Shown one piece after another: positions 1-64,000 of a stretch of DNA of 64,000 nt. The position numbers and the translations under genes were made by a program. The stretch spans positions 1-64,000 of IMG/VR virus record IMGVR_UViG_3300044638_006750; one strand, written 5' to 3'. The notes under the pieces were generated by a model that was given only the letters and a program-made list of their open reading frames with translations, was not told the DNA's origin and did no database searches. Numbering within the stretch: position 1 is the first letter of the stretch; every line of letters starts with the position of its first letter.

Positions 1-43
1 AAAACTAACCTTCTCAATTTTGCCTAGTGCCTTTTCTTCCATT

Positions 44-1084
44 TTATTCTTTCAACAAAAAGTCATTATTGATAGCTTTAAAACTAACTTCTCCACAAAA
101 GCTCCGAATTACTATTCCTTCACGATCTTGATTTGGTTTTGCAGAGTTGAAGTGTTCGCTATATTTGCCTTTCGCCATCTCTAGTAGATCGGTCTTAGTA
201 TAACTGAAACTTGAGCCTTTGTCAACTATAGGAACAAAATTCAAACCAAGTTGAGAAGTTACAATCAAAGATTTATCTAAACATAACTTCTGACCAGTTC
301 TAATATCTATCACATTAAATATGTAAAGATCAGCATGAGATAATCCTAATGGGTTTTTTTGTATTCCCGGCCCAACAACCTCTCCCTGCAATGCTAGTCT
401 GTGACCCTTTTCCCAAAAGTTCCTTAATCCTTGCTCAATATTATATCTTTCAGATATTTTCCAGAATGAATGGTCATGGGATCTACGATAACTATAATTA
501 CGTCCACAAACATGATAGGTTCCATCTTTAGGGTCAATCAAGAATGAGGAGCTTGTACCATCCAATTTTAAACTAATATAGTATGGGTTTCCAGTTAAGC
601 TCTCAATAAATCCATACTCATCATCTAATTGTACTCGCACTTCATCGGTCTTACTTATGGGCCAACTAAAACTTCGTGCATCGCCCACTATCTGTGCTGG
701 AATTGGCGGCTCATATTTCTGAATACCCAGCAAGTCTGTTACATCATCTCCAATCTTCAACTCGGTAGGATTAGGCAGTACAGATATTGGGAGCAATAGT
801 CCTTGAGAAATTTGTCCTTTTAGTTTAATGCTACGAATTTTTTCTCCTTGAACTCCATTATATTCGCTTGGGTTTTTATCTTTCTTTGTCAGAAATGGTG
901 CTATGGTGGTAGGAACCCAAGAATCTATTTCTATCATAATTACAAGATCATCAATTTTATATTTTCCAACAGCATCAACAACCGTCCATCCACCAATATT
1001 ATAGGCGCATATTTTATCTGCTTCTGGAATTCTAGTAATATCAGATATTCTTTTAATAGATGCAAGTTTTCTCATTGTAGCCAC
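44..1084 (-). CDS. ATP-dependent RNA ligase, Rnl2/DRB0094-like family
   Basis: N-terminal MRKLASIKRI; nucleotidyltransferase motif I KLDGTS; QGEVVGPGIQKN; REGIVIR; terminal SFKAINNDFLLK. Confidence 0.9.
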   Translation of the reverse strand: MATMRKLASIKRISDITRIPEADKICAYNIGGWTVVDAVGKYKIDDLVIMIEIDSWVPTTIAPFLTKKDKNPSEYNGVQGEKIRSIKLKGQISQGLLLPISVLPNPTELKIGDDVTDLLGIQKYEPPIPAQIVGDARSFSWPISKTDEVRVQLDDEYGFIESLTGNPYYISLKLDGTSSSFLIDPKDGTYHVCGRNYSYRRSHDHSFWKISERYNIEQGLRNFWEKGHRLALQGEVVGPGIQKNPLGLSHADLYIFNVIDIRTGQKLCLDKSLIVTSQLGLNFVPIVDKGSSFSYTKTDLLEMAKGKYSEHFNSAKPNQDREGIVIRSFCGEVSFKAINNDFLLKE

Positions 1085-1461
1085 TTAATTGCTTTGTCTA
1101 AAAGCTCTTTTGAGTCTTTAAAAAACCCTAACCCTTTATTACAGGCATTACACAATAGTCCTCTAACTTTTCCTGTGGTATGATCATGATCTACGGCTAC
1201 AACATCCAAAGATTGTCCTTTTCTATGTTCAGGATGTTTCATATCTTTTCCGCATATTCCGCACTGTCCTCTAAATGCCTGCCAGTATATGTAAAACTCT
1301 TCTAAAGTTAAATTATATTTTTTAACTAAACTATGATGTCTTTGCATATCTCTAATAGAAGCAAATTTACGTTTATGGTCAGCGGAATGTCGTCTACATC
1401 GTATTCCATGGGTTAATTTATCACAGTTATCTTCTATACATTTGGTTTGTTTTCTTGGCAT
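1072..1461 (-). CDS. Endonuclease VII domain protein
   Basis: CGIC...AVDHDHTTGKVRGLLCNACNKGLG signature. Confidence 0.9.
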   Translation of the reverse strand: MPRKQTKCIEDNCDKLTHGIRCRRHSADHKRKFASIRDMQRHHSLVKKYNLTLEEFYIYWQAFRGQCGICGKDMKHPEHRKGQSLDVVAVDHDHTTGKVRGLLCNACNKGLGFFKDSKELLDKAIKWLQ

Positions 1462-1475
1462 AAAATCACTTTATA

Positions 1476-1757
1476 TTATGTAATTCCTACAATCCAGCCA
1501 GGACTATCATCAATCCAAATATCGACTACTATGTTTTGTCTTTTAATATAATCTGCTTTGGGTTCATCATGAGAAAAATAAGTTGTCATACCTTCTGGCA
1601 AAGAATTAATGAGTTCATGACGATTTTCATGACTTCTTGCAGTAACACATATCATGTTATGATTATGCTCTTTTGCTAATTGTATTACCCTATTCCAAAA
1701 TACAGGATCGGCAGTATATGTATCATCATAATCTATTGCTATAGTAAGTTTATTCAC
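1476..1757 (-). CDS. Minimal HAD-superfamily phosphatase-like protein
   Basis: IAIDYDDT (DxDxT), VTAR and WIDDSP motifs. Confidence 0.7.
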   Translation of the reverse strand: MNKLTIAIDYDDTYTADPVFWNRVIQLAKEHNHNMICVTARSHENRHELINSLPEGMTTYFSHDEPKADYIKRQNIVVDIWIDDSPGWIVGIT

Positions 1758-2445
1758 TGTAATCCTTTATCAATGGCTTCCCACTGACTACTTGAATTAT
1801 CGTTCCACATTATATCTTTAAATTTAAAAGGAGGTTCAGTATTAGGCCAATATTTCTTTGGATCTATTTCAACATCTTTAAAACGAGACTGACTGTATCT
1901 TAATTGTTCAATTTGAGCAACTAATTCTTTGACTACTCTTTCAAGATTAAGTAGCGACTCTAATACAACATCAATCTTTTGTTTACGCTTGGTTGATTTT
2001 TTAGTTTTCTTTTTCATTAGAGAACGCTTTCATAATATGAAGAAATTGGTCTATATATTCTTTGGTTGTGGTACAACTATCCCCATTATCTATGTATAAC
2101 CAGCCATTTAATCCTGACCAGATATGAAGTTTAGTTGGAGATGTTGTAATCTTAAACTTTCTATCCGAGTATTCTACTATACAAGATAGGAATATGTTTC
2201 CATCGGTTCGTGAATATCTTTCGCTAATCAGTCTCATTTGATTACGCTCATAAAATAGCCAAAACTAACTATCCAACTCAACACCAGAGTAACTATAGAC
2301 ACATTAAAAATCCAGTAGATATCGCCTTTATAATTCCACTCAAAAGCATGAGCAATAGTGAATAGAAGAAAAGTAATCCCCATAGAAAGAGCAAGAGAAA
2401 CAACACATGATAAAGCTATGCTTAGTGATAGTCGTCCTATAAATT

Positions 2446-3813
2446 CTAGCATTTCTTTTTTCTCCAAGGCTTATCTATTTCCCCAGCCATAATACAACCA
2501 TAAGGCTTTATCTCATCAACAATAGCTCCAAGATTAAAGTGTTTTATCTGTTCTTTAACCTTGTTGGCGTCTTTATATGCTGATGGTAATTCCGTAATGT
2601 CTGATTGTCCAGAAAAGAATCTTACGTCAAGTCCGGCTGTTTCTTCTTGTACAATTTGTTCTTTTGTTTTACCTGTTGAATCTAATTTAGACCGTCTATG
2701 GTCTGATCGACTATAGTTACGCCCAGCCCCATGCGGAGCAAACCCAAGATTAGTATGTGTAGTTTCTCCCTTAACAATGAGAATACCATCTCTCATATTC
2801 ATGGGAATTAATCGTAATCCATTATATGAGTCTGGAACAAAAACATCGTCCAAAGGAGTCGCCCCTTTTGCATGATAAAATAGATCATCCTTCTTGAACA
2901 CAAAGTTATGTTCATTCCAGAAAGTTTCAACATCTATTGTTTTAAATACTTTAAGTCTTACTAAGTCGTGTAAAATAGTATGATTAAGTTTTGTCCATTC
3001 TCTTACTATTTGTAAAGCATCCCAATAATCTTGTCCCTCTTTTGTATCAAAAGGAATCCAAGGATGCTTGGAATTGCTACGAGGACTTAATTCTTCTCTA
3101 AACTGTTGAGCCTTATACAATCCTTCTTTGTAAAGATTAGCACCAAATCCTCTACTGCCATGATGAGTTACCATTATGGTATGATTATCACTTTCCCTGA
3201 TTCCTATGAACAGAAAATGATTACCATCTCCTTGCGTACCAAGGTGATATTCGGCATAGTTTATGCTTTTAGCACTATTGAGATAGTAATTGCTACTGAT
3301 TTTATCTTTAAGATCGCTAGGAAGCCATCTGTGGTTCGATATTCGTCCACCTACTCCAAAATGGGTAATTTTAAAAGCGGCCTCCAGAGCCACGCTAGGG
3401 CTTGTAAAACCCAAATCTGTAGCCATCATAGAGCAACAAATGTCTGCACTGTGCATACTAGGATGAATAGCATTTTTTGTAACAACTATTCCTCCAACCG
3501 GAATATCGTTTGGGCCAGATGGACAAGCGTCTGGCATTATTGCAGCATCTACTGCTGTGGGCAAAGTTAGTATACTATTCATAGCAGAAACTACAGCATC
3601 AACATTTTGTTGTTCATGCTCATTATCGGCTATAATATTTTGATGAAAAAATATAGGTTCATTGTATGGATCAATAGTTTTAGGTACTATAGATTCTATG
3701 TATGAAACCATAGCATCGTTAGTCAATTGATTAGCATTAGCATAACCAATTACATCCTTAAACCATTTAGATGGCTTATATCCCAAATTTATAAGAGTTT
3801 GTCCATTAATCAT
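2446..3813 (-). CDS. rtcB: RtcB-family RNA ligase
   Basis: MPDAC, DICC, GDGNHF, HHGSRGFG, HNFV, HAKGAT, HGAGR and AYKD motifs. Confidence 0.92.
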   Translation of the reverse strand: MINGQTLINLGYKPSKWFKDVIGYANANQLTNDAMVSYIESIVPKTIDPYNEPIFFHQNIIADNEHEQQNVDAVVSAMNSILTLPTAVDAAIMPDACPSGPNDIPVGGIVVTKNAIHPSMHSADICCSMMATDLGFTSPSVALEAAFKITHFGVGGRISNHRWLPSDLKDKISSNYYLNSAKSINYAEYHLGTQGDGNHFLFIGIRESDNHTIMVTHHGSRGFGANLYKEGLYKAQQFREELSPRSNSKHPWIPFDTKEGQDYWDALQIVREWTKLNHTILHDLVRLKVFKTIDVETFWNEHNFVFKKDDLFYHAKGATPLDDVFVPDSYNGLRLIPMNMRDGILIVKGETTHTNLGFAPHGAGRNYSRSDHRRSKLDSTGKTKEQIVQEETAGLDVRFFSGQSDITELPSAYKDANKVKEQIKHFNLGAIVDEIKPYGCIMAGEIDKPWRKKKC

Positions 3814-4112
3814 TATACTTCCAGTATATCAGATATTCCTTCTAACAGATTTCTTCGTACATTCTTATTCATATTGGACAAGAGAATGTGTTTCTTAACA
3901 AAGTCCACACCTTGATCCTTAGCTATTTTACCGATTAGATTTCGTCCCCATCCATTAGTTATGCTACGAACATCCTTGAAATCAATCTCTACATTAAAAC
4001 CCAATTCAATTTCTTCAAGCACAGACTTTCGTAATTCTGTAGCAAGTTTTGTGCTGCTCAGATCAGTACCATACATATCTTTAATTTCGTAATAAATCAA
4101 CGGACCTTTCAT
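3813..4112 (-). CDS. STAS-like (DUF4325-type) protein
   Basis: LSS...LR...VEIDFKDVRSIT pattern; about 100 aa. Confidence 0.6.
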   Translation of the reverse strand: MKGPLIYYEIKDMYGTDLSSTKLATELRKSVLEEIELGFNVEIDFKDVRSITNGWGRNLIGKIAKDQGVDFVKKHILLSNMNKNVRRNLLEGISDILEV

Positions 4113-4538
4113 GTTTCCTCTTTGTCAAAGTCTAGTAAGTCTGGATTAATTAAATCTATCATATAATCTTTAGTTAAAGCCAATGCTTCTTCACTTCCAA
4201 TCTCAGTAAGAATTTCCTCAATATCAGCAACTATTTTGTCTACAAATTCACAAACCTCCGTAAAATCACTTCTGTCTAGAGTAGCTAATTCTTTTGGTAT
4301 ATTAATTATCATAGGTATTTCTTAAACATTAGTGGGCCAATACGAACAAACTTATATGGAACCCCGCTATTAAATCGTGTTCCAAAATAAAACAAATTAG
4401 TTATACTCCAGCCCACCCAATCTATTTTCATAAATTTCCTTGTATTGAAAATGCCCCAATCATCTGACGTTGAAACCCTAAATACGGGAAACAGAGGTCA
4501 AGGACATTACCTCCCGGTGATCAAGTCGGTGGCGGCGG

Positions 4539-4793
4539 TTAATTCCGCTCTTGATTAATTATATCCTGTCCCGTATCATAGTCAATGACCGGATTATCAA
4601 AAGACTCTATTAGTCTTTGCAGAGTAACTTTCAAATCTTCTAGGCTTTCTTCCATAATCCTAATGGGTTCTTCTGTCAAACCATTCACCTTACCATTCTC
4701 ATCATAATAGACCTCATGAATAGCATAATAAATAGCATCATCCATATGGGTTCTAGGCTCAATATGTCGGATTATTCTGTGATTCCAACTCAT
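4539..4793 (-). CDS. Phage hypothetical protein
   Basis: MSWNHRII...YAIHEVYYDENG pattern recalled from phage ORFs; not verified. Confidence 0.6.
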   Translation of the reverse strand: MSWNHRIIRHIEPRTHMDDAIYYAIHEVYYDENGKVNGLTEEPIRIMEESLEDLKVTLQRLIESFDNPVIDYDTGQDIINQERN

Positions 4794-4838
4794 AGTAGTT
4801 AACTCTCTTAAAAAGACCTTGTTAAGTGTTATTATGGA

Positions 4839-5471
4839 CTATTTTGTTTCAGCTATAATGTATATGTATGTGTTTTCTTTGTTTCTAATACCCGATAATT
4901 CTGTAAAATATCCTAATTCTGTTATTTTTATAATAGAAAAAATATTAATTAAAGATTCTTCATCAAAAAAATGTATATATTTATTATTTAAAGACAAGAA
5001 CTCGTCTTGTTTTATCTGCTGATAATTTGCTAGTGCATGTTCATATTCTTGGCAGCTTTTAGATCTAGCGGATATAAAAATCTTATTTGAGTGTTGTTCA
5101 ATGAACTGTATGGTTTTTTGCAGACTTTCTGTTTTTATTGTATGTAAAACTCTATGCGATATTAGGAAATCAAATTTTGTTGTTGGTGGTTCCATTTCTT
5201 CTAGATGACCGCAAAAATTTTGTACTTTATAGCCCAAAAGTTTGATAGTATTATGTATAGCAATATTTGATATATCATTAATAATTAAATTGCAAAATAA
5301 ATTGTCTGTAATAAATTTTGCTACCCTTCCTGTTCCACAACCATGATCAAGTATTGTGGGTTTTCCTTGATATTGTTTGATATCGTCTATAAAAGCCATT
5401 AATTGTGGACATATGCGTGTATGTCGATAATTAATATTATTGTGTCTATTTTCCCAAAAATTATGACTCAT
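4839..5471 (-). CDS. Class I SAM-dependent methyltransferase
   Basis: ILDHGCGTGR motif I; FDFLISHRVLH. Confidence 0.85.
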   Translation of the reverse strand: MSHNFWENRHNNINYRHTRICPQLMAFIDDIKQYQGKPTILDHGCGTGRVAKFITDNLFCNLIINDISNIAIHNTIKLLGYKVQNFCGHLEEMEPPTTKFDFLISHRVLHTIKTESLQKTIQFIEQHSNKIFISARSKSCQEYEHALANYQQIKQDEFLSLNNKYIHFFDEESLINIFSIIKITELGYFTELSGIRNKENTYIYIIAETK

Positions 5472-5474
5472 ATA

Positions 5475-6170
5475 TTATAACAGTAAAATTGATGGAACAC
5501 CGCAGCATATCGGTAAGTGACTAGATGTATCATAGTACATTATCGAAATTTTTGATACATCGTAAAAAAGTTTGAAATATTGTAAAATTTGACTATTAAA
5601 CTTATTTATATTTGGTTGAAAGTGTCCGGATTTATTATCTATATAAATAATTTTTTTAGATATTCTATCAATCGTAATACAACCAGCTCCATAGACAAAT
5701 GTTTGGTCTCCAGCTAAAAACTCATGACTATAACCTAGATTAAGATTCCATTTATTGTCTATAATAAAATCTAGTATAGTATTATAGTGTTGATTTTCGT
5801 GCAAATTTATTCTTTGGTTTTCTATGGAAAAATTTATTTTATTTTCTAACTCTTTTTTAATAGAACATTTGATTGGTATCGCATATTTTTTATGAATATC
5901 AATATGTGTTGTTTTAATAAAATTATACTGATCTTTTAGACTATTACTAATAAATGAGGTTTTTGATAATGAGGCTAGTGTTTCTTCACATCTAGTATTC
6001 GTTGGATCTATTTGCCAAGCCTTTAATAACATTGCGAATCTTTCTTCACAGGAAGAACAATAATTATCTGCAAATATAATATAAGGCCAAGCTTCGTTTG
6101 GTTTTAAGTCTAATGCTTGTTTCAGAATAAATTTTGATTGTATTGCCAAATCATGCCAGTTTTTAGACAT
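5475..6170 (-). CDS. Hypothetical protein: helical N-terminus plus C-terminal H..LAG...AG.I...N.SGH..P domain
   Basis: HEFLAGDQTFVYGAGCITID...IDNKSGHFQP. Confidence 0.5.
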   Translation of the reverse strand: MSKNWHDLAIQSKFILKQALDLKPNEAWPYIIFADNYCSSCEERFAMLLKAWQIDPTNTRCEETLASLSKTSFISNSLKDQYNFIKTTHIDIHKKYAIPIKCSIKKELENKINFSIENQRINLHENQHYNTILDFIIDNKWNLNLGYSHEFLAGDQTFVYGAGCITIDRISKKIIYIDNKSGHFQPNINKFNSQILQYFKLFYDVSKISIMYYDTSSHLPICCGVPSILLL

Positions 6171-6287
6171 ACTGAGTATTATTCTTGTATCTTTGTTCCC
6201 ATATCATATGGATATCCGTCCTCTGGATCATCACTATAAATATCTTCATAATGATTGTCCCACCAAGGAATTTTACTATCCGGTAAG

Positions 6288-7796
6288 TTATTTTCTGTAT
6301 TGCTCATTTGTGGGTTTCCATTCGTTTTTAAGAAACTTTAAAGTTGCTGCTACTAAATCTTCTCTATAATAACAGTCTAGCTCTAAATCTGTCAGTTCAT
6401 GATATTTTGAGGGCCAAACTCCATGAAGAACATTCATTAAAGCCTGTCCATATCTCCAGTTGAAATTCTTACTGGTCTGATCTACAAGTTTAACAAACTC
6501 TTCATAGTTCATTTGAAGTATTCTCGTTAAGATTTTTTAATGTATTGATTATGCTCAATAACAAATCAGCATCAAATTCATATTCAAAAGGTAAAAAGAT
6601 CCAACGATTATGCTCTTTAAGCATAAAATATCCATATTCACATTTGTAATGTATATCACTCATCCATTGTAAACTAGGATATTCCATTATTTCTTCTTTT
6701 TATTGTTGAGATTTTTGTCTAAACGATTCAAATATAGATTTTCATGAGTTTTTTCTTCTTGTTCTTTTTGTTTTCTTTTCTTTTTGTGTTCTTTGTTTTC
6801 TTTAAATTGAATCTTAATAGATTTAGTACCAGAATATATCATAAATATAGGTAAAATTAATACAAAACATAAAACAGCATACGAACAATATGATAATATT
6901 ATCAGTAAAAATTGAATAAATAAAACACAGTAGTATGAAAAAGGAGATTCTCTTTGAAAATACTCCATCCATTCTGGTTCAAACATTATCTTAAACTCTC
7001 TCTGATCGCATCCTTGGCATCATCCCAGCCTTGATGGTATGCCGCCTCTAGCCACGTTTTAATTTCTTGCCAGTTGTCTACTGGGTCTTTTGGGTTTTTA
7101 ACCAGATCATCGTAGGCTCGTTCAGAACGTAACGAAAACCCCTCTATTTCATTGAGCCAATCTTCAAAATTTGCCATTAAAAAATCCTTGTTGTATTGAA
7201 GCGAGGTTCTTCAGTCTTACACAAAACCTCGCTAAAAGTCTACGGCTATTGATTAAAGGAATACCCGCGATCCTAACCTTTCGGTTCAATTACAGTATCA
7301 GTATAAGTATTTATTTCTGGAAGTTTAAATTTCTTATACCCTATAAAAACTTGGCTAGTAATAACTCCCATTCCCGCAATGAGAGTAATGATTAAGCCAA
7401 CCGCAAAGATAACAAAATTACTCATTTCACCAGATTTCCTAGACTAAGAATACTTGGAACCCATAACCCAACAAAAATTGCTTGATCACGATTAATATCA
7501 GCGTCTCCCAAAAACCAAAGAGATACACTAAAAACAAAACTAGCAAATGCCGCAACCACAAAATAACTACTACTCTTCATATAATTAATCTTTCTTTAAA
7601 AGGTATTGTTTCTAATCGCCCTAATTATTTTCCGTGCCAACGCAGCACCACCGACAATCCTGCCTTCTGTATAATCATCCAGCCCATAACCAACTGTAGA
7701 TTCTCTCTGTTTTTGAGCGTCTATCGCTTCCAAACACAATTTTTCTACTGTTAGTTTAAGTTTATCATATTTCTCAGTATTTTTCATAAAATTCAA
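6288..7796 (-). CDS. Run of small hypothetical ORFs (6288-6512, 6502-6687, 6687-6986, 6986-7177, 7596-7796)
   Basis: Tightly abutting or overlapping start/stop codons on one strand. Confidence 0.7.
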
Positions 7797-8401
7797 TCGG
7801 CCTGATGTAGTATATCATATGTTTCTAACTCGTCAAGGCACACAAACTTTGTATTACCATACTGTATAGTGCGAGAATCATGCCAATGTCCAAATATCCA
7901 CAAGTCTGGCTGATGGATATTAAACAATTCATTTAATGCCCATCCTGTCATGTTCTCATAAACTCTTTGGTGAGGCAAAAGCATTTGAGCGGCGATACTG
8001 CTAGGACAATCGTGCGTGATAACAATTTTAGGTTTTATTTTTCTGTATAATTCTCTAGCTGCCATAAAGTCTTCGATGGTTAATTGTTCTTTTTCCCACC
8101 AATCAATACCAACGGTACGATATTGTCTATCTATAGAATATGCTCCACGATAAAAAAAGAAATCAATACCACCTAAAGAACATTGTCCATAATCTCCTAA
8201 ATAGTTGGGGAATAAATGAATAATGTCATAATTATCATGATTGCCACCAATAACTTTGTGTCTCTTAAACGATAAATTATTTAGACAATTATATTTAAAG
8301 CCTAGATCCCCTAGTTGAACAGTATAATCTCTTTTTCTAGCTATCTGCTCATACTTGTCATATTTCCCATGAACATCACCTATTACTGTTAGTTGCGTCA
8401 T
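7793..8401 (-). CDS. Calcineurin-like metallophosphoesterase
   Basis: GDVHG, GDLG, GNHD, THD and GHWH motifs. Confidence 0.92.
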   Translation of the reverse strand: MTQLTVIGDVHGKYDKYEQIARKRDYTVQLGDLGFKYNCLNNLSFKRHKVIGGNHDNYDIIHLFPNYLGDYGQCSLGGIDFFFYRGAYSIDRQYRTVGIDWWEKEQLTIEDFMAARELYRKIKPKIVITHDCPSSIAAQMLLPHQRVYENMTGWALNELFNIHQPDLWIFGHWHDSRTIQYGNTKFVCLDELETYDILHQAD

Positions 8402-8686
8402 CTTTTTGATCCAAGATTTCTAATACTTCGTTGCGTCTGTGATGCCATAATCTTGCTAGTCCGGTAAAAGAATCATTATATCCTAGAGCATCTGAATTGT
8501 CAAACGCAAAATCGGCAATAGTTTCTGCTAAGTTAACCATATCTTTTACATCTAGTCTATGCTCTGAATAAGAATTGTATCCATAAACTCTAAATTGAAA
8601 TGGTTTATAATTTAGATGGGGATTATGATGAATCTCTATCATTAGATCATCGTTCACAGAAATAGTTTGTTTTTTATTCATAAAGT

Positions 8687-9373
8687 TTAATTTTCTACAA
8701 TAAACGGATATGTTTTGTCTTCTACTCTACAGCCCCAGCCTAAAGTGCTACCAAATTCTTTTCTCCATTGAAAAATCAGATTAGTTTTAGGACAAAATAC
8801 TCTCATTTTAGGATGTATATAATTAGCAATAACATGATCTATATGAGATCTTTTGACATCTTTAGTATAATCATTATTAGTATCATTATCAATTCTACTG
8901 AAATGATATTCTAAAGCTTCAATCAGGTAGAAGATTTTCCTAGGATTTACTAAGTAGGCATGAAGATTTGTTACTTTGGTATCTCTAGTAGAATATTGAT
9001 TAATATCTACAGAAAAATTACTATCATGCATTGAAGGATAAAAATAAATCATATCCCATACATTATATTGTAAATAATCATTTAATAGACTATTTAGATA
9101 TAAGTTAATTTCACTAATATCTACAAGACGAGCATCGTCTTCCAAAATCAAACAAAGTTCTTGAGTATCATGAGCAATTTTTAATGCTTTGATATGAGAC
9201 AGAAAACAGGATTTCAAAGATTTGTTTTGAAAACCATTACTGCTATCAACAGGAACGGCAGATACAAACTGATAATTTAGATCATAAATTTTTGCCTGAT
9301 CCTCCTGATATTTTCTCCTATCTTTATGGTCTGGATGATTAATAATTAGTATTTTATCTACATATTTTATCAT
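8687..9373 (-). CDS. Glycosyltransferase, family 25-like
   Basis: IIN...DRR, SCFLSH, LILEDDA, HAYLV, HIDH. Confidence 0.8.
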   Translation of the reverse strand: MIKYVDKILIINHPDHKDRRKYQEDQAKIYDLNYQFVSAVPVDSSNGFQNKSLKSCFLSHIKALKIAHDTQELCLILEDDARLVDISEINLYLNSLLNDYLQYNVWDMIYFYPSMHDSNFSVDINQYSTRDTKVTNLHAYLVNPRKIFYLIEALEYHFSRIDNDTNNDYTKDVKRSHIDHVIANYIHPKMRVFCPKTNLIFQWRKEFGSTLGWGCRVEDKTYPFIVEN

Positions 9374-9377
9374 TAAA

Positions 9378-11760
9378 CTAGCCTAATTGTTTGCTCTTGA
9401 TCCATTGTAGTGTTTCAAAAAAACAATTCTCACACATTTGAAGTTCATATTTTTCTCCATCGTGTTTTGACCCATAGCCCCACAATGCCTCTAAAGTAGC
9501 ATATTCACTACCAAAAATATCATTGGTGCAACAAGTCTTACATCTATCACAGTATACTTTGTCTTCAATCTTACGATATTGTTTTTTATATGTCTTCATA
9601 TGGTTTTGCAACCCATCCTAGATTGAGGAGATCATTGGATATTTCTGATGTAACAAAACCCTCAGACACATATCCATCAATACTATTTGATGCTATGCCA
9701 GAACAATACCAGTCCATATAATCCATAGAGTCTCTAACCATATTTAGTTTAGAGTCATCATTGATGAGTTGAGAAACTAATCCTCCAGCATATCTCCAAG
9801 AACAAGTCCATTCATCATCGTTTTTAAAAAATCTATTGTTGCACATAGCAGCATACAAATTTTGAGCATAGGTTTCCCTTTCCCTACACTTGTATCTGAT
9901 CCATTCTGTCTTGAACAGATCATCTTCTAAAGATGCTTTCATTTTCCGTATTTACTTTTCAGTAAATCCACTATTTGGCCTGCCGTGAAAGGAACAGTAT
10001 TACCCCCAAAGTAATATTCTCCAGTTAAATAAATCATATCATCTAGGATTTCTTCACTATTATAGAGTTTAGACCACTTGGGTTTATATTCATCCTTCAT
10101 GTATTCCCAAACACTATTATAAAAATCGCAAACAAGTTGGTGTGCTTTTTCATTCATATGGCAATATTATCCTCTCTGTACGAGTCCAGTTTCAACGCCT
10201 GTATAAAAGTATCAAACAAAACTCTTTCGTGAGATTCAATTAAAACAGCCAAACCTTCCAAAGCATTACTGATTTGATCTTTTGAAAGATCATGCTCTAG
10301 TATACTAGCAGATAAATCTCTAAGATGATCAGCAAAAATACTCGTTTTATTAATTTTATCCTCAAGATCGAATCTATCTTTCATATTTTATGTCCTGCTT
10401 TCTGGTCTATAAAATTTACGAACAGTTTCCCAAGAAGGAAGTTCATAGAAAGGATCTCCTTCATTGACACAAACACCATTTTTATCATAGATATCATAAA
10501 ACGACACATTTCGTCGATCATAGTCTTCCCACGAATCATAATTAGCAATAATCTCAAATAGTGAATTAGACGCTAAACTATGATGGTCATAATGATAAAC
10601 TGCAACGATTTCTGTATTCATATCGGCCTCCAGTGCTAGAGGTAGTATAACACGGTTATCGTCAGTGTCAACCCTAAACTTTAAAAATAATGGGGCCACT
10701 ACGGAGTAGTCAAGTTTTTATTTTGATTGATCCCTTTTTATGTTTCGGTAAATATGGACAATTCAAACATTTATGTCCGCAGCAAATTTTCCGACTGACT
10801 AGAAATTCTTTGGTTAGTGGTTTTGGCATTATATTTTAGACCAATATTGTTGGCCCACATCAAACAAAATATACCTAAAAGCAGATACCATCCGCCTTGT
10901 AATACGACGAAATATACACCGACAGACATAATGCTTAGACCAACTAAACATTCAATCAATCCTTTTTTCATCACAATACCCATCCTCTTTTATAAAGTCC
11001 TGCATAAAGTCAATTAAGTTTTGAAGTTCATTATGATCCAATTGAAATTTATATGCTTTATCGTGCTTGTGAATCCATAAAATATATCCATCTTCTGCTC
11101 TACAGATTTTAAAAATTTGACCCCAAGATTCAAAAGTGTCCAGATATTTCATATATCATTATGTTCAAACACTAAACTATTTAGTATAGCTGATAAGGCT
11201 GTTATATTTCCTATATCCATTTCTATGTTTTTTGCTTCGCCATTGGTTTCCACAATAGACAATAGAAAGGTTTTGTTTCCATACATTCTAAGTGTAATTT
11301 TTTGTCCAGAAACAGTTAAAAATGATGGCATATCTCGTTCCTTTACCAGTGATGAATAGTATTAGCTATAATAAAACCACATGTTATGAAATTAATTAGA
11401 ATAATACTTAATTTTATCCAAAAGGCTGTCCATGCTTCTATCTGTGTAAGAATAGGTATATCTGGAGCATCATAGTCATCTTTGCCAACTCTATGATCTA
11501 TTGCCCTTGCTAAAATTAATAGTTTTCGATATAAGTAATTTCCCATCTTACTGTTGTGTTTGAAAATATTGTTGAATAAATCTAGCAAATTCTAGAAAAT
11601 CATTTGGACTGGATTCTATCACATATTCTTGGCGTATACCATCGTATTCATTAACAATACTTAGTCCATATTGTCCATTCTTAATTGATCTAAAAAGAAT
11701 AGCATTAGATGTATTTGTGTCATTAAAAAAATATGTTTCTGATGTCATTATACCTCCCAA
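9378..11760 (-). CDS. Run of about 11 small hypothetical ORFs
   Basis: Contiguous, translationally coupled minus-strand ORFs of 60-118 aa. Confidence 0.7.
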
Positions 11761-12212
11761 GGAAACACTATCCAGTCTTTATTTTGAGAACGATCTAAAC
11801 TTCTTACCGGATAGTCTACTATAAAGTTCTGTTCAGTATTATAAAATAATGAACAGGTTTTGACAGAGTGGTGTCCGCGACTCATAAATTCTGTTATGAT
11901 TTTAGACATTGTAATACCACTATCACATATATCATCTACTATCAGTATATTACTATTTATAGATAATTTTTCTGCTTCTAATAGTTTAACTTCGTTGTCA
12001 CTATCGTCTCTAGTTTGACAACTCATCATAATCATAGGTTTATCCAGTGAATGACTAAGTTTTATTGCTGGAATAAGACCACCTCTTTTAACTCCAACAA
12101 TATAGTCAGGAATCCATAATTTACCTATTAGTTTATTGCGAATATATTCTACATCATTATCTAGATCTGACCAAGTATAAAACAATTTTGTTGCTGTGTC
12201 TGTGTTTGACAT
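11748..12212 (-). CDS. Type I phosphoribosyltransferase (Gpt/Xpt-like)
   Basis: VGVKRGGLIPA; PRPP motif LIVDDICDSGITM; C-terminal WIVFPWE. Confidence 0.9.
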   Translation of the reverse strand: MSNTDTATKLFYTWSDLDNDVEYIRNKLIGKLWIPDYIVGVKRGGLIPAIKLSHSLDKPMIMMSCQTRDDSDNEVKLLEAEKLSINSNILIVDDICDSGITMSKIITEFMSRGHHSVKTCSLFYNTEQNFIVDYPVRSLDRSQNKDWIVFPWEV

Positions 12213-12401
12213 TTTATTTTGGTTTTTTAAATAAGGATAAAAGATATTCTGTAAGACATTTTAATTCTTCTATTGTCAGATCATTAAGTCTATCAATCAT
12301 CATCCAGTGCTTATCATCATCTCCATAAGGACGATAAATCTCAAGCTGTAAATCTTGGCTCTGCGGATTTTTTACAACCTTAAATTTAACGCTATGACAA
12401 T

Positions 12402-12785
12402 TCATGATACATCAATTTTTTGAGTAAAAACTATGCCTTTGCGTTTTGGTGCTAGTATAGGGTGGTCAAATTTAGTAACCTGAGATACCACCCAACCATA
12501 CTTTAATTTATTTGGTTTCCAACCATAATTTTCATCTGATTTTTCCACCATATGTCTATTATAGTCAGACGCCCATATATGCTCGTCTGGATAACAAAAA
12601 CTATGACTAAAAGTTATTGTTCCAATAATACGAGATTTAAATTGACCATATTTGCCTGGAGTTTCAACTAATGCAAGAGGAACTCCTTCGTAGTTTTTAG
12701 GGAGTGGATATGAGCGTGTCTCAACACATTTCTGACCATTAATTAAAAGTTGGCTCCACGGAGCCTGTATATTTATACCAGTCAT
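12402..12785 (-). CDS. ASCH domain protein
   Basis: INIQAPWSQLLINGQKCVETRS (GxKxxExR). Confidence 0.85.
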   Translation of the reverse strand: MTGINIQAPWSQLLINGQKCVETRSYPLPKNYEGVPLALVETPGKYGQFKSRIIGTITFSHSFCYPDEHIWASDYNRHMVEKSDENYGWKPNKLKYGWVVSQVTKFDHPILAPKRKGIVFTQKIDVS

Positions 12786-14859
12786 TTAATCAAGACTCCA
12801 ATCCAGCAGCAAGTTACTAAAAATATAACATTGATACAAGAAGCTATGATGGTATACTTTAACAGATTGGGTGAATTTACATAAATATAATAGTAGTCAT
12901 TTAAAGCCCTATCTGCTTCCCAAGGAGTATAACATTTGTTAGCAAGCATATCATATACGTCCTGCTTTGTTGCTCCCTCTTCCCAATACATTTTAGCCGC
13001 TTTCAGTAGTTCTATGTCGGTATCAACATTTCTATATTCATAATCCATAAGCAAAAAACCTCCACGATTTCTTGCCGCCTTACAAGAATACAGTTATCTT
13101 ACTCCACCAAAATAAAAGTTTAAAATACATTCTTTAGGATGGTATTTACTAACATGATTTATACTACCGTCATCATTCATAGTCACCGATCCAGTATGCA
13201 AGATATGACCTATTGAATAATCTTCTTTTAGAAGATGTAATTGGCTTTTATCATGAAACCAGTTCCAATAATTGTACTGGACAGGACTTTGATTGTCAAC
13301 AGACAATGCTATCATTACTGTTTGTTCTAGGTTTTTCAATAAATAGTCATGCAATGTCATTGAGTGACCTCAATATGCCACTTATTTCCATGGAGTTCAG
13401 CCACAACACCCATCCCCAATTTTACCAACTCAGATACAATCTCAGCCAACTTTTCAGTTTCATTAAGATAAAGATAAATCATATTTCACCCAAATTGTGT
13501 CCACTTACGTTCAGTAATAATGTCTTTAAACCTTTTCCCGGCAGGAGTTAGTTGAACCATACCATCCACGCAAAAAATACACCCATCCTTATCGCCGGGA
13601 TTATCATAGCGGTCGCCACCTTCCTCATCATAACTATCAAAATAAAGAGTAAGGCCGGTTTTCTTATTAAAAGTATTCTTAAGGGATTGAATTAGACTTT
13701 CATATTGTTCAAAAATTTCTTCTGTAGCCTGTTCATCGTCGTTAGCACATTCATAAATAGGCTCGATAACTTCTTCTGGATTATCCCATGCTAACCATCG
13801 ACCAATACTATACCAACCAACGCTTTTAAAGTGTGGAGCCTTTTCAATAGCCTTAATTTGGGCAGGACAAAGTTTCTTCAAGTCCTTATATTCGATAACA
13901 AAAGATCCAACAGCAAAACTACCCATTCCCATTGTCGGAACTCCTTATTTTAGTAATTTCCCAAGATTCCATATGTTTAGTGGTTTCGTCTGGATGGCAA
14001 GGTAAAAGTTTAACACAATTCCTTCTAGCATCTGTCTCAGACTCACAATCCCTCATAACAATCTGTACAGTAACATAGTGATATTTCATATGGGCCTCCA
14101 AGGTATACGTCTAAGCATACCAGAGTAATCGACATTTGTCAACGGTCGCCTTTAGAGAATCCCAATTTCCATAAAGTCAATGTCAAGATTAAGTTCATCC
14201 CAATCTTTTTGCGTAACATTTCCTATAACCAAATAGTTATCATCTTTAGAATAGTCCTGATTTCTATCATACTTAATATAAAAACCCTCAGATAAACTAG
14301 ATTTCATCTGATTAAGATCAGTAACAATCTCTTGAGCCTCTTTGTGACCAACGATATTACTAAAACATTGAATAAGATTCATTTTTTTCTATTTAGTTTA
14401 CCTTGATATCCTTAATAAATGTCTCAGGCACTCCAAAAGCATTTTTAGCAGTAAACTTTAAAGTAACAGTGTTTCCACTCACCTTAGTATAAAACTCATG
14501 AAATACAAGAGTATCAGGGAAGTTAACCATACTCCTAACAATCTCCTTAGCCTTCAAAATCTTATTAATCTCATTATCATCAATAGCCATAGCAATATTA
14601 GGACGAACCATAATATCTCCAATAGATCCGCCCATAACAACAGCAAACATTACCGCACGAATAAACTTAGTCATTAGTTTTCCTCCACAAATTGGTTAAA
14701 AAAATTAGCAAGCCCCTTAATCTCATCCTTAGTCAACTGCATTTGCAACCATTGCCAAGAAATAACATTGTTAATAGTTAAAGTTGACAAATTCCCGTTC
14801 TGTTCAACATCAAAGTTGTAAATATCTGCCCTATAAGAATCTTTAGTTGCCAAACTCAT
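12782..14859 (-). CDS. Run of small hypothetical ORFs
   Basis: Co-oriented ORFs 12782-13054, 13094-13360, 13486-13932, 13919-14101, 14152-14382, 14393-14674, 14674-14859. Confidence 0.65.
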
Positions 14860-16345
14860 TATTTATTTTCCTCCACCCATTCTCTATAAGCATCACACGC
14901 TTCTTGTATAATTTGAAAATAGCCTATTACACTAACTCCTTCAAATTCATGTCTCATAATATAATTCTCAAAGAGAAATTCATTTCCCTGTGGTTTGCCC
15001 CAAAGTTGTGTTTTTGTGGGTATGTCGCCCATTGTTTATTCATTTCTTTGATTCTTTGGGGATTTGTTTCCCATTTAGATTAATTAATGCTTTGATTATA
15101 CTTTTTAGTAGGCACAATAGCCCTTAGACGGTTATAGATAATGGTCAAATTAGTACGATCAATATGTACTTTTTCATGGAGAGTATCTCCAATAACCCTT
15201 TTAACCAGAGCAATTTCTTTATCGGTCAACAATACATTCTTATACATAAATCCCCTATTTATTACTACTTTTCCTACTACTAGTTATAGACAGTATACCA
15301 GAAGGGATAGGGTCTGTCAAGAGGGTTTATCGGCCATTCGCACTATTGGCCTTTAATCCAATTTTCACCACGGCGTAAGATAATAAGTGAATTTTAATTT
15401 GATTAGTTAACAAATAGATCATATTAGCTAACAAACCAGTTAAACGACTTATTTCTGGGATTCAGAAGAGGTATATTGGTGGGATTGATAGTGGTGATTA
15501 ATAATATATTCTACAATATATTTGGTAGAAATCATAGAAACTATTGTAACTAGCCCCAAAAGAATCAGGTTTTTGATAAAAGGTTTATGAAATTCTACAA
15601 TTTTTGAACTACTCATCATTTTCATCCTTATAAAGAAAATACTCTAAATACGAAACCAATCCCCACATGATGGTTATGCAGAGAAGAATGATAACATGAC
15701 CATATTTAATTAGGGGATCATTATTGTCCATTAAAATACCTCAAGATCGCCCAGTGTATTCCTATGAGGATTGGTATTGCTATTAGGAATATGATTAGTC
15801 TGGTAGTATCATCATGCACAAATGTTGGACATATTGGCCGTCTAACTATTGTCGGGGTCTGTGCTATTATCTGATGAACTAACATAATTGATTAACCATT
15901 GATTAGCTAGGTATACAATACTCTCTACTATTATAATTCCTAGAATCAAAAAACCAATGGTTCGTAAGATGCTAAATATATTCATATTAACTGACTGTAG
16001 GCATCTGGGGCAAATCCGGTGCTTTAGGTGGGACTACTAAAATCTTCATAAGTTATTTTAGGAATATGATGGTCACCAGCATCCACCATATTTTTGATTT
16101 CTATGGTCAAAATACTACTACTTAAATCTGGAGTTGTTAATCTGTGCTTATTTACCAAGTCTTGAACATGAGCACAAATACTCTCACAGCTAATTTCTTT
16201 GTTTAAAACTATTCCTATAATCATACTAACTGACTGACTGTAACCATAAAAACCGATCCCATAATATTAGGTAGTACAAGCATATCCCCTGATAGATAGG
16301 TGGGTGAGAGAAGAGATACCAGGGGTATGCTTATACGTTATATTA

Positions 16346-16693
16346 TCATCTCCAGCTTCTTACTCTATACCACATTCCGTTACGACCTTGAGCACTAGCA
16401 TCTCCTGTTAGGCTCATATTGTTACCGGGAACACATGTGTTACAATTGGCACTAGAACCATAACCTACCCCTTCAAAACTACCAATAGTTCCCCATACAT
16501 GACCAGTAATATTATTAGCTGCCATATAATTTGCTTCTGCTTGACATCTTTCCTGATCATTTCCCGAAACATAATAGTTACTATAACTTTGGACCTTCAT
16601 GGTCGGCTGACTATAGTACCTGGGCCTCGCCGCCTCCGCGACTAAACTAGTACAAAAAATAACGGCAAATGCAACCATAAAAATTCTCATCAT
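16346..16693 (-). CDS. Small secreted Cys-containing protein
   Basis: Signal-peptide-like N-terminus; GGAGG RBS; FEGVGYG...C..C...GDA. Confidence 0.65.
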   Translation of the reverse strand: MMRIFMVAFAVIFCTSLVAEAARPRYYSQPTMKVQSYSNYYVSGNDQERCQAEANYMAANNITGHVWGTIGSFEGVGYGSSANCNTCVPGNNMSLTGDASAQGRNGMWYRVRSWR

Positions 16694-16818
16694 TTATCCT
16701 CCATGATAAAGTAATTCCTTTTAAGAAAAGACCCCCGAGTTTTTTCGGGGGCGATCTTTTCGTTATGATCTATAATCCGACAAGTTGTCCTAACCCTTCA
16801 GATTATCAACCATGATTT

Positions 16819-17037
16819 TCAACGAACAACATCACGAATACGATTGACTGTTTTTCGTCCTACATTTCGCGTAGCCTGTACGGTGCGTCGTGTTACTGTT
16901 ACTGGAACACTAACAACCTCACGGGTAACATTAACAACACGACTTCGTAGCGAACAAGTGCCGTTGACACATTCACCAGCCATAGAGGTTGAGCCAACAC
17001 AAAGTAGTGCGATTACTAATAGAAAATTCTTCATAAA
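16819..17037 (-). CDS. Small secreted protein, planctomycete-style (GECVNGTC...)
   Basis: AAGGAG RBS before MKNFLLVIALL; signal peptide; CxxGxC then Arg/Val-rich tail. Confidence 0.65.
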   Translation of the reverse strand, partial: FMKNFLLVIALLCVGSTSMAGECVNGTCSLRSRVVNVTREVVSVPVTVTRRTVQATRNVGRKTVNRIRDVVR

Positions 17038-18749
17038 AATAACTCCTTGGTTAAAAAGAATGTGCCGTCCTTGGCACGAATCATTCATTTACTAACCTAT
17101 ACTAGAAAGACGGGATTTGTTGTCAATTCCCAAAATCTTAAAGGGTTCTCTAAACTCGCTGACTACGACCACAAAGACCAAATCCGGCAGATTAGCTGAG
17201 ACTAATTGCCGGACTTGATGTTAACCAAACTTAATGGTAGTTATTACAAACTTTTCTTAGGCTTATACCAAAAATTGTATAGAAAGTATGATGATAGTAA
17301 AGCTAACAATACTAATCCACCAACACTATACCAATAAACTAATGGAAAACTATCGTTCATAAAGCACCTCACTTTAAATTACAAAGAACTCAGTGTCGGG
17401 CTTTTTTGCCTTACTAATTTTGGGACGACTACTACATTTAGTAATCTTGCCCCTATGATCCTTATGTTCAAGTTCTAGGAAACTTTTATCTCTACCGTCG
17501 TTATAATCTTTGAATCTAAAAATATAGTTCTTGATTATATCTTCAGGTTTAGTATCCTGATCATATATTTCCCCTTCTATTTCAAAGGATAATATTCTAT
17601 GAAAGATTCTAGGCATGATGTTCATACTCCTGTGTTAGAGTAGCAGGCCCACTAAAATCTTCCCAATTATCTACTAGAATTTCTGGAGCCTCTTTTCGAA
17701 TCTCTGACTCCAAGGCATAATTAGACTCTTTATCTTTTTCCTTTTGCAGATAGTCTCTTAAACGATCTTTTATCTGCATAAAATCTAATTCACCTAAAAT
17801 CTGATCAATATACTTTCTCTGAATCTCCCTACGAGTAACCTGATTAATAACTCTAGCCTTCATAAATCACCTCATGGTTAAAAAGTTAAAAACAATTCGC
17901 CCATGATTCCAATTGTCCCCCGATTACTCAGGTGACGATCAGCTCCGTTGACAAATCACATTATACCATGGTGGTGAGATATGACAATTTGTTTTTTTAT
18001 TTGATTAGTCTATGTCGTCATAGTTATTGAATCTTCTTGGCGATCTCTTAATAAGAATTCTTTCTGGTTCGGACGGACGCATCATGTCTATAACGATACA
18101 GGATGCTCCTATTAAAAAGAGCAGGAGGACGCCACCAAGAATATAAAAACCGGCCATACAGATACCTCTGGTTGAGCTATAATAGATTTCGAACCCTCAG
18201 ACATGTTTGATTTTGTGTCTTCTTGCTCATGTAGTTTACATAGCGCATATCTCTTTAAAAGTTTCTGAGCTTGACAGTGCTTAGCAAAACTTTATGTATT
18301 ATGCAGAGTTGGTATTAAACTACTAAAGAGTAAGAATACAAGATACATATAACTCTATAGTATCTTATGTATCAATCAGCACTCCATTGCAGACACGAGA
18401 CAGAACAGGATAATGAGCATAAGCATAAGAAGTTCCTTGGGTGACAGGTGTGAAAAAGAAAGTAATATACATTGTAATCACCGGACTTCTACGCAAAACT
18501 ACCAGCATTATCAAGACTCTCATACAAACCATCAATATAATCTCTGTCGCCTTGGCTAAGAGACTTATCATTCCAGTTGACATAACTCAGGGCATCTAGT
18601 ATAATTTCCATATCACGAACGTTGAAACGAAAGCTGTTGTATTCAGGATCGTATGTCATAGCTATCTCCGTAAGATGTTTTGTACTGTCGAGCTACACTA
18701 CCAGTATACCATACCTATCGGTCGCCACAAGGTGTTGAGTATAAAGGAT

Positions 18750-19145
18750 TTAGATCAGAAAACCCCAATGGCACAGGGTCTTAATAGTAGTACCCAAACC
18801 AGGAACCAGTTCTAACTTAAAACAGTCTTTATAAGAAGCCCACACATAGGAGGAATGTTCCCAGTTAAGATCAACCTCATAAAGACCAACTTGATTACAA
18901 ACAAAAACAGTTTTACTATATCCCGAATGATACTTAACTTCCATAGGAGTAAGCTCAAGGGCATTTAGTCTTATATTAGTTTCCTCTCGTAGTTCTCTTA
19001 TAGCAGCATCAATAAGAGTCTCATTATCTTCTACGCCTCCGCCAGGCAAACAATATTTCTCAGGCATCCAAGGAGCAGTTGGTCCTCGTTTCAATAGTAA
19101 TAATTTATTAGCACTTATTACAGCAACCGTACTATTTTTTTGCAT
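18750..19145 (-). CDS. NUDIX hydrolase
   Basis: Nudix box GGGVEDNETLIDAAIRELREETN. Confidence 0.92.
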   Translation of the reverse strand: MQKNSTVAVISANKLLLLKRGPTAPWMPEKYCLPGGGVEDNETLIDAAIRELREETNIRLNALELTPMEVKYHSGYSKTVFVCNQVGLYEVDLNWEHSSYVWASYKDCFKLELVPGLGTTIKTLCHWGFLI

Positions 19146-19751
19146 ACCATCCTAGCGTCTGCGGGGTTCGGTACTTAAAAGACACATCATAAGTATAATA
19201 CAAACTATAGCAACCAAATCAATCCTCCAATTCTCTAACTTCCACTATATTTTCTGGGCCAAATTCTCCAAAGAAATCAGGATCACCATAAAGCATATTA
19301 GTAAGATAGTTAGCAATCTCTTCCTTGTTATTAGAAACAAGATCATCCTCAATACCAAGTTCCATAGTAATCTTGATCAACTTCATTTCTTGACCCGCTT
19401 CTTTCTTTTTTGGGTAAACTTTTTCAGTTCCAACCACACAGTACCATTCCCCCACACATTCTCTTCCCCAAACATATTATCAATAGCATCCTCAACATTA
19501 GTAGGAATACTATCGGGATTATCAGCTTCTGGATATACAGTAATCTTAATTAGAGCATTGTAATACTTAACTGTTTTTCTAGTCATACTTCCTTTCTGCA
19601 TAACTCAAAGGGTCCCCAACATTTTGCAGACTATGATTTATAAAGAATAATATAGTCTATTTTTATCTTCCTGAGAATCAATCTCAGTAGATTATTTATT
19701 TGTTACATCGCTTGTTACTATGTACAGTATAACACACGATTCGACTTGACG

Positions 19752-19978
19752 CAAGGTCTTGTGGTTCATGGACTTACGATCATTGGCTGGCTTTACTGGA
19801 CTGACTATGAGCATCATGAGCGAACCCGTTGGATTAGATAGGACAATCTAGGGCTAGAATAACATCCTGACCCTTATTACATTCACTATTATTATTTTTA
19901 CCTAACCCATTGCCACCACTCACCTTACGTCTACTCCATTGTATCGTCATCCCCAACCCCTTGTCTATAGGGAACTTG
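19752..19978. repeat. Extra single 25-bp boxes at the left edge of the element array (19752-19776, 19903-19927, 19954-19978)
   Basis: CAAGG-N15-ACTTA, TAACC-N15-CCTTA, CAACC-N15-ACTTG; same 5-15-5 geometry. Confidence 0.65.
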
Positions 19979-20002
19979 CGAGATTCTTTTACAAAATTTA
20001 CG

Positions 20003-20080
20003 TAAGTCATTGCCACCATTAAACTTACGACTAAATTCGCGGGCCGGGATCTCCCTAAGTCCTTTAGTGGCAACCACTTA
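20003..20080. repeat. 78-bp double-box element, copy 1
   Basis: TAAGT-N15-ACTTA-N28-TAAGT-N15-ACTTA. Confidence 0.9.
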
Positions 20081-20098
20081 CGTCAAATCCACCATCAT

Positions 20099-20141
20099 AA
20101 AAAAGGAGAAGCCGCCCCCCACCCCTGAGGGACGGCTTCCC
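20099..20141 (-). terminator. Rho-independent terminator after the DUF932-like gene
   Basis: Minus strand GGAAGCCGTCCCTCA-GGGG-TGGGGGGCGGCTTCT stem, then CCTTTTTT. Confidence 0.8.
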
Positions 20142-20168
20142 CGAGCCACGCACCACGAAAGGAGAGCG

Positions 20169-21119
20169 TTAGATGGCGTTGGCGAACTGCAATGCAGTGT
20201 CCAATGCCTTGGAGTTGTCGTTCGCATTCTGGCCGAACCAGAGCGAGTCGAGCCGGTTGTCCGACGTGCGACCCTTGCTGTAGTTCAGGTATTCGTTGAA
20301 ACCGTTGTAGGCAGCCCACCACGTTCCACGAACCCCAACCGCAGCCTGCTTCGGACCTTCGACGAGAGTAAGGATCTCGTCCATGATATTGCGGGTGCGA
20401 GTCTTGATCTCCTCGTCCGCAGTACCTTCGATGCCCAGCAGTACCTTGACATACCGACGAACGTCGGCCTGATTGAAGTTCTTCGACGCGAGGAACCGAT
20501 ACTGTTCAGCAGTCGCTTCGAACTCCGCATTGATGTTGTCCATAATGTCACGGACTTGTTCCAGATTGGTCTTGCTGGAGCGGGTGTGACGAATACGGAT
20601 CAGTTTGCTGCCGCTATGCTTGCTGTGAGCAGCGGCGAGCGTGTTGACGCACACAACCCGGATCGGCGTATAGCCGACACGAATGGCGGTTGTGCCGTCG
20701 TGACTGTTCGACAGCAAAATGAACTTGCAAACCTCGTCACCCTTGACGATTTCGCTATTGTCACGGTTGAGTTGGGCAAGCACCCAAACCTTCTGGCCGC
20801 TATGCAGCGAACCGGCAGTGTGCAACTGGCACTCGCCAGCGTCAAGAAACGGCTGGAACCAATCGAACGCATCGCTGTTTTGCAGCGGAGTGTATCGCGG
20901 ACCAACAACCCCCAGAATAGAGTTATCAGTCTTGCGGTACGTTGCACGGGCGGGAACGGGCGTCCCCTCTTGGGTAAACAGGTCTTTCAGACCAACTTCC
21001 CAATCCAGACCAGCGGCGGTAATCGCCTCCGAAACAGTGGGAGCCTCATCCAACTGGTTCCCCAGACCGTGCCACGGGGTCGCACCAACAAACATCATCT
21101 TTTCAACAGCAGCAGGCAT
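20169..21119 (-). CDS. DUF932/DUF945 phage-plasmid protein (TIGR03299-like)
   Basis: PWHGLG, AGLDWEV, LGVVGPRYTPLQN, LLSNSHDG, TPIRVVCVNTL, GTWWAAYNG. Confidence 0.9.
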   Translation of the reverse strand: MPAAVEKMMFVGATPWHGLGNQLDEAPTVSEAITAAGLDWEVGLKDLFTQEGTPVPARATYRKTDNSILGVVGPRYTPLQNSDAFDWFQPFLDAGECQLHTAGSLHSGQKVWVLAQLNRDNSEIVKGDEVCKFILLSNSHDGTTAIRVGYTPIRVVCVNTLAAAHSKHSGSKLIRIRHTRSSKTNLEQVRDIMDNINAEFEATAEQYRFLASKNFNQADVRRYVKVLLGIEGTADEEIKTRTRNIMDEILTLVEGPKQAAVGVRGTWWAAYNGFNEYLNYSKGRTSDNRLDSLWFGQNANDNSKALDTALQFANAI

Positions 21120-21161
21120 ATCTATCCCTTTCGTGTTACTGAACCTTCGTTACGTCCTTCG

Positions 21162-21202
21162 ATTCTACCATCTATTATCGGCATTGTCAAGGGGGTGTCT
21201 TG
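21162..21202 (-). promoter_or_regulatory. sigma70 promoter with nested sigma28-like motif (type example)
   Basis: Minus strand TCAAG-acacccc-c-TTGACA-at-GCCGATAA-tagatgg-TAGAAT; 17-bp -35/-10 spacer. Confidence 0.85.
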
Positions 21203-21222
21203 AGAAAATTTTGTGATTGTCG

Positions 21223-21300
21223 TAAGTCGTTGTGGCGTAAGCACTTACGTTCAGCCGGGGCGCCCCGCCTGATCCTAAGTCCTTGGCGGACTTGGATTTA
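21223..21300. repeat. 78-bp element, copy 2
   Basis: TAAGT-N15-ACTTA-N28-TAAGT-N15-ATTTA. Confidence 0.9.
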
Positions 21301-21781
21301 GGAATGGGGTCTTGTAGCGTTGTTGAAACATTTTGGCTGTTTCTGTAGTGTACGCACATTCATCTGGAATATAGCAATACAATCCATTACATATTGCTTT
21401 GGGATTATCTTCGTATATAGCTTGACGAATCCATTTGAAAGTATCCCCAGAACAAATAAGATCATCTACTACAATATATCTAAAAGGAGAAACTCCTTCA
21501 ATATAAAAATCGCTGTATCGTTTTTCGTCTGGCTTACGAATAACTACAATATTTTTATTTAGCAGTTCTGCTATCTGAGGAACCACCATCAGTCCGCTTA
21601 CACCACAGCAAGCAATACTATCAAATGTATTAGCGATTGGTCGCAAATCACAAACTGCTTTGATAATAATCTTATTCCGGTTCTTGTGGTTCAAAACTCG
21701 ACACGTATGACTAGCACCCTGAATAATCTTGCCATCATCAGTGCGACGAACATCTTCTATAGATTGATTCATAAGATTCAT
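21275..21781 (-). CDS. Type I phosphoribosyltransferase-like protein
   Basis: CGVSG; VIRK; IVVDDLICSGDT PRPP motif. Confidence 0.8.
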   Translation of the reverse strand: MNLMNQSIEDVRRTDDGKIIQGASHTCRVLNHKNRNKIIIKAVCDLRPIANTFDSIACCGVSGLMVVPQIAELLNKNIVVIRKPDEKRYSDFYIEGVSPFRYIVVDDLICSGDTFKWIRQAIYEDNPKAICNGLYCYIPDECAYTTETAKMFQQRYKTPFLNPSPPRT

Positions 21782-21784
21782 AAA

Positions 21785-21864
21785 AACGGATGGTACGATT
21801 CGAACGTACTAGAAAGAAAGGAATAAAGAGATGATAATAACTTGTCCCACCAAGTTGCATCCGT
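21785..21864 (-). ncRNA. tRNA-like RNA with the anticodon arm replaced by a CU-rich single strand
   Basis: Acceptor ACGGATG/CATCCGT; D-like arm ACTTG-GTGGGA-CAAGT; T arm GTACG-TTCGAAT-CGTAC. Confidence 0.7.
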
Positions 21865-21875
21865 CCGAGAGAAGA

Positions 21876-22097
21876 TCAATCGTCAAGTTCGTCAATGTCA
21901 GAGTAGTAACTCTGGAACTCTGTATTGTATGGTTGACTCTCGTCATCATCAGCGTCAGTCATCCATGCTTCATCGGTTCCATCGTCATAGTAGATTTCAT
22001 CTTCAATATAATCAGCATCTTCGGCTAGATTGTGGTAATCGTATTCGTAATCATTCTCTCTCATAATCAACTCTCCTTTGATACCATCATACACCAA
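21876..22097 (-). CDS. Small, very acidic protein
   Basis: D/E/Y-rich; AAGGAGAG RBS before the internal Met (MRENDY). Confidence 0.65.
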   Translation of the reverse strand: MVYDGIKGELIMRENDYEYDYHNLAEDADYIEDEIYYDDGTDEAWMTDADDDESQPYNTEFQSYYSDIDELDD

Positions 22098-22115
22098 TCA
22101 GCCGCTTTTGTCAAG

Positions 22116-22188
22116 TGGGCCTTCTGGGACTCGAACCCAGAACCAATAGATTAAAAGTCTACTGCGCTGCCAATTGCGCCAAAGGCCC
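22116..22188 (-). tRNA. tRNA-Lys(UUU)
   Basis: Cloverleaf GGGCCTT...AAGGCCC-A; anticodon loop CT-TTT-AA. Confidence 0.92.
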
Positions 22189-22225
22189 GTTTAAACATTA
22201 TATCTTATGATTTGTTTTTGTCAAG

Positions 22226-22297
22226 TGACCCCACGGAGAATCGAACTCCGATCTTCGGGATGAAAGCCCGATATACGAACCATTATACTATGGGGCC
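22226..22297 (-). tRNA. tRNA-Glu(UUC)
   Basis: TCGGG-CT-TTC-AT-CCCGA; T loop TTCGATT. Confidence 0.9.
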
Positions 22298-22336
22298 AGC
22301 CTCGCAACTCAACGTCAGCCTCCGAAGCATTAGAAG

Positions 22337-22412
22337 TAGGGCGTGTACGAGTCGAACGTACCTATGACGACCTTATAAGAGTCGCGGATGCTACCGGCTT
22401 ACCTTACGCCCC
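22337..22412 (-). tRNA. tRNA-Ile(UAU)
   Basis: CGACT-CT-TAT-AA-GGTCG; acceptor GGGGCGT/ACGCCCT-A. Confidence 0.8.
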
Positions 22413-22462
22413 GTGTTTTGTATTCTACTCTGTATATCGACCTTTGTCAAGGGAAACTTTAG

Positions 22463-22549
22463 CGGAATCTGAGGGATTCGAACCCCCGGAGGATTTTAAC
22501 CCTCGGCGGTTTAGTAAACCGCTGCCTTAAACCACTCGGCCAAGATTCC
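22463..22549 (-). tRNA. tRNA-Ser(ACU), long variable arm
   Basis: GCGGT-TT-ACT-AA-ACCGC; variable arm GAGGGTTAAAATCCTC; G73. Confidence 0.85.
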
Positions 22550-22551
22550 AA

Positions 22552-22623
22552 CTGGCGAGACAGGATTCGAACCTGTAACCTAGCGGTTAACAGCCGCTTG
22601 CACTACCGTTGTGCTACTCGCCA
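22552..22623 (-). tRNA. tRNA-Asn(GUU)
   Basis: AGCGG-CT-GTT-AA-CCGCT; G73. Confidence 0.92.
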
Positions 22624-22627
22624 ATAA

Positions 22628-22698
22628 TTCCGGGACTACGATTTGAACGTAGAATAAAGGATCCAAAGTCCTCTGTGATACCGTTTCACCATCCCGGA
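22628..22698 (-). tRNA. tRNA-Gln(UUG)
   Basis: GAGGA-CT-TTG-GA-TCCTT; U1-A72. Confidence 0.9.
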
Positions 22699-22699
22699 G

Positions 22700-22771
22700 A
22701 GCCGACGAAAGGATTTGAACCTTCAACCTATTGATTACAAATCAATTGCACTACCGTTGTGCTACATCGGC
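22700..22771 (-). tRNA. tRNA-Thr(UGU)
   Basis: ATTGA-TT-TGT-AA-TCAAT; GCCGATG/CGTCGGC acceptor. Confidence 0.9.
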
Positions 22772-22775
22772 AATC

Positions 22776-22979
22776 TTAGATATCATACTCTTGTCGCCAC
22801 TCCCTGTCAATATCGTTTCTAGTACGGCGACGTTTGGAGCGACTATCGTATGTAGTGTTGACCCGATCCTCTCTGTGTCCCGTAGGCAGTTGCCATTGAG
22901 GCTTGACTTTGATTTTGATTGTGCGTCGGGGTTGTCGAGTATCGTCGTTGTTGTGGTGCATAGTCATGCCATTGTCCAT
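22776..22979 (-). CDS. Small basic protein (W..GH...D.R.KR.RTR family)
   Basis: Paralog at 32986-33156. Confidence 0.6.
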   Translation of the reverse strand: MDNGMTMHHNNDDTRQPRRTIKIKVKPQWQLPTGHREDRVNTTYDSRSKRRRTRNDIDREWRQEYDI

Positions 22980-23208
22980 TTTCGTGCAGATAGAAAACCT
23001 TGTCGATATTAGGATCGTAAGCCATCAAACAGTATTGTATCGGATAAACCGGCTTTGTCAAGACCTGCTTTTGAGGAAGTTTGGGTAACTTGATATCGCC
23101 TTTCTGATAGTCTTTTACACCATTATAAGCCAAACCAAAAATAGCAATCAAAACCCCGAGCCACTGGATCATTCTTTCGCCCCTTCTTGCTGTTCTTCGT
23201 GTCATCAT
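22843..23208 (-). CDS. Hypothetical membrane-anchored protein
   Basis: Hydrophobic WLGVLIAIFGLAY segment; first ORF after a promoter. Confidence 0.6.
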   Translation of the reverse strand: MMTRRTARRGERMIQWLGVLIAIFGLAYNGVKDYQKGDIKLPKLPQKQVLTKPVYPIQYCLMAYDPNIDKVFYLHENGQWHDYAPQQRRYSTTPTHNQNQSQASMATAYGTQRGSGQHYIR

Positions 23209-23263
23209 ACCATATTTATCGGCAATCGTCCAGCCAGGACTTGAGAAGATTTTTGATTTGCTC

Positions 23264-23341
23264 TAAAGTGTTGCGAGATAAGCACTTATGACGAATCCGG
23301 CCGGCCGCCCTTGCCCTAAGTGCTTTAGGGTCAAGGACTTG
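23264..23341. repeat. 78-bp element, copy 3
   Basis: TAAAG-N15-ACTTA-N28-TAAGT-N15-ACTTG. Confidence 0.9.
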
Positions 23342-23343
23342 TG

Positions 23344-23508
23344 TCAAAGGTCTTGCTCAGTCCGTATGTATTCCATAATGTCATCGCAATCCGTACACAC
23401 TGGTTCTCCCATTTCAGAATAATACCAAGGTTCTACATACGCATGATTATCGCACGATGGACATTCCCACAAGTGTCTAATCTTTTTATCGTCAACTATA
23501 ACCCACAT
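23344..23508 (-). CDS. 54-aa zinc-ribbon protein (absent from ORF track)
   Basis: MWVIVDDKKIRHLWECPSCD...PVCTDCDDIMEY...; follows ORF 23511 directly; stop abuts the element. Confidence 0.7.
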   Translation of the reverse strand: MWVIVDDKKIRHLWECPSCDNHAYVEPWYYSEMGEPVCTDCDDIMEYIRTEQDL

Positions 23509-23743
23509 AGTTATTTCTCCATAGTCCAGCCAGCTTTTTGTATCACCTTCGTACTTTTATAGACTTTCGTATCGGGTAGCGCTGTAGCATAATCCTTGAA
23601 TCCTCTTTCATCTACATAGAAATATTCATCCAGTACATCGAACTGATTTGTTTCCCACAAAGCATCTACTGCCGCACCGAACGGCTTTTTACCTGTGGAA
23701 TAAATCAACTCTAAAGTGCCACACTTAATATAGTATTTAGCCA

Positions 23744-24298
23744 TTATATACTCTCATATCTGCAAGCGGTACAGTTACAACTATGTTCAGTCAAACAATC
23801 CCAATCAATTGCTCCCCATATTTCTTCATCAACAAAACCGAAACTTTCAACGCCAAAATCTATTGGAACAAGTATATTGCCGCTTTTGCGTTTGATCCAT
23901 CCAAAGTTAGCACGATGAGCATCTACATAAGATAATCCATGATACTTTTCTAGCGTCCATACAACAGATTGAATATTGATTGAGTTAGAACATTCACTAT
24001 CAAAACATTCTCCGTCACAATATTCTTCATCATAACATTCGGCCATAGGCTTCGCAACCTCAGTGAGATAACCCCACTCCGTCAACTCTCCCGCGTAACG
24101 TATACGTCCAACATCCCCATAAACTTTTGGAGCCATAGCCATATCGGCCAACCCACTCTGAATACGATGGGCAAAGTCAGCGTTGTCTTTATCCTGAAAA
24201 CATTTAAAACCAAGCCTCTTATTCCCAACAATCCTAAAGAAAGTATTCCTACTTCCTGCATCATCATACAATCCAACATAAGAACTAGGCATTATCAA
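23744..24298 (-). CDS. Protein-kinase-like fold protein
   Basis: GFKCF (beta3 Lys), APKVYG, catalytic-loop-like DAHRAN, IDFG. Confidence 0.65.
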   Translation of the reverse strand: MIMPSSYVGLYDDAGSRNTFFRIVGNKRLGFKCFQDKDNADFAHRIQSGLADMAMAPKVYGDVGRIRYAGELTEWGYLTEVAKPMAECYDEEYCDGECFDSECSNSINIQSVVWTLEKYHGLSYVDAHRANFGWIKRKSGNILVPIDFGVESFGFVDEEIWGAIDWDCLTEHSCNCTACRYESI

Positions 24299-24537
24299 CT
24301 CCCAAGGCTAATCACAACAGTATTATCGTACTTTCCAAACTCTACAATAATATCAAAATCATTATCGTCAAGTATAGACTGTAGCGTTTCCTGACTAATA
24401 AGAGTGTCTGTATTGGTACCAAAACTAATATCACTATTAGAAATGGCTTCCATCACACTACCATAGTCCAACTCGTTATAGTCACAAACTTCTCTAAGGT
24501 CGAGATATTCCCAAGCATAACTTTTCATATTTTATCC

Positions 24538-25242
24538 TTAGTGTGCAGGAAACAATACGTTAGCCAGACCCTTGACGCACATATCGCATGATATACTATC
24601 TTTAGTTCCGGTGCAAGTGATAACCGAGCGACCGCGACGGATTTCTGGACAAACCACAAACTTAGTCGCATTGAGAACAACCAGTTTCGGCAACGCTTTC
24701 CGCCATGCGTCGGCCTTTGCCTTGTTTTTCGGACGCTTAGGTGCAACCTTCATATCGCTATCACACCATGCGAACAGTTTGAAACCTTGGGCCAGTGCTT
24801 CGCCCATGTCGTTATCATCATGCACACTAGCGTATACATTCATATACTTTTGCAGACTCACAAGCCGGGAATCGTAGATATGAGTATAGAACCACATATC
24901 GGGCAGCGTATCGCCATCGGCCAGGATACTCTCACAAGCCCATGTCACGTTGGCAACATAGTCTAGGTCAAGTTCACCATTGAGAAACCAATCGCCACGC
25001 TCATGCCACCGAATAGACTTCTCACGACGCTTTGCGTCCAGAATCATAGCACGGATTTTATTCTTCTCGGTCACGACATTAGCAAAACCAGCAGTACGAG
25101 CGTTCTTATACTGCTTCTCAGTTTGCTCTGCATAGCAACCGTTGTCAAGATAATCACAATCAGGAGGACAAGTGTCCCCAACAGGACGAGAAACAACAAC
25201 ACAACCCTTGCCCAACTTATCGTTACCATCTGCCGTTTTCAT
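24538..25242 (-). CDS. Gp88-like Cys-rich protein
   Basis: TCPPDC...GCYA, IRWHERGD, WFYTH, VCPE...TC...CDMC. Confidence 0.6.
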   Translation of the reverse strand: MKTADGNDKLGKGCVVVSRPVGDTCPPDCDYLDNGCYAEQTEKQYKNARTAGFANVVTEKNKIRAMILDAKRREKSIRWHERGDWFLNGELDLDYVANVTWACESILADGDTLPDMWFYTHIYDSRLVSLQKYMNVYASVHDDNDMGEALAQGFKLFAWCDSDMKVAPKRPKNKAKADAWRKALPKLVVLNATKFVVCPEIRRGRSVITCTGTKDSISCDMCVKGLANVLFPAH

Positions 25243-25327
25243 GGTTTTCTCCTAGCGTGTCTCTCGATTCTACACTAGATTATCGGCACAGTCAAGAGGA
25301 AAACTTTAGAGAGAAAAAGATTTGTCG

Positions 25328-25405
25328 TAAAGTCTTATGGGGTCAGCACTTACGACGAACCCGGCCGCCCGAATTTGTTCTAAGTCTTTACCCTTAAAGA
25401 ACTTA
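25328..25405. repeat. 78-bp element, copy 4
   Basis: TAAAG-N15-ACTTA-N28-TAAGT-N15-ACTTA. Confidence 0.9.
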
Positions 25406-25462
25406 GGAGTACTTCACACAGTTTTAAAAACTGCTCAGTAGTTTCAGCATCGTTTTTCATAA

Positions 25463-25534
25463 TAGCCCCAAGAGGAATCGAACCTCTAATACAGGATTAG
25501 AAATCCCGTGTTATATCCGTTTAACTATGGGGCC
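25463..25534 (-). tRNA. tRNA-Arg(UCU)
   Basis: CGGGA-TT-TCT-AA-TCCTG; GGCCCCA/TGGGGCT acceptor. Confidence 0.85.
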
Positions 25535-25806
25535 GCATTGCTATTATAACATAACCCACTCAACGCCGCAAGCCCCCGTGGCGTCCCACGGAGGCATTTG
25601 CGGTTTTATGGTGTTATCGGCTACCATCTCCATAAGTAATATACTCTAGAAGCCCAATAACTTCAAGGTCACCATCCTATTATTGGCTGGTTAGGCTCTT
25701 CTAGGTTGCACCTTTAAGTCTTGCAACGGACTATCATTACGCGGGAGTTATCCCGCCGCACTATGCCTAAAATCTATTTATACTGGCATAGTCCAGTTTG
25801 TTGATG

Positions 25807-26094
25807 TTAGGCGATTGCCTCCTCCTTGGCAACCTTGCCATCGTGAGCGTCACCAGCCTGTTCGGCAGTTACGCCAGTGACGCGGGCACGCCACACCTTA
25901 TAACCTTGCTCGCTAAACGCCTTGACCTCACCAGCCTTGACATTAGCGTGAATGTCGCTGGACAGCGAACCACTCAGGCACTCACGAATCGAATCAACAA
26001 CACTGTCACGATCCAGTTCGTCCGCAACAATATCAACCGCAAAAGAAAACTTCTTCATAGTAATCAACCTTTCCAAAAGTGTTACAGTTACCAA
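25807..26094 (-). CDS. Hypothetical protein
   Basis: GAAAGG RBS before the internal MKKFSF; probable start near 26058. Confidence 0.65.
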   Translation of the reverse strand: MVTVTLLERLITMKKFSFAVDIVADELDRDSVVDSIRECLSGSLSSDIHANVKAGEVKAFSEQGYKVWRARVTGVTAEQAGDAHDGKVAKEEAIA

Positions 26095-26265
26095 TCACAT
26101 ACTACCAGTATACGCTACTGATAGCCACTTGTCAAGTCTGCCATGAAGGTTTCTTTCGTTGGCATCGTGGCAGCCACTTGCTTCGTGTTCCATCATTCTA
26201 CAGTATATTATCGGCATTGTCAAGGCCGAACTTGAGGAGTTACTCAAAAATTTTTTCTTTTGTCC

Positions 26266-26343
26266 TAAGTCGTTTAGCCGTAAGGACTTACGTCGAACCC
26301 GGCCCGCCTGCCTAGTCCTAAGTTCTTTAGGGACAAGGCTTTA
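26266..26343. repeat. 78-bp element, copy 5
   Basis: TAAGT-N15-ACTTA-N28-TAAGT-N15-CTTTA. Confidence 0.9.
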
Positions 26344-26345
26344 GG

Positions 26346-26720
26346 TCATGAAAGATAACCCTCACAACCCAAAGTGGTCAGATCACGCAGCAGTGCCTCT
26401 GCCGCTTCCGGCGTTTTCAGAGTCATCGTATTTCGATTGGTGCCACTATCACGCCACTTACCGAACTGGTCGTAGTGACCAACAATCACATCCGTCCAAT
26501 CCTTGGCTTCTTTCAGACCCCATCCGGTGTGCAGTCGGATAGCCTTGATACAGTGAATACGGTTGTTTGTACTCATACCTCCGGTGATTGTCACCATACG
26601 ACGCTGATTCACACCCAGCGCCATCTCCAAGGCACACACGATCTTCTCGTACATGTCCAGATTGCAGCCGTTGGATACAAGGTTCAGGGCCTCACGCACA
26701 CTCAAATCAATCTTGATCAT
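26346..26720 (-). CDS. Protein with a ribosomal protein bL12 (L7/L12) C-terminal-like domain
   Basis: NRIHCIKAIRLHTGWGLKEAKDW and EAAEALLRDLTTLG match the bL12-CTD pattern KIxxIKxxRxxTGxGLKEAK...EAE.L...L...G. Confidence 0.75.
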   Translation of the reverse strand: MIKIDLSVREALNLVSNGCNLDMYEKIVCALEMALGVNQRRMVTITGGMSTNNRIHCIKAIRLHTGWGLKEAKDWTDVIVGHYDQFGKWRDSGTNRNTMTLKTPEAAEALLRDLTTLGCEGYLS

Positions 26721-27199
26721 ATTCCAAAACTTTCTGTATACTTAGGGTCTATCTCGTAAATGCCGTCAAAATTTCCGTTGCGTTCTTCTAGAACATATAC
26801 CTGTTTGCCATGAGTAATCAAGGTATCATATTCACTATTGTCCCAAATAAACTCGTTGTTGTCACTTTCTCGTCGCCAGTGCGGATCACGAAGTGGATTA
26901 TAGAACAACTTTTCCAGATTGTCAATAGGCAAAATCGGGTAAAAGTCCTTACGCAACATCACCTCATCACACCTTACCCATCCACTCACATCATGCACAC
27001 CAGCCTCAAATACCTGTTTAGCCTTATTCGGCCTATTCCACAACTTACAACCCCTCATCTCCAACTGATATTCAGCAGGATCATAATAGCAAACCTCAAC
27101 AGTCTTTCCTCCCTGCTTAACTTTAATTTGCCAGTGCATATAGTGGGATCCACCACCCAAATGAAATCTCACTTCTCCATACAAAGGTTTCTGTTTCAT
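26717..27199 (-). CDS. Hypothetical protein (VRFHL...HWQIK family)
   Basis: Overlaps the start of 26720; own promoter at about 27208-27235. Confidence 0.7.
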   Translation of the reverse strand: MKQKPLYGEVRFHLGGGSHYMHWQIKVKQGGKTVEVCYYDPAEYQLEMRGCKLWNRPNKAKQVFEAGVHDVSGWVRCDEVMLRKDFYPILPIDNLEKLFYNPLRDPHWRRESDNNEFIWDNSEYDTLITHGKQVYVLEERNGNFDGIYEIDPKYTESFGI

Positions 27200-27436
27200 A
27201 CTTATACTATACTCTATCGTTCAGTTGTTGTCAATAGACCCTATACACTGGCTGACTACATCCACCCTATCCGAATCCGAAGGATTAGACAAGACAGATA
27301 GATTGGGTTATGCCATACTCGGCTTTGCATTTAACCGTGGCTTCTTTGATATCATTCTGCCAGCGGCCCTCATCTATCGTCTGCCTTAGTATACATCTAT
27401 TATCGGCAAGAGTCAAGAGAAGTCTTTAGAAAATCG

Positions 27437-27514
27437 CAAAGTGTTGAACTATAAGCACTTACGACGATTTCGGCCCGCCGAACTTGTCCTAAGTCTTTAT
27501 GTGATCACTAGTTA
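27437..27514. repeat. 78-bp element, copy 6
   Basis: CAAAG-N15-ACTTA-N28-TAAGT-N15-AGTTA. Confidence 0.88.
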
Positions 27515-27636
27515 GCAACATACCACCAATGGCAGTTTGCACAGAAGTGCCATATAATACCATAGTCATGGTCATATTTGTATACTAGAACATCACATTT
27601 GCCACACGGACAAATATCGCTAAGTGTTTTAAGCAT
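27508..27636 (-). CDS. 42-aa Cys-rich peptide (absent from ORF track)
   Basis: MLKTLSDICPCGKC...HFCANCHWWYVAN; overlaps the stop of 27629; its TAG lies inside the element. Confidence 0.55.
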   Translation of the reverse strand: MLKTLSDICPCGKCDVLVYKYDHDYGIIWHFCANCHWWYVAN

Positions 27637-28930
27637 TGTCTCGCACCAATTCTATATACTTGTTCACAAGTTCAGGAGCTGATATCTCATGCAGCCCAAT
27701 CAATTCTTTAACCTTGTTTCTCTGAGCATTACTCATTGCACTCATACGAGAGTTAAGAAAATTCAGAACATAGATAATGGCTTGCTCACGATTCATATCA
27801 CAAGCTTCCACAGTATTTAAGTCTCTAAAGTTTTTAGCCATTAGGATAATCCTCTGGGTAGTCTTTTGCAGGCTTAATCGGTCTGCTCATCACACCATCA
27901 TCTGGCATCCACCACGGAGCATCCATTCGGTCAACCAAGCCGGGAGATTCATGACAAAAAATCAGATGTGGACTGAACGGATCATTCTCAGAATAAGAAT
28001 ACTCTCCAGCCCACACGCCAATATGCTCACCATAGTACCAGATACCCTGCCCGTGCTCTGGTTGCTTCTCAAAGAAACTAATCCATTCCATCAGGAAGTC
28101 TCCTCAGTATTTCCATCCATCAGCTTATTAAATACATTCTCCTGCATCTTCATAAACTGTTTCTGATTGCCCCAATACTCTCCGCGTTCCATATTCTCAC
28201 ATACCAGATTATACAGATAGTTCAGTTCGGTTTTGGTCAGTTCAATCGTTGTAGTTTTCATTACCAATTCTCCGGCATAGGAATCTCACCAAAACTAGTA
28301 TAGCATACGACGCCATGACTGTCAATCTTCATGGTTCCCTCATTAACAAAGGGCGTCCATTCTGGCAAACCATCGTCAAATTCACCATGCGTCCACTGCC
28401 CCCATCCACCCCTATCCTTATCCCACATAAGAACCATAGGACAATCATATCCAGCAACGCAACACAGATACTCATCATCTATAATAGGATCGCCATAATG
28501 CCAATTCATTTTACTTTCTTCTTTTTCTTCTTCTTAGGCTTACTAGGCAACTTAGTCTCTATCTCAATCTCTTCTATTCTAACCGGTCTTAGCGTATTGT
28601 CCATAGCATCAAACCATGCTTCGGCAATCTTTCTGGTTTTACAGACCATCTGGGTTTCTTCATGGATACAACCAGCCCCATACTCACAGATAATAGCGTA
28701 ACCTTTCATTTTCCCCTCCCAATAATCAAGCACTTCTCACCCTTATCTCCATCCATATGGCTCACAGACTCATGAGGACCATAATACCACCTATCCTTAT
28801 CGTTCACATTGAAAACAATCTCGTCAGTCTTCAATCCGACATCATTATATCCACCCTCATATCCAAGCGTAAGAACCCGCATATCGGACGGATAGTTCTT
28901 CAACTGCTCAATAAACTCTGCAATGGTCAT
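27629..28930 (-). CDS. Operon of small hypothetical ORFs (28706-28930, 28506-28733, 28261-28509, 27834-28091, 27629-27841)
   Basis: Coupled ORFs behind a sigma70-like promoter at about 28948-28976. Confidence 0.7.
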
Positions 28931-29011
28931 GATCTCTCCTTTTCCAGCATTCTACCATCTATTTTCTATCTGTCAAGAGTATTAAAATACCGGCTGTTAA
29001 TGGATCGACTT

Positions 29012-29084
29012 ACCAGATAACAGGATTCGAACCTGTAACTCCTCTCATCTCTGAGTGGAACTCTGCCATTTGAGTTATATCCAG
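29012..29084 (-). ncRNA. tRNA-like RNA or pseudo-tRNA with a GAGA-tetraloop stem instead of an anticodon loop
   Basis: D arm ACTC-AAATGGCA-GAGT; T arm ACAGG-TTCGAAT-CCTGT; middle TCC-A-CTCA-GAGA-TGAG-A-GGA. Confidence 0.6.
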
Positions 29085-29456
29085 CGATAGTTTTACGATT
29101 AATGTCCGGTATCACGCATTAACCAACCACAGACCGTCATTTGGTGGTTTCTATCCGACCCCTGTTTGTAACCAGCGAATCTTTTACGCCCCGATTCTAT
29201 AACCCACCAATACTCCGATATTATGAACCCTTGGAGCAAGGTAAACACTGGTGGAAACCGTCCACGGAAATCCTCCCTGCAAATAAGGTGGTATTGCGCA
29301 TATAACCCTATTTGGTCTGGCTCTTGGAACGGTTACTGGTTGTTTGGTATCCGGCTGTTGTTTCAGTGATTCTACCCGATGAAAGATAAAATGCAAGCGC
29401 ATTGTTGCAGTGTTAATTCACTCTATTACCCGATGAAGGATAATACCGGATTGTAT

Positions 29457-29594
29457 TGGAGCGTGACCAAGGATTCGCACCTTAGTAGATTGGTATACTA
29501 TCCTAACGTATAACCCCGTTAGGCAACCCCACGCTGCATAACAGACCGTAGGTTTATCGTACAGGTTATCCCAATCTAGTCGCTAGACTCACGC
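29457..29594 (-). ncRNA. tRNA-like RNA with a pseudoknotted insert, copy A
   Basis: GCGTGA/TCACGC acceptor plus TCCA end; T-like arm TAAGG-TGCGAAT-CCTTG; insert closed by TAGATTGG/CCAATCTA. Confidence 0.72.
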
Positions 29595-29601
29595 ATTATA
29601 T

Positions 29602-29743
29602 TGGTCGTAATGAGGACGCCATCCCCCATAGATTAGCATTACTATACAACGTATAAGCCCGTTGTCAACCCCATCTCTGCCGAGACATGCGGGGTTTATC
29701 GTAATGGCTTATCCTAATCTAGTCCCGTCGCATGGACCTACGA
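29602..29743 (-). ncRNA. tRNA-like RNA with a pseudoknotted insert, copy B
   Basis: TCGTAG/TTACGA stem plus CCA; GTCC/GGAC arm; insert closed by TAGATTAG/CTAATCTA; covaries with copy A. Confidence 0.7.
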
Positions 29744-29836
29744 AAGTTTGTTTTGTCTTACTCAATCATTCTACATCTATTATCGTCACTTGTCAAGAGC
29801 CATCTGTAGGAATTCCAAAAATTTTTTGTATTGATG

Positions 29837-29914
29837 TAACCCTATGATACACAAGCACTTACGACAAACTCGGCGGGCCACCCTCGTCCTAAGTACCCTT
29901 GGGCAAAGCACTTA
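29837..29914. repeat. 78-bp element, copy 7
   Basis: TAACC-N15-ACTTA-N28-TAAGT-N15-ACTTA. Confidence 0.9.
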
Positions 29915-29929
29915 GGGCGAAGGGACGAT

Positions 29930-30409
29930 CTAGGCGTTTACTTCCTCATCGTCTTTGAAAAACTCCTGCATATCATACTCGTTCCACAATGCTACAGGAA
30001 TCATATCCTTACTATTGTAGTCGCAGTAGTTATCAGCACCATTATCCCATATACCACAGAAAGCCATCCCCGGTTCCCAATAGGTTGCTCGTACATTATA
30101 TCCTAATTCTACAAGTTTCTCATATAAACCGACAGGAGGACTCCAGGCACTATCAAAAGAGCAACAAACCTCGTTATCAACCCTAGTGGCTTTCAAACCA
30201 TATCGTTCCTCTTTTTCTGTGCCAACATCGGCCCCAATATCCCACTTGGTTCCCCAGTTGTTGATTTGCCAGTTATACCAATCTTCGCCCTCCGGCAACG
30301 GCAAAAACTCACTACAAGCCTTACCTAGATTGTAGGCTTTCTCAAACCTATCAACCATATCCTTATTAGGATGGGAAACCGTCAACTTGTTCATGCACCA
30401 GTTAGGCAT
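29930..30409 (-). CDS. DUF1281/Api92-like ferredoxin-fold protein
   Basis: MPNWCMN, WYNWQINNWGTKWD, FDSAWSPP, YWEPGMAFCG. Confidence 0.8.
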   Translation of the reverse strand: MPNWCMNKLTVSHPNKDMVDRFEKAYNLGKACSEFLPLPEGEDWYNWQINNWGTKWDIGADVGTEKEERYGLKATRVDNEVCCSFDSAWSPPVGLYEKLVELGYNVRATYWEPGMAFCGIWDNGADNYCDYNSKDMIPVALWNEYDMQEFFKDDEEVNA

Positions 30410-31121
30410 ATAAACCTTTCAGTTTAGGGTTGTGGTCAATGCTTCATAGCGAGCATCACGCTTGGCTGCTTCCAAAGCCTTGCAGAAAAACTGATGAAAG
30501 TCATCCAAGTCAGCATGAATCTCTTGCTCTGTTTTGCCAATAGAAAGAATCATTCTCATAGCAAAAGCAGCGACATGATCCGCAATCAGACTCTTTTCTT
30601 CTTCAGACAGGCTCATTTTTTACCTCTTTAGCGTCAGCGATCCAATCCCCAATATACACTCGTTCTACAAACAATCTATCGCCATACTTCATGTTAGCCA
30701 TACGTATAGCGTCCCATTCGCTAAACGCTTTGACATATCCAACCAGCCGACAGTCTTTGACCACGGCCCAAGTATACATTGTCATTCATCTTCCTCCACG
30801 CCCCCAAACATCTCATCCCACGTTTCTGCGTCAATACCGGTCATGAGAATCTCACGATCATCGGCATTGAGATACGGGAAGCAGTTTTGAATCAAACCGC
30901 CATTCAGCCATTCGTTAGCATCACTCAGTTTTGTGGTAATGCTAAACGGACGACCACCCACACTGATACCGCTAAACACCACATCGTCACCGACAACATT
31001 TCGGTCAACCGCATCAGTCATAGCATATCGAGTCAACATCTTTTTTCTCCTTGTGTTCACCGATTCTATCATGTATTATCGGCTTGTCAAGAGGAAAAAC
31101 CTTAGAAAAAGTTTCGCTATC

Positions 31122-31199
31122 TAAACCCTTGTCGGATAAGGACTTACGTCATGCGGGGCGGCGCGGCCTTACCCTAAGTGCTGCAATAGCAACACCTTA
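31122..31199. repeat. 78-bp element, copy 8
   Basis: TAAAC-N15-ACTTA-N28-TAAGT-N15-CCTTA. Confidence 0.9.
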
Positions 31200-31221
31200 G
31201 GGCTTGGCTCGACATTTGATA

Positions 31222-31629
31222 CTAGAACATCATCGCGGCCAAACCGCTCTTGAACAAAGCACCAGCCAGCAAAGGTCTACGACAGTTGGTAGTACGCTCT
31301 GCGTAGAAGTTACGAACACTGCCATTCGGCATCTTGCAAGTAACAAGATGACTGGTACGCACAAACTGCGGATCATTACGACGATACGCACTACGGGTAT
31401 TCAGTCTTCGGATACTTGCACTGTCCAGAGTATGAACATCCAGAACCTTAGCAAGATAACGCTCAGGATCGCCCTTTGCGGGCTGTTCATAAACAAAGTT
31501 ATACACTTCGCCAACCTTTGCTGTACTCAGTGATCCATGCACACCACCGTACACAGAATACGTCAGGAATGCAATCACAGCAGTAGCAACAACAACAATA
31601 CCACCAATCACAAACGTCAAATCGCTCAT
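31222..31629 (-). CDS. Membrane-anchored hypothetical protein
   Basis: N-terminal TM helix; GAAAGGG RBS; own promoter. Confidence 0.7.
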   Translation of the reverse strand: MSDLTFVIGGIVVVATAVIAFLTYSVYGGVHGSLSTAKVGEVYNFVYEQPAKGDPERYLAKVLDVHTLDSASIRRLNTRSAYRRNDPQFVRTSHLVTCKMPNGSVRNFYAERTTNCRRPLLAGALFKSGLAAMMF

Positions 31630-31763
31630 ATCAACCCTTTCGTTAGAAAAACTAGAACCACAACTCCAACCATTCTACATCTATTATCGTCATTTGTCAA
31701 GCGGAAACTTTAGAAATCTATCCCGTTCAGTTGCGTAAGGCTTGTCCTCTTGTTCTATATCTA

Positions 31764-32324
31764 TTATCGACCAACAGTACCTACCTTCTTTAGAGAATTT
31801 GGGTAGAACTTGAAAAAATCTCGAATGTCGTCGTTGTATGCCATATTGGCATTATCACAAGTCGCATCAAAATAGAGATAATACCCGCTATCTTGTCGAG
31901 TCAGATTTTGCGTATACTTCTTGACATGCTTTTGCTCACTCCATTTTGTCACTAGTCCATTAGGAGTAATAAAAATCATGAACAAAATATCGAAACATTC
32001 AGGCTTGACACCACTGAAAACGCAAATGCTCTTGGAGCCTTTCTTGGTGTGTTTGGGAAACATCTTAGCAGTCTTGACTTCGCAACGAATGTTGTCGTTC
32101 AAAAGAATGTCAAAAGATTTCGTACCACCATGCCTCTTGACATCATATCCGTTTTGACGCAGCCGACGAGCCATCAGTTTCTCGCCGCATTGACCAATAG
32201 CATACGGGTCAAGACGAGAAAGAGTATACGCTAACTTGTTCAGTTTGGGGCAAAAATAGGTTTCCGGCTCCAAACACTTGATTCCGTTCTTGATCTTATG
32301 AAAGTCACGCATCGTGAACATCAT
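31764..32324 (-). CDS. PD-(D/E)xK nuclease-like protein
   Basis: GEKLM...FDILL...CEVKTA. Confidence 0.65.
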   Translation of the reverse strand: MMFTMRDFHKIKNGIKCLEPETYFCPKLNKLAYTLSRLDPYAIGQCGEKLMARRLRQNGYDVKRHGGTKSFDILLNDNIRCEVKTAKMFPKHTKKGSKSICVFSGVKPECFDILFMIFITPNGLVTKWSEQKHVKKYTQNLTRQDSGYYLYFDATCDNANMAYNDDIRDFFKFYPNSLKKVGTVGR

Positions 32325-32403
32325 TATTCTCCTGTAGTTATGGCTATTCTACAAGAGTATCGGCTATTGTCAATAGATTTAGTGAAAAAATTATTTTTTG
32401 TTC

Positions 32404-32481
32404 TAAACCTATGGCAGATAAGAACTTACGACAAATCGGGCCGCTCCGCCTCACCCTAAGTGCTTTAGGGATAAGGCTTTG
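32404..32481. repeat. 78-bp element, copy 9
   Basis: TAAAC-N15-ACTTA-N28-TAAGT-N15-CTTTG. Confidence 0.9.
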
Positions 32482-32985
32482 CGTTCACTCAAAATCCACA
32501 AAAATAACCTGATTATATCCACGAGGCTTGATGGTTAGGCTCTCACCATAGTCATAGGTGTCAGCCTTTACGTTTGTCATACCAACAGCTTTCTTCGCGT
32601 AATATGTAATAGTACGCTGTGAGGCTTCATTGGGTAGATCAAATCCATATCGGTTAACCCAACCATAATTAGCTTCACCACCCAGCGTATCAGTAATTAT
32701 CACATTCACCTTCATCTCCAAACTCCTTATGTTCAAATACAAGATCGCTCATCAAATAGGATACCAGAATCCCAGCAGCCATACCCAAACCGAAAATCAC
32801 ATAACCATCCATGGCTCTTTTCCTTTTAGTTTATAAGATAGGTTGCCACACAACCGCCCAAAAAACTCGCCAGAAACAAGATTTTCTCACTGAAACTCAT
32901 GCTTGCACCATTCTACTTTAGAAAGATTATTCTGTCAAGTGCTGACTACAAGCCATTGTAGCCGAATCCGAAGGATTAGCAGAGA

Positions 32986-33156
32986 CTACCAGCCATCTCC
33001 TATTGCCTTTCGATTGTTCGCCCCGCGAGTCCGAAGACGCTTGGGACGGTTATCGTGCTTACCACTACCTCCAAGGTGGGGGTTGTGACCTTTGCCTATT
33101 TCCCATACTTGACGCACGTTCAATACCAACACCATGTTTTTCTTGCGTTTGCTCAT
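32986..33156 (-). CDS. 56-aa basic protein (absent from ORF track)
   Basis: MSKRKKNMVLVLNVRQVWEIGKGHNPHLGGSGKHDNRPKRLRTRGANNRKAIGDGW; directly behind a promoter. Confidence 0.65.
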   Translation of the reverse strand: MSKRKKNMVLVLNVRQVWEIGKGHNPHLGGSGKHDNRPKRLRTRGANNRKAIGDGW

Positions 33157-33218
33157 GTTCTTTACTCTACCATATTATCGACCAAAGTCAAGCACAACCT
33201 GTAAGAATTTTTTTGTCA

Positions 33219-33296
33219 TAAGTCATTGGCAGCAAAAGACTTAGAACTAATCCGAGCGGCCCCGCTTGCCACAAGTGCTGTAGCAGCAAGGGTTTA
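33219..33296. repeat. 78-bp element, copy 10
   Basis: TAAGT-N15-ACTTA-N28-CAAGT-N15-GTTTA. Confidence 0.88.
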
Positions 33297-33545
33297 CGAT
33301 CAGAAATCTCCAACAGTATTCAAGCGTACAGGCTCGCTCTTGAATGAACATACATTCAGTCCACTAGCAGCCACAACAGTATCGAACATGATACCGAGAA
33401 ACTCCTGCCTTTCAACTGCTGTACTCATATCATGTTCTGGCAACTCTAACAGAAACTCACGATCAACGGCAATCTCATCACCATTATCATTCTCTACGAG
33501 AATATCATAGAAGCGATGCGTGTTCATACTGTGCTCTCCTTGGGT

Positions 33546-33866
33546 TCAATCGTAGTAGGGGCCATCTTCGTTGTAATCAACATAACCGATTGCATCATCG
33601 GCATGGAAATCCTCTCGGTCATCTCCGTAGTAGCCGTAATCCTCATCTGTTCCCCAACCGCATGACGCAAGGCCGGACTCGTGATCTCCGTCCATATCAT
33701 CATTAATATCCTCATCAACCCAGTCCACCTCTCCACTATTATCATCCTCGTCGTAAAAGTCGTTGTAATCGTCATAGTTAGAATCTTCTTCGTCGCCAAC
33801 GTAGGCCATGTCATCGTCCTCATAAGCGTTATCGGGATCGAACAGGGGGTCAGGGTGACTCATCAT
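33546..33866 (-). CDS. Extremely acidic protein (DGDHESGLASCGWGTDEDYG)
   Basis: D/E-dominated; AG-rich RBS; own promoter. Confidence 0.75.
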   Translation of the reverse strand: MMSHPDPLFDPDNAYEDDDMAYVGDEEDSNYDDYNDFYDEDDNSGEVDWVDEDINDDMDGDHESGLASCGWGTDEDYGYYGDDREDFHADDAIGYVDYNEDGPYYD

Positions 33867-34170
33867 CTTCCTCTCTTTCTTGTATCGGCAGTCTACCAGA
33901 AAAACTTTAGGCTGTCAAGCCCTACCAGCCGTTTCGGCGATATTCTTCTCGGAGTTCCTCTTCTTCACGACGCTGACGATCATTCACAGGAGGGCCATAT
34001 CCCAGATCATATGCTTCTCGCGCAGCATCATATCCATCATCAGAATCTTCGTCATTCCATTGGTCGTATCGACTCATCTTTCACTCTCACTTTCTCTACT
34101 TCTTATATCGTCAAGTCTAGCATCTCAACTTTAGCCTGTCAAGAGAAAATCTAAAAATTTTTTGTTGACG

Positions 34171-34248
34171 TAAACTGTTGAGACATAAGGACTTACGTTT
34201 CGCGGGGCCGGCCGGCCTCACCGCAAGTGCTTATGCGGCAAGGCTTTG
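34171..34248. repeat. 78-bp element, copy 11
   Basis: TAAAC-N15-ACTTA-N28-CAAGT-N15-CTTTG. Confidence 0.88.
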
Positions 34249-34915
34249 CGTCAAACCGTAAACTCTACGTCCGGTTCGATCTGGTCACTAATCCCCACCA
34301 CCTCAGCCCAATCGTAAAAATCGACTTGGACACTAGGATCATCAATCGGCTCAACCATCGGCTCAAGAATACCCTGCTCTGCCATCTCGTCAAGGATCCG
34401 GTTTACTGCGTCGAAATCCAGCATACTGTTTTCCTTTGGGGTGGTGAGAACAAAAGCCATCATATGCGGAAAGTGTGTCATTGTCAAGCCCTTATTTCAT
34501 GAGTCTAAGAACAGCCTCCAACCTCGCAATTTCCAGCCTCAATTCAGCCACCTTGCCGAACATCCTAGCCTGTCGATAATTGTCGATATCGTATCGCAGG
34601 CTTATGATCTGATAGTTGATGGTTTCGCGTGTCATGGTCTTCCTTTCTCTAATCTAGTCTACACTCGGCCGTCCTACTTGTCAATACGCTTCTCAAAAAT
34701 TGTGTCCAAATAAATCTCTTTTTCACTGACCACCCATCCATACTCACAACGAGGGGTATACACACCAATATAGACTTTCCCTTTTTCGACTCCCTCAAAT
34801 CCCAGACCATAACCGAACAACCCAGCCAGAAATATCATAGAGAACATAAAAGGTTCCTTTCTATGTATATTATCGGCTAATTCCCGCTAACATCTTTAGC
34901 ACAAATAATTTCACC

Positions 34916-34993
34916 TAAATCCCTATCCTGCAACAACTTACGACCAGCCGGGGCGCGCCCCTGCATCGTAAGTCTTTACGTCGCAAGGGTTTG
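34916..34993. repeat. 78-bp element, copy 12
   Basis: TAAAT-N15-ACTTA-N28-TAAGT-N15-GTTTG. Confidence 0.88.
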
Positions 34994-35091
34994 CGTCAAT
35001 TTTTGTTATTGTAGAACGGACTGATTACACAATAGGCAAAACCGACATATCCGATGATGAACATTAAGGCACTGAACATTTTATAGTCTTT

Positions 35092-35928
35092 CTATTTACA
35101 GGGTTGCAGATCGTATAGGGAACAGTGGACAGTCCTACCGTCATCATACTGTACTGATGCCCAAGCATCTTTTGTACCATAAATCTCATCGGCCAAGACA
35201 CCCATGAAACATTTCACCACAACCTTTTGACCGTCCAGCATCACAGTATCCCCGTATCGAGGGGTGTGTTCAGCAGTAAACATTTTTAGTTTTCGTCCTT
35301 CCATGCAAATGGGCTGATTTCTTCGCCATATGCCGTAATGGCTTCGTACTGAGCCTTCAACGCTTCCACACGCTCTTTGCTGCCCGGCTTGCCAACCTTC
35401 ACGATCATGGTATCGTCTCCACCAATAAGCCGAGGATCGGCCTTCTCGACACGAATTTTGCCGAGCCGACGCAGTGCTTTCCGATTGAACTTCAAAACCT
35501 TTTCAGAAACCACATACCGCTTCTGGTCTGCAACTCCGTAAACGTAGTCGGTATCTTCGGTGATTCGATCATCGGGAATCTCTACCAGCATGGGAATCGC
35601 GATACCCTTGAAAACCATACGGGCCTGACGCTTGGCGTTCTCAATAATGGCAAACTTCGTTTTCATCTTTGTCTCTCTTTCTTGTGTGTGGATTCTAGCA
35701 ACCTGTCTACCGCTTGTCAAGCCCTCAAATCTTCCAGTGGGAGAACTTCAGGGTGAACACTTGTCCAGGGTACTTGCTTGCGATGTACGCTTCGGCGGTT
35801 TCCTTCCGATTGTCGGTAGCCGAAACACCCTGAACCACCTTACCGTCGATGATGACGCTCCAGATTCGACGCTTGCGAATCTTCGGCAGGGAAGCGATGA
35901 AACTGTTGACGCTAGTGACCTTTTCCAT
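35092..35928 (-). CDS. Hypothetical early ORFs (35725-35928, 35286 to about 35666, 35092 to about 35284)
   Basis: AG-rich leaders (AGAAAGAGAGA...ATG). Confidence 0.7.
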
Positions 35929-36052
35929 CTTTTCTCTCTCTTTCTTTCTCTTATATCGACATTATACCATGGATTCTTGAGGTTGCAAGAGAAATCTAGA
36001 AATTTTTGTGTCAAGATTTTTTGACAAAACTTTTGCCTGCTTTTTGAGCATT

Positions 36053-36068
36053 TGGCATACTATTTGCT
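36053..36068 (+). promoter_or_regulatory. sigma54-type -24/-12 motif
   Basis: TGGCATACTATTTGCT (GG-N10-GC). Confidence 0.55.
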
Positions 36069-36077
36069 AGTGCGTCA

Positions 36078-36155
36078 TAAGTTCTTGTGGCTTAAGCACT
36101 TACGTCAAAATTTGCCCGCCCTCCTCGTTGTAAGTCTATATGCGGCAAGCAGTTA
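36078..36155. repeat. 78-bp element, copy 13
   Basis: TAAGT-N15-ACTTA-N28-TAAGT-N15-AGTTA. Confidence 0.9.
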
Positions 36156-36912
36156 CGATTAGTTTTCGCGTCCTACATACCAAGTTTTCCCACTATCGTC
36201 TTTCATTTTTTTCCACCCCATTTTCGCAAAATACCTATCTTGAAGATAGTTGTCAACAAGCCTAAATGTTTGCAAGAAAATCCACCAACCAACCGTAGAG
36301 CCAACAAACCAAGCCCCAATAAACCATATTGCCAAGGTTGCCCACATCTCCACCTCTGCTTCACTCATGTTTCCCCTTTCGGTTTAGGATACGCCCATCC
36401 AAGAAGCGTTTTCACAACAATAATCGTAGAACATATCGTTCAGAACTTCTTCATAGTTCTTATCTTTCAAGAGCCTACGGTCAAGGGTTGAGTCACACTC
36501 AGCATAAAACTTACCCTTTCCTACTTCAAACACAATCGTACAGGCATGAGCCTCACTACCCCAAATCCTAGCCTTAGCATCCACAAACTTCTTCAACATC
36601 TTTTTCTCTCTTTCTTAGTACGATTCTAGTAGATGGTTTCAATGTTGTCAAGCCCCACAAGCCACTTCCCACTCATGGGGCATATAGCCTTTTTGCAGTT
36701 CGGTTGTGCTGCACTCGCATTGCACACCGGCCAGATCGACCACCCATACATCACCCTCGTCGAAGTACCAATCAACAATCTTTCCAGTGATTCCACCAAG
36801 CCGAACCTTGTCACCAATCTCGTACATTCTAGCCTTTCTTTCTTGTTGCCTGTATTCTATACATCTATTATCGACTTGTCAACAGTGAAAACTGAAGAAA
36901 TTTTTTTAGACT

Positions 36913-36990
36913 TAAAGTGTTGGTGTGTAAGTAGTTACGTCAAATCGGAGCGGCCGGCCTCGCCGTAAGTTCTTTACGGACAAGGCTTTA
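36913..36990. repeat. 78-bp element, copy 14
   Basis: TAAAG-N15-AGTTA-N28-TAAGT-N15-CTTTA. Confidence 0.88.
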
Positions 36991-36992
36991 TG

Positions 36993-37292
36993 TCAACCCA
37001 CAACCATACGGTCTTCAAACGGTGTACCATCGTTCAGGTACCACTCATAGTTCTTCTGGTATACCTGTACGGGTGAATACTGGTTGATACGCTTCTTCGT
37101 GGTGTGTGTACGCCATCCACCACTATTCAGCATCACAGTATCATCGGGATAGATTACTACAACATTCGTACCGTGCAACTCGATTGCAACGCTACCATCT
37201 GCTTGAATGTAGGCATAGGTGTTGTTGCCAACCTTTCGTTGTCCACGATTACGCTTACCCAAAACCATCTTCGTTGCTTCTGCGTGTGTCAT
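36993..37292 (-). CDS. Phage hypothetical protein (LHG...LNSGGWRT.TTK.RIN family)
   Basis: Motif recalled from phage early proteins (unverified); stop abuts the element. Confidence 0.7.
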   Translation of the reverse strand: MTHAEATKMVLGKRNRGQRKVGNNTYAYIQADGSVAIELHGTNVVVIYPDDTVMLNSGGWRTHTTKKRINQYSPVQVYQKNYEWYLNDGTPFEDRMVVG

Positions 37293-37703
37293 TTTTTCTT
37301 TCAGTTAAAAAGGTTTTCCAGCCATTCACGATACATCTCGCCCATCGCACAAAAAACTTCATGCAGAATATAGGTGAGTCCTGCACATGCACACAGTAGA
37401 GCCAAATCCACAAAAGTCATTTCTTTTTCCTCTTTGGAGAGTCTAGTATATCGTCTCTCGCTGGTCCTGTCAATACTCTCCACAATCTTCGACAACTTCT
37501 TCTCCAATCACTTCGCAGTGTTCGCAGCACTTCGGGCAAATACCATAATCCACTTGGGCGAAGGTCATCTCACAGCCGCAGCAATCCGAAGTGAAGTAGA
37601 CCCGAATGACGTTTTCCATGGTTTTCCTTTCCTCTTGTGTTGTGTCTATTATACTTATCGGCATATTCCTGTCAATACCTTAAAAAGATTTTTATACAAG
37701 CCA

Positions 37704-37781
37704 TAAGTGGTTGTCAGATAAGCACTTACGTCAAACGCGGCGCGCCCCGCTTTTCGTAAGTCTTTATGGGCTAAGGTTTTA
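37704..37781. repeat. 78-bp element, copy 15
   Basis: TAAGT-N15-ACTTA-N28-TAAGT-N15-TTTTA. Confidence 0.9.
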
Positions 37782-38371
37782 CGTTATAGAGCGGATGCTC
37801 TCCCGATACCTGAACCGCAGTTCAGTAGCAGCAGCCCGAATCACCTCGCATAGCACCTCTTTTAGAGCACCCTTCGCATGGGGGAGTTGAAGCTGTGCCT
37901 CACGCAGAGTCAACTGAATCGTGCTGGTTTGCATAGTGTCGAATGATGGCTGAAAATAGCTGGTATTCATCTGTTCTCTCTTTCTGTGGTTGTATCCTAC
38001 CGTATCCACGCTTGGCTGTCAAGTCGTGTAGGCATTGGTAAGCCGATGATACTTAGCCCACAACTCATCTACCACGAACTGCACAACCCGATCATGAGAA
38101 CCACGGCAAACGTAGTATCCCATGTGAATGTCGAACAGGGCATACGTCCCATCCGTTTGGGGGTGGAACGTGAAGCCACACTTGTAGGCGTAGGCGTTGA
38201 TCTTACCCTTGATCGTCGAAGTCTTAGGAGGCTTTCTCATTTTCTTCTCTCTCTTTCTCTCTTACTTCTTATATCGACATTATACCAGCCCCTACTTGAG
38301 TTTGCAAGAGAAAAATCTAGATTTTTATGTCAAGAAATTTTGACAAAATTTTTCTGTATTTTGAGTATGTT

Positions 38372-38387
38372 TGGCACACCAATTGCT
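38372..38387 (+). promoter_or_regulatory. sigma54-type -24/-12 motif
   Basis: TGGCACACCAATTGCT (GG-N10-GC), near consensus. Confidence 0.6.
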
Positions 38388-38396
38388 ATATCGTCA

Positions 38397-38474
38397 TAAC
38401 CCTATATCTCATAAGTACTTACGTCGAATCCGAGCCGCCCCGCTAGTCGTAAGTCTTTATCAGATCACCACTTA
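38397..38474. repeat. 78-bp element, copy 16
   Basis: TAACC-N15-ACTTA-N28-TAAGT-N15-ACTTA. Confidence 0.9.
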
Positions 38475-38476
38475 GG

Positions 38477-38578
38477 TCACATGTGGTCATTATAGATTAT
38501 TTCGATCTGCCTAAACACATAGAACAACAGCATAGTGATGGTGGAAGCAAAACACAGGTCGATAATCAGCCTAATCAT
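38477..38578 (-). CDS. 33-aa membrane peptide (absent from ORF track)
   Basis: AAGGAG RBS; MIRLIIDLCFASTITMLLFYVFRQIEIIYNDHM; stop abuts the element. Confidence 0.6.
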   Translation of the reverse strand: MIRLIIDLCFASTITMLLFYVFRQIEIIYNDHM

Positions 38579-38630
38579 GAGCAACTCCTTTTTCGGTATT
38601 CTACACTATGGATTCTGAACAATCAAGCCC

Positions 38631-39391
38631 TTAGCAAGCGTAGATAAAAACTTTTTCATTCACACAACGATTACTAATCGTCACAATCCAATTCTTTCCG
38701 CTTCCGTCTTCTCTCATGATGCTATTCACCAGCCCGCAGTGAGCGTTGCCCTTGGGGTCGATCACACCAATATACTTACCAGCAGTCATAGCAGCGAAAA
38801 TCTTGCTCAGGTTGTTGTTGTGCTTGGTCATGTTCTTTTCTCCTTAGTGATTGTATTCTATAAGATTATTCTAGGCTGTCAATACTGTACGCTTGTTTAG
38901 AGAATCGTACCATCACCACGAATACGATACATGATACCGCCGATACTGTACAGAACAATACCCTCTCCGAGATGCTGAACAAACGTAGCCGAGTAGCCGT
39001 GTCGAGCAACCAACCGTCGAACCGTATTTTGCACTTGAATCGTCATTTTATTTCTCTCTTTCTTATACGTATATTCTATCAAGATTTTTTAGCGTGTCAA
39101 TACTGATCAGTAGTACAGTCCGTCAGCAACCACCTCACCGTTCTCATTCACCTCGATAAACTCTCCCTCATCGCCCATCGGGAAAAAATACTGAATATAT
39201 CCGTACTCGTCGTTCAGAGCCTCTTCGAGCAACTCGCCACCGATGCGAGCAATCCCAACCAAGGTATCGGGAGAAGTGCTATCCGCACCGTACAGGAACT
39301 CAACCAACTCGTCTCGGGTGTTCAAGGTAACCATTTTTATCATCTCCTCTTGTGTTGAACGTATTATACATATCGGCTTTTCTCGTGTCAA
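38631..39391 (-). CDS. Three small ORFs, each behind its own sigma70-like promoter (39107-, 38897-, 38631-)
   Basis: TTGACA and TAGAAT/TATAAT at about 39363-39391, 39073-39100 and 38855-38882. Confidence 0.7.
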
Positions 39392-39423
39392 TACCTTAGA
39401 AAAAAATTTTTCTGTAATTATCC

Positions 39424-39501
39424 TAAGTCCTTATTTATCAAACACTTACGAACAATCGGGCGGATTAAAATCGTCGTAAGTACTTATGCCCCAACAACTT
39501 A
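39424..39501. repeat. 78-bp element, copy 17 (right edge)
   Basis: Perfect TAAGT-N15-ACTTA-N28-TAAGT-N15-ACTTA; contains TATCAAACACTTA. Confidence 0.92.
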
Positions 39502-39619
39502 GGGGGGTTTTTCTGTTTTAGTAAGGATATCGGCGTTTTTTGTGTCGAGGCGGCGGTGGTGCAAACATAGTAGGGGGCTATTATATGAATATGTACTACC
39601 TAAACCTTAAAGGTTGCCC

Positions 39620-41215
39620 TTATTTCCTTATACGATACTCTCCAACCAGAGACGCTTGTTTCGATACTGGATCGAATACCACTACCTTTATAACATTGTC
39701 TCCTCTACGAAACCAGATTCTATTCAAACTTATATTAAAACCATGATACGCCGATCCTAAACTATACTTTAATGCTTGTCGATACTGATTGGCCCACTGA
39801 CCAGCCACGAGCCTATCGTTTATAAGAATTCTTACTACTACAGGAGAACTTCCGCTTCTATCACTATACGCCCATCCTGCAATTCTACTAGTAGTTAATA
39901 GTCCTACACGAACCACAGGAGGAGGAATTACAACCTTTGTCGTAGCAATGGTGCTCCACGACCCGCTCTGAGAGTCCATAGCCTTTATATTTATAACATG
40001 GTCTCCTACTACCAGACCTCCCAGATTAAAAATAAAAGTTCCATCAGACCCAGATATTTTTGAAGTAACCAGAGTATCATCTATCCATAGCTGCAAATTA
40101 AGCGGATTAGTACCGTCTGGATCTTTGACCCATCCACTAACAATTTTTAATGTTTGATAATTAATGCCACCAATTGGAGCTTGATTATGAACGTATGGTA
40201 TTCCCAAGAGACTGTCAACAGCCGCTTCTATATTTAGTTTTCCACCAGTAGCCACCTTTCCAAATAATTCCGGTAATTTATCGACCGCCCCAAAGATCAC
40301 ACCCTTAACTTCTGCAACACTTAATGGTTGGATGCTATTTAATAGTGCTACGGCTCCGGTTACAAATGGAGCAGCCATGCTAGTTCCGCTTAAATATCCA
40401 TAACTATTCCATGGCAACGTAGAATATATCATACTTCCCGGAGCAGCTAAATCTACTGTGGTTGAACCATAGTTAGAAAACCCTGCAAGATTTACTTTAT
40501 CATAACTTAAAGCCCCGACACTAATAATATTATCTATATCATAGCAACTAGGATATCTTAATGTAATATCATTATTACTACCATTATTTCCAGCAGCAAC
40601 AGTCAACACAATTCCACTATCATTTAATTTTTGAATTTCTCCATACAACATATTACTAAAGCCAGTTCCCCCACCCCAGCTAGCATTAGCCACAACCACA
40701 TTAACCCCATAAACATTTTTCATCATCAGAGCATACTCCATTGCTCGAATTGCCCCACCAGTGTCTCCGATTCCTCTGTCATCCATGAATTTTAAACTCA
40801 TGATACTAACTTTCCAATTTACTCCAGCAATACCTAACGAATTATCTCCTACTGCACCAATTATACCAGCAACATGAGTGCCATGTCCATAATTATCTTG
40901 TACGTTGCTAGTATTATTAGAAAAATTCCACCCATAAATATCATCTATATAACCATTATTTTCATTATCTATACCGTCACCAGCTATTTCAAAAGGGTTT
41001 ATCCATAAATTATCTTTAAGATCCTGGTGCGTCAAATCTGTTCCACTATCTATAACAGCGACTACTACATTTTTAGAACCGGTTGATTGACTCCATGATC
41101 CAAAGGATGATATACTCTGTAACCCCCACTGATTATTTAGTAAAGGGTCGTTAGAAGAAACAGATAACAGGGCCCTAGTCTCTAATTGCTCTAATCCTAG
41201 AACTTTTTTGTTCAT
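39620..41215 (-). CDS. S8 subtilisin-like serine protease with a Planctomycete extracellular N-terminal motif
   Basis: VAVIDSG, HGTHVAG and GTSMAAP triad; AAGN; start MNKKVLGLEQLETRALLS with AAGGA RBS. Confidence 0.92.
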   Translation of the reverse strand: MNKKVLGLEQLETRALLSVSSNDPLLNNQWGLQSISSFGSWSQSTGSKNVVVAVIDSGTDLTHQDLKDNLWINPFEIAGDGIDNENNGYIDDIYGWNFSNNTSNVQDNYGHGTHVAGIIGAVGDNSLGIAGVNWKVSIMSLKFMDDRGIGDTGGAIRAMEYALMMKNVYGVNVVVANASWGGGTGFSNMLYGEIQKLNDSGIVLTVAAGNNGSNNDITLRYPSCYDIDNIISVGALSYDKVNLAGFSNYGSTTVDLAAPGSMIYSTLPWNSYGYLSGTSMAAPFVTGAVALLNSIQPLSVAEVKGVIFGAVDKLPELFGKVATGGKLNIEAAVDSLLGIPYVHNQAPIGGINYQTLKIVSGWVKDPDGTNPLNLQLWIDDTLVTSKISGSDGTFIFNLGGLVVGDHVINIKAMDSQSGSWSTIATTKVVIPPPVVRVGLLTTSRIAGWAYSDRSGSSPVVVRILINDRLVAGQWANQYRQALKYSLGSAYHGFNISLNRIWFRRGDNVIKVVVFDPVSKQASLVGEYRIRK

Positions 41216-41276
41216 GGTCGTGTCCTTACGAAAAGTTATGATAAATCTGAACTTCTCGCAATTTATCAGAAAAATT

Positions 41277-41708
41277 TCAGGTGTCAATCGGATTTAAAAT
41301 CATATGCATTCCACCGTCAATAAAGCCAATTTTGCCATAAAAATCCACAAGATTAGGATTACAATTTAACTTAACCTTATAGCACTTATTCCTTTTTGCC
41401 ACCCGAATACAATGATCCACAATTTCTTTTCCGTATCCTTTTCCTCGTTGTGATGGATGAACGCCCACATCCTCAATATGACAACACAACTGATTATATC
41501 TTAACTTACATTCCATAATAGTTGAGGCCGTAGCCACAATATTATCTTCTACCAAACCCACCCACGTTAAAATATTGGTTGGTCTCGACTCTAAAGCAAA
41601 TTTAATACTTTCCTCATTAGATAGTGAGACCCCGCTATTATTTAGCGAGGCCACACATTCTAAATACTGAGAGATATTATCAGAAGGCTCTAATATTTTG
41701 ATATCCAT
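41277..41708 (-). CDS. GNAT, glucosamine-6-phosphate N-acetyltransferase (GNA1-like)
   Basis: HIEDVGVHPSQRGKGYGK; CYKVKLNC; FYGKIGF; next to glmS. Confidence 0.8.
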   Translation of the reverse strand: MDIKILEPSDNISQYLECVASLNNSGVSLSNEESIKFALESRPTNILTWVGLVEDNIVATASTIMECKLRYNQLCCHIEDVGVHPSQRGKGYGKEIVDHCIRVAKRNKCYKVKLNCNPNLVDFYGKIGFIDGGMHMILNPIDT

Positions 41709-42009
41709 AGTTCCACATCGGATAATTTGGGATAACATTTACATAAGTTCTCTGACAACCAAAAATGCACCTTCTTTCCTGCACAACATAATTAACATAT
41801 GGAGGAGCAACATATAAAGGAGCAGCTACCACAGGATTATAATAGTAATAGGTTGTTACCGGTTGATAGACCGTACTATAGACTGGAGTTACAACTGTTT
41901 GAGGAACATAAGTAGTAACAGGCACAACAACCTGCTGACCATAAACAGAGCTACAACAAAACACTAATACTAAACTTAATAACAGATTCTTCATAGAGAT
42001 TCCTTTCAT
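41680..42009 (-). CDS. Secreted Val/Pro/Tyr-rich small protein
   Basis: Signal peptide followed by VVPVTTYVP-type low complexity. Confidence 0.6.
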   Translation of the reverse strand: MKGISMKNLLLSLVLVFCCSSVYGQQVVVPVTTYVPQTVVTPVYSTVYQPVTTYYYYNPVVAAPLYVAPPYVNYVVQERRCIFGCQRTYVNVIPNYPMWNYGYQNIRAF

Positions 42010-43832
42010 TCTACGGTTACGCTTTTGGCTAAATTACGTGGTTTATCCACATTGCATCCTCTTAATACCGCACTATAATATGCAAATAATTGCAAAGGCA
42101 TAATAGATATTAAAGGAGATAGCGGATCAATAATTCTTGGAACTATAATATCATAGTCGGATACTGATGACTTGTCATTCCCAACAGTAATAATCTTTCC
42201 TTCTCTTGCCTTGATCTCCTGTATATTGCTATAAATTTTGTCATAATAATTTTTATGGTTAGAAATAACAATCACAGGCATATTCTTATCAATTAATGCT
42301 ATAGGCCCATGTTTCATTTCTGCCGCAGGATATCCCTCAGCATGAACATAGCTAATTTCTTTTAATTTTAACGCTCCTTCAAGAGCCACAGGAAAATTAT
42401 ATTGACGCCCTAAATATAAACAATTCTTTGATTTGACAAAACGCTTGGCTAATTGATTAATATAATTTCCATTCAAAGACTCTCTCATAATATCTGGCAA
42501 TGCTCGCAAATCATTCAATAGAGCTTTTCGATATTCTATATCTAATGATCTATTAGTTTTATTTTGTTCTATCCACAAACTCAGCATTAATAATGATACT
42601 ACCTGAGTTGTAAATGCTTTTGTGCTAGCCACACCAATTTCCATACCAGCTCTGAGAAATACCCCACAATCTGTAAGATGAACCATAGAAGAATTAGGAG
42701 TATTACAAATACCAATTACAAAAGCCCCCTTACTTTTAGCTAATTCTAAAGCGCTTATAGTATCAGCAGTTTCCCCACTTTGACTAATCCCAATAATCAC
42801 ATCATCCTGCATAATAAATGGTTTACGATATCTGAATTCACTAGCATATTCCACACTAACTTTAATATGACAAAATTCTTCAAGATAATACTTTGCTAAT
42901 AATCCAGCGTGCCAGCTAGTTCCACAACCTAATATGGTTATGTGTTTGGCATTGGCTAGTCTTTCTTCGTATCCTAAAAGTCCCCCAAGAACTATGCGAT
43001 ATCCATCAATTCGCCCACTAGTACAATCTTCTATGCAACGTGGTTGTTCGTATATTTCTTTTAACATAAAGTGATCAAACTCACCCTTCTCTAGATTGAA
43101 TAGTTGATAATGCAATTTTCGTATATTACAAGGAGACAAAATAGTACCATCCATATTCATTAATTCTATTTTATTAGATATCTTACAAATGGTATTGTCT
43201 TCTAAAACTATAATTTGATCACAATGCTCATGAATAGCAATTCCGTCAGAGGCCACAAAAAATTCATTTCCCTTTTCTCCCACAACCAATGGACTTCCCT
43301 TCTTTGCACAAACCAAAGTATCAGGAGTTGTACTATCTAATAAAACGATAGCATATGCCCCTGTGACTCTTTCAGAAGCTAGTTTAACAGCTTCGCACAG
43401 ATCTTTCGCCTCTTTAATTAAATAGTCATAAATTAAGTATAAAAATACCTCACTATCAGTATCACTCTTAAAATAATAACCCTTCTGCAAAAGTTCCTCT
43501 TTCAGAGTTAAATAGTTTTCAATAATACCATTATGAACAATACTTAAACGATTATCTTTAGTATTATGAGGATGAGCATTTCTTGAACATGGTTTTCCAT
43601 GAGTTGCCCAGCGTGTATGACCTATACCAATTCGTGCCGTGACACTATTTTCCTTAGTCACTATTCCTTCTAGATCAGCCACACAACCAGCCTGTTTATG
43701 GGTTTTTATCTGATGGAACAATATGTAACTAATACCGGCGCTATCATAGCCCCGATATTCTAGTTTTTTTAATCCTTCAAGCAAAAAGGGCAAGCATTTC
43801 TGCCCGCCCTTGTATGCGACGATCCCACACAT
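42006..43832 (-). CDS. glmS: Glutamine--fructose-6-phosphate transaminase
   Basis: MCGIV, EYRGYDSAG, HTRWATHG, SQSGETADT, VASTKAFT, KPRNLAKSVTVE. Confidence 0.97.
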   Translation of the reverse strand: MCGIVAYKGGQKCLPFLLEGLKKLEYRGYDSAGISYILFHQIKTHKQAGCVADLEGIVTKENSVTARIGIGHTRWATHGKPCSRNAHPHNTKDNRLSIVHNGIIENYLTLKEELLQKGYYFKSDTDSEVFLYLIYDYLIKEAKDLCEAVKLASERVTGAYAIVLLDSTTPDTLVCAKKGSPLVVGEKGNEFFVASDGIAIHEHCDQIIVLEDNTICKISNKIELMNMDGTILSPCNIRKLHYQLFNLEKGEFDHFMLKEIYEQPRCIEDCTSGRIDGYRIVLGGLLGYEERLANAKHITILGCGTSWHAGLLAKYYLEEFCHIKVSVEYASEFRYRKPFIMQDDVIIGISQSGETADTISALELAKSKGAFVIGICNTPNSSMVHLTDCGVFLRAGMEIGVASTKAFTTQVVSLLMLSLWIEQNKTNRSLDIEYRKALLNDLRALPDIMRESLNGNYINQLAKRFVKSKNCLYLGRQYNFPVALEGALKLKEISYVHAEGYPAAEMKHGPIALIDKNMPVIVISNHKNYYDKIYSNIQEIKAREGKIITVGNDKSSVSDYDIIVPRIIDPLSPLISIMPLQLFAYYSAVLRGCNVDKPRNLAKSVTVE

Positions 43833-43845
43833 TCCTTGTGCCTAT

Positions 43846-44193
43846 TTAATTAGACGTTGGTTGAGCACTAGCATTTACCACACTAGCAGCCCTATTCTTC
43901 GGACGCCTACCCTTTGGTTTTTCAATATGCAGCTTTCGCCTTTGGCGTCTAACCATAGCAGTTGTAATATTTTGGCCACAAATTTGGCTTAGTTTAACGG
44001 CCAATTCGTCGTCACTATAAAGCTGCTGGTTGTTTTGAATAAATTCTAGATCCGTTTGGGTCCATTTCTTGTAGGTAGCCATATTAAGTAATCTCCTTGT
44101 AAAAAATCCATCAAACCTACAGTATAGTATCTTTTTGCTAATATTATGCAAGATGTTGGGTAAATTTTTATTTTTAAAGGTTCTTATTGACAA
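43846..44193 (-). CDS. Small HTH-like protein (probable start MATYKKW at about 44082)
   Basis: KWTQTDLEFI...SDDELAVKL...MVRRQRRKL; AAGGAG RBS. Confidence 0.6.
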   Translation of the reverse strand: MSIRTFKNKNLPNILHNISKKILYCRFDGFFTRRLLNMATYKKWTQTDLEFIQNNQQLYSDDELAVKLSQICGQNITTAMVRRQRRKLHIEKPKGRRPKNRAASVVNASAQPTSN

Positions 44194-44380
44194 AAAGTGT
44201 ACAAAAAAATATTATAGTCTATACTAACTACTGGAGAGGAAACTCTTATGAGCAATTTTGACGATATTAAAATAGTACCATCAGTTCTTGATGTTAAAGC
44301 TTTTGCTACAGAAGATGGCATTGTCACCCAGGAAGAACTACAACTAGAAGAAGGAAAAAGTATAGCAGAGCTTTTACAAG

Positions 44381-45013
44381 ATGAAGAAAAAAAGAAAAGC
44401 GAGCAAAACGAACCTACCGAATAATGTTACCGAAGAAGAATTTCTAAGAGTACTTGATAACATTAGTAAACGATTAGGCCATAAATTTAAATTCGGCTAT
44501 CATAGCTACGAGGATATGTATCAGCAGGCAGCCATCTTTGCCCTAGAAGGATTGGAGAAATATGACCAAAAAAGACCTTTGGAAAACTTCCTGTGGACTC
44601 ACGTTAGAAATCGTTTATTCAACTATAAAAGGGATAATTATAAAAGACCAGATAAACCATGTTTAACCTGTCCTTTTTATGACAAACATTTCCAGAACTC
44701 CAATAACCAATGTACAGAATTTGCCAACCAGATGGACTGTGAGCTTTATAAGAAGTGGTATAATAGAAATGATAGTAAAAAGAACATTATGAAACCCACA
44801 ACCATAGAAGACCAATCATTGCTTCGTAATAAAGACAATGAAGACTTCCAGTACATAATGGGCAATAAAGAACTGATCCAAAAACTAGAAGAACACCTAC
44901 AAGGCGAGTATAGGGAAATTTATTTACGTTTGAAGCATGGAACAAAGGTTCATAAGGCCGATATTAAAAAATTACAGAAATATATACAGGAAATAATAGC
45001 CGACTATGAATAA
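44381..45013 (+). CDS. Phage sigma-factor-like protein with a Cys-rich insert
   Basis: Region-2-like YEDMYQQAAIFALEGLEKYD...LENFLWTHVRNRL; CLTC...C...C insert. Confidence 0.65.
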   Translation: MKKKRKASKTNLPNNVTEEEFLRVLDNISKRLGHKFKFGYHSYEDMYQQAAIFALEGLEKYDQKRPLENFLWTHVRNRLFNYKRDNYKRPDKPCLTCPFYDKHFQNSNNQCTEFANQMDCELYKKWYNRNDSKKNIMKPTTIEDQSLLRNKDNEDFQYIMGNKELIQKLEEHLQGEYREIYLRLKHGTKVHKADIKKLQKYIQEIIADYE

Positions 45014-45809
45014 AAAACGTGGACAGCTATCATTAGATGAAGAAAAGTTTATAAGAGAAAATGTATCCTCTTTATCTATAGAAACCATAGCGGATCAGCT
45101 AAATCGTAGTACAGCTCCAATCAAACGCTATATTGAAGAACAAAAGCTATTCGTATCGCCGGACGAAAAAAGAGACGACGAAACTCTTAGATATAAGCTG
45201 CGATCAAAAACCTTTTGGGAGGAGATACAGCGTCAATTTGACGAATCTAGCGGGGAATTAAAGTATTTCGAGGATACATGGATAGGTCTTATAAAACAGT
45301 TCAGAGAAGACGTTTTACCGGCAGAAGAACTACAAATCAAACAATTTATAACTATCGATATTTTGATTAATCGTAGCATGAAAGAACGTAAACGTCATAT
45401 TACGGATACCGAAAAACTACAAAAACTGGTGGATGATGAATATGCTAAACCAGAAGATCAAAGAGATATTCCAAAACTGGCCAACCTTGAGACACAACTT
45501 GGGTTTGCCCGCAACAGTATCGCTAATTATACTAATGAATATACCAAGCTGCTTAATGAACAGCAAAAGATTAGCAAAGATCTTAAGGCAACTCGTGAAC
45601 AACGAATCAAAAGAGTAGAAGACGGCAAAAGTAGCTGGGTAGGATTAATACGAATGCTAGAAGAAGAAGAAATCCGAGAAAAAGAAGGACGCCAGATGGA
45701 GATTTTGGCTCTAGCAACAGAAAAAGCCAAACAAAAGATGTTTGAGCTACATCAGTATAACGATGGATCCTTGGATAAACCCTTTTTAACACCGGAGAGT
45801 GTGGACTAA
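45006..45809 (+). CDS. Coiled-coil protein with N-terminal HTH (possible terminase small subunit)
   Basis: HTH-like N-terminus; lies upstream of the terminase; inference only. Confidence 0.4.
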   Translation: MNKKRGQLSLDEEKFIRENVSSLSIETIADQLNRSTAPIKRYIEEQKLFVSPDEKRDDETLRYKLRSKTFWEEIQRQFDESSGELKYFEDTWIGLIKQFREDVLPAEELQIKQFITIDILINRSMKERKRHITDTEKLQKLVDDEYAKPEDQRDIPKLANLETQLGFARNSIANYTNEYTKLLNEQQKISKDLKATREQRIKRVEDGKSSWVGLIRMLEEEEIREKEGRQMEILALATEKAKQKMFELHQYNDGSLDKPFLTPESVD

Positions 45810-45810
45810 T

Positions 45811-46824
45811 ATGAAAACTCAGAAACACAATCATATAGCTATGGTAACAGGAGTTACTGGTCAAGACGGATCATATTTATCTGAATGGTTATTATCTAAA
45901 GGATATACTGTAATTGGATTATACAGACGAAGCAGCTCTAATAACTTTCATAGACTAAATAATATAATCCATAACCCTAATTTTCAACTAGAAGAATTCG
46001 ACCTCACGGATCCATCAGACGTATCTCAAAGCATAAACAGATTTCAACCAGAAGAGTTCTATAATTTAGCTGCTCAAAGTCATGTAGCCACCAGCTTTAA
46101 GCAACCTAGTACAACAATGGAAATCAATGCCACAGGAGTCATAAATATCCTGGAAGCTATCAGAAATTATTCCTCTGCTACAAAATTCTATCAGGCTAGT
46201 ACTAGTGAAATGTTCGGTAGAAATGTATCTGTAAATTATGCTACAAATGAAACATATCAAAACGAAAATACTGAACTTTTACCACAAAGTCCATACGGAG
46301 TATCCAAAGTAGCTGCTCATAGAATGGTACAAATTTATAGAGAAGGCTACGGAATATTTGGTTGTTCAGGTATTTTATTCAATCATGAAAGTCCTCGTCG
46401 TGGAGAAAATTTTGTTACTCGTAAAATTACTAAATATATTGGTAAATTAATTAATAACATTAATAGTGAAGGCTCTTTAAAACTAGGAAATATTAATATT
46501 CATAGAGACTGGGGACATGCCAAGGATTATGTAAGAGCAATGTGGATGATGATGCAGCATGATGTTCCTGATGACTATGTTATAGCTACGGGTGAAACCA
46601 GAACAGTATTAGATTTTCTTAAAGCTGCTTTTAATCATGTAAATCTAGACTACAAAGAATATGTAGAAATAGATCCATCTTTGTATAGGCCAGCAGAAGT
46701 TGAATATTTAAAGGGTTTGCCAGACAAGGCCAAAGATGTATTGGGATGGGAACCAGAAATATCATTTGATGAATTAGTAGTAGATATGGTAGAGTCCGAT
46801 ATTAAAAGTTATAGCTATGTATAG
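45811..46824 (+). CDS. gmd: GDP-mannose 4,6-dehydratase
   Basis: TGVTGQDGSYL, YNLAAQSHV, FYQASTSEMFG, PQSPYGVSK, LFNHESPRRGENFVTRKI, RDWGHAKDYV. Confidence 0.96.
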   Translation: MKTQKHNHIAMVTGVTGQDGSYLSEWLLSKGYTVIGLYRRSSSNNFHRLNNIIHNPNFQLEEFDLTDPSDVSQSINRFQPEEFYNLAAQSHVATSFKQPSTTMEINATGVINILEAIRNYSSATKFYQASTSEMFGRNVSVNYATNETYQNENTELLPQSPYGVSKVAAHRMVQIYREGYGIFGCSGILFNHESPRRGENFVTRKITKYIGKLINNINSEGSLKLGNINIHRDWGHAKDYVRAMWMMMQHDVPDDYVIATGETRTVLDFLKAAFNHVNLDYKEYVEIDPSLYRPAEVEYLKGLPDKAKDVLGWEPEISFDELVVDMVESDIKSYSYV

Positions 46825-47083
46825 AAATTTTGAAGATCCAATTTATAAGAAATGGAGAAAAGACGTTTATAAAAGGGATCATTTTACTTGCCAATGGCCA
46901 GGATGTGTTAACAATAAGAAGTTAAATGCTCATCATATTAAAACATGGGCTAATTTTCCAGGGTTAAGATATGATGTTAATAACGGTATTACGCTATGTA
47001 AACAGCATCACAAAATGATACAAGGAATGGAAGATTCTTACGAAGCTGTATTTTTACGAATCATACAACAGAAAAAAATATGA
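46817..47083 (+). CDS. HNH endonuclease
   Basis: WRKDVYKRDHFTCQ...LNAHHI...NGITLCKQHH. Confidence 0.9.
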   Translation: MYRNFEDPIYKKWRKDVYKRDHFTCQWPGCVNNKKLNAHHIKTWANFPGLRYDVNNGITLCKQHHKMIQGMEDSYEAVFLRIIQQKKI

Positions 47084-47559
47084 TAGATTATAACAATATA
47101 AAAATTATCGTTGATACACGAGAACAGCAACCGTGGGATTTTCCTAGACACGAAGTAGCATCCAGAAAGTTAGATACTGGAGATTACTCAATGGAGGGTT
47201 TTGAGCACTTGTTATGTATTGAACGTAAAAAAAGCGTAAGTGAAATAGCTAATAATATCACAGAAAAAAGATTTAAAGATGTTATTAACAGGATGACAAC
47301 TTATAAATATCCCTTCATACTTTTAGAGTTCGATCTAGAGGATGTGTTGCAGTATCCAATAGGCTCCAATGTTCCCAAAAAAATGTGGGATAAACTAAAA
47401 ATTTCACCAGCATTTATTTTAAAGCATCTAACAGAATTACAGGTTTATTTTAATATTAAGGTTTTATTTTGTGGATGTCCATCTAATGCAGAAAAAATGG
47501 CTATCGCTATCATGAGAAGAGTTTATGAGCTTGAAGGCAAGTCAGAAAAAGATATTTGA
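47080..47559 (+). CDS. ERCC4/XPF-family nuclease
   Basis: IVDTREQ, LDTGDYS, IERK. Confidence 0.88.
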   Translation: MIDYNNIKIIVDTREQQPWDFPRHEVASRKLDTGDYSMEGFEHLLCIERKKSVSEIANNITEKRFKDVINRMTTYKYPFILLEFDLEDVLQYPIGSNVPKKMWDKLKISPAFILKHLTELQVYFNIKVLFCGCPSNAEKMAIAIMRRVYELEGKSEKDI

Positions 47560-49567
47560 AGATGCTTGGCTAGGACTTGGCGATTTATCGCTACTGTCTT
47601 TAAGTTCAAACAATCCGATGATACACAGATCAGAAAAGGATATAGAAAATCCGGATCTGCATTTGTTAAGACTATTGCGAGATCCAAAATACATAGGATC
47701 TACATGCAATCTTTTATTTAATATAGAATTACATCCTATTCAAGTTTTAATTTTGCAAGAATTTTGGACACGAGCATTTCCTATGTATATTGCTAGTCGT
47801 GGTTGGGGTAAGTCGTTTCTTTTGGCTTTATATTCTTTATTACGATGTACTTTTTATCCTGGTACAAAAATAGTTATTGTGGGCGCAGCTTTTAGACAGA
47901 GTAAGATTATATTTGAATACATGGAAACTATGTGGCGCAATAGTCCAATTTTAAGAAGTATATACAATGGCAATGATGATGGACCACGCCGTGACGTTGA
48001 TAGATGTACTATTCGCTTGGGCGACAGCTGGACTATTGCTGTTCCTATGGGCGATGGGAGTAAAATCAGAGGTCTTAGAGCGCATATCATTATTGCAGAC
48101 GAATTTGCATCTATTAGCCCCGACATCTATGAAACTGTAGTATCAGGCTTCGCTGCTGTTTCTGCTAGTCCGATCCAAAACGTAAAGGAACAAGCTAAAA
48201 AAGCCGCTATGATTGAGGCAGGATTATGGAATGAGGAACTAGAAATACTTAATGACAAAATGGGTAATCAAGCAATCATATCTGGTACTGCTGATTATTC
48301 CTTTAAACATTTCGCCCAATATTGGAATAGATATAAAGCTATTATAGAAAGTAAAGGCAATATTCAAAAACTAGAAGAAATTTTTAAGGGTGAAGTTCCT
48401 AGTAATTTTAATTGGAAAGATTATTCTATTATTCGTATTCCATATGAATTAATACCGAAAGGTTTCATGGATGATAAACAGGTTAGTAGAGCTAAAGCTA
48501 CTATTCATACCGGTATATATAACATGGAGTATGGAGCTTGTTTTACAGCTGATAGTGATGGATTCTTCAAGAGAAGCCTTATAGAAAGTTGTGTTGTTAA
48601 TGATACTAAACCAATAATTATCAATTCAAATCCTATAGTTTTCGACGCAGTGATACATGGTAATTCTTCTAGACAGTATATTTATGGTGTTGATCCAGCA
48701 TCCGAACAAGATAATTTTAGTATCGTAATTCTTGAAGTTTATCAAGATCATGCTCGTGTTGTATATTGTTGGACAACCAATCGCAATAATTTTAAAGAAA
48801 GACAAAAAACAGGATTAGTTAAAGAATATGATTTCTATGGTTTTTGTGCCAGAAAAATACGCAATCTTATGAAGATTTTTCCATGCTCTCGTATTGGTAT
48901 GGATGCTCAGGGTGGTGGTGTCGCTATTGAAGAAGCTTTACACGATCCTTCTAAGCTAGAAGAAGGAGAAACATTAATTTGGCCAGCTATTAACTATGAT
49001 AAGAGCAGAGATACAGATTCACAACCGGGACAACATCTAATAGAATTAGTACAGTTCGCCAAGGCGGACTGGACAAGCCAAGCTAATCACGGATTAAGAA
49101 AAGACTTAGAAGACAAAACATTATTATTCCCAAGATTTGATGGATTAACATTAGGTTTGGCATTAGACGCAGAAGGTAAAGATATTATGACTACTGATTT
49201 GACCCATAATATTTATGATAGTTTAAGCGAATGCATACTAGAAATAGAAGAACTTAAAAACGAATTGACTACTATAGTGATGACACAAACAAGCACCGGA
49301 CCAAACGCTAGAGACAGATGGGATACTCCAGAAGTTAAACTACCAAACGGTAAAAAGGGTAGACTCAGAAAAGATAGATATAGTTCTCTTGTGATAGCCA
49401 ATATGTTGGCCAGACAATCCAGAATATCACTAGCTCCGATAGAATATGATCTCATAGGAGATAATCGCAGAAATGTTGTCAATCAAACAGGAGCTTTATA
49501 CAAAGGACCAGAATGGTTTACTTCAGCAGTAAACGATGATATATATAAGGGAATCTATAGAGAATAG
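47525..49567 (+). CDS. terL: Terminase large subunit
   Basis: Walker A ASRGWGKS; RGLRAHIIIADE Walker B; nuclease motifs GVDPAS and KDRYSS. Confidence 0.92.
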   Translation: MSLKASQKKIFEDAWLGLGDLSLLSLSSNNPMIHRSEKDIENPDLHLLRLLRDPKYIGSTCNLLFNIELHPIQVLILQEFWTRAFPMYIASRGWGKSFLLALYSLLRCTFYPGTKIVIVGAAFRQSKIIFEYMETMWRNSPILRSIYNGNDDGPRRDVDRCTIRLGDSWTIAVPMGDGSKIRGLRAHIIIADEFASISPDIYETVVSGFAAVSASPIQNVKEQAKKAAMIEAGLWNEELEILNDKMGNQAIISGTADYSFKHFAQYWNRYKAIIESKGNIQKLEEIFKGEVPSNFNWKDYSIIRIPYELIPKGFMDDKQVSRAKATIHTGIYNMEYGACFTADSDGFFKRSLIESCVVNDTKPIIINSNPIVFDAVIHGNSSRQYIYGVDPASEQDNFSIVILEVYQDHARVVYCWTTNRNNFKERQKTGLVKEYDFYGFCARKIRNLMKIFPCSRIGMDAQGGGVAIEEALHDPSKLEEGETLIWPAINYDKSRDTDSQPGQHLIELVQFAKADWTSQANHGLRKDLEDKTLLFPRFDGLTLGLALDAEGKDIMTTDLTHNIYDSLSECILEIEELKNELTTIVMTQTSTGPNARDRWDTPEVKLPNGKKGRLRKDRYSSLVIANMLARQSRISLAPIEYDLIGDNRRNVVNQTGALYKGPEWFTSAVNDDIYKGIYRE

Positions 49568-49623
49568 GTGTATTTACTAAGTAATCCGATTACAATAATA
49601 TTACAATGGCATTATAAATTAAT

Positions 49624-51828
49624 ATGAGCAAAAGAATACCAAAAAATAGTTCAATTCCTGACGCCACACCAGAAAAGTCAGAAGCATACGTCACATGGGG
49701 TGATGACCTTAGTAGTAAGCAGGATGCTCTCAATAAATCGTCAGAATCTTTAGACGAATATACAGGCATACAAAAAGCCGAAGGTTCTAGGCGTTACCGT
49801 TTAGACTATTCTAATCTTGATACAAATACAGGTGGTAGACCGGGATTAACCCGTGCTGATTACTACTATTTTAGGCCAGATGAAGAAGTTCCTTCTCAGG
49901 TCAAGAACGTTATTAAAAAAGCAGAAGATATTTATCAAAGAGTCGGATTAGTTAAAAACGTTATCGATTTGATGGCAGACTTTGCCGTTCAAGGAATAAG
50001 ACCTGTTCATAAGAATAAAAGAATCGAAAGATTTTATAGACAATGGTTTAAAAAAGTTGGAGCTAAAGAACGTAGCGAGAGATTTTTAAATAACTTATAC
50101 AAAACAGGTAATTTAGTTATTAATAGACAAACCGCTAAATTAAGCGTTAAAGTTGCAGATCATCTATATAAAGCTGTTTCCAGTCCAGACTTAATCGTTC
50201 AAGATGTAGATCAATTAAAAATAGAAAAACGAGAGATTCCTTGGAAATATACTTTTATAGATCCTTTTTATGTAGATGTATCCGGAGGAGCATTAGCTTC
50301 TTTCGTATCTAATAAAACCTATCAATTAAGTCTACCAGCCGCACTGAGAAAATTAATAAATAGTCCCAAAAATGATGCCGAAAAAAAGATTGTCGAATCA
50401 TTACCTCCTCAGATAATAGAAGCAGCAAAAAATAAAAAACCCTATTTATTAGATTCTGATAAGACAGTAGTATATCACTATAAAAAAGACGATTGGCAAG
50501 CATGGGCCTATCCCATGATTTATGCGATTATGGATGATATTATTGTTATAGAAAAACTAAAGCTAGCAGATATGGCGGCTCTTGATGGCGCTATATCAAA
50601 TATTAGAATTTTTAAGCTAGGTAATCTAGAACATAAAATTGCTCCAACAAAAGCTGCTACTGCCAAGCTAGCTCAAATTTTAGGCAATAACGTTGGTGGA
50701 GGCACCATGGATTTAGTTTGGGGTCCAGACATCGAACTAATCGAATCTAAAACCACAGTACATCAATTCCTTGGAGAAGGCAAATATGTTCCGCATTTGA
50801 ATTCTGTATATGCTGGACTAGGTATTCCTCCAACTCTAACTGGTACATTCGGAGCAGCTGGAACGACGAATAATTTCATTAGTTTAAAGACTCTAACACA
50901 AAGACTACAGTATGGTAGAGATGTCATTATAGATTTTTGGGAAAAAGAAATGGCATTGGTACAGAAAGCTATGGGATTCAGATACTCAGCTAAGATTGAA
51001 TTTGATAGAATGGATTTAAGTAATGAAGATAGCGAGAAAGCTTTACTAATTCAATTAGCAGATAGAAATCTGATTTCTGATGAAATGTTACAGAATAGAT
51101 TTGGTTTCGATCCAGATATGGAAAAGACTAGACTAAATAGAGAATCTAGAGATAGGAATAGTGAACGTATGGTAAGAAAATCTGGTCCGTGGCACGATCC
51201 ACAAATAGAAAATGCTCTGAAGAAAATAGCATTACAAGGTGGTACTGTTACTCCTAGTCAGGTGGGTCTAGACCTAGACAAAAAGAAGAGCGGAGAAAAA
51301 ACGGCACTAGAAATGAAAACAGCGTCGTTGCCGAATGCTAACCCAACGCAGTTGGCAAAAGATTCGCCAGAATCTTTGCCAGGAGTACCGGGTCAAGGTC
51401 GCCCCAAGAACTCAAAAGATTCTTCGCCACGAAAAACGAAAGTGTTTAAACCACAAACTGGCGCCACGCTAATGGTATGGGCGAATGAAGCACAAGAAAA
51501 AATTAGTGATATTATTAATCCTATATTATTAGAGTTTTACAAAAAGAAAAATCTACGATCATTATCTAGTGAAGAGTCAAAAGAATTAGAAGAGGTCAAG
51601 GCCAAAGTATTGTTCTCAACAGCACCATTTTCACAATTAGACCAAGCTAATATCATGAAAGCATTTGGTATTATTAATGAAGAACAGCAAAAAATTATAT
51701 TTCTGGGGTATAATAATTGGCTCAAAGACCTTTCTGCACAACTTAACAAAACTTTAACAGTAGAAGAACAGAAACAGGCCAAAGCTTCATTCTACTCATA
51801 TTTGTATACAGAGAATAATGGAGAATAA
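49624..51828 (+). CDS. Portal protein
   Basis: Follows terL; size; LVKNVIDLMADF; low-complexity tail containing GRP. Confidence 0.75.
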   Translation: MSKRIPKNSSIPDATPEKSEAYVTWGDDLSSKQDALNKSSESLDEYTGIQKAEGSRRYRLDYSNLDTNTGGRPGLTRADYYYFRPDEEVPSQVKNVIKKAEDIYQRVGLVKNVIDLMADFAVQGIRPVHKNKRIERFYRQWFKKVGAKERSERFLNNLYKTGNLVINRQTAKLSVKVADHLYKAVSSPDLIVQDVDQLKIEKREIPWKYTFIDPFYVDVSGGALASFVSNKTYQLSLPAALRKLINSPKNDAEKKIVESLPPQIIEAAKNKKPYLLDSDKTVVYHYKKDDWQAWAYPMIYAIMDDIIVIEKLKLADMAALDGAISNIRIFKLGNLEHKIAPTKAATAKLAQILGNNVGGGTMDLVWGPDIELIESKTTVHQFLGEGKYVPHLNSVYAGLGIPPTLTGTFGAAGTTNNFISLKTLTQRLQYGRDVIIDFWEKEMALVQKAMGFRYSAKIEFDRMDLSNEDSEKALLIQLADRNLISDEMLQNRFGFDPDMEKTRLNRESRDRNSERMVRKSGPWHDPQIENALKKIALQGGTVTPSQVGLDLDKKKSGEKTALEMKTASLPNANPTQLAKDSPESLPGVPGQGRPKNSKDSSPRKTKVFKPQTGATLMVWANEAQEKISDIINPILLEFYKKKNLRSLSSEESKELEEVKAKVLFSTAPFSQLDQANIMKAFGIINEEQQKIIFLGYNNWLKDLSAQLNKTLTVEEQKQAKASFYSYLYTENNGE

Positions 51829-53329
51829 TTTTATGAAAATATTTGAACAAGAAAAACTAGACGGATTGGAAGAAAAAATTAAAGCCTCGGCCTCGATCAT
51901 TTATGCTTCTTATGCCGAGCCATGCTCATCCTCCAGTAAAACAAAACATATTAAAAGTTTAGCTTCTGTTAATGATTTAGATCTTTACTATGTTCAATCT
52001 ATTCTTGTTACTTCAAACTGGAATAAAAATGACGATATTTTTGACAAAGCAGAAGTATGGGAAGCCAAAAACACTCCAGAAGATAAGCCGACCAACTTAG
52101 AACACAATGAGAATGATATAGTTGGCCACATAACATCTAATTGGCCAGTAACTATGGATGGTCTTTTAATAGATGAATCCACACCAGTAGAAAATCTTCC
52201 CGATACCTATCACATACTCACAGGATCGGTTATTTATACTGGTTATACAACACCAGATCTAAAAGAGAGATCTGCAAAATTAATAGCCGAAATAGAAAAC
52301 GGCAATAAATATGTTAGTATGGAATGCTTTTTTAAGGGGTTTGATTATGGTCTCTTAAATAAGAGTACTGGAGAATATAAAGTTCTTAGTCGCAATGAAG
52401 CTACTGCATATTTAACAAAATACCTTAGAGCATATGGTGGTATGGGCGAACATGACAACTATAAAATAGGTCGTGTTTTAAGAAATATCACCTTTTCGGG
52501 CAAAGGGTTTGTTGACAAACCAGCAAATCCAGATAGTATAATTTTTACTAAAGATAACTTATTGAATAAAAATGATAATATCATTTTGGAAAAAAATGAC
52601 AATTTTGAATTATCAGGTGTATCTAAACAACAGTCCAACCTTAATCAAGTGGAGAATAGTACAATGAAAGAAGAAACATCAGTTGCAGAAGTTGTACCAG
52701 CAACAGAAACCCCAACCGCTCCCGTAGAAGAAGTAACTGTAACTGAAGTAGCTTCTGTATCCACGGAAGAGGTCAACGATTCCATCAAGGCCAAAGAAGA
52801 AGAAATTCAAAGTTTAACACAAACTATCTCTGAGCTTAATGATGCAATTGCTAAGACAAAACATGACATGTCTAAGAAAGACGAAGAAATGAAGAAGATG
52901 AAGGCTGAACTTGATACTGCTCTCGAAGCAGTTGCAGCTTATAAGAAAGCTGAAGAAGAAGCCATGAAGAAAGAAAAGAAAATGAAGAGAGTCGCTCAGC
53001 TTACCGAAAAGGGAGTAGAGAGCGAACTAGCTTTATCCACAGTAGAGAAATTCGAAGCTGTAGATGATGAAGCTTTTGAAGCAATCGTAGCTTTAGCTGG
53101 TAAAATGCCTCCTTGGCTTAAAGATAAGACCAAAGAGGAAGATGATACTGAAGAAAAAGCTAAGAAAAAGGCTTCAGAAACAACAGTTGATCCTGCTGTT
53201 CTAGAGACTGCTGAAGTTGAAGCAAATGTTAATCTATCAGTTGGAGAAGCTGAAGTTGAGAATGCTGTTTCGTCTACACGTGCAGCTCTAGTAGATTTTG
53301 TTAATAGCAGATTAGGCACATCCAAATAA
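51818..53329 (+). CDS. Prohead protease-scaffold fusion
   Basis: NKNDDIF, PTNLEH, VSMEC and G.V.KPAN protease-like motifs; acidic coiled-coil C-terminal half. Confidence 0.75.
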   Translation: MENNFMKIFEQEKLDGLEEKIKASASIIYASYAEPCSSSSKTKHIKSLASVNDLDLYYVQSILVTSNWNKNDDIFDKAEVWEAKNTPEDKPTNLEHNENDIVGHITSNWPVTMDGLLIDESTPVENLPDTYHILTGSVIYTGYTTPDLKERSAKLIAEIENGNKYVSMECFFKGFDYGLLNKSTGEYKVLSRNEATAYLTKYLRAYGGMGEHDNYKIGRVLRNITFSGKGFVDKPANPDSIIFTKDNLLNKNDNIILEKNDNFELSGVSKQQSNLNQVENSTMKEETSVAEVVPATETPTAPVEEVTVTEVASVSTEEVNDSIKAKEEEIQSLTQTISELNDAIAKTKHDMSKKDEEMKKMKAELDTALEAVAAYKKAEEEAMKKEKKMKRVAQLTEKGVESELALSTVEKFEAVDDEAFEAIVALAGKMPPWLKDKTKEEDDTEEKAKKKASETTVDPAVLETAEVEANVNLSVGEAEVENAVSSTRAALVDFVNSRLGTSK

Positions 53330-53351
53330 CCCTTTAATCGGAGATTCAAAA

Positions 53352-53807
53352 ATGGCTCTAAAACCAGATCGTATCGAACTTCTATCAGATGTTTCATTTT
53401 TCATGAATTCCACTGCTACTCGTGGTGGTGTTGCTAGTGTGGTTGTTTCCAGTAGTGGTGTTGGCGTCTCCATGGATGATGCTAATGCTGTTGTAGCTTA
53501 TGCTGCCAATGCTTCTGGAGCTAAACCAGTTGGTATTCTACTCAATGACGTTGTTGATCTTGATCTAACAAGACAACACATCAATTGGCACAAAGACGAA
53601 GTACAAGTTGGAGGTAAGGTTACACTATTGCGTCAAGGTCAAGTAACTACTAATCTTGTTGGTGGTACTCCATCAGCCGGTGCCGATGCTTATGTTGCCA
53701 ACAGTGGCTATATCAGCACAACACAGGCTACAGGTGCCGTCAAGATTGGTCAGTTCTTAAGTGCAGTAGATTCCAACGGTTACGCTAAAGTTTCAGTAAA
53801 TCTATAA
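53352..53807 (+). CDS. Capsid decoration/cement protein
   Basis: Small beta-rich protein between scaffold and capsid genes. Confidence 0.6.
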   Translation: MALKPDRIELLSDVSFFMNSTATRGGVASVVVSSSGVGVSMDDANAVVAYAANASGAKPVGILLNDVVDLDLTRQHINWHKDEVQVGGKVTLLRQGQVTTNLVGGTPSAGADAYVANSGYISTTQATGAVKIGQFLSAVDSNGYAKVSVNL

Positions 53808-53837
53808 TTCATTTTCATCACAAAGGGAGATTATACA

Positions 53838-54863
53838 ATGGCAGGCAACAACAAAACTTTTCAACCCAACTCGGAACTAACTGATCTTTTAGTTCGTTCC
53901 GGCTCGATGAATAGAGAAACATCTTTGGCAGCAACTCACGAGTTTGCTAAGGCTCTCGAACTACCTCTAAGACAAGCCCTTTTAAGTGGCAATATCCTAG
54001 ACGGTATTTTCGAGCCAATCAGACTTGCTCAAAGTGCTACTCCAGAGTTTCCACTTGACTTTCTTGCTCCTGGCACAGAGAAGGACTTTGTGGCTTACAC
54101 AATTCCTAATCATGGCTATATTCCAGAACGTCATGTCGAAGGTGATTACGTCATGGTACCAACCTACGACATTGGCGCTAGTATCGACTGGCTACTAAAG
54201 TATGCTCGTGATGCTCGCTGGGACGTAGTTGGTCGTGCTATGGAAGTTCTAGAAGGTCAATTTGTCAAGAAGATGAACGATGACGGCTGGCACACCATCC
54301 TTGCTGCTGGTGTTGACCGCAACATCGTTGTTTATGACAGTGACGCTTCTGCTGGTCAGTTTACTAAGAGATTAGTAAGCTTGATGAAGACAGTTATGCG
54401 TAGAAATGGTGGCGGTAACTCTGCTAGCAATAACAGAGGTATTCTCACCGATCTATATGTCTCTCCAGAAAGTATGGAAGACATCCGTAATTGGGGCTTG
54501 GATCTCGTTGACGATATTACTCGTCGTGAGATTTATACAGCTGCTGACGGTGCTGTTAACAGAATCTTTGGCGTGAACCTCCATGATCTAGATGAACTCG
54601 GCGTTGGCCAAGAGTATCAGCTATTCTATAGCAACACTCTCAATGGTACTCTACCAGATAATGGTGCAGCTGATGACAAGGTAGAAATTGTTGTCGGTCT
54701 CGACTTACGCAAGAGCGATTCCTTTATCATGCCAGTTCGTGAAGAAGTTCAAATCTTCGAAGACGAAACATTACATCGTCAGAAGAGAGCTGGTTTCTAT
54801 GGCTGGGCCGAACAGGGTTTTGCTGTTCTAGACAATCGTAGAGTTCTAGTTGGCGCTCTCTAA
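53838..54863 (+). CDS. Major capsid protein
   Basis: 341 aa; strong RBS; position; followed by a terminator; C-terminal GFYGWAEQGFAVLD. Confidence 0.82.
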   Translation: MAGNNKTFQPNSELTDLLVRSGSMNRETSLAATHEFAKALELPLRQALLSGNILDGIFEPIRLAQSATPEFPLDFLAPGTEKDFVAYTIPNHGYIPERHVEGDYVMVPTYDIGASIDWLLKYARDARWDVVGRAMEVLEGQFVKKMNDDGWHTILAAGVDRNIVVYDSDASAGQFTKRLVSLMKTVMRRNGGGNSASNNRGILTDLYVSPESMEDIRNWGLDLVDDITRREIYTAADGAVNRIFGVNLHDLDELGVGQEYQLFYSNTLNGTLPDNGAADDKVEIVVGLDLRKSDSFIMPVREEVQIFEDETLHRQKRAGFYGWAEQGFAVLDNRRVLVGAL

Positions 54864-54894
54864 TAGTGTCAATTATGACTAGATCATAAGAAGT

Positions 54895-54928
54895 AAGGGC
54901 TGGCGTCAAACCCAGCCCTTCTTTTTTA
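54895..54928 (+). terminator. Rho-independent terminator
   Basis: AAGGGCTGG-N8-CCAGCCCTT then CTTTTTT. Confidence 0.85.
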
Positions 54929-54997
54929 TACATAGGTATGGTGTATAGTCTTTCAATGGACTATTATTTATCTAGATAAACTCAAAAGGATCCTATT

Positions 54998-55516
54998 ATG
55001 GCTTGGCAAGATACTATTACATCTATTGTAAGAGTTATGATAAATGATCTGGATTCGACCAGCTATAAATATTCTGATGAAAGAATACAACACGTAGCCG
55101 CTACTGCTGCTACATATGTTCAGTTTGATGTTGTTTTAGATCATTCCTATGAGGTTGATGTGGTGAATGATATTATAAGTCCTGACCCCACCATAGATAA
55201 TGATAGTATTTTTATTAGTCTATTAGCTCTTAAAACTGCATGTATTATAGACCAGAGTAATTTTAGAACCAAAGCAGCCATGGAAGGAATTAGGGCTAGT
55301 TTGGGTCCAGCACAATTAGCTGTTGCTAATAGTTTATCAGGATGGAAAGAAATATTGGAGCATGGACCATGTAAACTATATCAAGAATTTACAGAGCATT
55401 GGGACGTATCTAATGCCAGTGCCGTTAGGGCTATTCTTAGTCCGTTTGTTGGTAATAAATTTGATCCTTTTATGTTACCCTATAATGAAGATAGAAGTAG
55501 AGACCTATACTCTTAA
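54998..55516 (+). CDS. Head-tail adaptor-like protein
   Basis: VRVMIND...YSDERI pattern; position after the capsid gene. Confidence 0.6.
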   Translation: MAWQDTITSIVRVMINDLDSTSYKYSDERIQHVAATAATYVQFDVVLDHSYEVDVVNDIISPDPTIDNDSIFISLLALKTACIIDQSNFRTKAAMEGIRASLGPAQLAVANSLSGWKEILEHGPCKLYQEFTEHWDVSNASAVRAILSPFVGNKFDPFMLPYNEDRSRDLYS

Positions 55517-55524
55517 GGATATTT

Positions 55525-56910
55525 ATGGCAGCAGTATTATATAATTTTCCTATAGAAAATGGATCGGCTTTAGAAATTACTTTCAGATATGTGGACGTAT
55601 CTCTAAATCCTATTAACATATCTAACTATGCTGTTTATCTTCGTATGAGGACAAATGATGGTCAGATTATATCTTTTAGTAATTGTGAGCGAAGTCCTAA
55701 CTATAGTTTAACTACGCACAATGGCTATGCCTTACTAAAGATACCAGCTAAGACGACTCAGAATTATAACTTTCTCAATGCTGTTTACGACTTAGAACTA
55801 CAACATCCTAATGAACAATATCCGGGTAGCGGATATACTCTAGAAAGAATAGCATATGGAACTATTGATATTATACAAAAAAGCGTCCCGGTAAATGTTC
55901 CTCTAGATTTGTGTAAAATCCAATATCCCGATAATCAGTGCGAAGATTTGTGTTGTGATACGAGAATACTTGATCCTTTCGACTATTCATATACAGGTAA
56001 TAGAATAAATATATTAGATAATAGTTCAGGTATTAGTACTATTAATGTTTACGATTCTGGTACAATAGAAAATATAGAAGTAGCACTCAATAACCTGAAT
56101 CACTCTGCGCCACAAGATCTGAGAATATTCTTGCAACCACCCAGTGGAGACAAAATATTACTTGCTGGTCACAATAAAATACTAAATAATAGACCAGATT
56201 TTAATTTTACATTCTCAAACAAAGCCACGCAAGACACATACCTGTATAATGTTAGTAATTTTGGTTATACAAATATTATGGATAAAACAGATATTATTAA
56301 GCTTAACAATGAAACCCTATTGTCTTCTTTAAATCATTTAATAGGAACTATTCCAGTTGGTAATTGGTCTCTGATTATTTTTGATGACGATGTACCAGTT
56401 AGTGGATATCTAGAATCTTGGAATTTGATCCTGACCATGCAAGACGTGGCTCCTACGCCCACTCCCACTAATACTCCTACTTTAACTCCTACAAGAACAA
56501 ATACCCCCACTCCAACAAATACTCCAACTCCTAGCGTTACATCGTCTAATACTCCCACTCCTACAGTAACACAAACACCGACCGTAACTCCGTCTGTATC
56601 CGCTCCTATGAGTTGTGGTACTCAAGCATTTAGCGGAGGATTTGGAACCACAGTAAATAATTATATTATGCCGTCTAATGAGGGAGAGGTAGAGTTTTTC
56701 TATGATGCATATACCATTCCTGATTCTTTCAGTGTTCAGATAGAAGGTGGAGGACAAACATTCGTCAATACCGGTCCGGTCTCTGGTTCTGGTTCCATAA
56801 CTTTCTGCAAACCATCTGGGGTTACTCAAATATCAGTAACCGTTGTTGGTTCAGATCAAAATACTGGATGGACCTATACATTAGGGTGTCCAGATAATCC
56901 GTGTACTTAA
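55525..56910 (+). CDS. Putative virion protein with a proprotein-convertase P-like domain and a Pro/Thr linker
   Basis: LNH...DLRIFLQPPSG...GNWSLIIFD...G.LESWNL; (PT)n repeat at about 56450-56600. Confidence 0.7.
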   Translation: MAAVLYNFPIENGSALEITFRYVDVSLNPINISNYAVYLRMRTNDGQIISFSNCERSPNYSLTTHNGYALLKIPAKTTQNYNFLNAVYDLELQHPNEQYPGSGYTLERIAYGTIDIIQKSVPVNVPLDLCKIQYPDNQCEDLCCDTRILDPFDYSYTGNRINILDNSSGISTINVYDSGTIENIEVALNNLNHSAPQDLRIFLQPPSGDKILLAGHNKILNNRPDFNFTFSNKATQDTYLYNVSNFGYTNIMDKTDIIKLNNETLLSSLNHLIGTIPVGNWSLIIFDDDVPVSGYLESWNLILTMQDVAPTPTPTNTPTLTPTRTNTPTPTNTPTPSVTSSNTPTPTVTQTPTVTPSVSAPMSCGTQAFSGGFGTTVNNYIMPSNEGEVEFFYDAYTIPDSFSVQIEGGGQTFVNTGPVSGSGSITFCKPSGVTQISVTVVGSDQNTGWTYTLGCPDNPCT

Positions 56911-57115
56911 ATGACAAAAATAAATAATATTAATTTTCACACCAGATCATTATCTATAGAATTAGGATTCTATAATAGACTACAAAATGTAGATACTATA
57001 TCTAATACGGTAACAATCGTATCCGATAAAAATATAGAAACACTACCCATATCCAAAGTCGAGAGCGTTACCTTCATACCAGAAAAACAAATAGTTCAAA
57101 CAGTCAGATAGTACC

Positions 57116-58030
57116 ATGACCGCAGTACTAATTTATGTTTTTTACACAGACATATGGGACGAGTTATACACGCTACTGCTACCACTAAAAGACAATATAG
57201 CTATAGATATTGCTTTATGTCAGGATAATGATAATAGTAAAATTTTACAAGATTTACAGTCTTTTAACCTTATTCAGATTAGATATGTTGAGAATAAAGG
57301 TGCTGACATAGGTCCATTTTTATTACAGATACAAGATTTAGATTCTGACAAATATCCATATTTTATTAAGTTGCATAGTAAAAAATCTAAAATTAAAAAT
57401 TTTGAATGGAGATATGTATTGTTTAATACCCTTATAGGGTCAAAGGATATTTTTCAAAAAAATATTGACTTACTATCTAGCAATCCAATGGTTGGAGCTA
57501 TAACCGATCCCACTATGATTATGACTAGATTAGCAAATAATAAAAACCATATAAAAATATTATGTCATACATTAAACATTAAAACTACAGATAACAGATT
57601 CATGGCTGGTAGTATGTTTGCAAGTAGGACTAAGATTTTTCAAAAGTATTTTACCAAATCATTCATAGACCATGTGTATCCTTTACTAGAAACTGGTAAA
57701 GTCTGCGATATTCAGAAGGGGACATTTTGTCATGCTATGGAGCGTATTTTCGGCAAGATTATACATAATGAAAAATTAGTAATAAGTTATCATAGAGAAG
57801 ACCCTTTGCTGACTATTTATAATGTTGAACACAAAAAGAAATTCAGTATATACAAGTGCTATAATAACTACTGCTATACTAGATCTAATAAAAATTTAAT
57901 TTTTGGCTATATATATAGTATCATTAATGACGATTCTGTTGTTCTGAATTGGACCTATCTGAAAGACTATCAGAACTATATTCGAAGATATGATAAACAG
58001 ACTAATGGGCTATTTATCGGTGTATCTTAA
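57116..58030 (+). CDS. Rhamnan synthesis F (RgpF)-like protein
   Basis: ENKGADIGPF, KLHSKKS, FMAGSMF, HAMER. Confidence 0.8.
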   Translation: MTAVLIYVFYTDIWDELYTLLLPLKDNIAIDIALCQDNDNSKILQDLQSFNLIQIRYVENKGADIGPFLLQIQDLDSDKYPYFIKLHSKKSKIKNFEWRYVLFNTLIGSKDIFQKNIDLLSSNPMVGAITDPTMIMTRLANNKNHIKILCHTLNIKTTDNRFMAGSMFASRTKIFQKYFTKSFIDHVYPLLETGKVCDIQKGTFCHAMERIFGKIIHNEKLVISYHREDPLLTIYNVEHKKKFSIYKCYNNYCYTRSNKNLIFGYIYSIINDDSVVLNWTYLKDYQNYIRRYDKQTNGLFIGVS

Positions 58031-58061
58031 CTCATACCATTAATTTTAGTAAAGGAATTTT

Positions 58062-60197
58062 ATGAGTGATATTATTACACCAGAACTCAAATCCATGTTC
58101 AATGGTGCGATAGACAGTATTTTAAAAGAGGGTGCTCTCAGTATACCATGCAAGTTAAAATATGCTGGTACAAGTCAAACCTTATGTCCTAATTGCATAT
58201 ATGATCCCTTATCTAAAAGATCTGCAAATAAATTCAAAACGTCAGGAGGCGTACCTTTTGGAGATGGCCAGATTTGTCCAGTTTGTTCTGGCAGAGGGTT
58301 GTCACAGTCTGATTCTGAAGAAACTGTTCATCTTGGAGTAATTTTTGATAGCAAATATTTCTTAAAATGGGGATCCGATACCATAAGAATACCTGATGGC
58401 GTAATACAAACTATATGCTCGTCTTCTTTTATTGATAAACTAAAAAATGCTTCAGAAATTATTGTGACTGTCAACAATAACCTATACAAATATACCAGAT
58501 TAACAGAACCACAACCGGCTGGTTTTGGAGACACAAATTATATACTCACTTTGTGGCAAAGACAATGAATATTAAGCTAACAATTCTTGAGAGCGACGGA
58601 CAAATAGCTCAGAGCATAGTTTCTGCATTAAAGCCTCAAGTAGAGACGTTAGTTAATAAATCTATTAAGACTTTACAAAATGATATCCAGCAAGATTTTG
58701 AAAGCGCTCTTAAATCTGAGCCAGAGTATGAGTCTCTAAAGTCTGGTCGTCTTAAATATGAATTTGGTCTTCCTCAAGATGTTAATATAGATGAGGTAGT
58801 ATCTATTATGAGTAATAGTATTAAGATACAAGTTACTCCAAGCATGAATCCTACAAGGATCAATATGGGTATTACGATTAGTATATTTGATAAAAGCGGA
58901 GAGCCAGCAATATCGTCAGACAATGCTTTCATGACTGATGAGAAAAGAGGATATTCTCTGCCGTGGCTTGAATGGTTATTGTTCAAAGGAACTAGACCAT
59001 TGGTTAAAAACTTTACAGTTAAAATTGGTCCTAATAAATTTTCCAGAACAGGTATGGCCTTGATGATTGATAGTAATAAAAACTGGAAAGTTCCTAGCGA
59101 GTTTGCCGGTAGTCCATCTAACAACTGGGCCACAAGAGCACTAGATAAAATAGAAGATAAAATCAAAGACAAAATTGGTAAAATTTTAAGAGGATAAAAC
59201 TATGACAACCCCAACACCTACACCAACAGCAGAATGTGGATGCTGTATTAATCAAAATTACACTCATTTTTTCCATATAGATAAATATGCTAAATATACG
59301 ATATTATCACAATTAGAAGACAATTTTAAATCATTTTTAGATACAGCTTTTTTGAATATTGGGGCTTTTACCAATATAGATAGACCAACAGGCACTCTGT
59401 ATGGTGGTAACATGGCCAAACTAAATTCTGTAAGCGATCCTGCTTTACCAAGTGGATCAGCATGGGAAACTTCTAAAAAAGATTGGATATGGGAGGACTG
59501 CTGCACATATTCGGGAGCTACTCCAATAGACATTTCAGGAGTATATGTAAACAACATTTTTTACCCAGAGCCAACAGGAGCATCGCCCTATACTTATAAT
59601 TTGAACTATCCTCTTGGTCGTGTTACTTTTGCTTCTGGAATACCTCTTAACTCTAATGTTGAAATGTCGTATTCGTACAGAAATGTACAAGTATATAAAT
59701 CTAATGAATCAGCATGGTTCAAGGAACTACAGTATGCTTCATATGATCCGACTAAATTCAATAATATTAAGCAAATTACAAGTAATCATAGAGTTCAGAT
59801 GCCATCTATAGTACTAGAATTTTTGCCAGGAATGGATATGAAACCCTATGAAATAGGCTCAACATCCAATATTATATATCAAGATTTAATGCTAAATATT
59901 TTAACAGAAAGCTATTCTGATAGAGCAATAATATTAGATATATTAGTACAACAAAAAGATAGGCCAATATATCTATATGATATTAACAAAGTGGTCAACG
60001 ACGGAGTTTATCCATTAAATTATGATGGGTCTATTAATCCGTCCGGCTTATCATATACTGACTTAGTAGAAAATACAGATTACAAATTAACAATAGTGTA
60101 TATTAAGAAAGCTGACGTTATAGACCTTAACAATTACGGTCAAAACCTATATATTGGCAACCTTAGATATAGGTTAGAAATTTTCCCTTGGTATTAA
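58062..60197 (+). CDS. Neck/tail-completion genes (58062-58568, about 58565-59197, 59202-60197)
   Basis: Position between head genes and tail tube; function by synteny only. Confidence 0.5.
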
Positions 60198-60259
60198 ATT
60201 ATTGGTGTAAGATATACTGACGATACATCTTCCACATTTCTTAACATGGAGACGATACA

Positions 60260-61438
60260 ATGGCTAAACGTATATTTTTCGGTTCTAGTGCCTTAGCTGT
60301 TAGGCCAACATATGTCGCTAGCTTCGACAGTAATGGTATTGAGCAGTTGGAGACTGGCGCAGGCGCTAATGACAATAAATGGTTTGTACCAAAAGGTATT
60401 CAAAGCGTTGGTTTTTCAACTAGTGCTGCATTCGAACCAATGTTCCAATTAGGCCAAACAGAAGTTTATGGTCGTATGGAAAGCCAGAGTCCTCAGGTAG
60501 AATGCACAATTAGCAAAGCTATCGATGGTACACAACCTCTTTATACCACTCTTAATGGTGGCCATGGAATAGCTAATAATAAAGCCCCTGCTGAATTAGC
60601 TTCTAATTCTGTAGAAATAGCACTAGGTATTTACGCAGAGTCTGTTCCTTATGCTAGTGGTGCTACTCAAGCCGCGGTATTTTGCAGCGGCATGTATGTT
60701 TCGAACGTTCAAATTCAGCTTCCTTTAGATGGTGTTGCTACAGAACAAGTTACTCTTGTTGGAGATACCAGAAAATGGCTAGATAGTAGTAATCCTATTG
60801 CTGATAGTCTAGGAGATAATACTAGAGATGTTATTGGTAGTGGTAGTGCCGCATCGTCATATCAAAGATGGACATTAGATAAAACCAATAGTAAGTTGCC
60901 AATTGGCGTATCCGGCTTCCCATTACAAAGTGTTAATGTTACAATGTCTATTGGTCGTGAAGTAATTCAAGAACTAGGTACCAGAGGAAAGTATTGTCGT
61001 TATGCAACCTTTCCATTTGAAGTAACTAGTGAATTTGAAGTTATTGCTGGTAAACATCGTAGCGGTACCGATGGAGTATCTGGTAATGACGTAGCACTAG
61101 TGGCTCCAGACTATGACTTTAAAAACCATGCTGGTTATGCTTGTGCTTCTGCTACTATTTATGATGTTACTCCTGGCTCAGACACTAATAGTATTGATGG
61201 TGGCGGTATTGACAAAGGTTGGAGAGATCAAGAAATCAAAGTTAAGTTATGCGGTGCTACTGCTAACGATTATCTATGGATTGATCTTGGTACAAAAAAT
61301 AGAGCTACTGCTGTAAACTATGCCGGTGGTGATACTGGTGGTGGTAACGTTACATTAACGTATAGCTTCCAGAATTATAACTATCTACAGCTAGATGGTG
61401 CTGGCAGTTATGCTACAGAGCCATATAGTTTTGCTTAA
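60260..61438 (+). CDS. Major tail (tube) protein
   Basis: GIQSVGFST...MFQLGQ.EVY; GGAG RBS; followed by a hairpin. Confidence 0.6.
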   Translation: MAKRIFFGSSALAVRPTYVASFDSNGIEQLETGAGANDNKWFVPKGIQSVGFSTSAAFEPMFQLGQTEVYGRMESQSPQVECTISKAIDGTQPLYTTLNGGHGIANNKAPAELASNSVEIALGIYAESVPYASGATQAAVFCSGMYVSNVQIQLPLDGVATEQVTLVGDTRKWLDSSNPIADSLGDNTRDVIGSGSAASSYQRWTLDKTNSKLPIGVSGFPLQSVNVTMSIGREVIQELGTRGKYCRYATFPFEVTSEFEVIAGKHRSGTDGVSGNDVALVAPDYDFKNHAGYACASATIYDVTPGSDTNSIDGGGIDKGWRDQEIKVKLCGATANDYLWIDLGTKNRATAVNYAGGDTGGGNVTLTYSFQNYNYLQLDGAGSYATEPYSFA

Positions 61439-61478
61439 TTAGTTTAGTTGACATAATCTTATAGATTTTTATCATAAT

Positions 61479-61512
61479 AAGCCAATCGGCGGGCAGTCCC
61501 GCCTTTTGGCTT
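61479..61512 (+). terminator. Hairpin/terminator after the tail tube gene
   Basis: AAGCCAA-tc-GGCGGG-cagt-CCCGCC-tt-TTGGCTT. Confidence 0.7.
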
Positions 61513-61545
61513 GTTGTGTTTCAGGAAATTAAAAAGGATATTATA

Positions 61546-63928
61546 ATGGACGAGTTATTAAATATTATCGGTCGTTTGTATGTTGATTTATATCATTCTC
61601 AAAAGCTATTAGACGTATTACAAGAACAGCTTAAAAATAAAGATAAAGAAATAGCGGACTTGAAGAAGACCAAGAATGAATAAGGCTGATCTAGAATCTA
61701 TTTTATATAGAGTAATTTCTAAAAAAAGCTTTTTTACATTTAAAAATAAAAGATATTGTTTAACTGCTGCTTCGTTTGATATAAAACAAAGAGCATTAGA
61801 AATATATTATGATACTATATCAGATGAAAAATATAATGGTTGGTTGAGAGAAAGCAATCTAATTAATTTACTTATTCATTATGGGTATTGGACTCCTTTT
61901 ACAGAAAATCTAATAAAAGATCTTAATAAACAGGTTGATAAAACTAAAATTAGTTTGTATGAGAACAGACTTAATAGTAAAATGGTTACTAGTATACGCA
62001 AACAATTAAAGCAATTATATAATCAGTTAGATAAAATACTCAGTCAAAAACAAGAATTATATCAGCATACTTTAGAAGGCTATGCTAATAGTATTCGTAA
62101 TGAATATATTTTATGTAATTGTTTACTAGATGAAAAAAATAATAAAGTATTGTCTTTTAATAGCAATTCTTCATATATTCTTTTTAATGGACTTGTTGCC
62201 GCCAGCAACGAGAAAATGATTACCGTTTCTCAACTTAGAGAGTTGGCAAGAGACAATCTATGGAAGTCCATATGGAACTGTAATAAAAGTAATCCATTTG
62301 GAGAAAAAGGAGCAATATATCTTTCGGACGATCAACGAGGTCTGATTAATTTTTCAATTATGTATGATTCGGTGTATGATCATACGGAATGCCCGGAAGA
62401 TTTTGTTATAGACGATGATGACATGTTGGACGGATGGATTTTGTATCAGAAAGAAAAAGTTAAGAGAGACAAAACAAGGGATGCTTTAAGCAAGACACAT
62501 AAGAATGCTCAGGAAGTTTTTATAATGGCTCAAAATCAAGAAGATCTAGAGAGAATATCTGATCTTAACGATGACATCTCTAAGGGGATTATTAAGTCTA
62601 GAATTAATGCCACCAAACAGAATGGAATAATTGATGAATTGGACCTACCAGATGTTAGGTCGGATATTGATCAACAGCTTGCTAGTAAAGCAGGAAATTA
62701 TAATAGGAAATAATTATGAAACATAATAAAAAAGATGAAGATTTAGATGATCTAATTTATAGTATCACTAAAAAATTTCAGACAACCATGATTGGAGCAT
62801 TAGCTAAGTTTGAAGAATCTTTTGGATACTTATGGGATAACGATACCGAAAATGGTAAAGCATACTATAAGTTATGGCAACAAACACGAAACAATATACT
62901 TAATAATGGAAATAATCAATTGAGATCGGCACTAGACGAATTGGAAGACTATGCCTATAATAAAGAAAAGGGCTATAAGTACCATTATAAATTCTATTTC
63001 AATAACAACAGACCAGAGGATAAAGGAGACCAATATGACAGGTAGAACTTTTAAGGCCACAATCGACTCTAAGGAAACAGAAATTTTTGTAAGAAGTCCG
63101 AGTCTCCAGGACCAGAGAGAAGCTCAGAAACTATATAATCAGGCTTTTACAGATGCCATTAAGTCAAAAGCTGTTGTTAGAGCAAAGATGGATGATGTAT
63201 TAACAGAACAGGGTTTATGGAATAATGAGAAGCAGGCCAGACTGTCGGAACTACAACAAACCCTACTGGAGTCTGAAAGAAGACTTGCTCAGGGTGGTAT
63301 TAGTCTTAAAGAGGCCAAAAGTATCGCTATGAACATGAAAGGTGTTCGTGATGATATCAGAGAACTAATTAGCGCCAGATCATCTCTGGATAATCATAGT
63401 GCAGAAGGTCAAGCTGATAATACTAGGTTTAATTATCTAGTATCAGCATGTGTGGTGTATAATGATACTAAAGAGCCGGTTTTTAAGAATATGGAAGATT
63501 ACCTAAATAGAGCTACTGAACAAGTAGCAGTACTTGGTGCTCAAAATTTGGCTAATATGCTATATGGTTTGGATAGTGACTATGAAAATAATTTACCAGA
63601 AAACAAATTTTTAAAGAAGTATAAGTTTGTTGATGATAAATTACGACTAATAGACAAACAAGGCAGACTCATAGACGAAGAGGGAAGACTAATAGATGAA
63701 AGCGGAAGATTTATCAATGACAAAGGAGAATTTGTTGATAAATTCGGAAATAGAGTTGATTTTGACGGCAACTATGTGGTTGAATTTAAGCCATTCCTAG
63801 ACGATGACGGAAACCCAATCGTAGAAGAGACTAACAATGCAGCAGTTTCACAACAACCACCAGAAGTCAAGTTATCAGCTCCTCCAGAAAATCTCAAGAC
63901 TGAAGAATCAGCTGGTACTCCAGCTTAG
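61546..63928 (+). CDS. Tail-assembly-region hypothetical ORFs (61546-61683, 61676-62713, 62716-63045, 63035-63928)
   Basis: Coupled ORFs after the tail tube; chaperone role is inference. Confidence 0.55.
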
Positions 63929-63963
63929 TTTTTGCTTGTATTGTTTTCTTATTACCGTAAATG

Positions 63964-64000
63964 AACCGGCTCGATTATTATCTGGGCCGGTTTTTTATTT
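63964..64000 (+). terminator. Rho-independent terminator
   Basis: AACCGGCTC...GGGCCGGTT then TTTTATTT. Confidence 0.8.

What the first reader, a model, noticed from the sequence alone, without database searches (positions are those of the whole stretch)
23264..38578. Cassette-like architecture: upstream genes stop at the element edge
Seen: the minus-strand stop codon of the preceding gene lies 2-3 bp beyond the right box (23344, 26346, 32485, 33300, 34251, 34996, 36159, 36993, 38477) or inside it (21275, 27508, 37779). On the other side come an AT tract and a promoter. Units therefore read element-promoter-gene(s)-element. In several copies the inner ACTTACG...CGTAAGT plus spacer folds into a long hairpin (21243-21280, 34936-34973, 37724-37761). 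Known: integron cassettes end at attC hairpins, and promoter/stem-loop cassettes (PeSL) shuffle early modules in T4-type phages. Inference: a modular gene-shuffling array. No recombinase is visible in this window, so it would have to be encoded elsewhere, be host-supplied, or work by homologous recombination.
Basis: partly seen in the sequence, partly recalled or inferred. Interest (0 to 1): 0.78.

Follow-up and report, generated by a model that had tools for sequence, protein, structure and literature searches.

The report
Four-box repeat upstream of early promoters
The early-gene region of an uncultured freshwater jumbo phage carries 17 copies of a rigid ~82-bp four-box repeat, each sitting between one gene's stop codon and the next strong promoter; it looks like a protein-binding promoter/boundary module that also gives recombination a patch of homology, not like an integron-type cassette site.

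Summary
The repeats are real. There are 17 co-oriented copies, confined to window 19,994-39,511. The same element occurs about 720 times in roughly 100 related IMG/VR loci. Each copy holds two 29-bp palindromic "H boxes" 53 bp apart, separated by a GC-rich spacer. An A/T (UP-like) tract and a near-consensus sigma-70 promoter follow. Upstream genes usually stop at or inside the first box.

The integron-like reading fails on four counts:
- Base pairing is no better than in column shuffles, so there is no covariation.
- There is no fixed crossover point.
- No recombinase is visible in the window.
- Units carry their own promoters and hold 1-10 genes.

The terminator reading is also weak. The element has no U-tract, fold z-scores are only -1.5 to -2.5, and a canonical terminator sits beside one copy.

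The strongest evidence points to the DNA level. Box spacing is invariant at 22/31/22 bp. The distance from the element to the -35 hexamer is quantised in helical turns (22, 32-33 or 43 bp). This pattern suggests a protein bound on one face of the helix acting on the promoter.

The region is strongly mosaic. Some breakpoints fall inside the element, with H1 travelling with the upstream gene and H2 plus promoter with the downstream gene. Element junctions are broken no more often than promoter-only junctions. The closest known analogue is the PeSL of T4-type phages, and I file this as a new variant of that kind.

The parts
19740..39515 (-). Element-bearing early region: all genes on the minus strand, 33 strong sigma-70 promoters, 9 tRNA genes, GC 43-49% against 30-37% in the flanks
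19994..20089 (-). Element copy e20089 (boxes 20001-20082)
   Evidence: It follows a canonical terminator. The DUF932 stop lies 92 nt upstream. A weak promoter TAGACA-18-TACAAT has its -35 at 19967, an off-phase distance of 37.
20105..20142 (-). Canonical intrinsic terminator (17-bp GC stem followed by TTTTTT) between the DUF932 gene and e20089; the only convincing terminator in the region
19748..19779 (-). Isolated single H box downstream of the array end
21203..21306 (-). Element copy e21306 (boxes 21221-21302)
   Evidence: The stop TAG at 21275-21277 lies inside box B. Promoter TTGACA-17-TAGAAT has its -35 at 21190, distance 34.
23244..23352 (-). Element copy e23352 (boxes 23262-23343)
   Evidence: The stop TGA at 23344-23346 abuts box A. 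The next promoter scoring at least 10/12 is 114 nt away.
25310..25416 (-). Element copy e25416 (boxes 25326-25407); follows tRNA-Arg rather than an ORF
   Evidence: Promoter TTGACT-17-TAGAAT has its -35 at 25295, distance 34.
26246..26351 (-). Element copy e26351 (boxes 26264-26345)
   Evidence: Stop TGA at 26346-26348. Promoter -35 at 26223, distance 44.
27420..27517 (-). Element copy e27517 (boxes 27435-27516)
   Evidence: The 42-aa family-53 ORF stops at 27508, inside box A. Promoter -35 at 27416, distance 22.
29817..29925 (-). Element copy e29925 (boxes 29835-29916)
   Evidence: Stop TAG at 29930-29932. Promoter -35 at 29796, distance 42.
31103..31213 (-). Element copy e31213 (boxes 31120-31201)
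   Evidence: Stop TAG at 31222-31224. Promoter -35 at 31090, distance 33.
32385..32490 (-). Element copy e32490 (boxes 32402-32483)
   Evidence: Stop TGA at 32485-32487. Promoter -35 at 32373, distance 32.
33206..33303 (-). Element copy e33303 (boxes 33217-33298)
   Evidence: Stop TGA at 33300-33302. Promoter TTGACT-16-TAGAGT has its -35 at 33191, distance 29.
34152..34260 (-). Element copy e34260 (boxes 34169-34250)
   Evidence: Stop TGA at 34251-34253. Promoter -35 at 34142, distance 30.
34901..35005 (-). Element copy e35005 (boxes 34914-34995)
   Evidence: Only a 27-aa ORF abuts it; the 70-aa ORF stops at 35092. A weak promoter has its -35 at 34863.
36060..36166 (-). Element copy e36166 (boxes 36076-36157); part of a 166-nt repeat shared with e38487
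   Evidence: Stop TAA at 36159-36161. Promoter TTGCAA-16-TATAAT has its -35 at 35988, distance 91.
36894..37001 (-). Element copy e37001 (boxes 36911-36992)
   Evidence: Stop TGA at 36993-36995. Promoter -35 at 36882, distance 32.
37684..37789 (-). Element copy e37789 (boxes 37702-37783)
   Evidence: The stop TAA at 37779-37781 is the TAA of box A. Promoter TTGACA-16-TATAAT has its -35 at 37675, distance 30.
38381..38487 (-). Element copy e38487 (boxes 38395-38476)
   Evidence: Only a 35-aa ORF abuts it. Promoter -35 at 38307, distance 91.
39408..39511 (-). Element copy e39511 (boxes 39422-39503); first of the array, downstream of the subtilase gene
   Evidence: The subtilase stop lies 122 nt upstream. 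Promoter TTGACA-17-TATAAT has its -35 at 39391, distance 34.

Best explanation
The element is a cis-acting DNA site that forms the upstream part of a composite early-promoter and unit-boundary module. In the direction of transcription the module reads:
- the stop codon of the previous gene, often the TGA of a conserved TTGAC;
- H1, a 29-bp palindrome of consensus CGTAAGTnCTTg-N5-tAAGgACTTACG;
- a GC-rich spacer of about 24 bp;
- H2, a direct repeat of H1 placed 53 bp downstream of it;
- an A/T-rich UP-like tract;
- a promoter of consensus TTGACA-N17-TAGAAT.

Inferred mechanism. A sequence-specific protein, either phage-encoded or a host factor and probably oligomeric, occupies the four half-palindromes on one face of the helix. 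From there it acts on the adjacent host-RNA-polymerase promoter, by activation, timed shut-off or insulation. Bound right after a stop codon, it may also block read-through from the upstream unit.

Shown consequence. Seventeen similar copies in one orientation, like the many similar promoters, give homologous recombination patches of identity. Transcription units have been exchanged, inserted and deleted at these patches during the evolution of this phage family. This matches the proposal for PeSLs of T4-type phages. It needs no dedicated recombinase and no single-strand hairpin.
For: Sequence is conserved, not structure.
- In 455 unique copies, TAA/TTA/TAA/TTA are invariant and the flanking box letters are strongly conserved, while the loops and the GC spacer vary.
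- Watson-Crick counts equal the expectation under independence for every candidate pair. A.C mismatches are at least as common as G.U.
- On the 17 window copies, paired cells are 69.1% and 64.1% for the two candidate structures. Column shuffles give 69.5% and 65.7%, and the covariation score is at or below the shuffle mean.

Geometry is rigid.
- A23 to T45 is 22 bp in 437 of 437 copies.
- T45 to A76 is 31 bp in 414 of 437 copies.
- A76 to T98 is 22 bp in 436 of 437 copies.
- These spacings are about 2, 3 and 2 helical turns.

The element is coupled to the promoter.
- 368 of 460 unique copies have a promoter scoring at least 10/12 within 150 nt.
- The distance from T98 to the -35 hexamer peaks at 22, 32-33 and 43, with almost nothing at 24-28, 35-36 or 38-40.
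- Counting once per downstream gene family gives 94 points, vector strength 0.42 at 10.5-11.5 bp, Rayleigh p about 1e-7.
- The linker is an UP-like A/T tract that grows or shrinks in steps of about 10.5 bp.

The element is not a terminator.
- Terminator-like sites number 15 against 14.8 expected, and none is the element itself.
- A canonical terminator sits directly before e20089.
- Stops fall inside H1 in many copies, so ribosomes would cover it.
- Fold z-scores are modest.

Distribution. H boxes occur only in the 20-kb promoter-dense early region. They are kept at orthologous junctions across the family, for example after family 2 in 58 of 58 arrays and before family 4 in 55 of 56.

Recombination. 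H1 co-segregates with the upstream gene and H2 plus promoter with the downstream gene. Change points are spread mainly over the centre of the element.
Against: - No binding protein has been identified. About 30 early-region ORFs scanned show no recognisable DNA-binding domain.
- The host is unknown, so a host factor cannot be checked.
- There are no RNA data. No RNA run holding the stretch was listed.
- Roughly half of the strong promoters in the region work without an element, so it is not required for promoter function.
- The quantised linker could partly reflect duplication or loss of 10-11-bp A-tract modules rather than selection on phase.
- One orthologous group sits off-phase at 37 bp.
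- Copies at orthologous sites are not independent, so the statistics are approximate.
- A rigid palindromic motif could also be read on RNA by a sequence-specific RNA-binding protein or nuclease.
Confidence: 0.5

Rival explanations
1. An RNA-level 3'-end element. The transcribed element folds, or is bound as RNA, and then terminates transcription, attenuates it, is processed (for example by RNase III, as at the T7 early R sites), or stabilises the upstream mRNA. This is the role assigned to the stem-loop of PeSLs.
For: - The element starts at or within a few bases of the stop codon in most copies.
- It is transcribed in one orientation.
- The sense strand folds slightly better than shuffles (z -1.5 to -2.5), while the antisense strand does not.
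- Several copies can form an imperfect hairpin of about 35 bp.
- A distant lineage (L286) carries a C4-loop-G4 hairpin next to one H box, like the GGGG...CCCC stem-loop of PeSLs (PMC2839356).
Against: - There is no U-tract, and terminator-like sites are not enriched.
- A canonical terminator is present in addition at e20089.
- There is no compensatory covariation, and pairing is no better than column shuffles.
- A.C mismatches outnumber G.U mismatches in H1.
- Loop and spacer lengths are invariant, which is unusual for hairpins.
- Helical-turn phasing to the -35 hexamer has no meaning for an RNA.
- In about a tenth of copies H1 is partly coding.
Confidence: 0.2
2. A dedicated site-specific cassette system that is integron-like or otherwise recombinase-driven. 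A recombinase encoded elsewhere in the 233-kb genome, or by the host, would recognise the H boxes and excise or insert promoter-gene units.
For: - The architecture is superficially attC-like: an imperfect palindrome at the 3' ends of genes, all in one orientation, with stops inside it.
- Some genes always keep an element at their junction although their partners differ. Family 44 is followed by an element in 18 of 19 arrays with 11 different partners, and family 39 is preceded by one with 10 partners.
- 11 of 99 indel events have both ends in elements.
Against: - Change points are spread from column 8 to column 127 rather than at one position.
- 55% of recent breakpoints lie at neither an element nor a promoter.
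- Element junctions are not broken more often than promoter-only junctions.
- There is no folded-strand signature.
- No recombinase was found in the window or next to the array.
- Units hold 1-10 genes with internal promoters.
- Near-identical genomes from several lakes are colinear.
Confidence: 0.04
3. A selfish miniature mobile element (MITE, REP/BIME or Correia-like) that has colonised the intergenic spaces of the early region and brings promoter-compatible sequence with it.
For: - It is a short palindromic extragenic repeat with many copies at gene ends.
- A variant form (H box + GC block + hairpin) occurs in both orientations in a distant lineage.
Against: - Copies within one genome are only 60-70% identical outside the boxes, so there has been no recent burst.
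- Copies occupy the same orthologous junctions across phages whose proteins are about 80% identical.
- They are confined to one 20-kb region and one orientation.
- Internal spacing and promoter phasing are conserved.
- No RAYT or transposase was seen in the window.
Confidence: 0.06

Closest known systems
PeSL (promoter-early stem-loop) regulatory cassettes of T4-type phages (Arbiol et al. 2010, PMC2839356; Comeau et al. 2014, PMC4122927)
   Same: [quoted passage not shown]
- A structured GC-containing motif is followed by an AT-rich tract and a near-consensus sigma-70 early promoter.
- It is repeated many times in one orientation in a hyperplastic region of small ORFans.
- Indels and replacements between relatives have ends inside the modules.
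- Homologous recombination is a sufficient mechanism.
   Different: - The phage is not a recognisable T4 relative. Its portal has no tblastn match in 50,697 phage records.
- The upstream part is not a simple G-run/C-run stem-loop terminator. It is an 82-bp array of two 29-bp palindromes with invariant 22/31/22 spacing.
- It shows no covariation and no terminator features.
- It is phased in helical turns with the promoter.
- Only about half of the promoters carry it.
- Mini-circles were not and could not be tested.
Integron attC sites and gene-cassette arrays
   Same: - It is an imperfect palindrome at the 3' end of ORFs, with all copies co-oriented.
- Stop codons often lie inside it.
- Neighbouring gene content is variable.
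   Different: - There is no IntI or attI.
- The boxes are unrelated to the RYYYAAC/GTTRRRY core sites.
- Sequence is conserved rather than fold.
- There is no fixed crossover point.
- Units have their own promoters and often several genes.
Upstream activating regions of strong bacterial promoters, such as rrnB P1 with its UP element plus helically phased Fis sites, and class I CRP sites (own knowledge of the E. coli literature)
   Same: - Palindromic protein sites lie upstream of an UP element and a consensus promoter.
- All sites sit on one helical face.
- The allowed positions differ by whole helical turns.
   Different: - The box sequence matches no factor I can name.
- The cognate protein and the sign of the effect are unknown.
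- The sites lie directly against the preceding coding sequence.
Phage phi29 p4/p6 nucleoprotein switch (PMC3100819 appeared in a search; not read in detail)
   Same: Several inverted-repeat sites for a phage protein lie upstream of early promoters and control the early-to-late switch through a multimeric DNA-protein complex.
   Different: That system is a single regulatory region, not 17 dispersed copies. The sequences are unrelated.
REP/BIME extragenic palindromes of enterobacteria
   Same: Pairs of imperfect palindromes of about 30 nt with a spacer lie at the 3' ends of genes. They bind proteins and can stabilise mRNA.
   Different: REPs are genome-wide and mobilised by RAYT transposases. 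This element is confined to one 20-kb early region, is phased with promoters, and has no RAYT in view.

Membership tests
Integron attC / cassette array | IntI tyrosine recombinase and attI next to the array | tested here: not met
   The flanks of the array encode a DUF932 protein plus a terminator on one side and subtilase, GNAT and GlmS on the other. About 50 window ORFs were scanned against Pfam and none has a recombinase domain.
Integron attC / cassette array | Site defined by a folded single strand, with conserved structure, variable sequence and R/L core sites GTTRRRY | tested here: not met
   The boxes are CGTAAGT/ACTTACG. Pairing equals column shuffles and there is no covariation. Fold z-scores are -1.5 to -2.5.
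Integron attC / cassette array | One fixed crossover point, so that nearly the whole site travels with one cassette | tested here: not met
   Change points are spread over columns 8-127 of the module. Identity decays gradually across the centre of the element.
Integron attC / cassette array | Mostly promoterless single-ORF cassettes | tested here: not met
   Units hold 1-10 genes and carry 33 strong promoters in 20 kb.
PeSL (T4-type promoter-early stem-loop) | Near-consensus sigma-70 early promoter with an AT-rich tract upstream of the -35 hexamer | tested here: met
   13 of 17 window copies have such a promoter, and 368 of 460 family copies have a promoter scoring at least 10/12. The linker is A/T-rich and UP-like.
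PeSL (T4-type promoter-early stem-loop) | Stable stem-loop just upstream that acts as a terminator | tested here: not met
   No conserved hairpin exists beyond the palindromic consensus, and there is no U-tract. A C4-loop-G4 hairpin is present only in the variant of a distant lineage. Terminator activity itself cannot be tested here.
PeSL (T4-type promoter-early stem-loop) | Clustered in a hyperplastic region of small variable ORFs | tested here: met
   The 20-kb array holds mostly ORFan genes of 40-230 aa, and adjacency is poorly conserved among 100 related arrays.
PeSL (T4-type promoter-early stem-loop) | Indel and replacement ends between close relatives fall in the modules | tested here: inconclusive
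   90 of 198 ends lie within 25 bp of an element (53) or a promoter (37), against 21% of bases. This is no more than their share of gene junctions, and 34 of 99 events have neither end there. Element and promoter junctions are disrupted more often than plain junctions.
PeSL (T4-type promoter-early stem-loop) | Excised mini-circles formed by recombination between flanking modules | not testable with these tools
   Only assembled contigs of DNA runs were available. No joint attributable to this genome was seen.
Intrinsic (Rho-independent) terminator | GC-rich hairpin directly followed by a U-tract | tested here: not met
   The scan found 15 sites against 14.8 expected. The only convincing site is 20105-20142, which lies outside the element.
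REP/BIME or MITE | Dispersed genome-wide or recently amplified copies with a cognate transposase, and presence/absence at orthologous sites | tested here: not met
   Copies are confined to 18.7-39.5 kb of the 64-kb window. They are 60-70% identical to each other and are kept at orthologous junctions, for example 58 of 58 and 52 of 52 arrays. No transposase was seen in the window.
Protein-binding upstream promoter region (UAS / operator array) | Conserved palindromic boxes with fixed spacing on one helical face | tested here: met
   Spacing of 22/31/22 bp is invariant in 95-100% of 437 copies, and the box letters are invariant.
Protein-binding upstream promoter region (UAS / operator array) | Stereospecific (helical-turn) placement relative to the core promoter | tested here: met
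   Distances of 22, 32-33 and 43 bp with empty gaps between them; Rayleigh p about 1e-7 after collapsing by downstream family. One group sits off-phase at 37 bp.
Protein-binding upstream promoter region (UAS / operator array) | An identified cognate DNA-binding protein | not testable with these tools
   No DNA-binding domain was recognised among the early ORFs scanned. The host is unknown.

The most novel reading that the evidence does not exclude
The four-box element is the docking array of a dedicated phage protein, still unidentified. This protein would both insulate or switch each early transcription unit and actively pair elements to promote unit exchange. That would make it a double-strand-DNA, promoter-carrying 'cassette system' of an uncultured jumbo-phage family, functionally parallel to integrons but mechanistically unrelated to them.
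Probability: 0.08. Interest if true: 0.85.

Novelty: new variant of a known kind. Interest (0 to 1): 0.55.

Why it matters
If the DNA-level reading is right, an abundant freshwater jumbo-phage lineage with no cultured relative controls its host-polymerase-driven early genes through a repeated, geometrically rigid nucleoprotein module. That would give three things:
- a defined motif for fishing out the regulator;
- a way to delimit early transcription units in metagenomic phage genomes;
- a second, independent example, outside T4-type phages, of regulatory modules doubling as linkers for modular gene shuffling.

The result also warns against reading any palindromic 3'-end repeat as an attC-like hairpin. 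Here the pairing potential is entirely a by-product of the palindromic box sequence.

Tried and rejected
Searches that found nothing useful:
- Megablast of 16 kb of the array, blastn of 3.1 kb, and tblastn of the portal against 50,697 phage records gave no relative. TerL matched Bacillus phages at only about 24% identity.
- The Rfam E-value search found only tRNAs and a Pistol ribozyme. No family matched the element.
- No RNA run holding the stretch was listed. DNA contigs from four lake samples were colinear. The listed joints had short sides and higher depth, and they look like related phages sharing conserved pieces rather than rearrangements of this genome.
- The twin contig L200 is 99.85% identical and colinear, so it carries no information on breakpoints.
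- Pfam, PHROGs and ESM Atlas scans of about 30 early proteins found no DNA-binding candidate.

Structure tests:
- RNAalifold on the 17 copies gave only a 6-pair stem at -0.5 kcal/mol.
- Mutual information between columns showed only neighbour effects.
- I tested the local H1 and H2 hairpins, the B-C hairpin, the A-D long hairpin and an alternative H1-extension hairpin. None shows covariation.

Scans considered but not run:
- I dropped a scan of bacterial genomes for H boxes. The strict 20-base pattern matches only 7 of about 1,400 boxes even in the phages, and by my estimate the 14-base pattern would give about 2,000 chance hits.
- I did not walk the remaining 169 kb of the contig to look for recombinases.

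Full report
**Source and context.** The window is the first 64 kb of IMG/VR contig IMGVR_UViG_3300044638_006750 (232,683 bp), and window coordinates equal contig coordinates. It is a jumbo phage. It encodes a large terminase, portal, cement protein, RtcB, an RNA ligase, GlmS, a subtilase and a sigma-70-family factor. It has no cultured relative. There are hundreds of metagenomic relatives from lake water, with TerL 78-91% identical. Genes from about 44 kb down to position 1 lie on the minus strand. The structural genes start at about 44.4 kb on the plus strand.

**Checking the observation.**
- A profile built from the copies finds 17 full elements. All score higher on the minus strand and all lie between 19,994 and 39,511.
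- A profile of the 29-bp box alone finds nothing outside 18.7-39.5 kb.
- The exact inner inverted repeat occurs 4 times against 0.00 expected.
The stops at 34996 and 38477 belong to ORFs of 27 and 35 aa.
- In 11 of 17 copies the stop lies within 7 nt of box A or inside the element. In two copies it is 19-26 nt away and in three it is 92-122 nt away. One copy follows tRNA-Arg.
- Across 351 family copies with an upstream ORF stop nearby, stops peak at three in-element positions, one per reading frame. These are the TGA of a conserved TTGAC (71, plus 30 one base off), the TAA of box A (18) and the TAG of box B (37). An ORF running into the element in any frame therefore usually meets a stop (the box B TAG exists only in copies with G at that position).
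- Downstream, 13 of 17 copies have a promoter matching at least 10 of 12 consensus positions that starts 22-44 nt after the last box.
- The 20-kb region holds 33 strong minus-strand sigma-70 promoters, against about 8 in the preceding 20 kb and almost none elsewhere. Promoters therefore outnumber elements about two to one, and units between elements hold 1-10 genes.

**Anatomy.** The family consensus comes from 147 and later 455 unique copies. Read in the direction of transcription it is:
- ttgaC;
- H1 = CgTAAanCCTTg-N5-tAAGgACTTAcG;
- gCnAg, a GC-rich block (GgccggCC), then gaatTtGa;
- H2 = CGTAAGTnCTTat-N4/5-cAAnGacTTAcG;
- aCaA, an A/T tract, then the TTGACA -35 hexamer.

H1 and H2 are direct repeats 53 bp apart, and each is a 12-5-12 inverted repeat. 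The trinucleotides TAA, TTA, TAA and TTA are invariant. The spacing between them is 22 bp in 437 of 437 copies, 31 bp in 414 of 437, and 22 bp in 436 of 437. These are about 2, 3 and 2 helical turns.

**Structure or sequence?**
- Individual copies fold in different ways. Some form local hairpins and others form one long hairpin.
- RNAalifold finds essentially nothing.
- Mutual information shows only neighbour effects.
- For every candidate helix, Watson-Crick counts equal those expected from column composition. A.C mismatches are at least as frequent as G.U.
- On the window's own 17 copies, paired cells are 69.1% for the two local hairpins and 64.1% for the long hairpin. Column shuffles give 69.5% and 65.7%. 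Covariation scores are at or below the shuffle mean.
- Fold z-scores are -1.5 to -2.5 on the sense strand and -0.8 to +0.4 on the antisense strand.

The pairing potential is therefore a by-product of a palindromic consensus. What is conserved is sequence and geometry, which is the signature of recognition by a protein.

**Coupling to the promoter.**
- The distance from the invariant T of box D to the -35 hexamer is quantised. Among 368 copies with a promoter, it peaks at 22 (48 copies at 21-23), at 32-33 (137 at 31-34) and at 43 (50 at 42-45). Almost nothing falls at 24-28, 35-36 or 38-40.
- Counting each distance once per downstream gene family gives 94 points and the same peaks, with vector strength 0.42 at 10.5-11.5 bp and Rayleigh p about 1e-7. 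One orthologous group, the copy after the DUF932 gene, sits off-phase at 37 bp.
- The linker looks like an UP element, with A/T tracts plus a (T/C)CAAG or TAAAG motif about 13 nt before the -35 hexamer. It is lengthened or shortened in steps of about one helical turn.
- From standard promoter geometry (my inference), the centre of H2 sits near -68, -78 or -89. H1 lies five turns further upstream.
- This kind of face-of-helix dependence is known for Fis sites plus the UP element at rrn P1, and for class I CRP sites (own knowledge). It has no meaning for an RNA element.

**Terminator reading.**
- Terminator-like sites are not enriched (15 against 14.8 expected), and none is the element itself.
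- The one convincing terminator, at 20105-20142, lies directly upstream of e20089. At that junction a terminator and an element coexist.
- Stops inside H1 mean that terminating ribosomes would cover part of the element.

**Family-wide distribution.**
- About 720 copies occur in about 100 related loci. Nearly all are co-oriented with the genes and occupy the same genomic compartment between the DUF932 gene and the subtilase/GlmS side.
- More distant relatives have degenerate copies (L265).
- L286 has a variant made of one H box, the GGCCGGCC block and a C4-loop-G4 hairpin, used in both orientations upstream of promoters.
- The compartment is compositionally distinct in all relatives checked: 41-45% GC against 32-35%, with the elements themselves excluded.

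**Testing the shuffling hypothesis.** ORFs of 101 arrays were clustered into families.
- Adjacency is poorly conserved everywhere: at element junctions, at promoter-only junctions and at plain junctions.
- The diversity of the downstream neighbour does not correlate significantly with how often a family is followed by an element (Spearman 0.23, p = 0.13).
- Element presence is bimodal and tied to gene identity. Some families are always followed by an element and others always preceded by one, whatever the partner.
- Consider pairs whose upstream flanks are at least 85% identical but whose downstream regions are unrelated. Identity stays near 0.9 through H1, falls across the GC centre, and reaches background in H2. 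Converse pairs keep the A/T tract and promoter.
- Change points are spread out, mostly over columns 48-79 for upstream-related pairs and over columns 8-127 for downstream-related pairs. This fits homologous exchange and not a fixed crossover.
- Between array pairs at least 88% identical, 99 deduplicated indel or replacement events give 198 ends. Of these, 53 lie at an element, 37 at a promoter only and 108 at neither. Both ends lie in elements in 11 events and in promoters in 7.
- Many events are clean single-gene indels at plain gene boundaries.
- When both genes of a junction are present in another non-redundant array, the junction is 'always adjacent' for 21 of 135 element junctions, 25 of 100 promoter-only junctions and 60 of 148 plain junctions. 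Element versus plain gives p = 3e-6, and element versus promoter gives p = 0.10.
- Unit boundaries are therefore preferred places for change, but the element adds little beyond what a promoter junction already shows.
- A 99.85%-identical twin contig and contigs from four lake samples are colinear.

**Comparison with known systems.** PeSLs of T4-type phages are defined as a strong sigma-70-like promoter with an AT-rich tract and an upstream stem-loop that terminates transcription. They are clustered in hyperplastic regions and mediate indels by recombination, with mini-circles shown by inverse PCR (PMC2839356, PMC4122927). The present module shares the composite layout, the genomic setting and the evolutionary behaviour. 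It replaces the simple stem-loop with a rigid four-box array, shows no terminator features, and is phased with the promoter. It fails all four tested integron/attC criteria, namely recombinase, folded site, fixed crossover and promoterless cassettes. It also fails the REP/MITE criteria.

**Verdict.** The integron-type interpretation is not supported. The PeSL-type interpretation is partly supported, as an evolutionary side effect. The most likely primary role is a DNA-level, protein-bound upstream and boundary module of early promoters (confidence about 0.5). An RNA 3'-end role is the main rival (about 0.2). I rate it as a new variant of a known kind and of moderate interest.

Noticed in passing
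window 25735-25797 (-): A Pistol self-cleaving ribozyme match (Rfam RF02679, 53.7 bits against a gathering score of 34.5, E 1.9e-7). It lies between a small early gene (25807-26058) and tRNA-Arg (25463-25534).
   Followed up: no
window 29011-29085 (-): ARAGORN calls a tRNA of unknown identity with a four-base anticodon (gaga) in an enlarged loop. Rfam tRNA scores it at only 37.8 bits. It could be a frameshift-suppressor-like or degenerate tRNA.
   Followed up: no
window 20000-40000 versus flanks; also L214, L216, L222 and 11 other loci: The element-bearing early region is a sharp compositional island of 41-49% GC against 30-37% on both sides. The island remains with the elements masked. It was seen in all 14 relatives checked, and the boundary lies at the last element.
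   Followed up: partly
window 19700-39700 (-), e.g. 21162-21190, 29768-29796, 31672-31700: The early promoters share more than the sigma-70 hexamers. The spacer carries a conserved (C/A)CGATAA, and the -10 hexamer is usually TAGAAT. The consensus is TTGACA-nnn-(C/A)CGATAA-n6-TAGAAT, and it is also found in related phages.
   Followed up: partly
window 44381-45013 (+): A sigma-70-family factor gene (Pfam Sigma70_r2) sits exactly at the strand switch in front of the structural genes. This suggests that late transcription uses host core polymerase with a phage sigma factor.
   Followed up: no
window 23744-24292 (-): A conserved early protein of 182 aa has look-alikes with a small protein-kinase-like fold (APH, Kdo, YrbL or T7-kinase type; Atlas feature scores 0.93-0.98, TM 0.54-0.73).
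   Followed up: partly
L286:337-414, 2279-2356, 3223-3300, 4967-5044, 9830-9905: A distant lineage (DUF932 protein 77% identical) carries a variant element: one 29-bp H box, the GGCCGGCC block and a C4-loop-G4 hairpin. It is used in both orientations upstream of promoters.
   Followed up: partly
window 35976-36141 and 38295-38460: A 166-nt repeat (about 70% identical by the repeat finder; 83% mean column identity when aligned over about 236 nt) covers most of the element, a 70-nt conserved linker with an extra TTGACA, and a TTGCAA-N16/17-TATAAT promoter. Many relatives carry this longer form.
   Followed up: partly
window 44-1084, 2446-3813 (-) and tRNA cluster 22115-22771 (-): An RNA ligase (PHA02142 OB fold plus RNA_ligase domain) and RtcB are encoded together with a cluster of seven tRNA genes. 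This points to a tRNA-repair capacity.
   Followed up: no
window 47080-47559 (+): An ERCC4/XPF-type nuclease gene lies immediately upstream of, and overlaps, the large terminase gene.
   Followed up: no
L200 (IMGVR_UViG_3300046777_001915) and runs X1-X7: Essentially the same phage (99.85% identical over 21.7 kb) was assembled from another sample. At least seven lake or freshwater metagenome runs hold 89% or more of the sampled words of a 6-kb stretch of the array.
   Followed up: partly
window 36993-37292 (-): One early ORF matches Pfam Kyano_Gp96 (E 8e-11), a family from T4-like cyanophages. This hints at gene exchange with T4-type hyperplastic regions.
   Followed up: no
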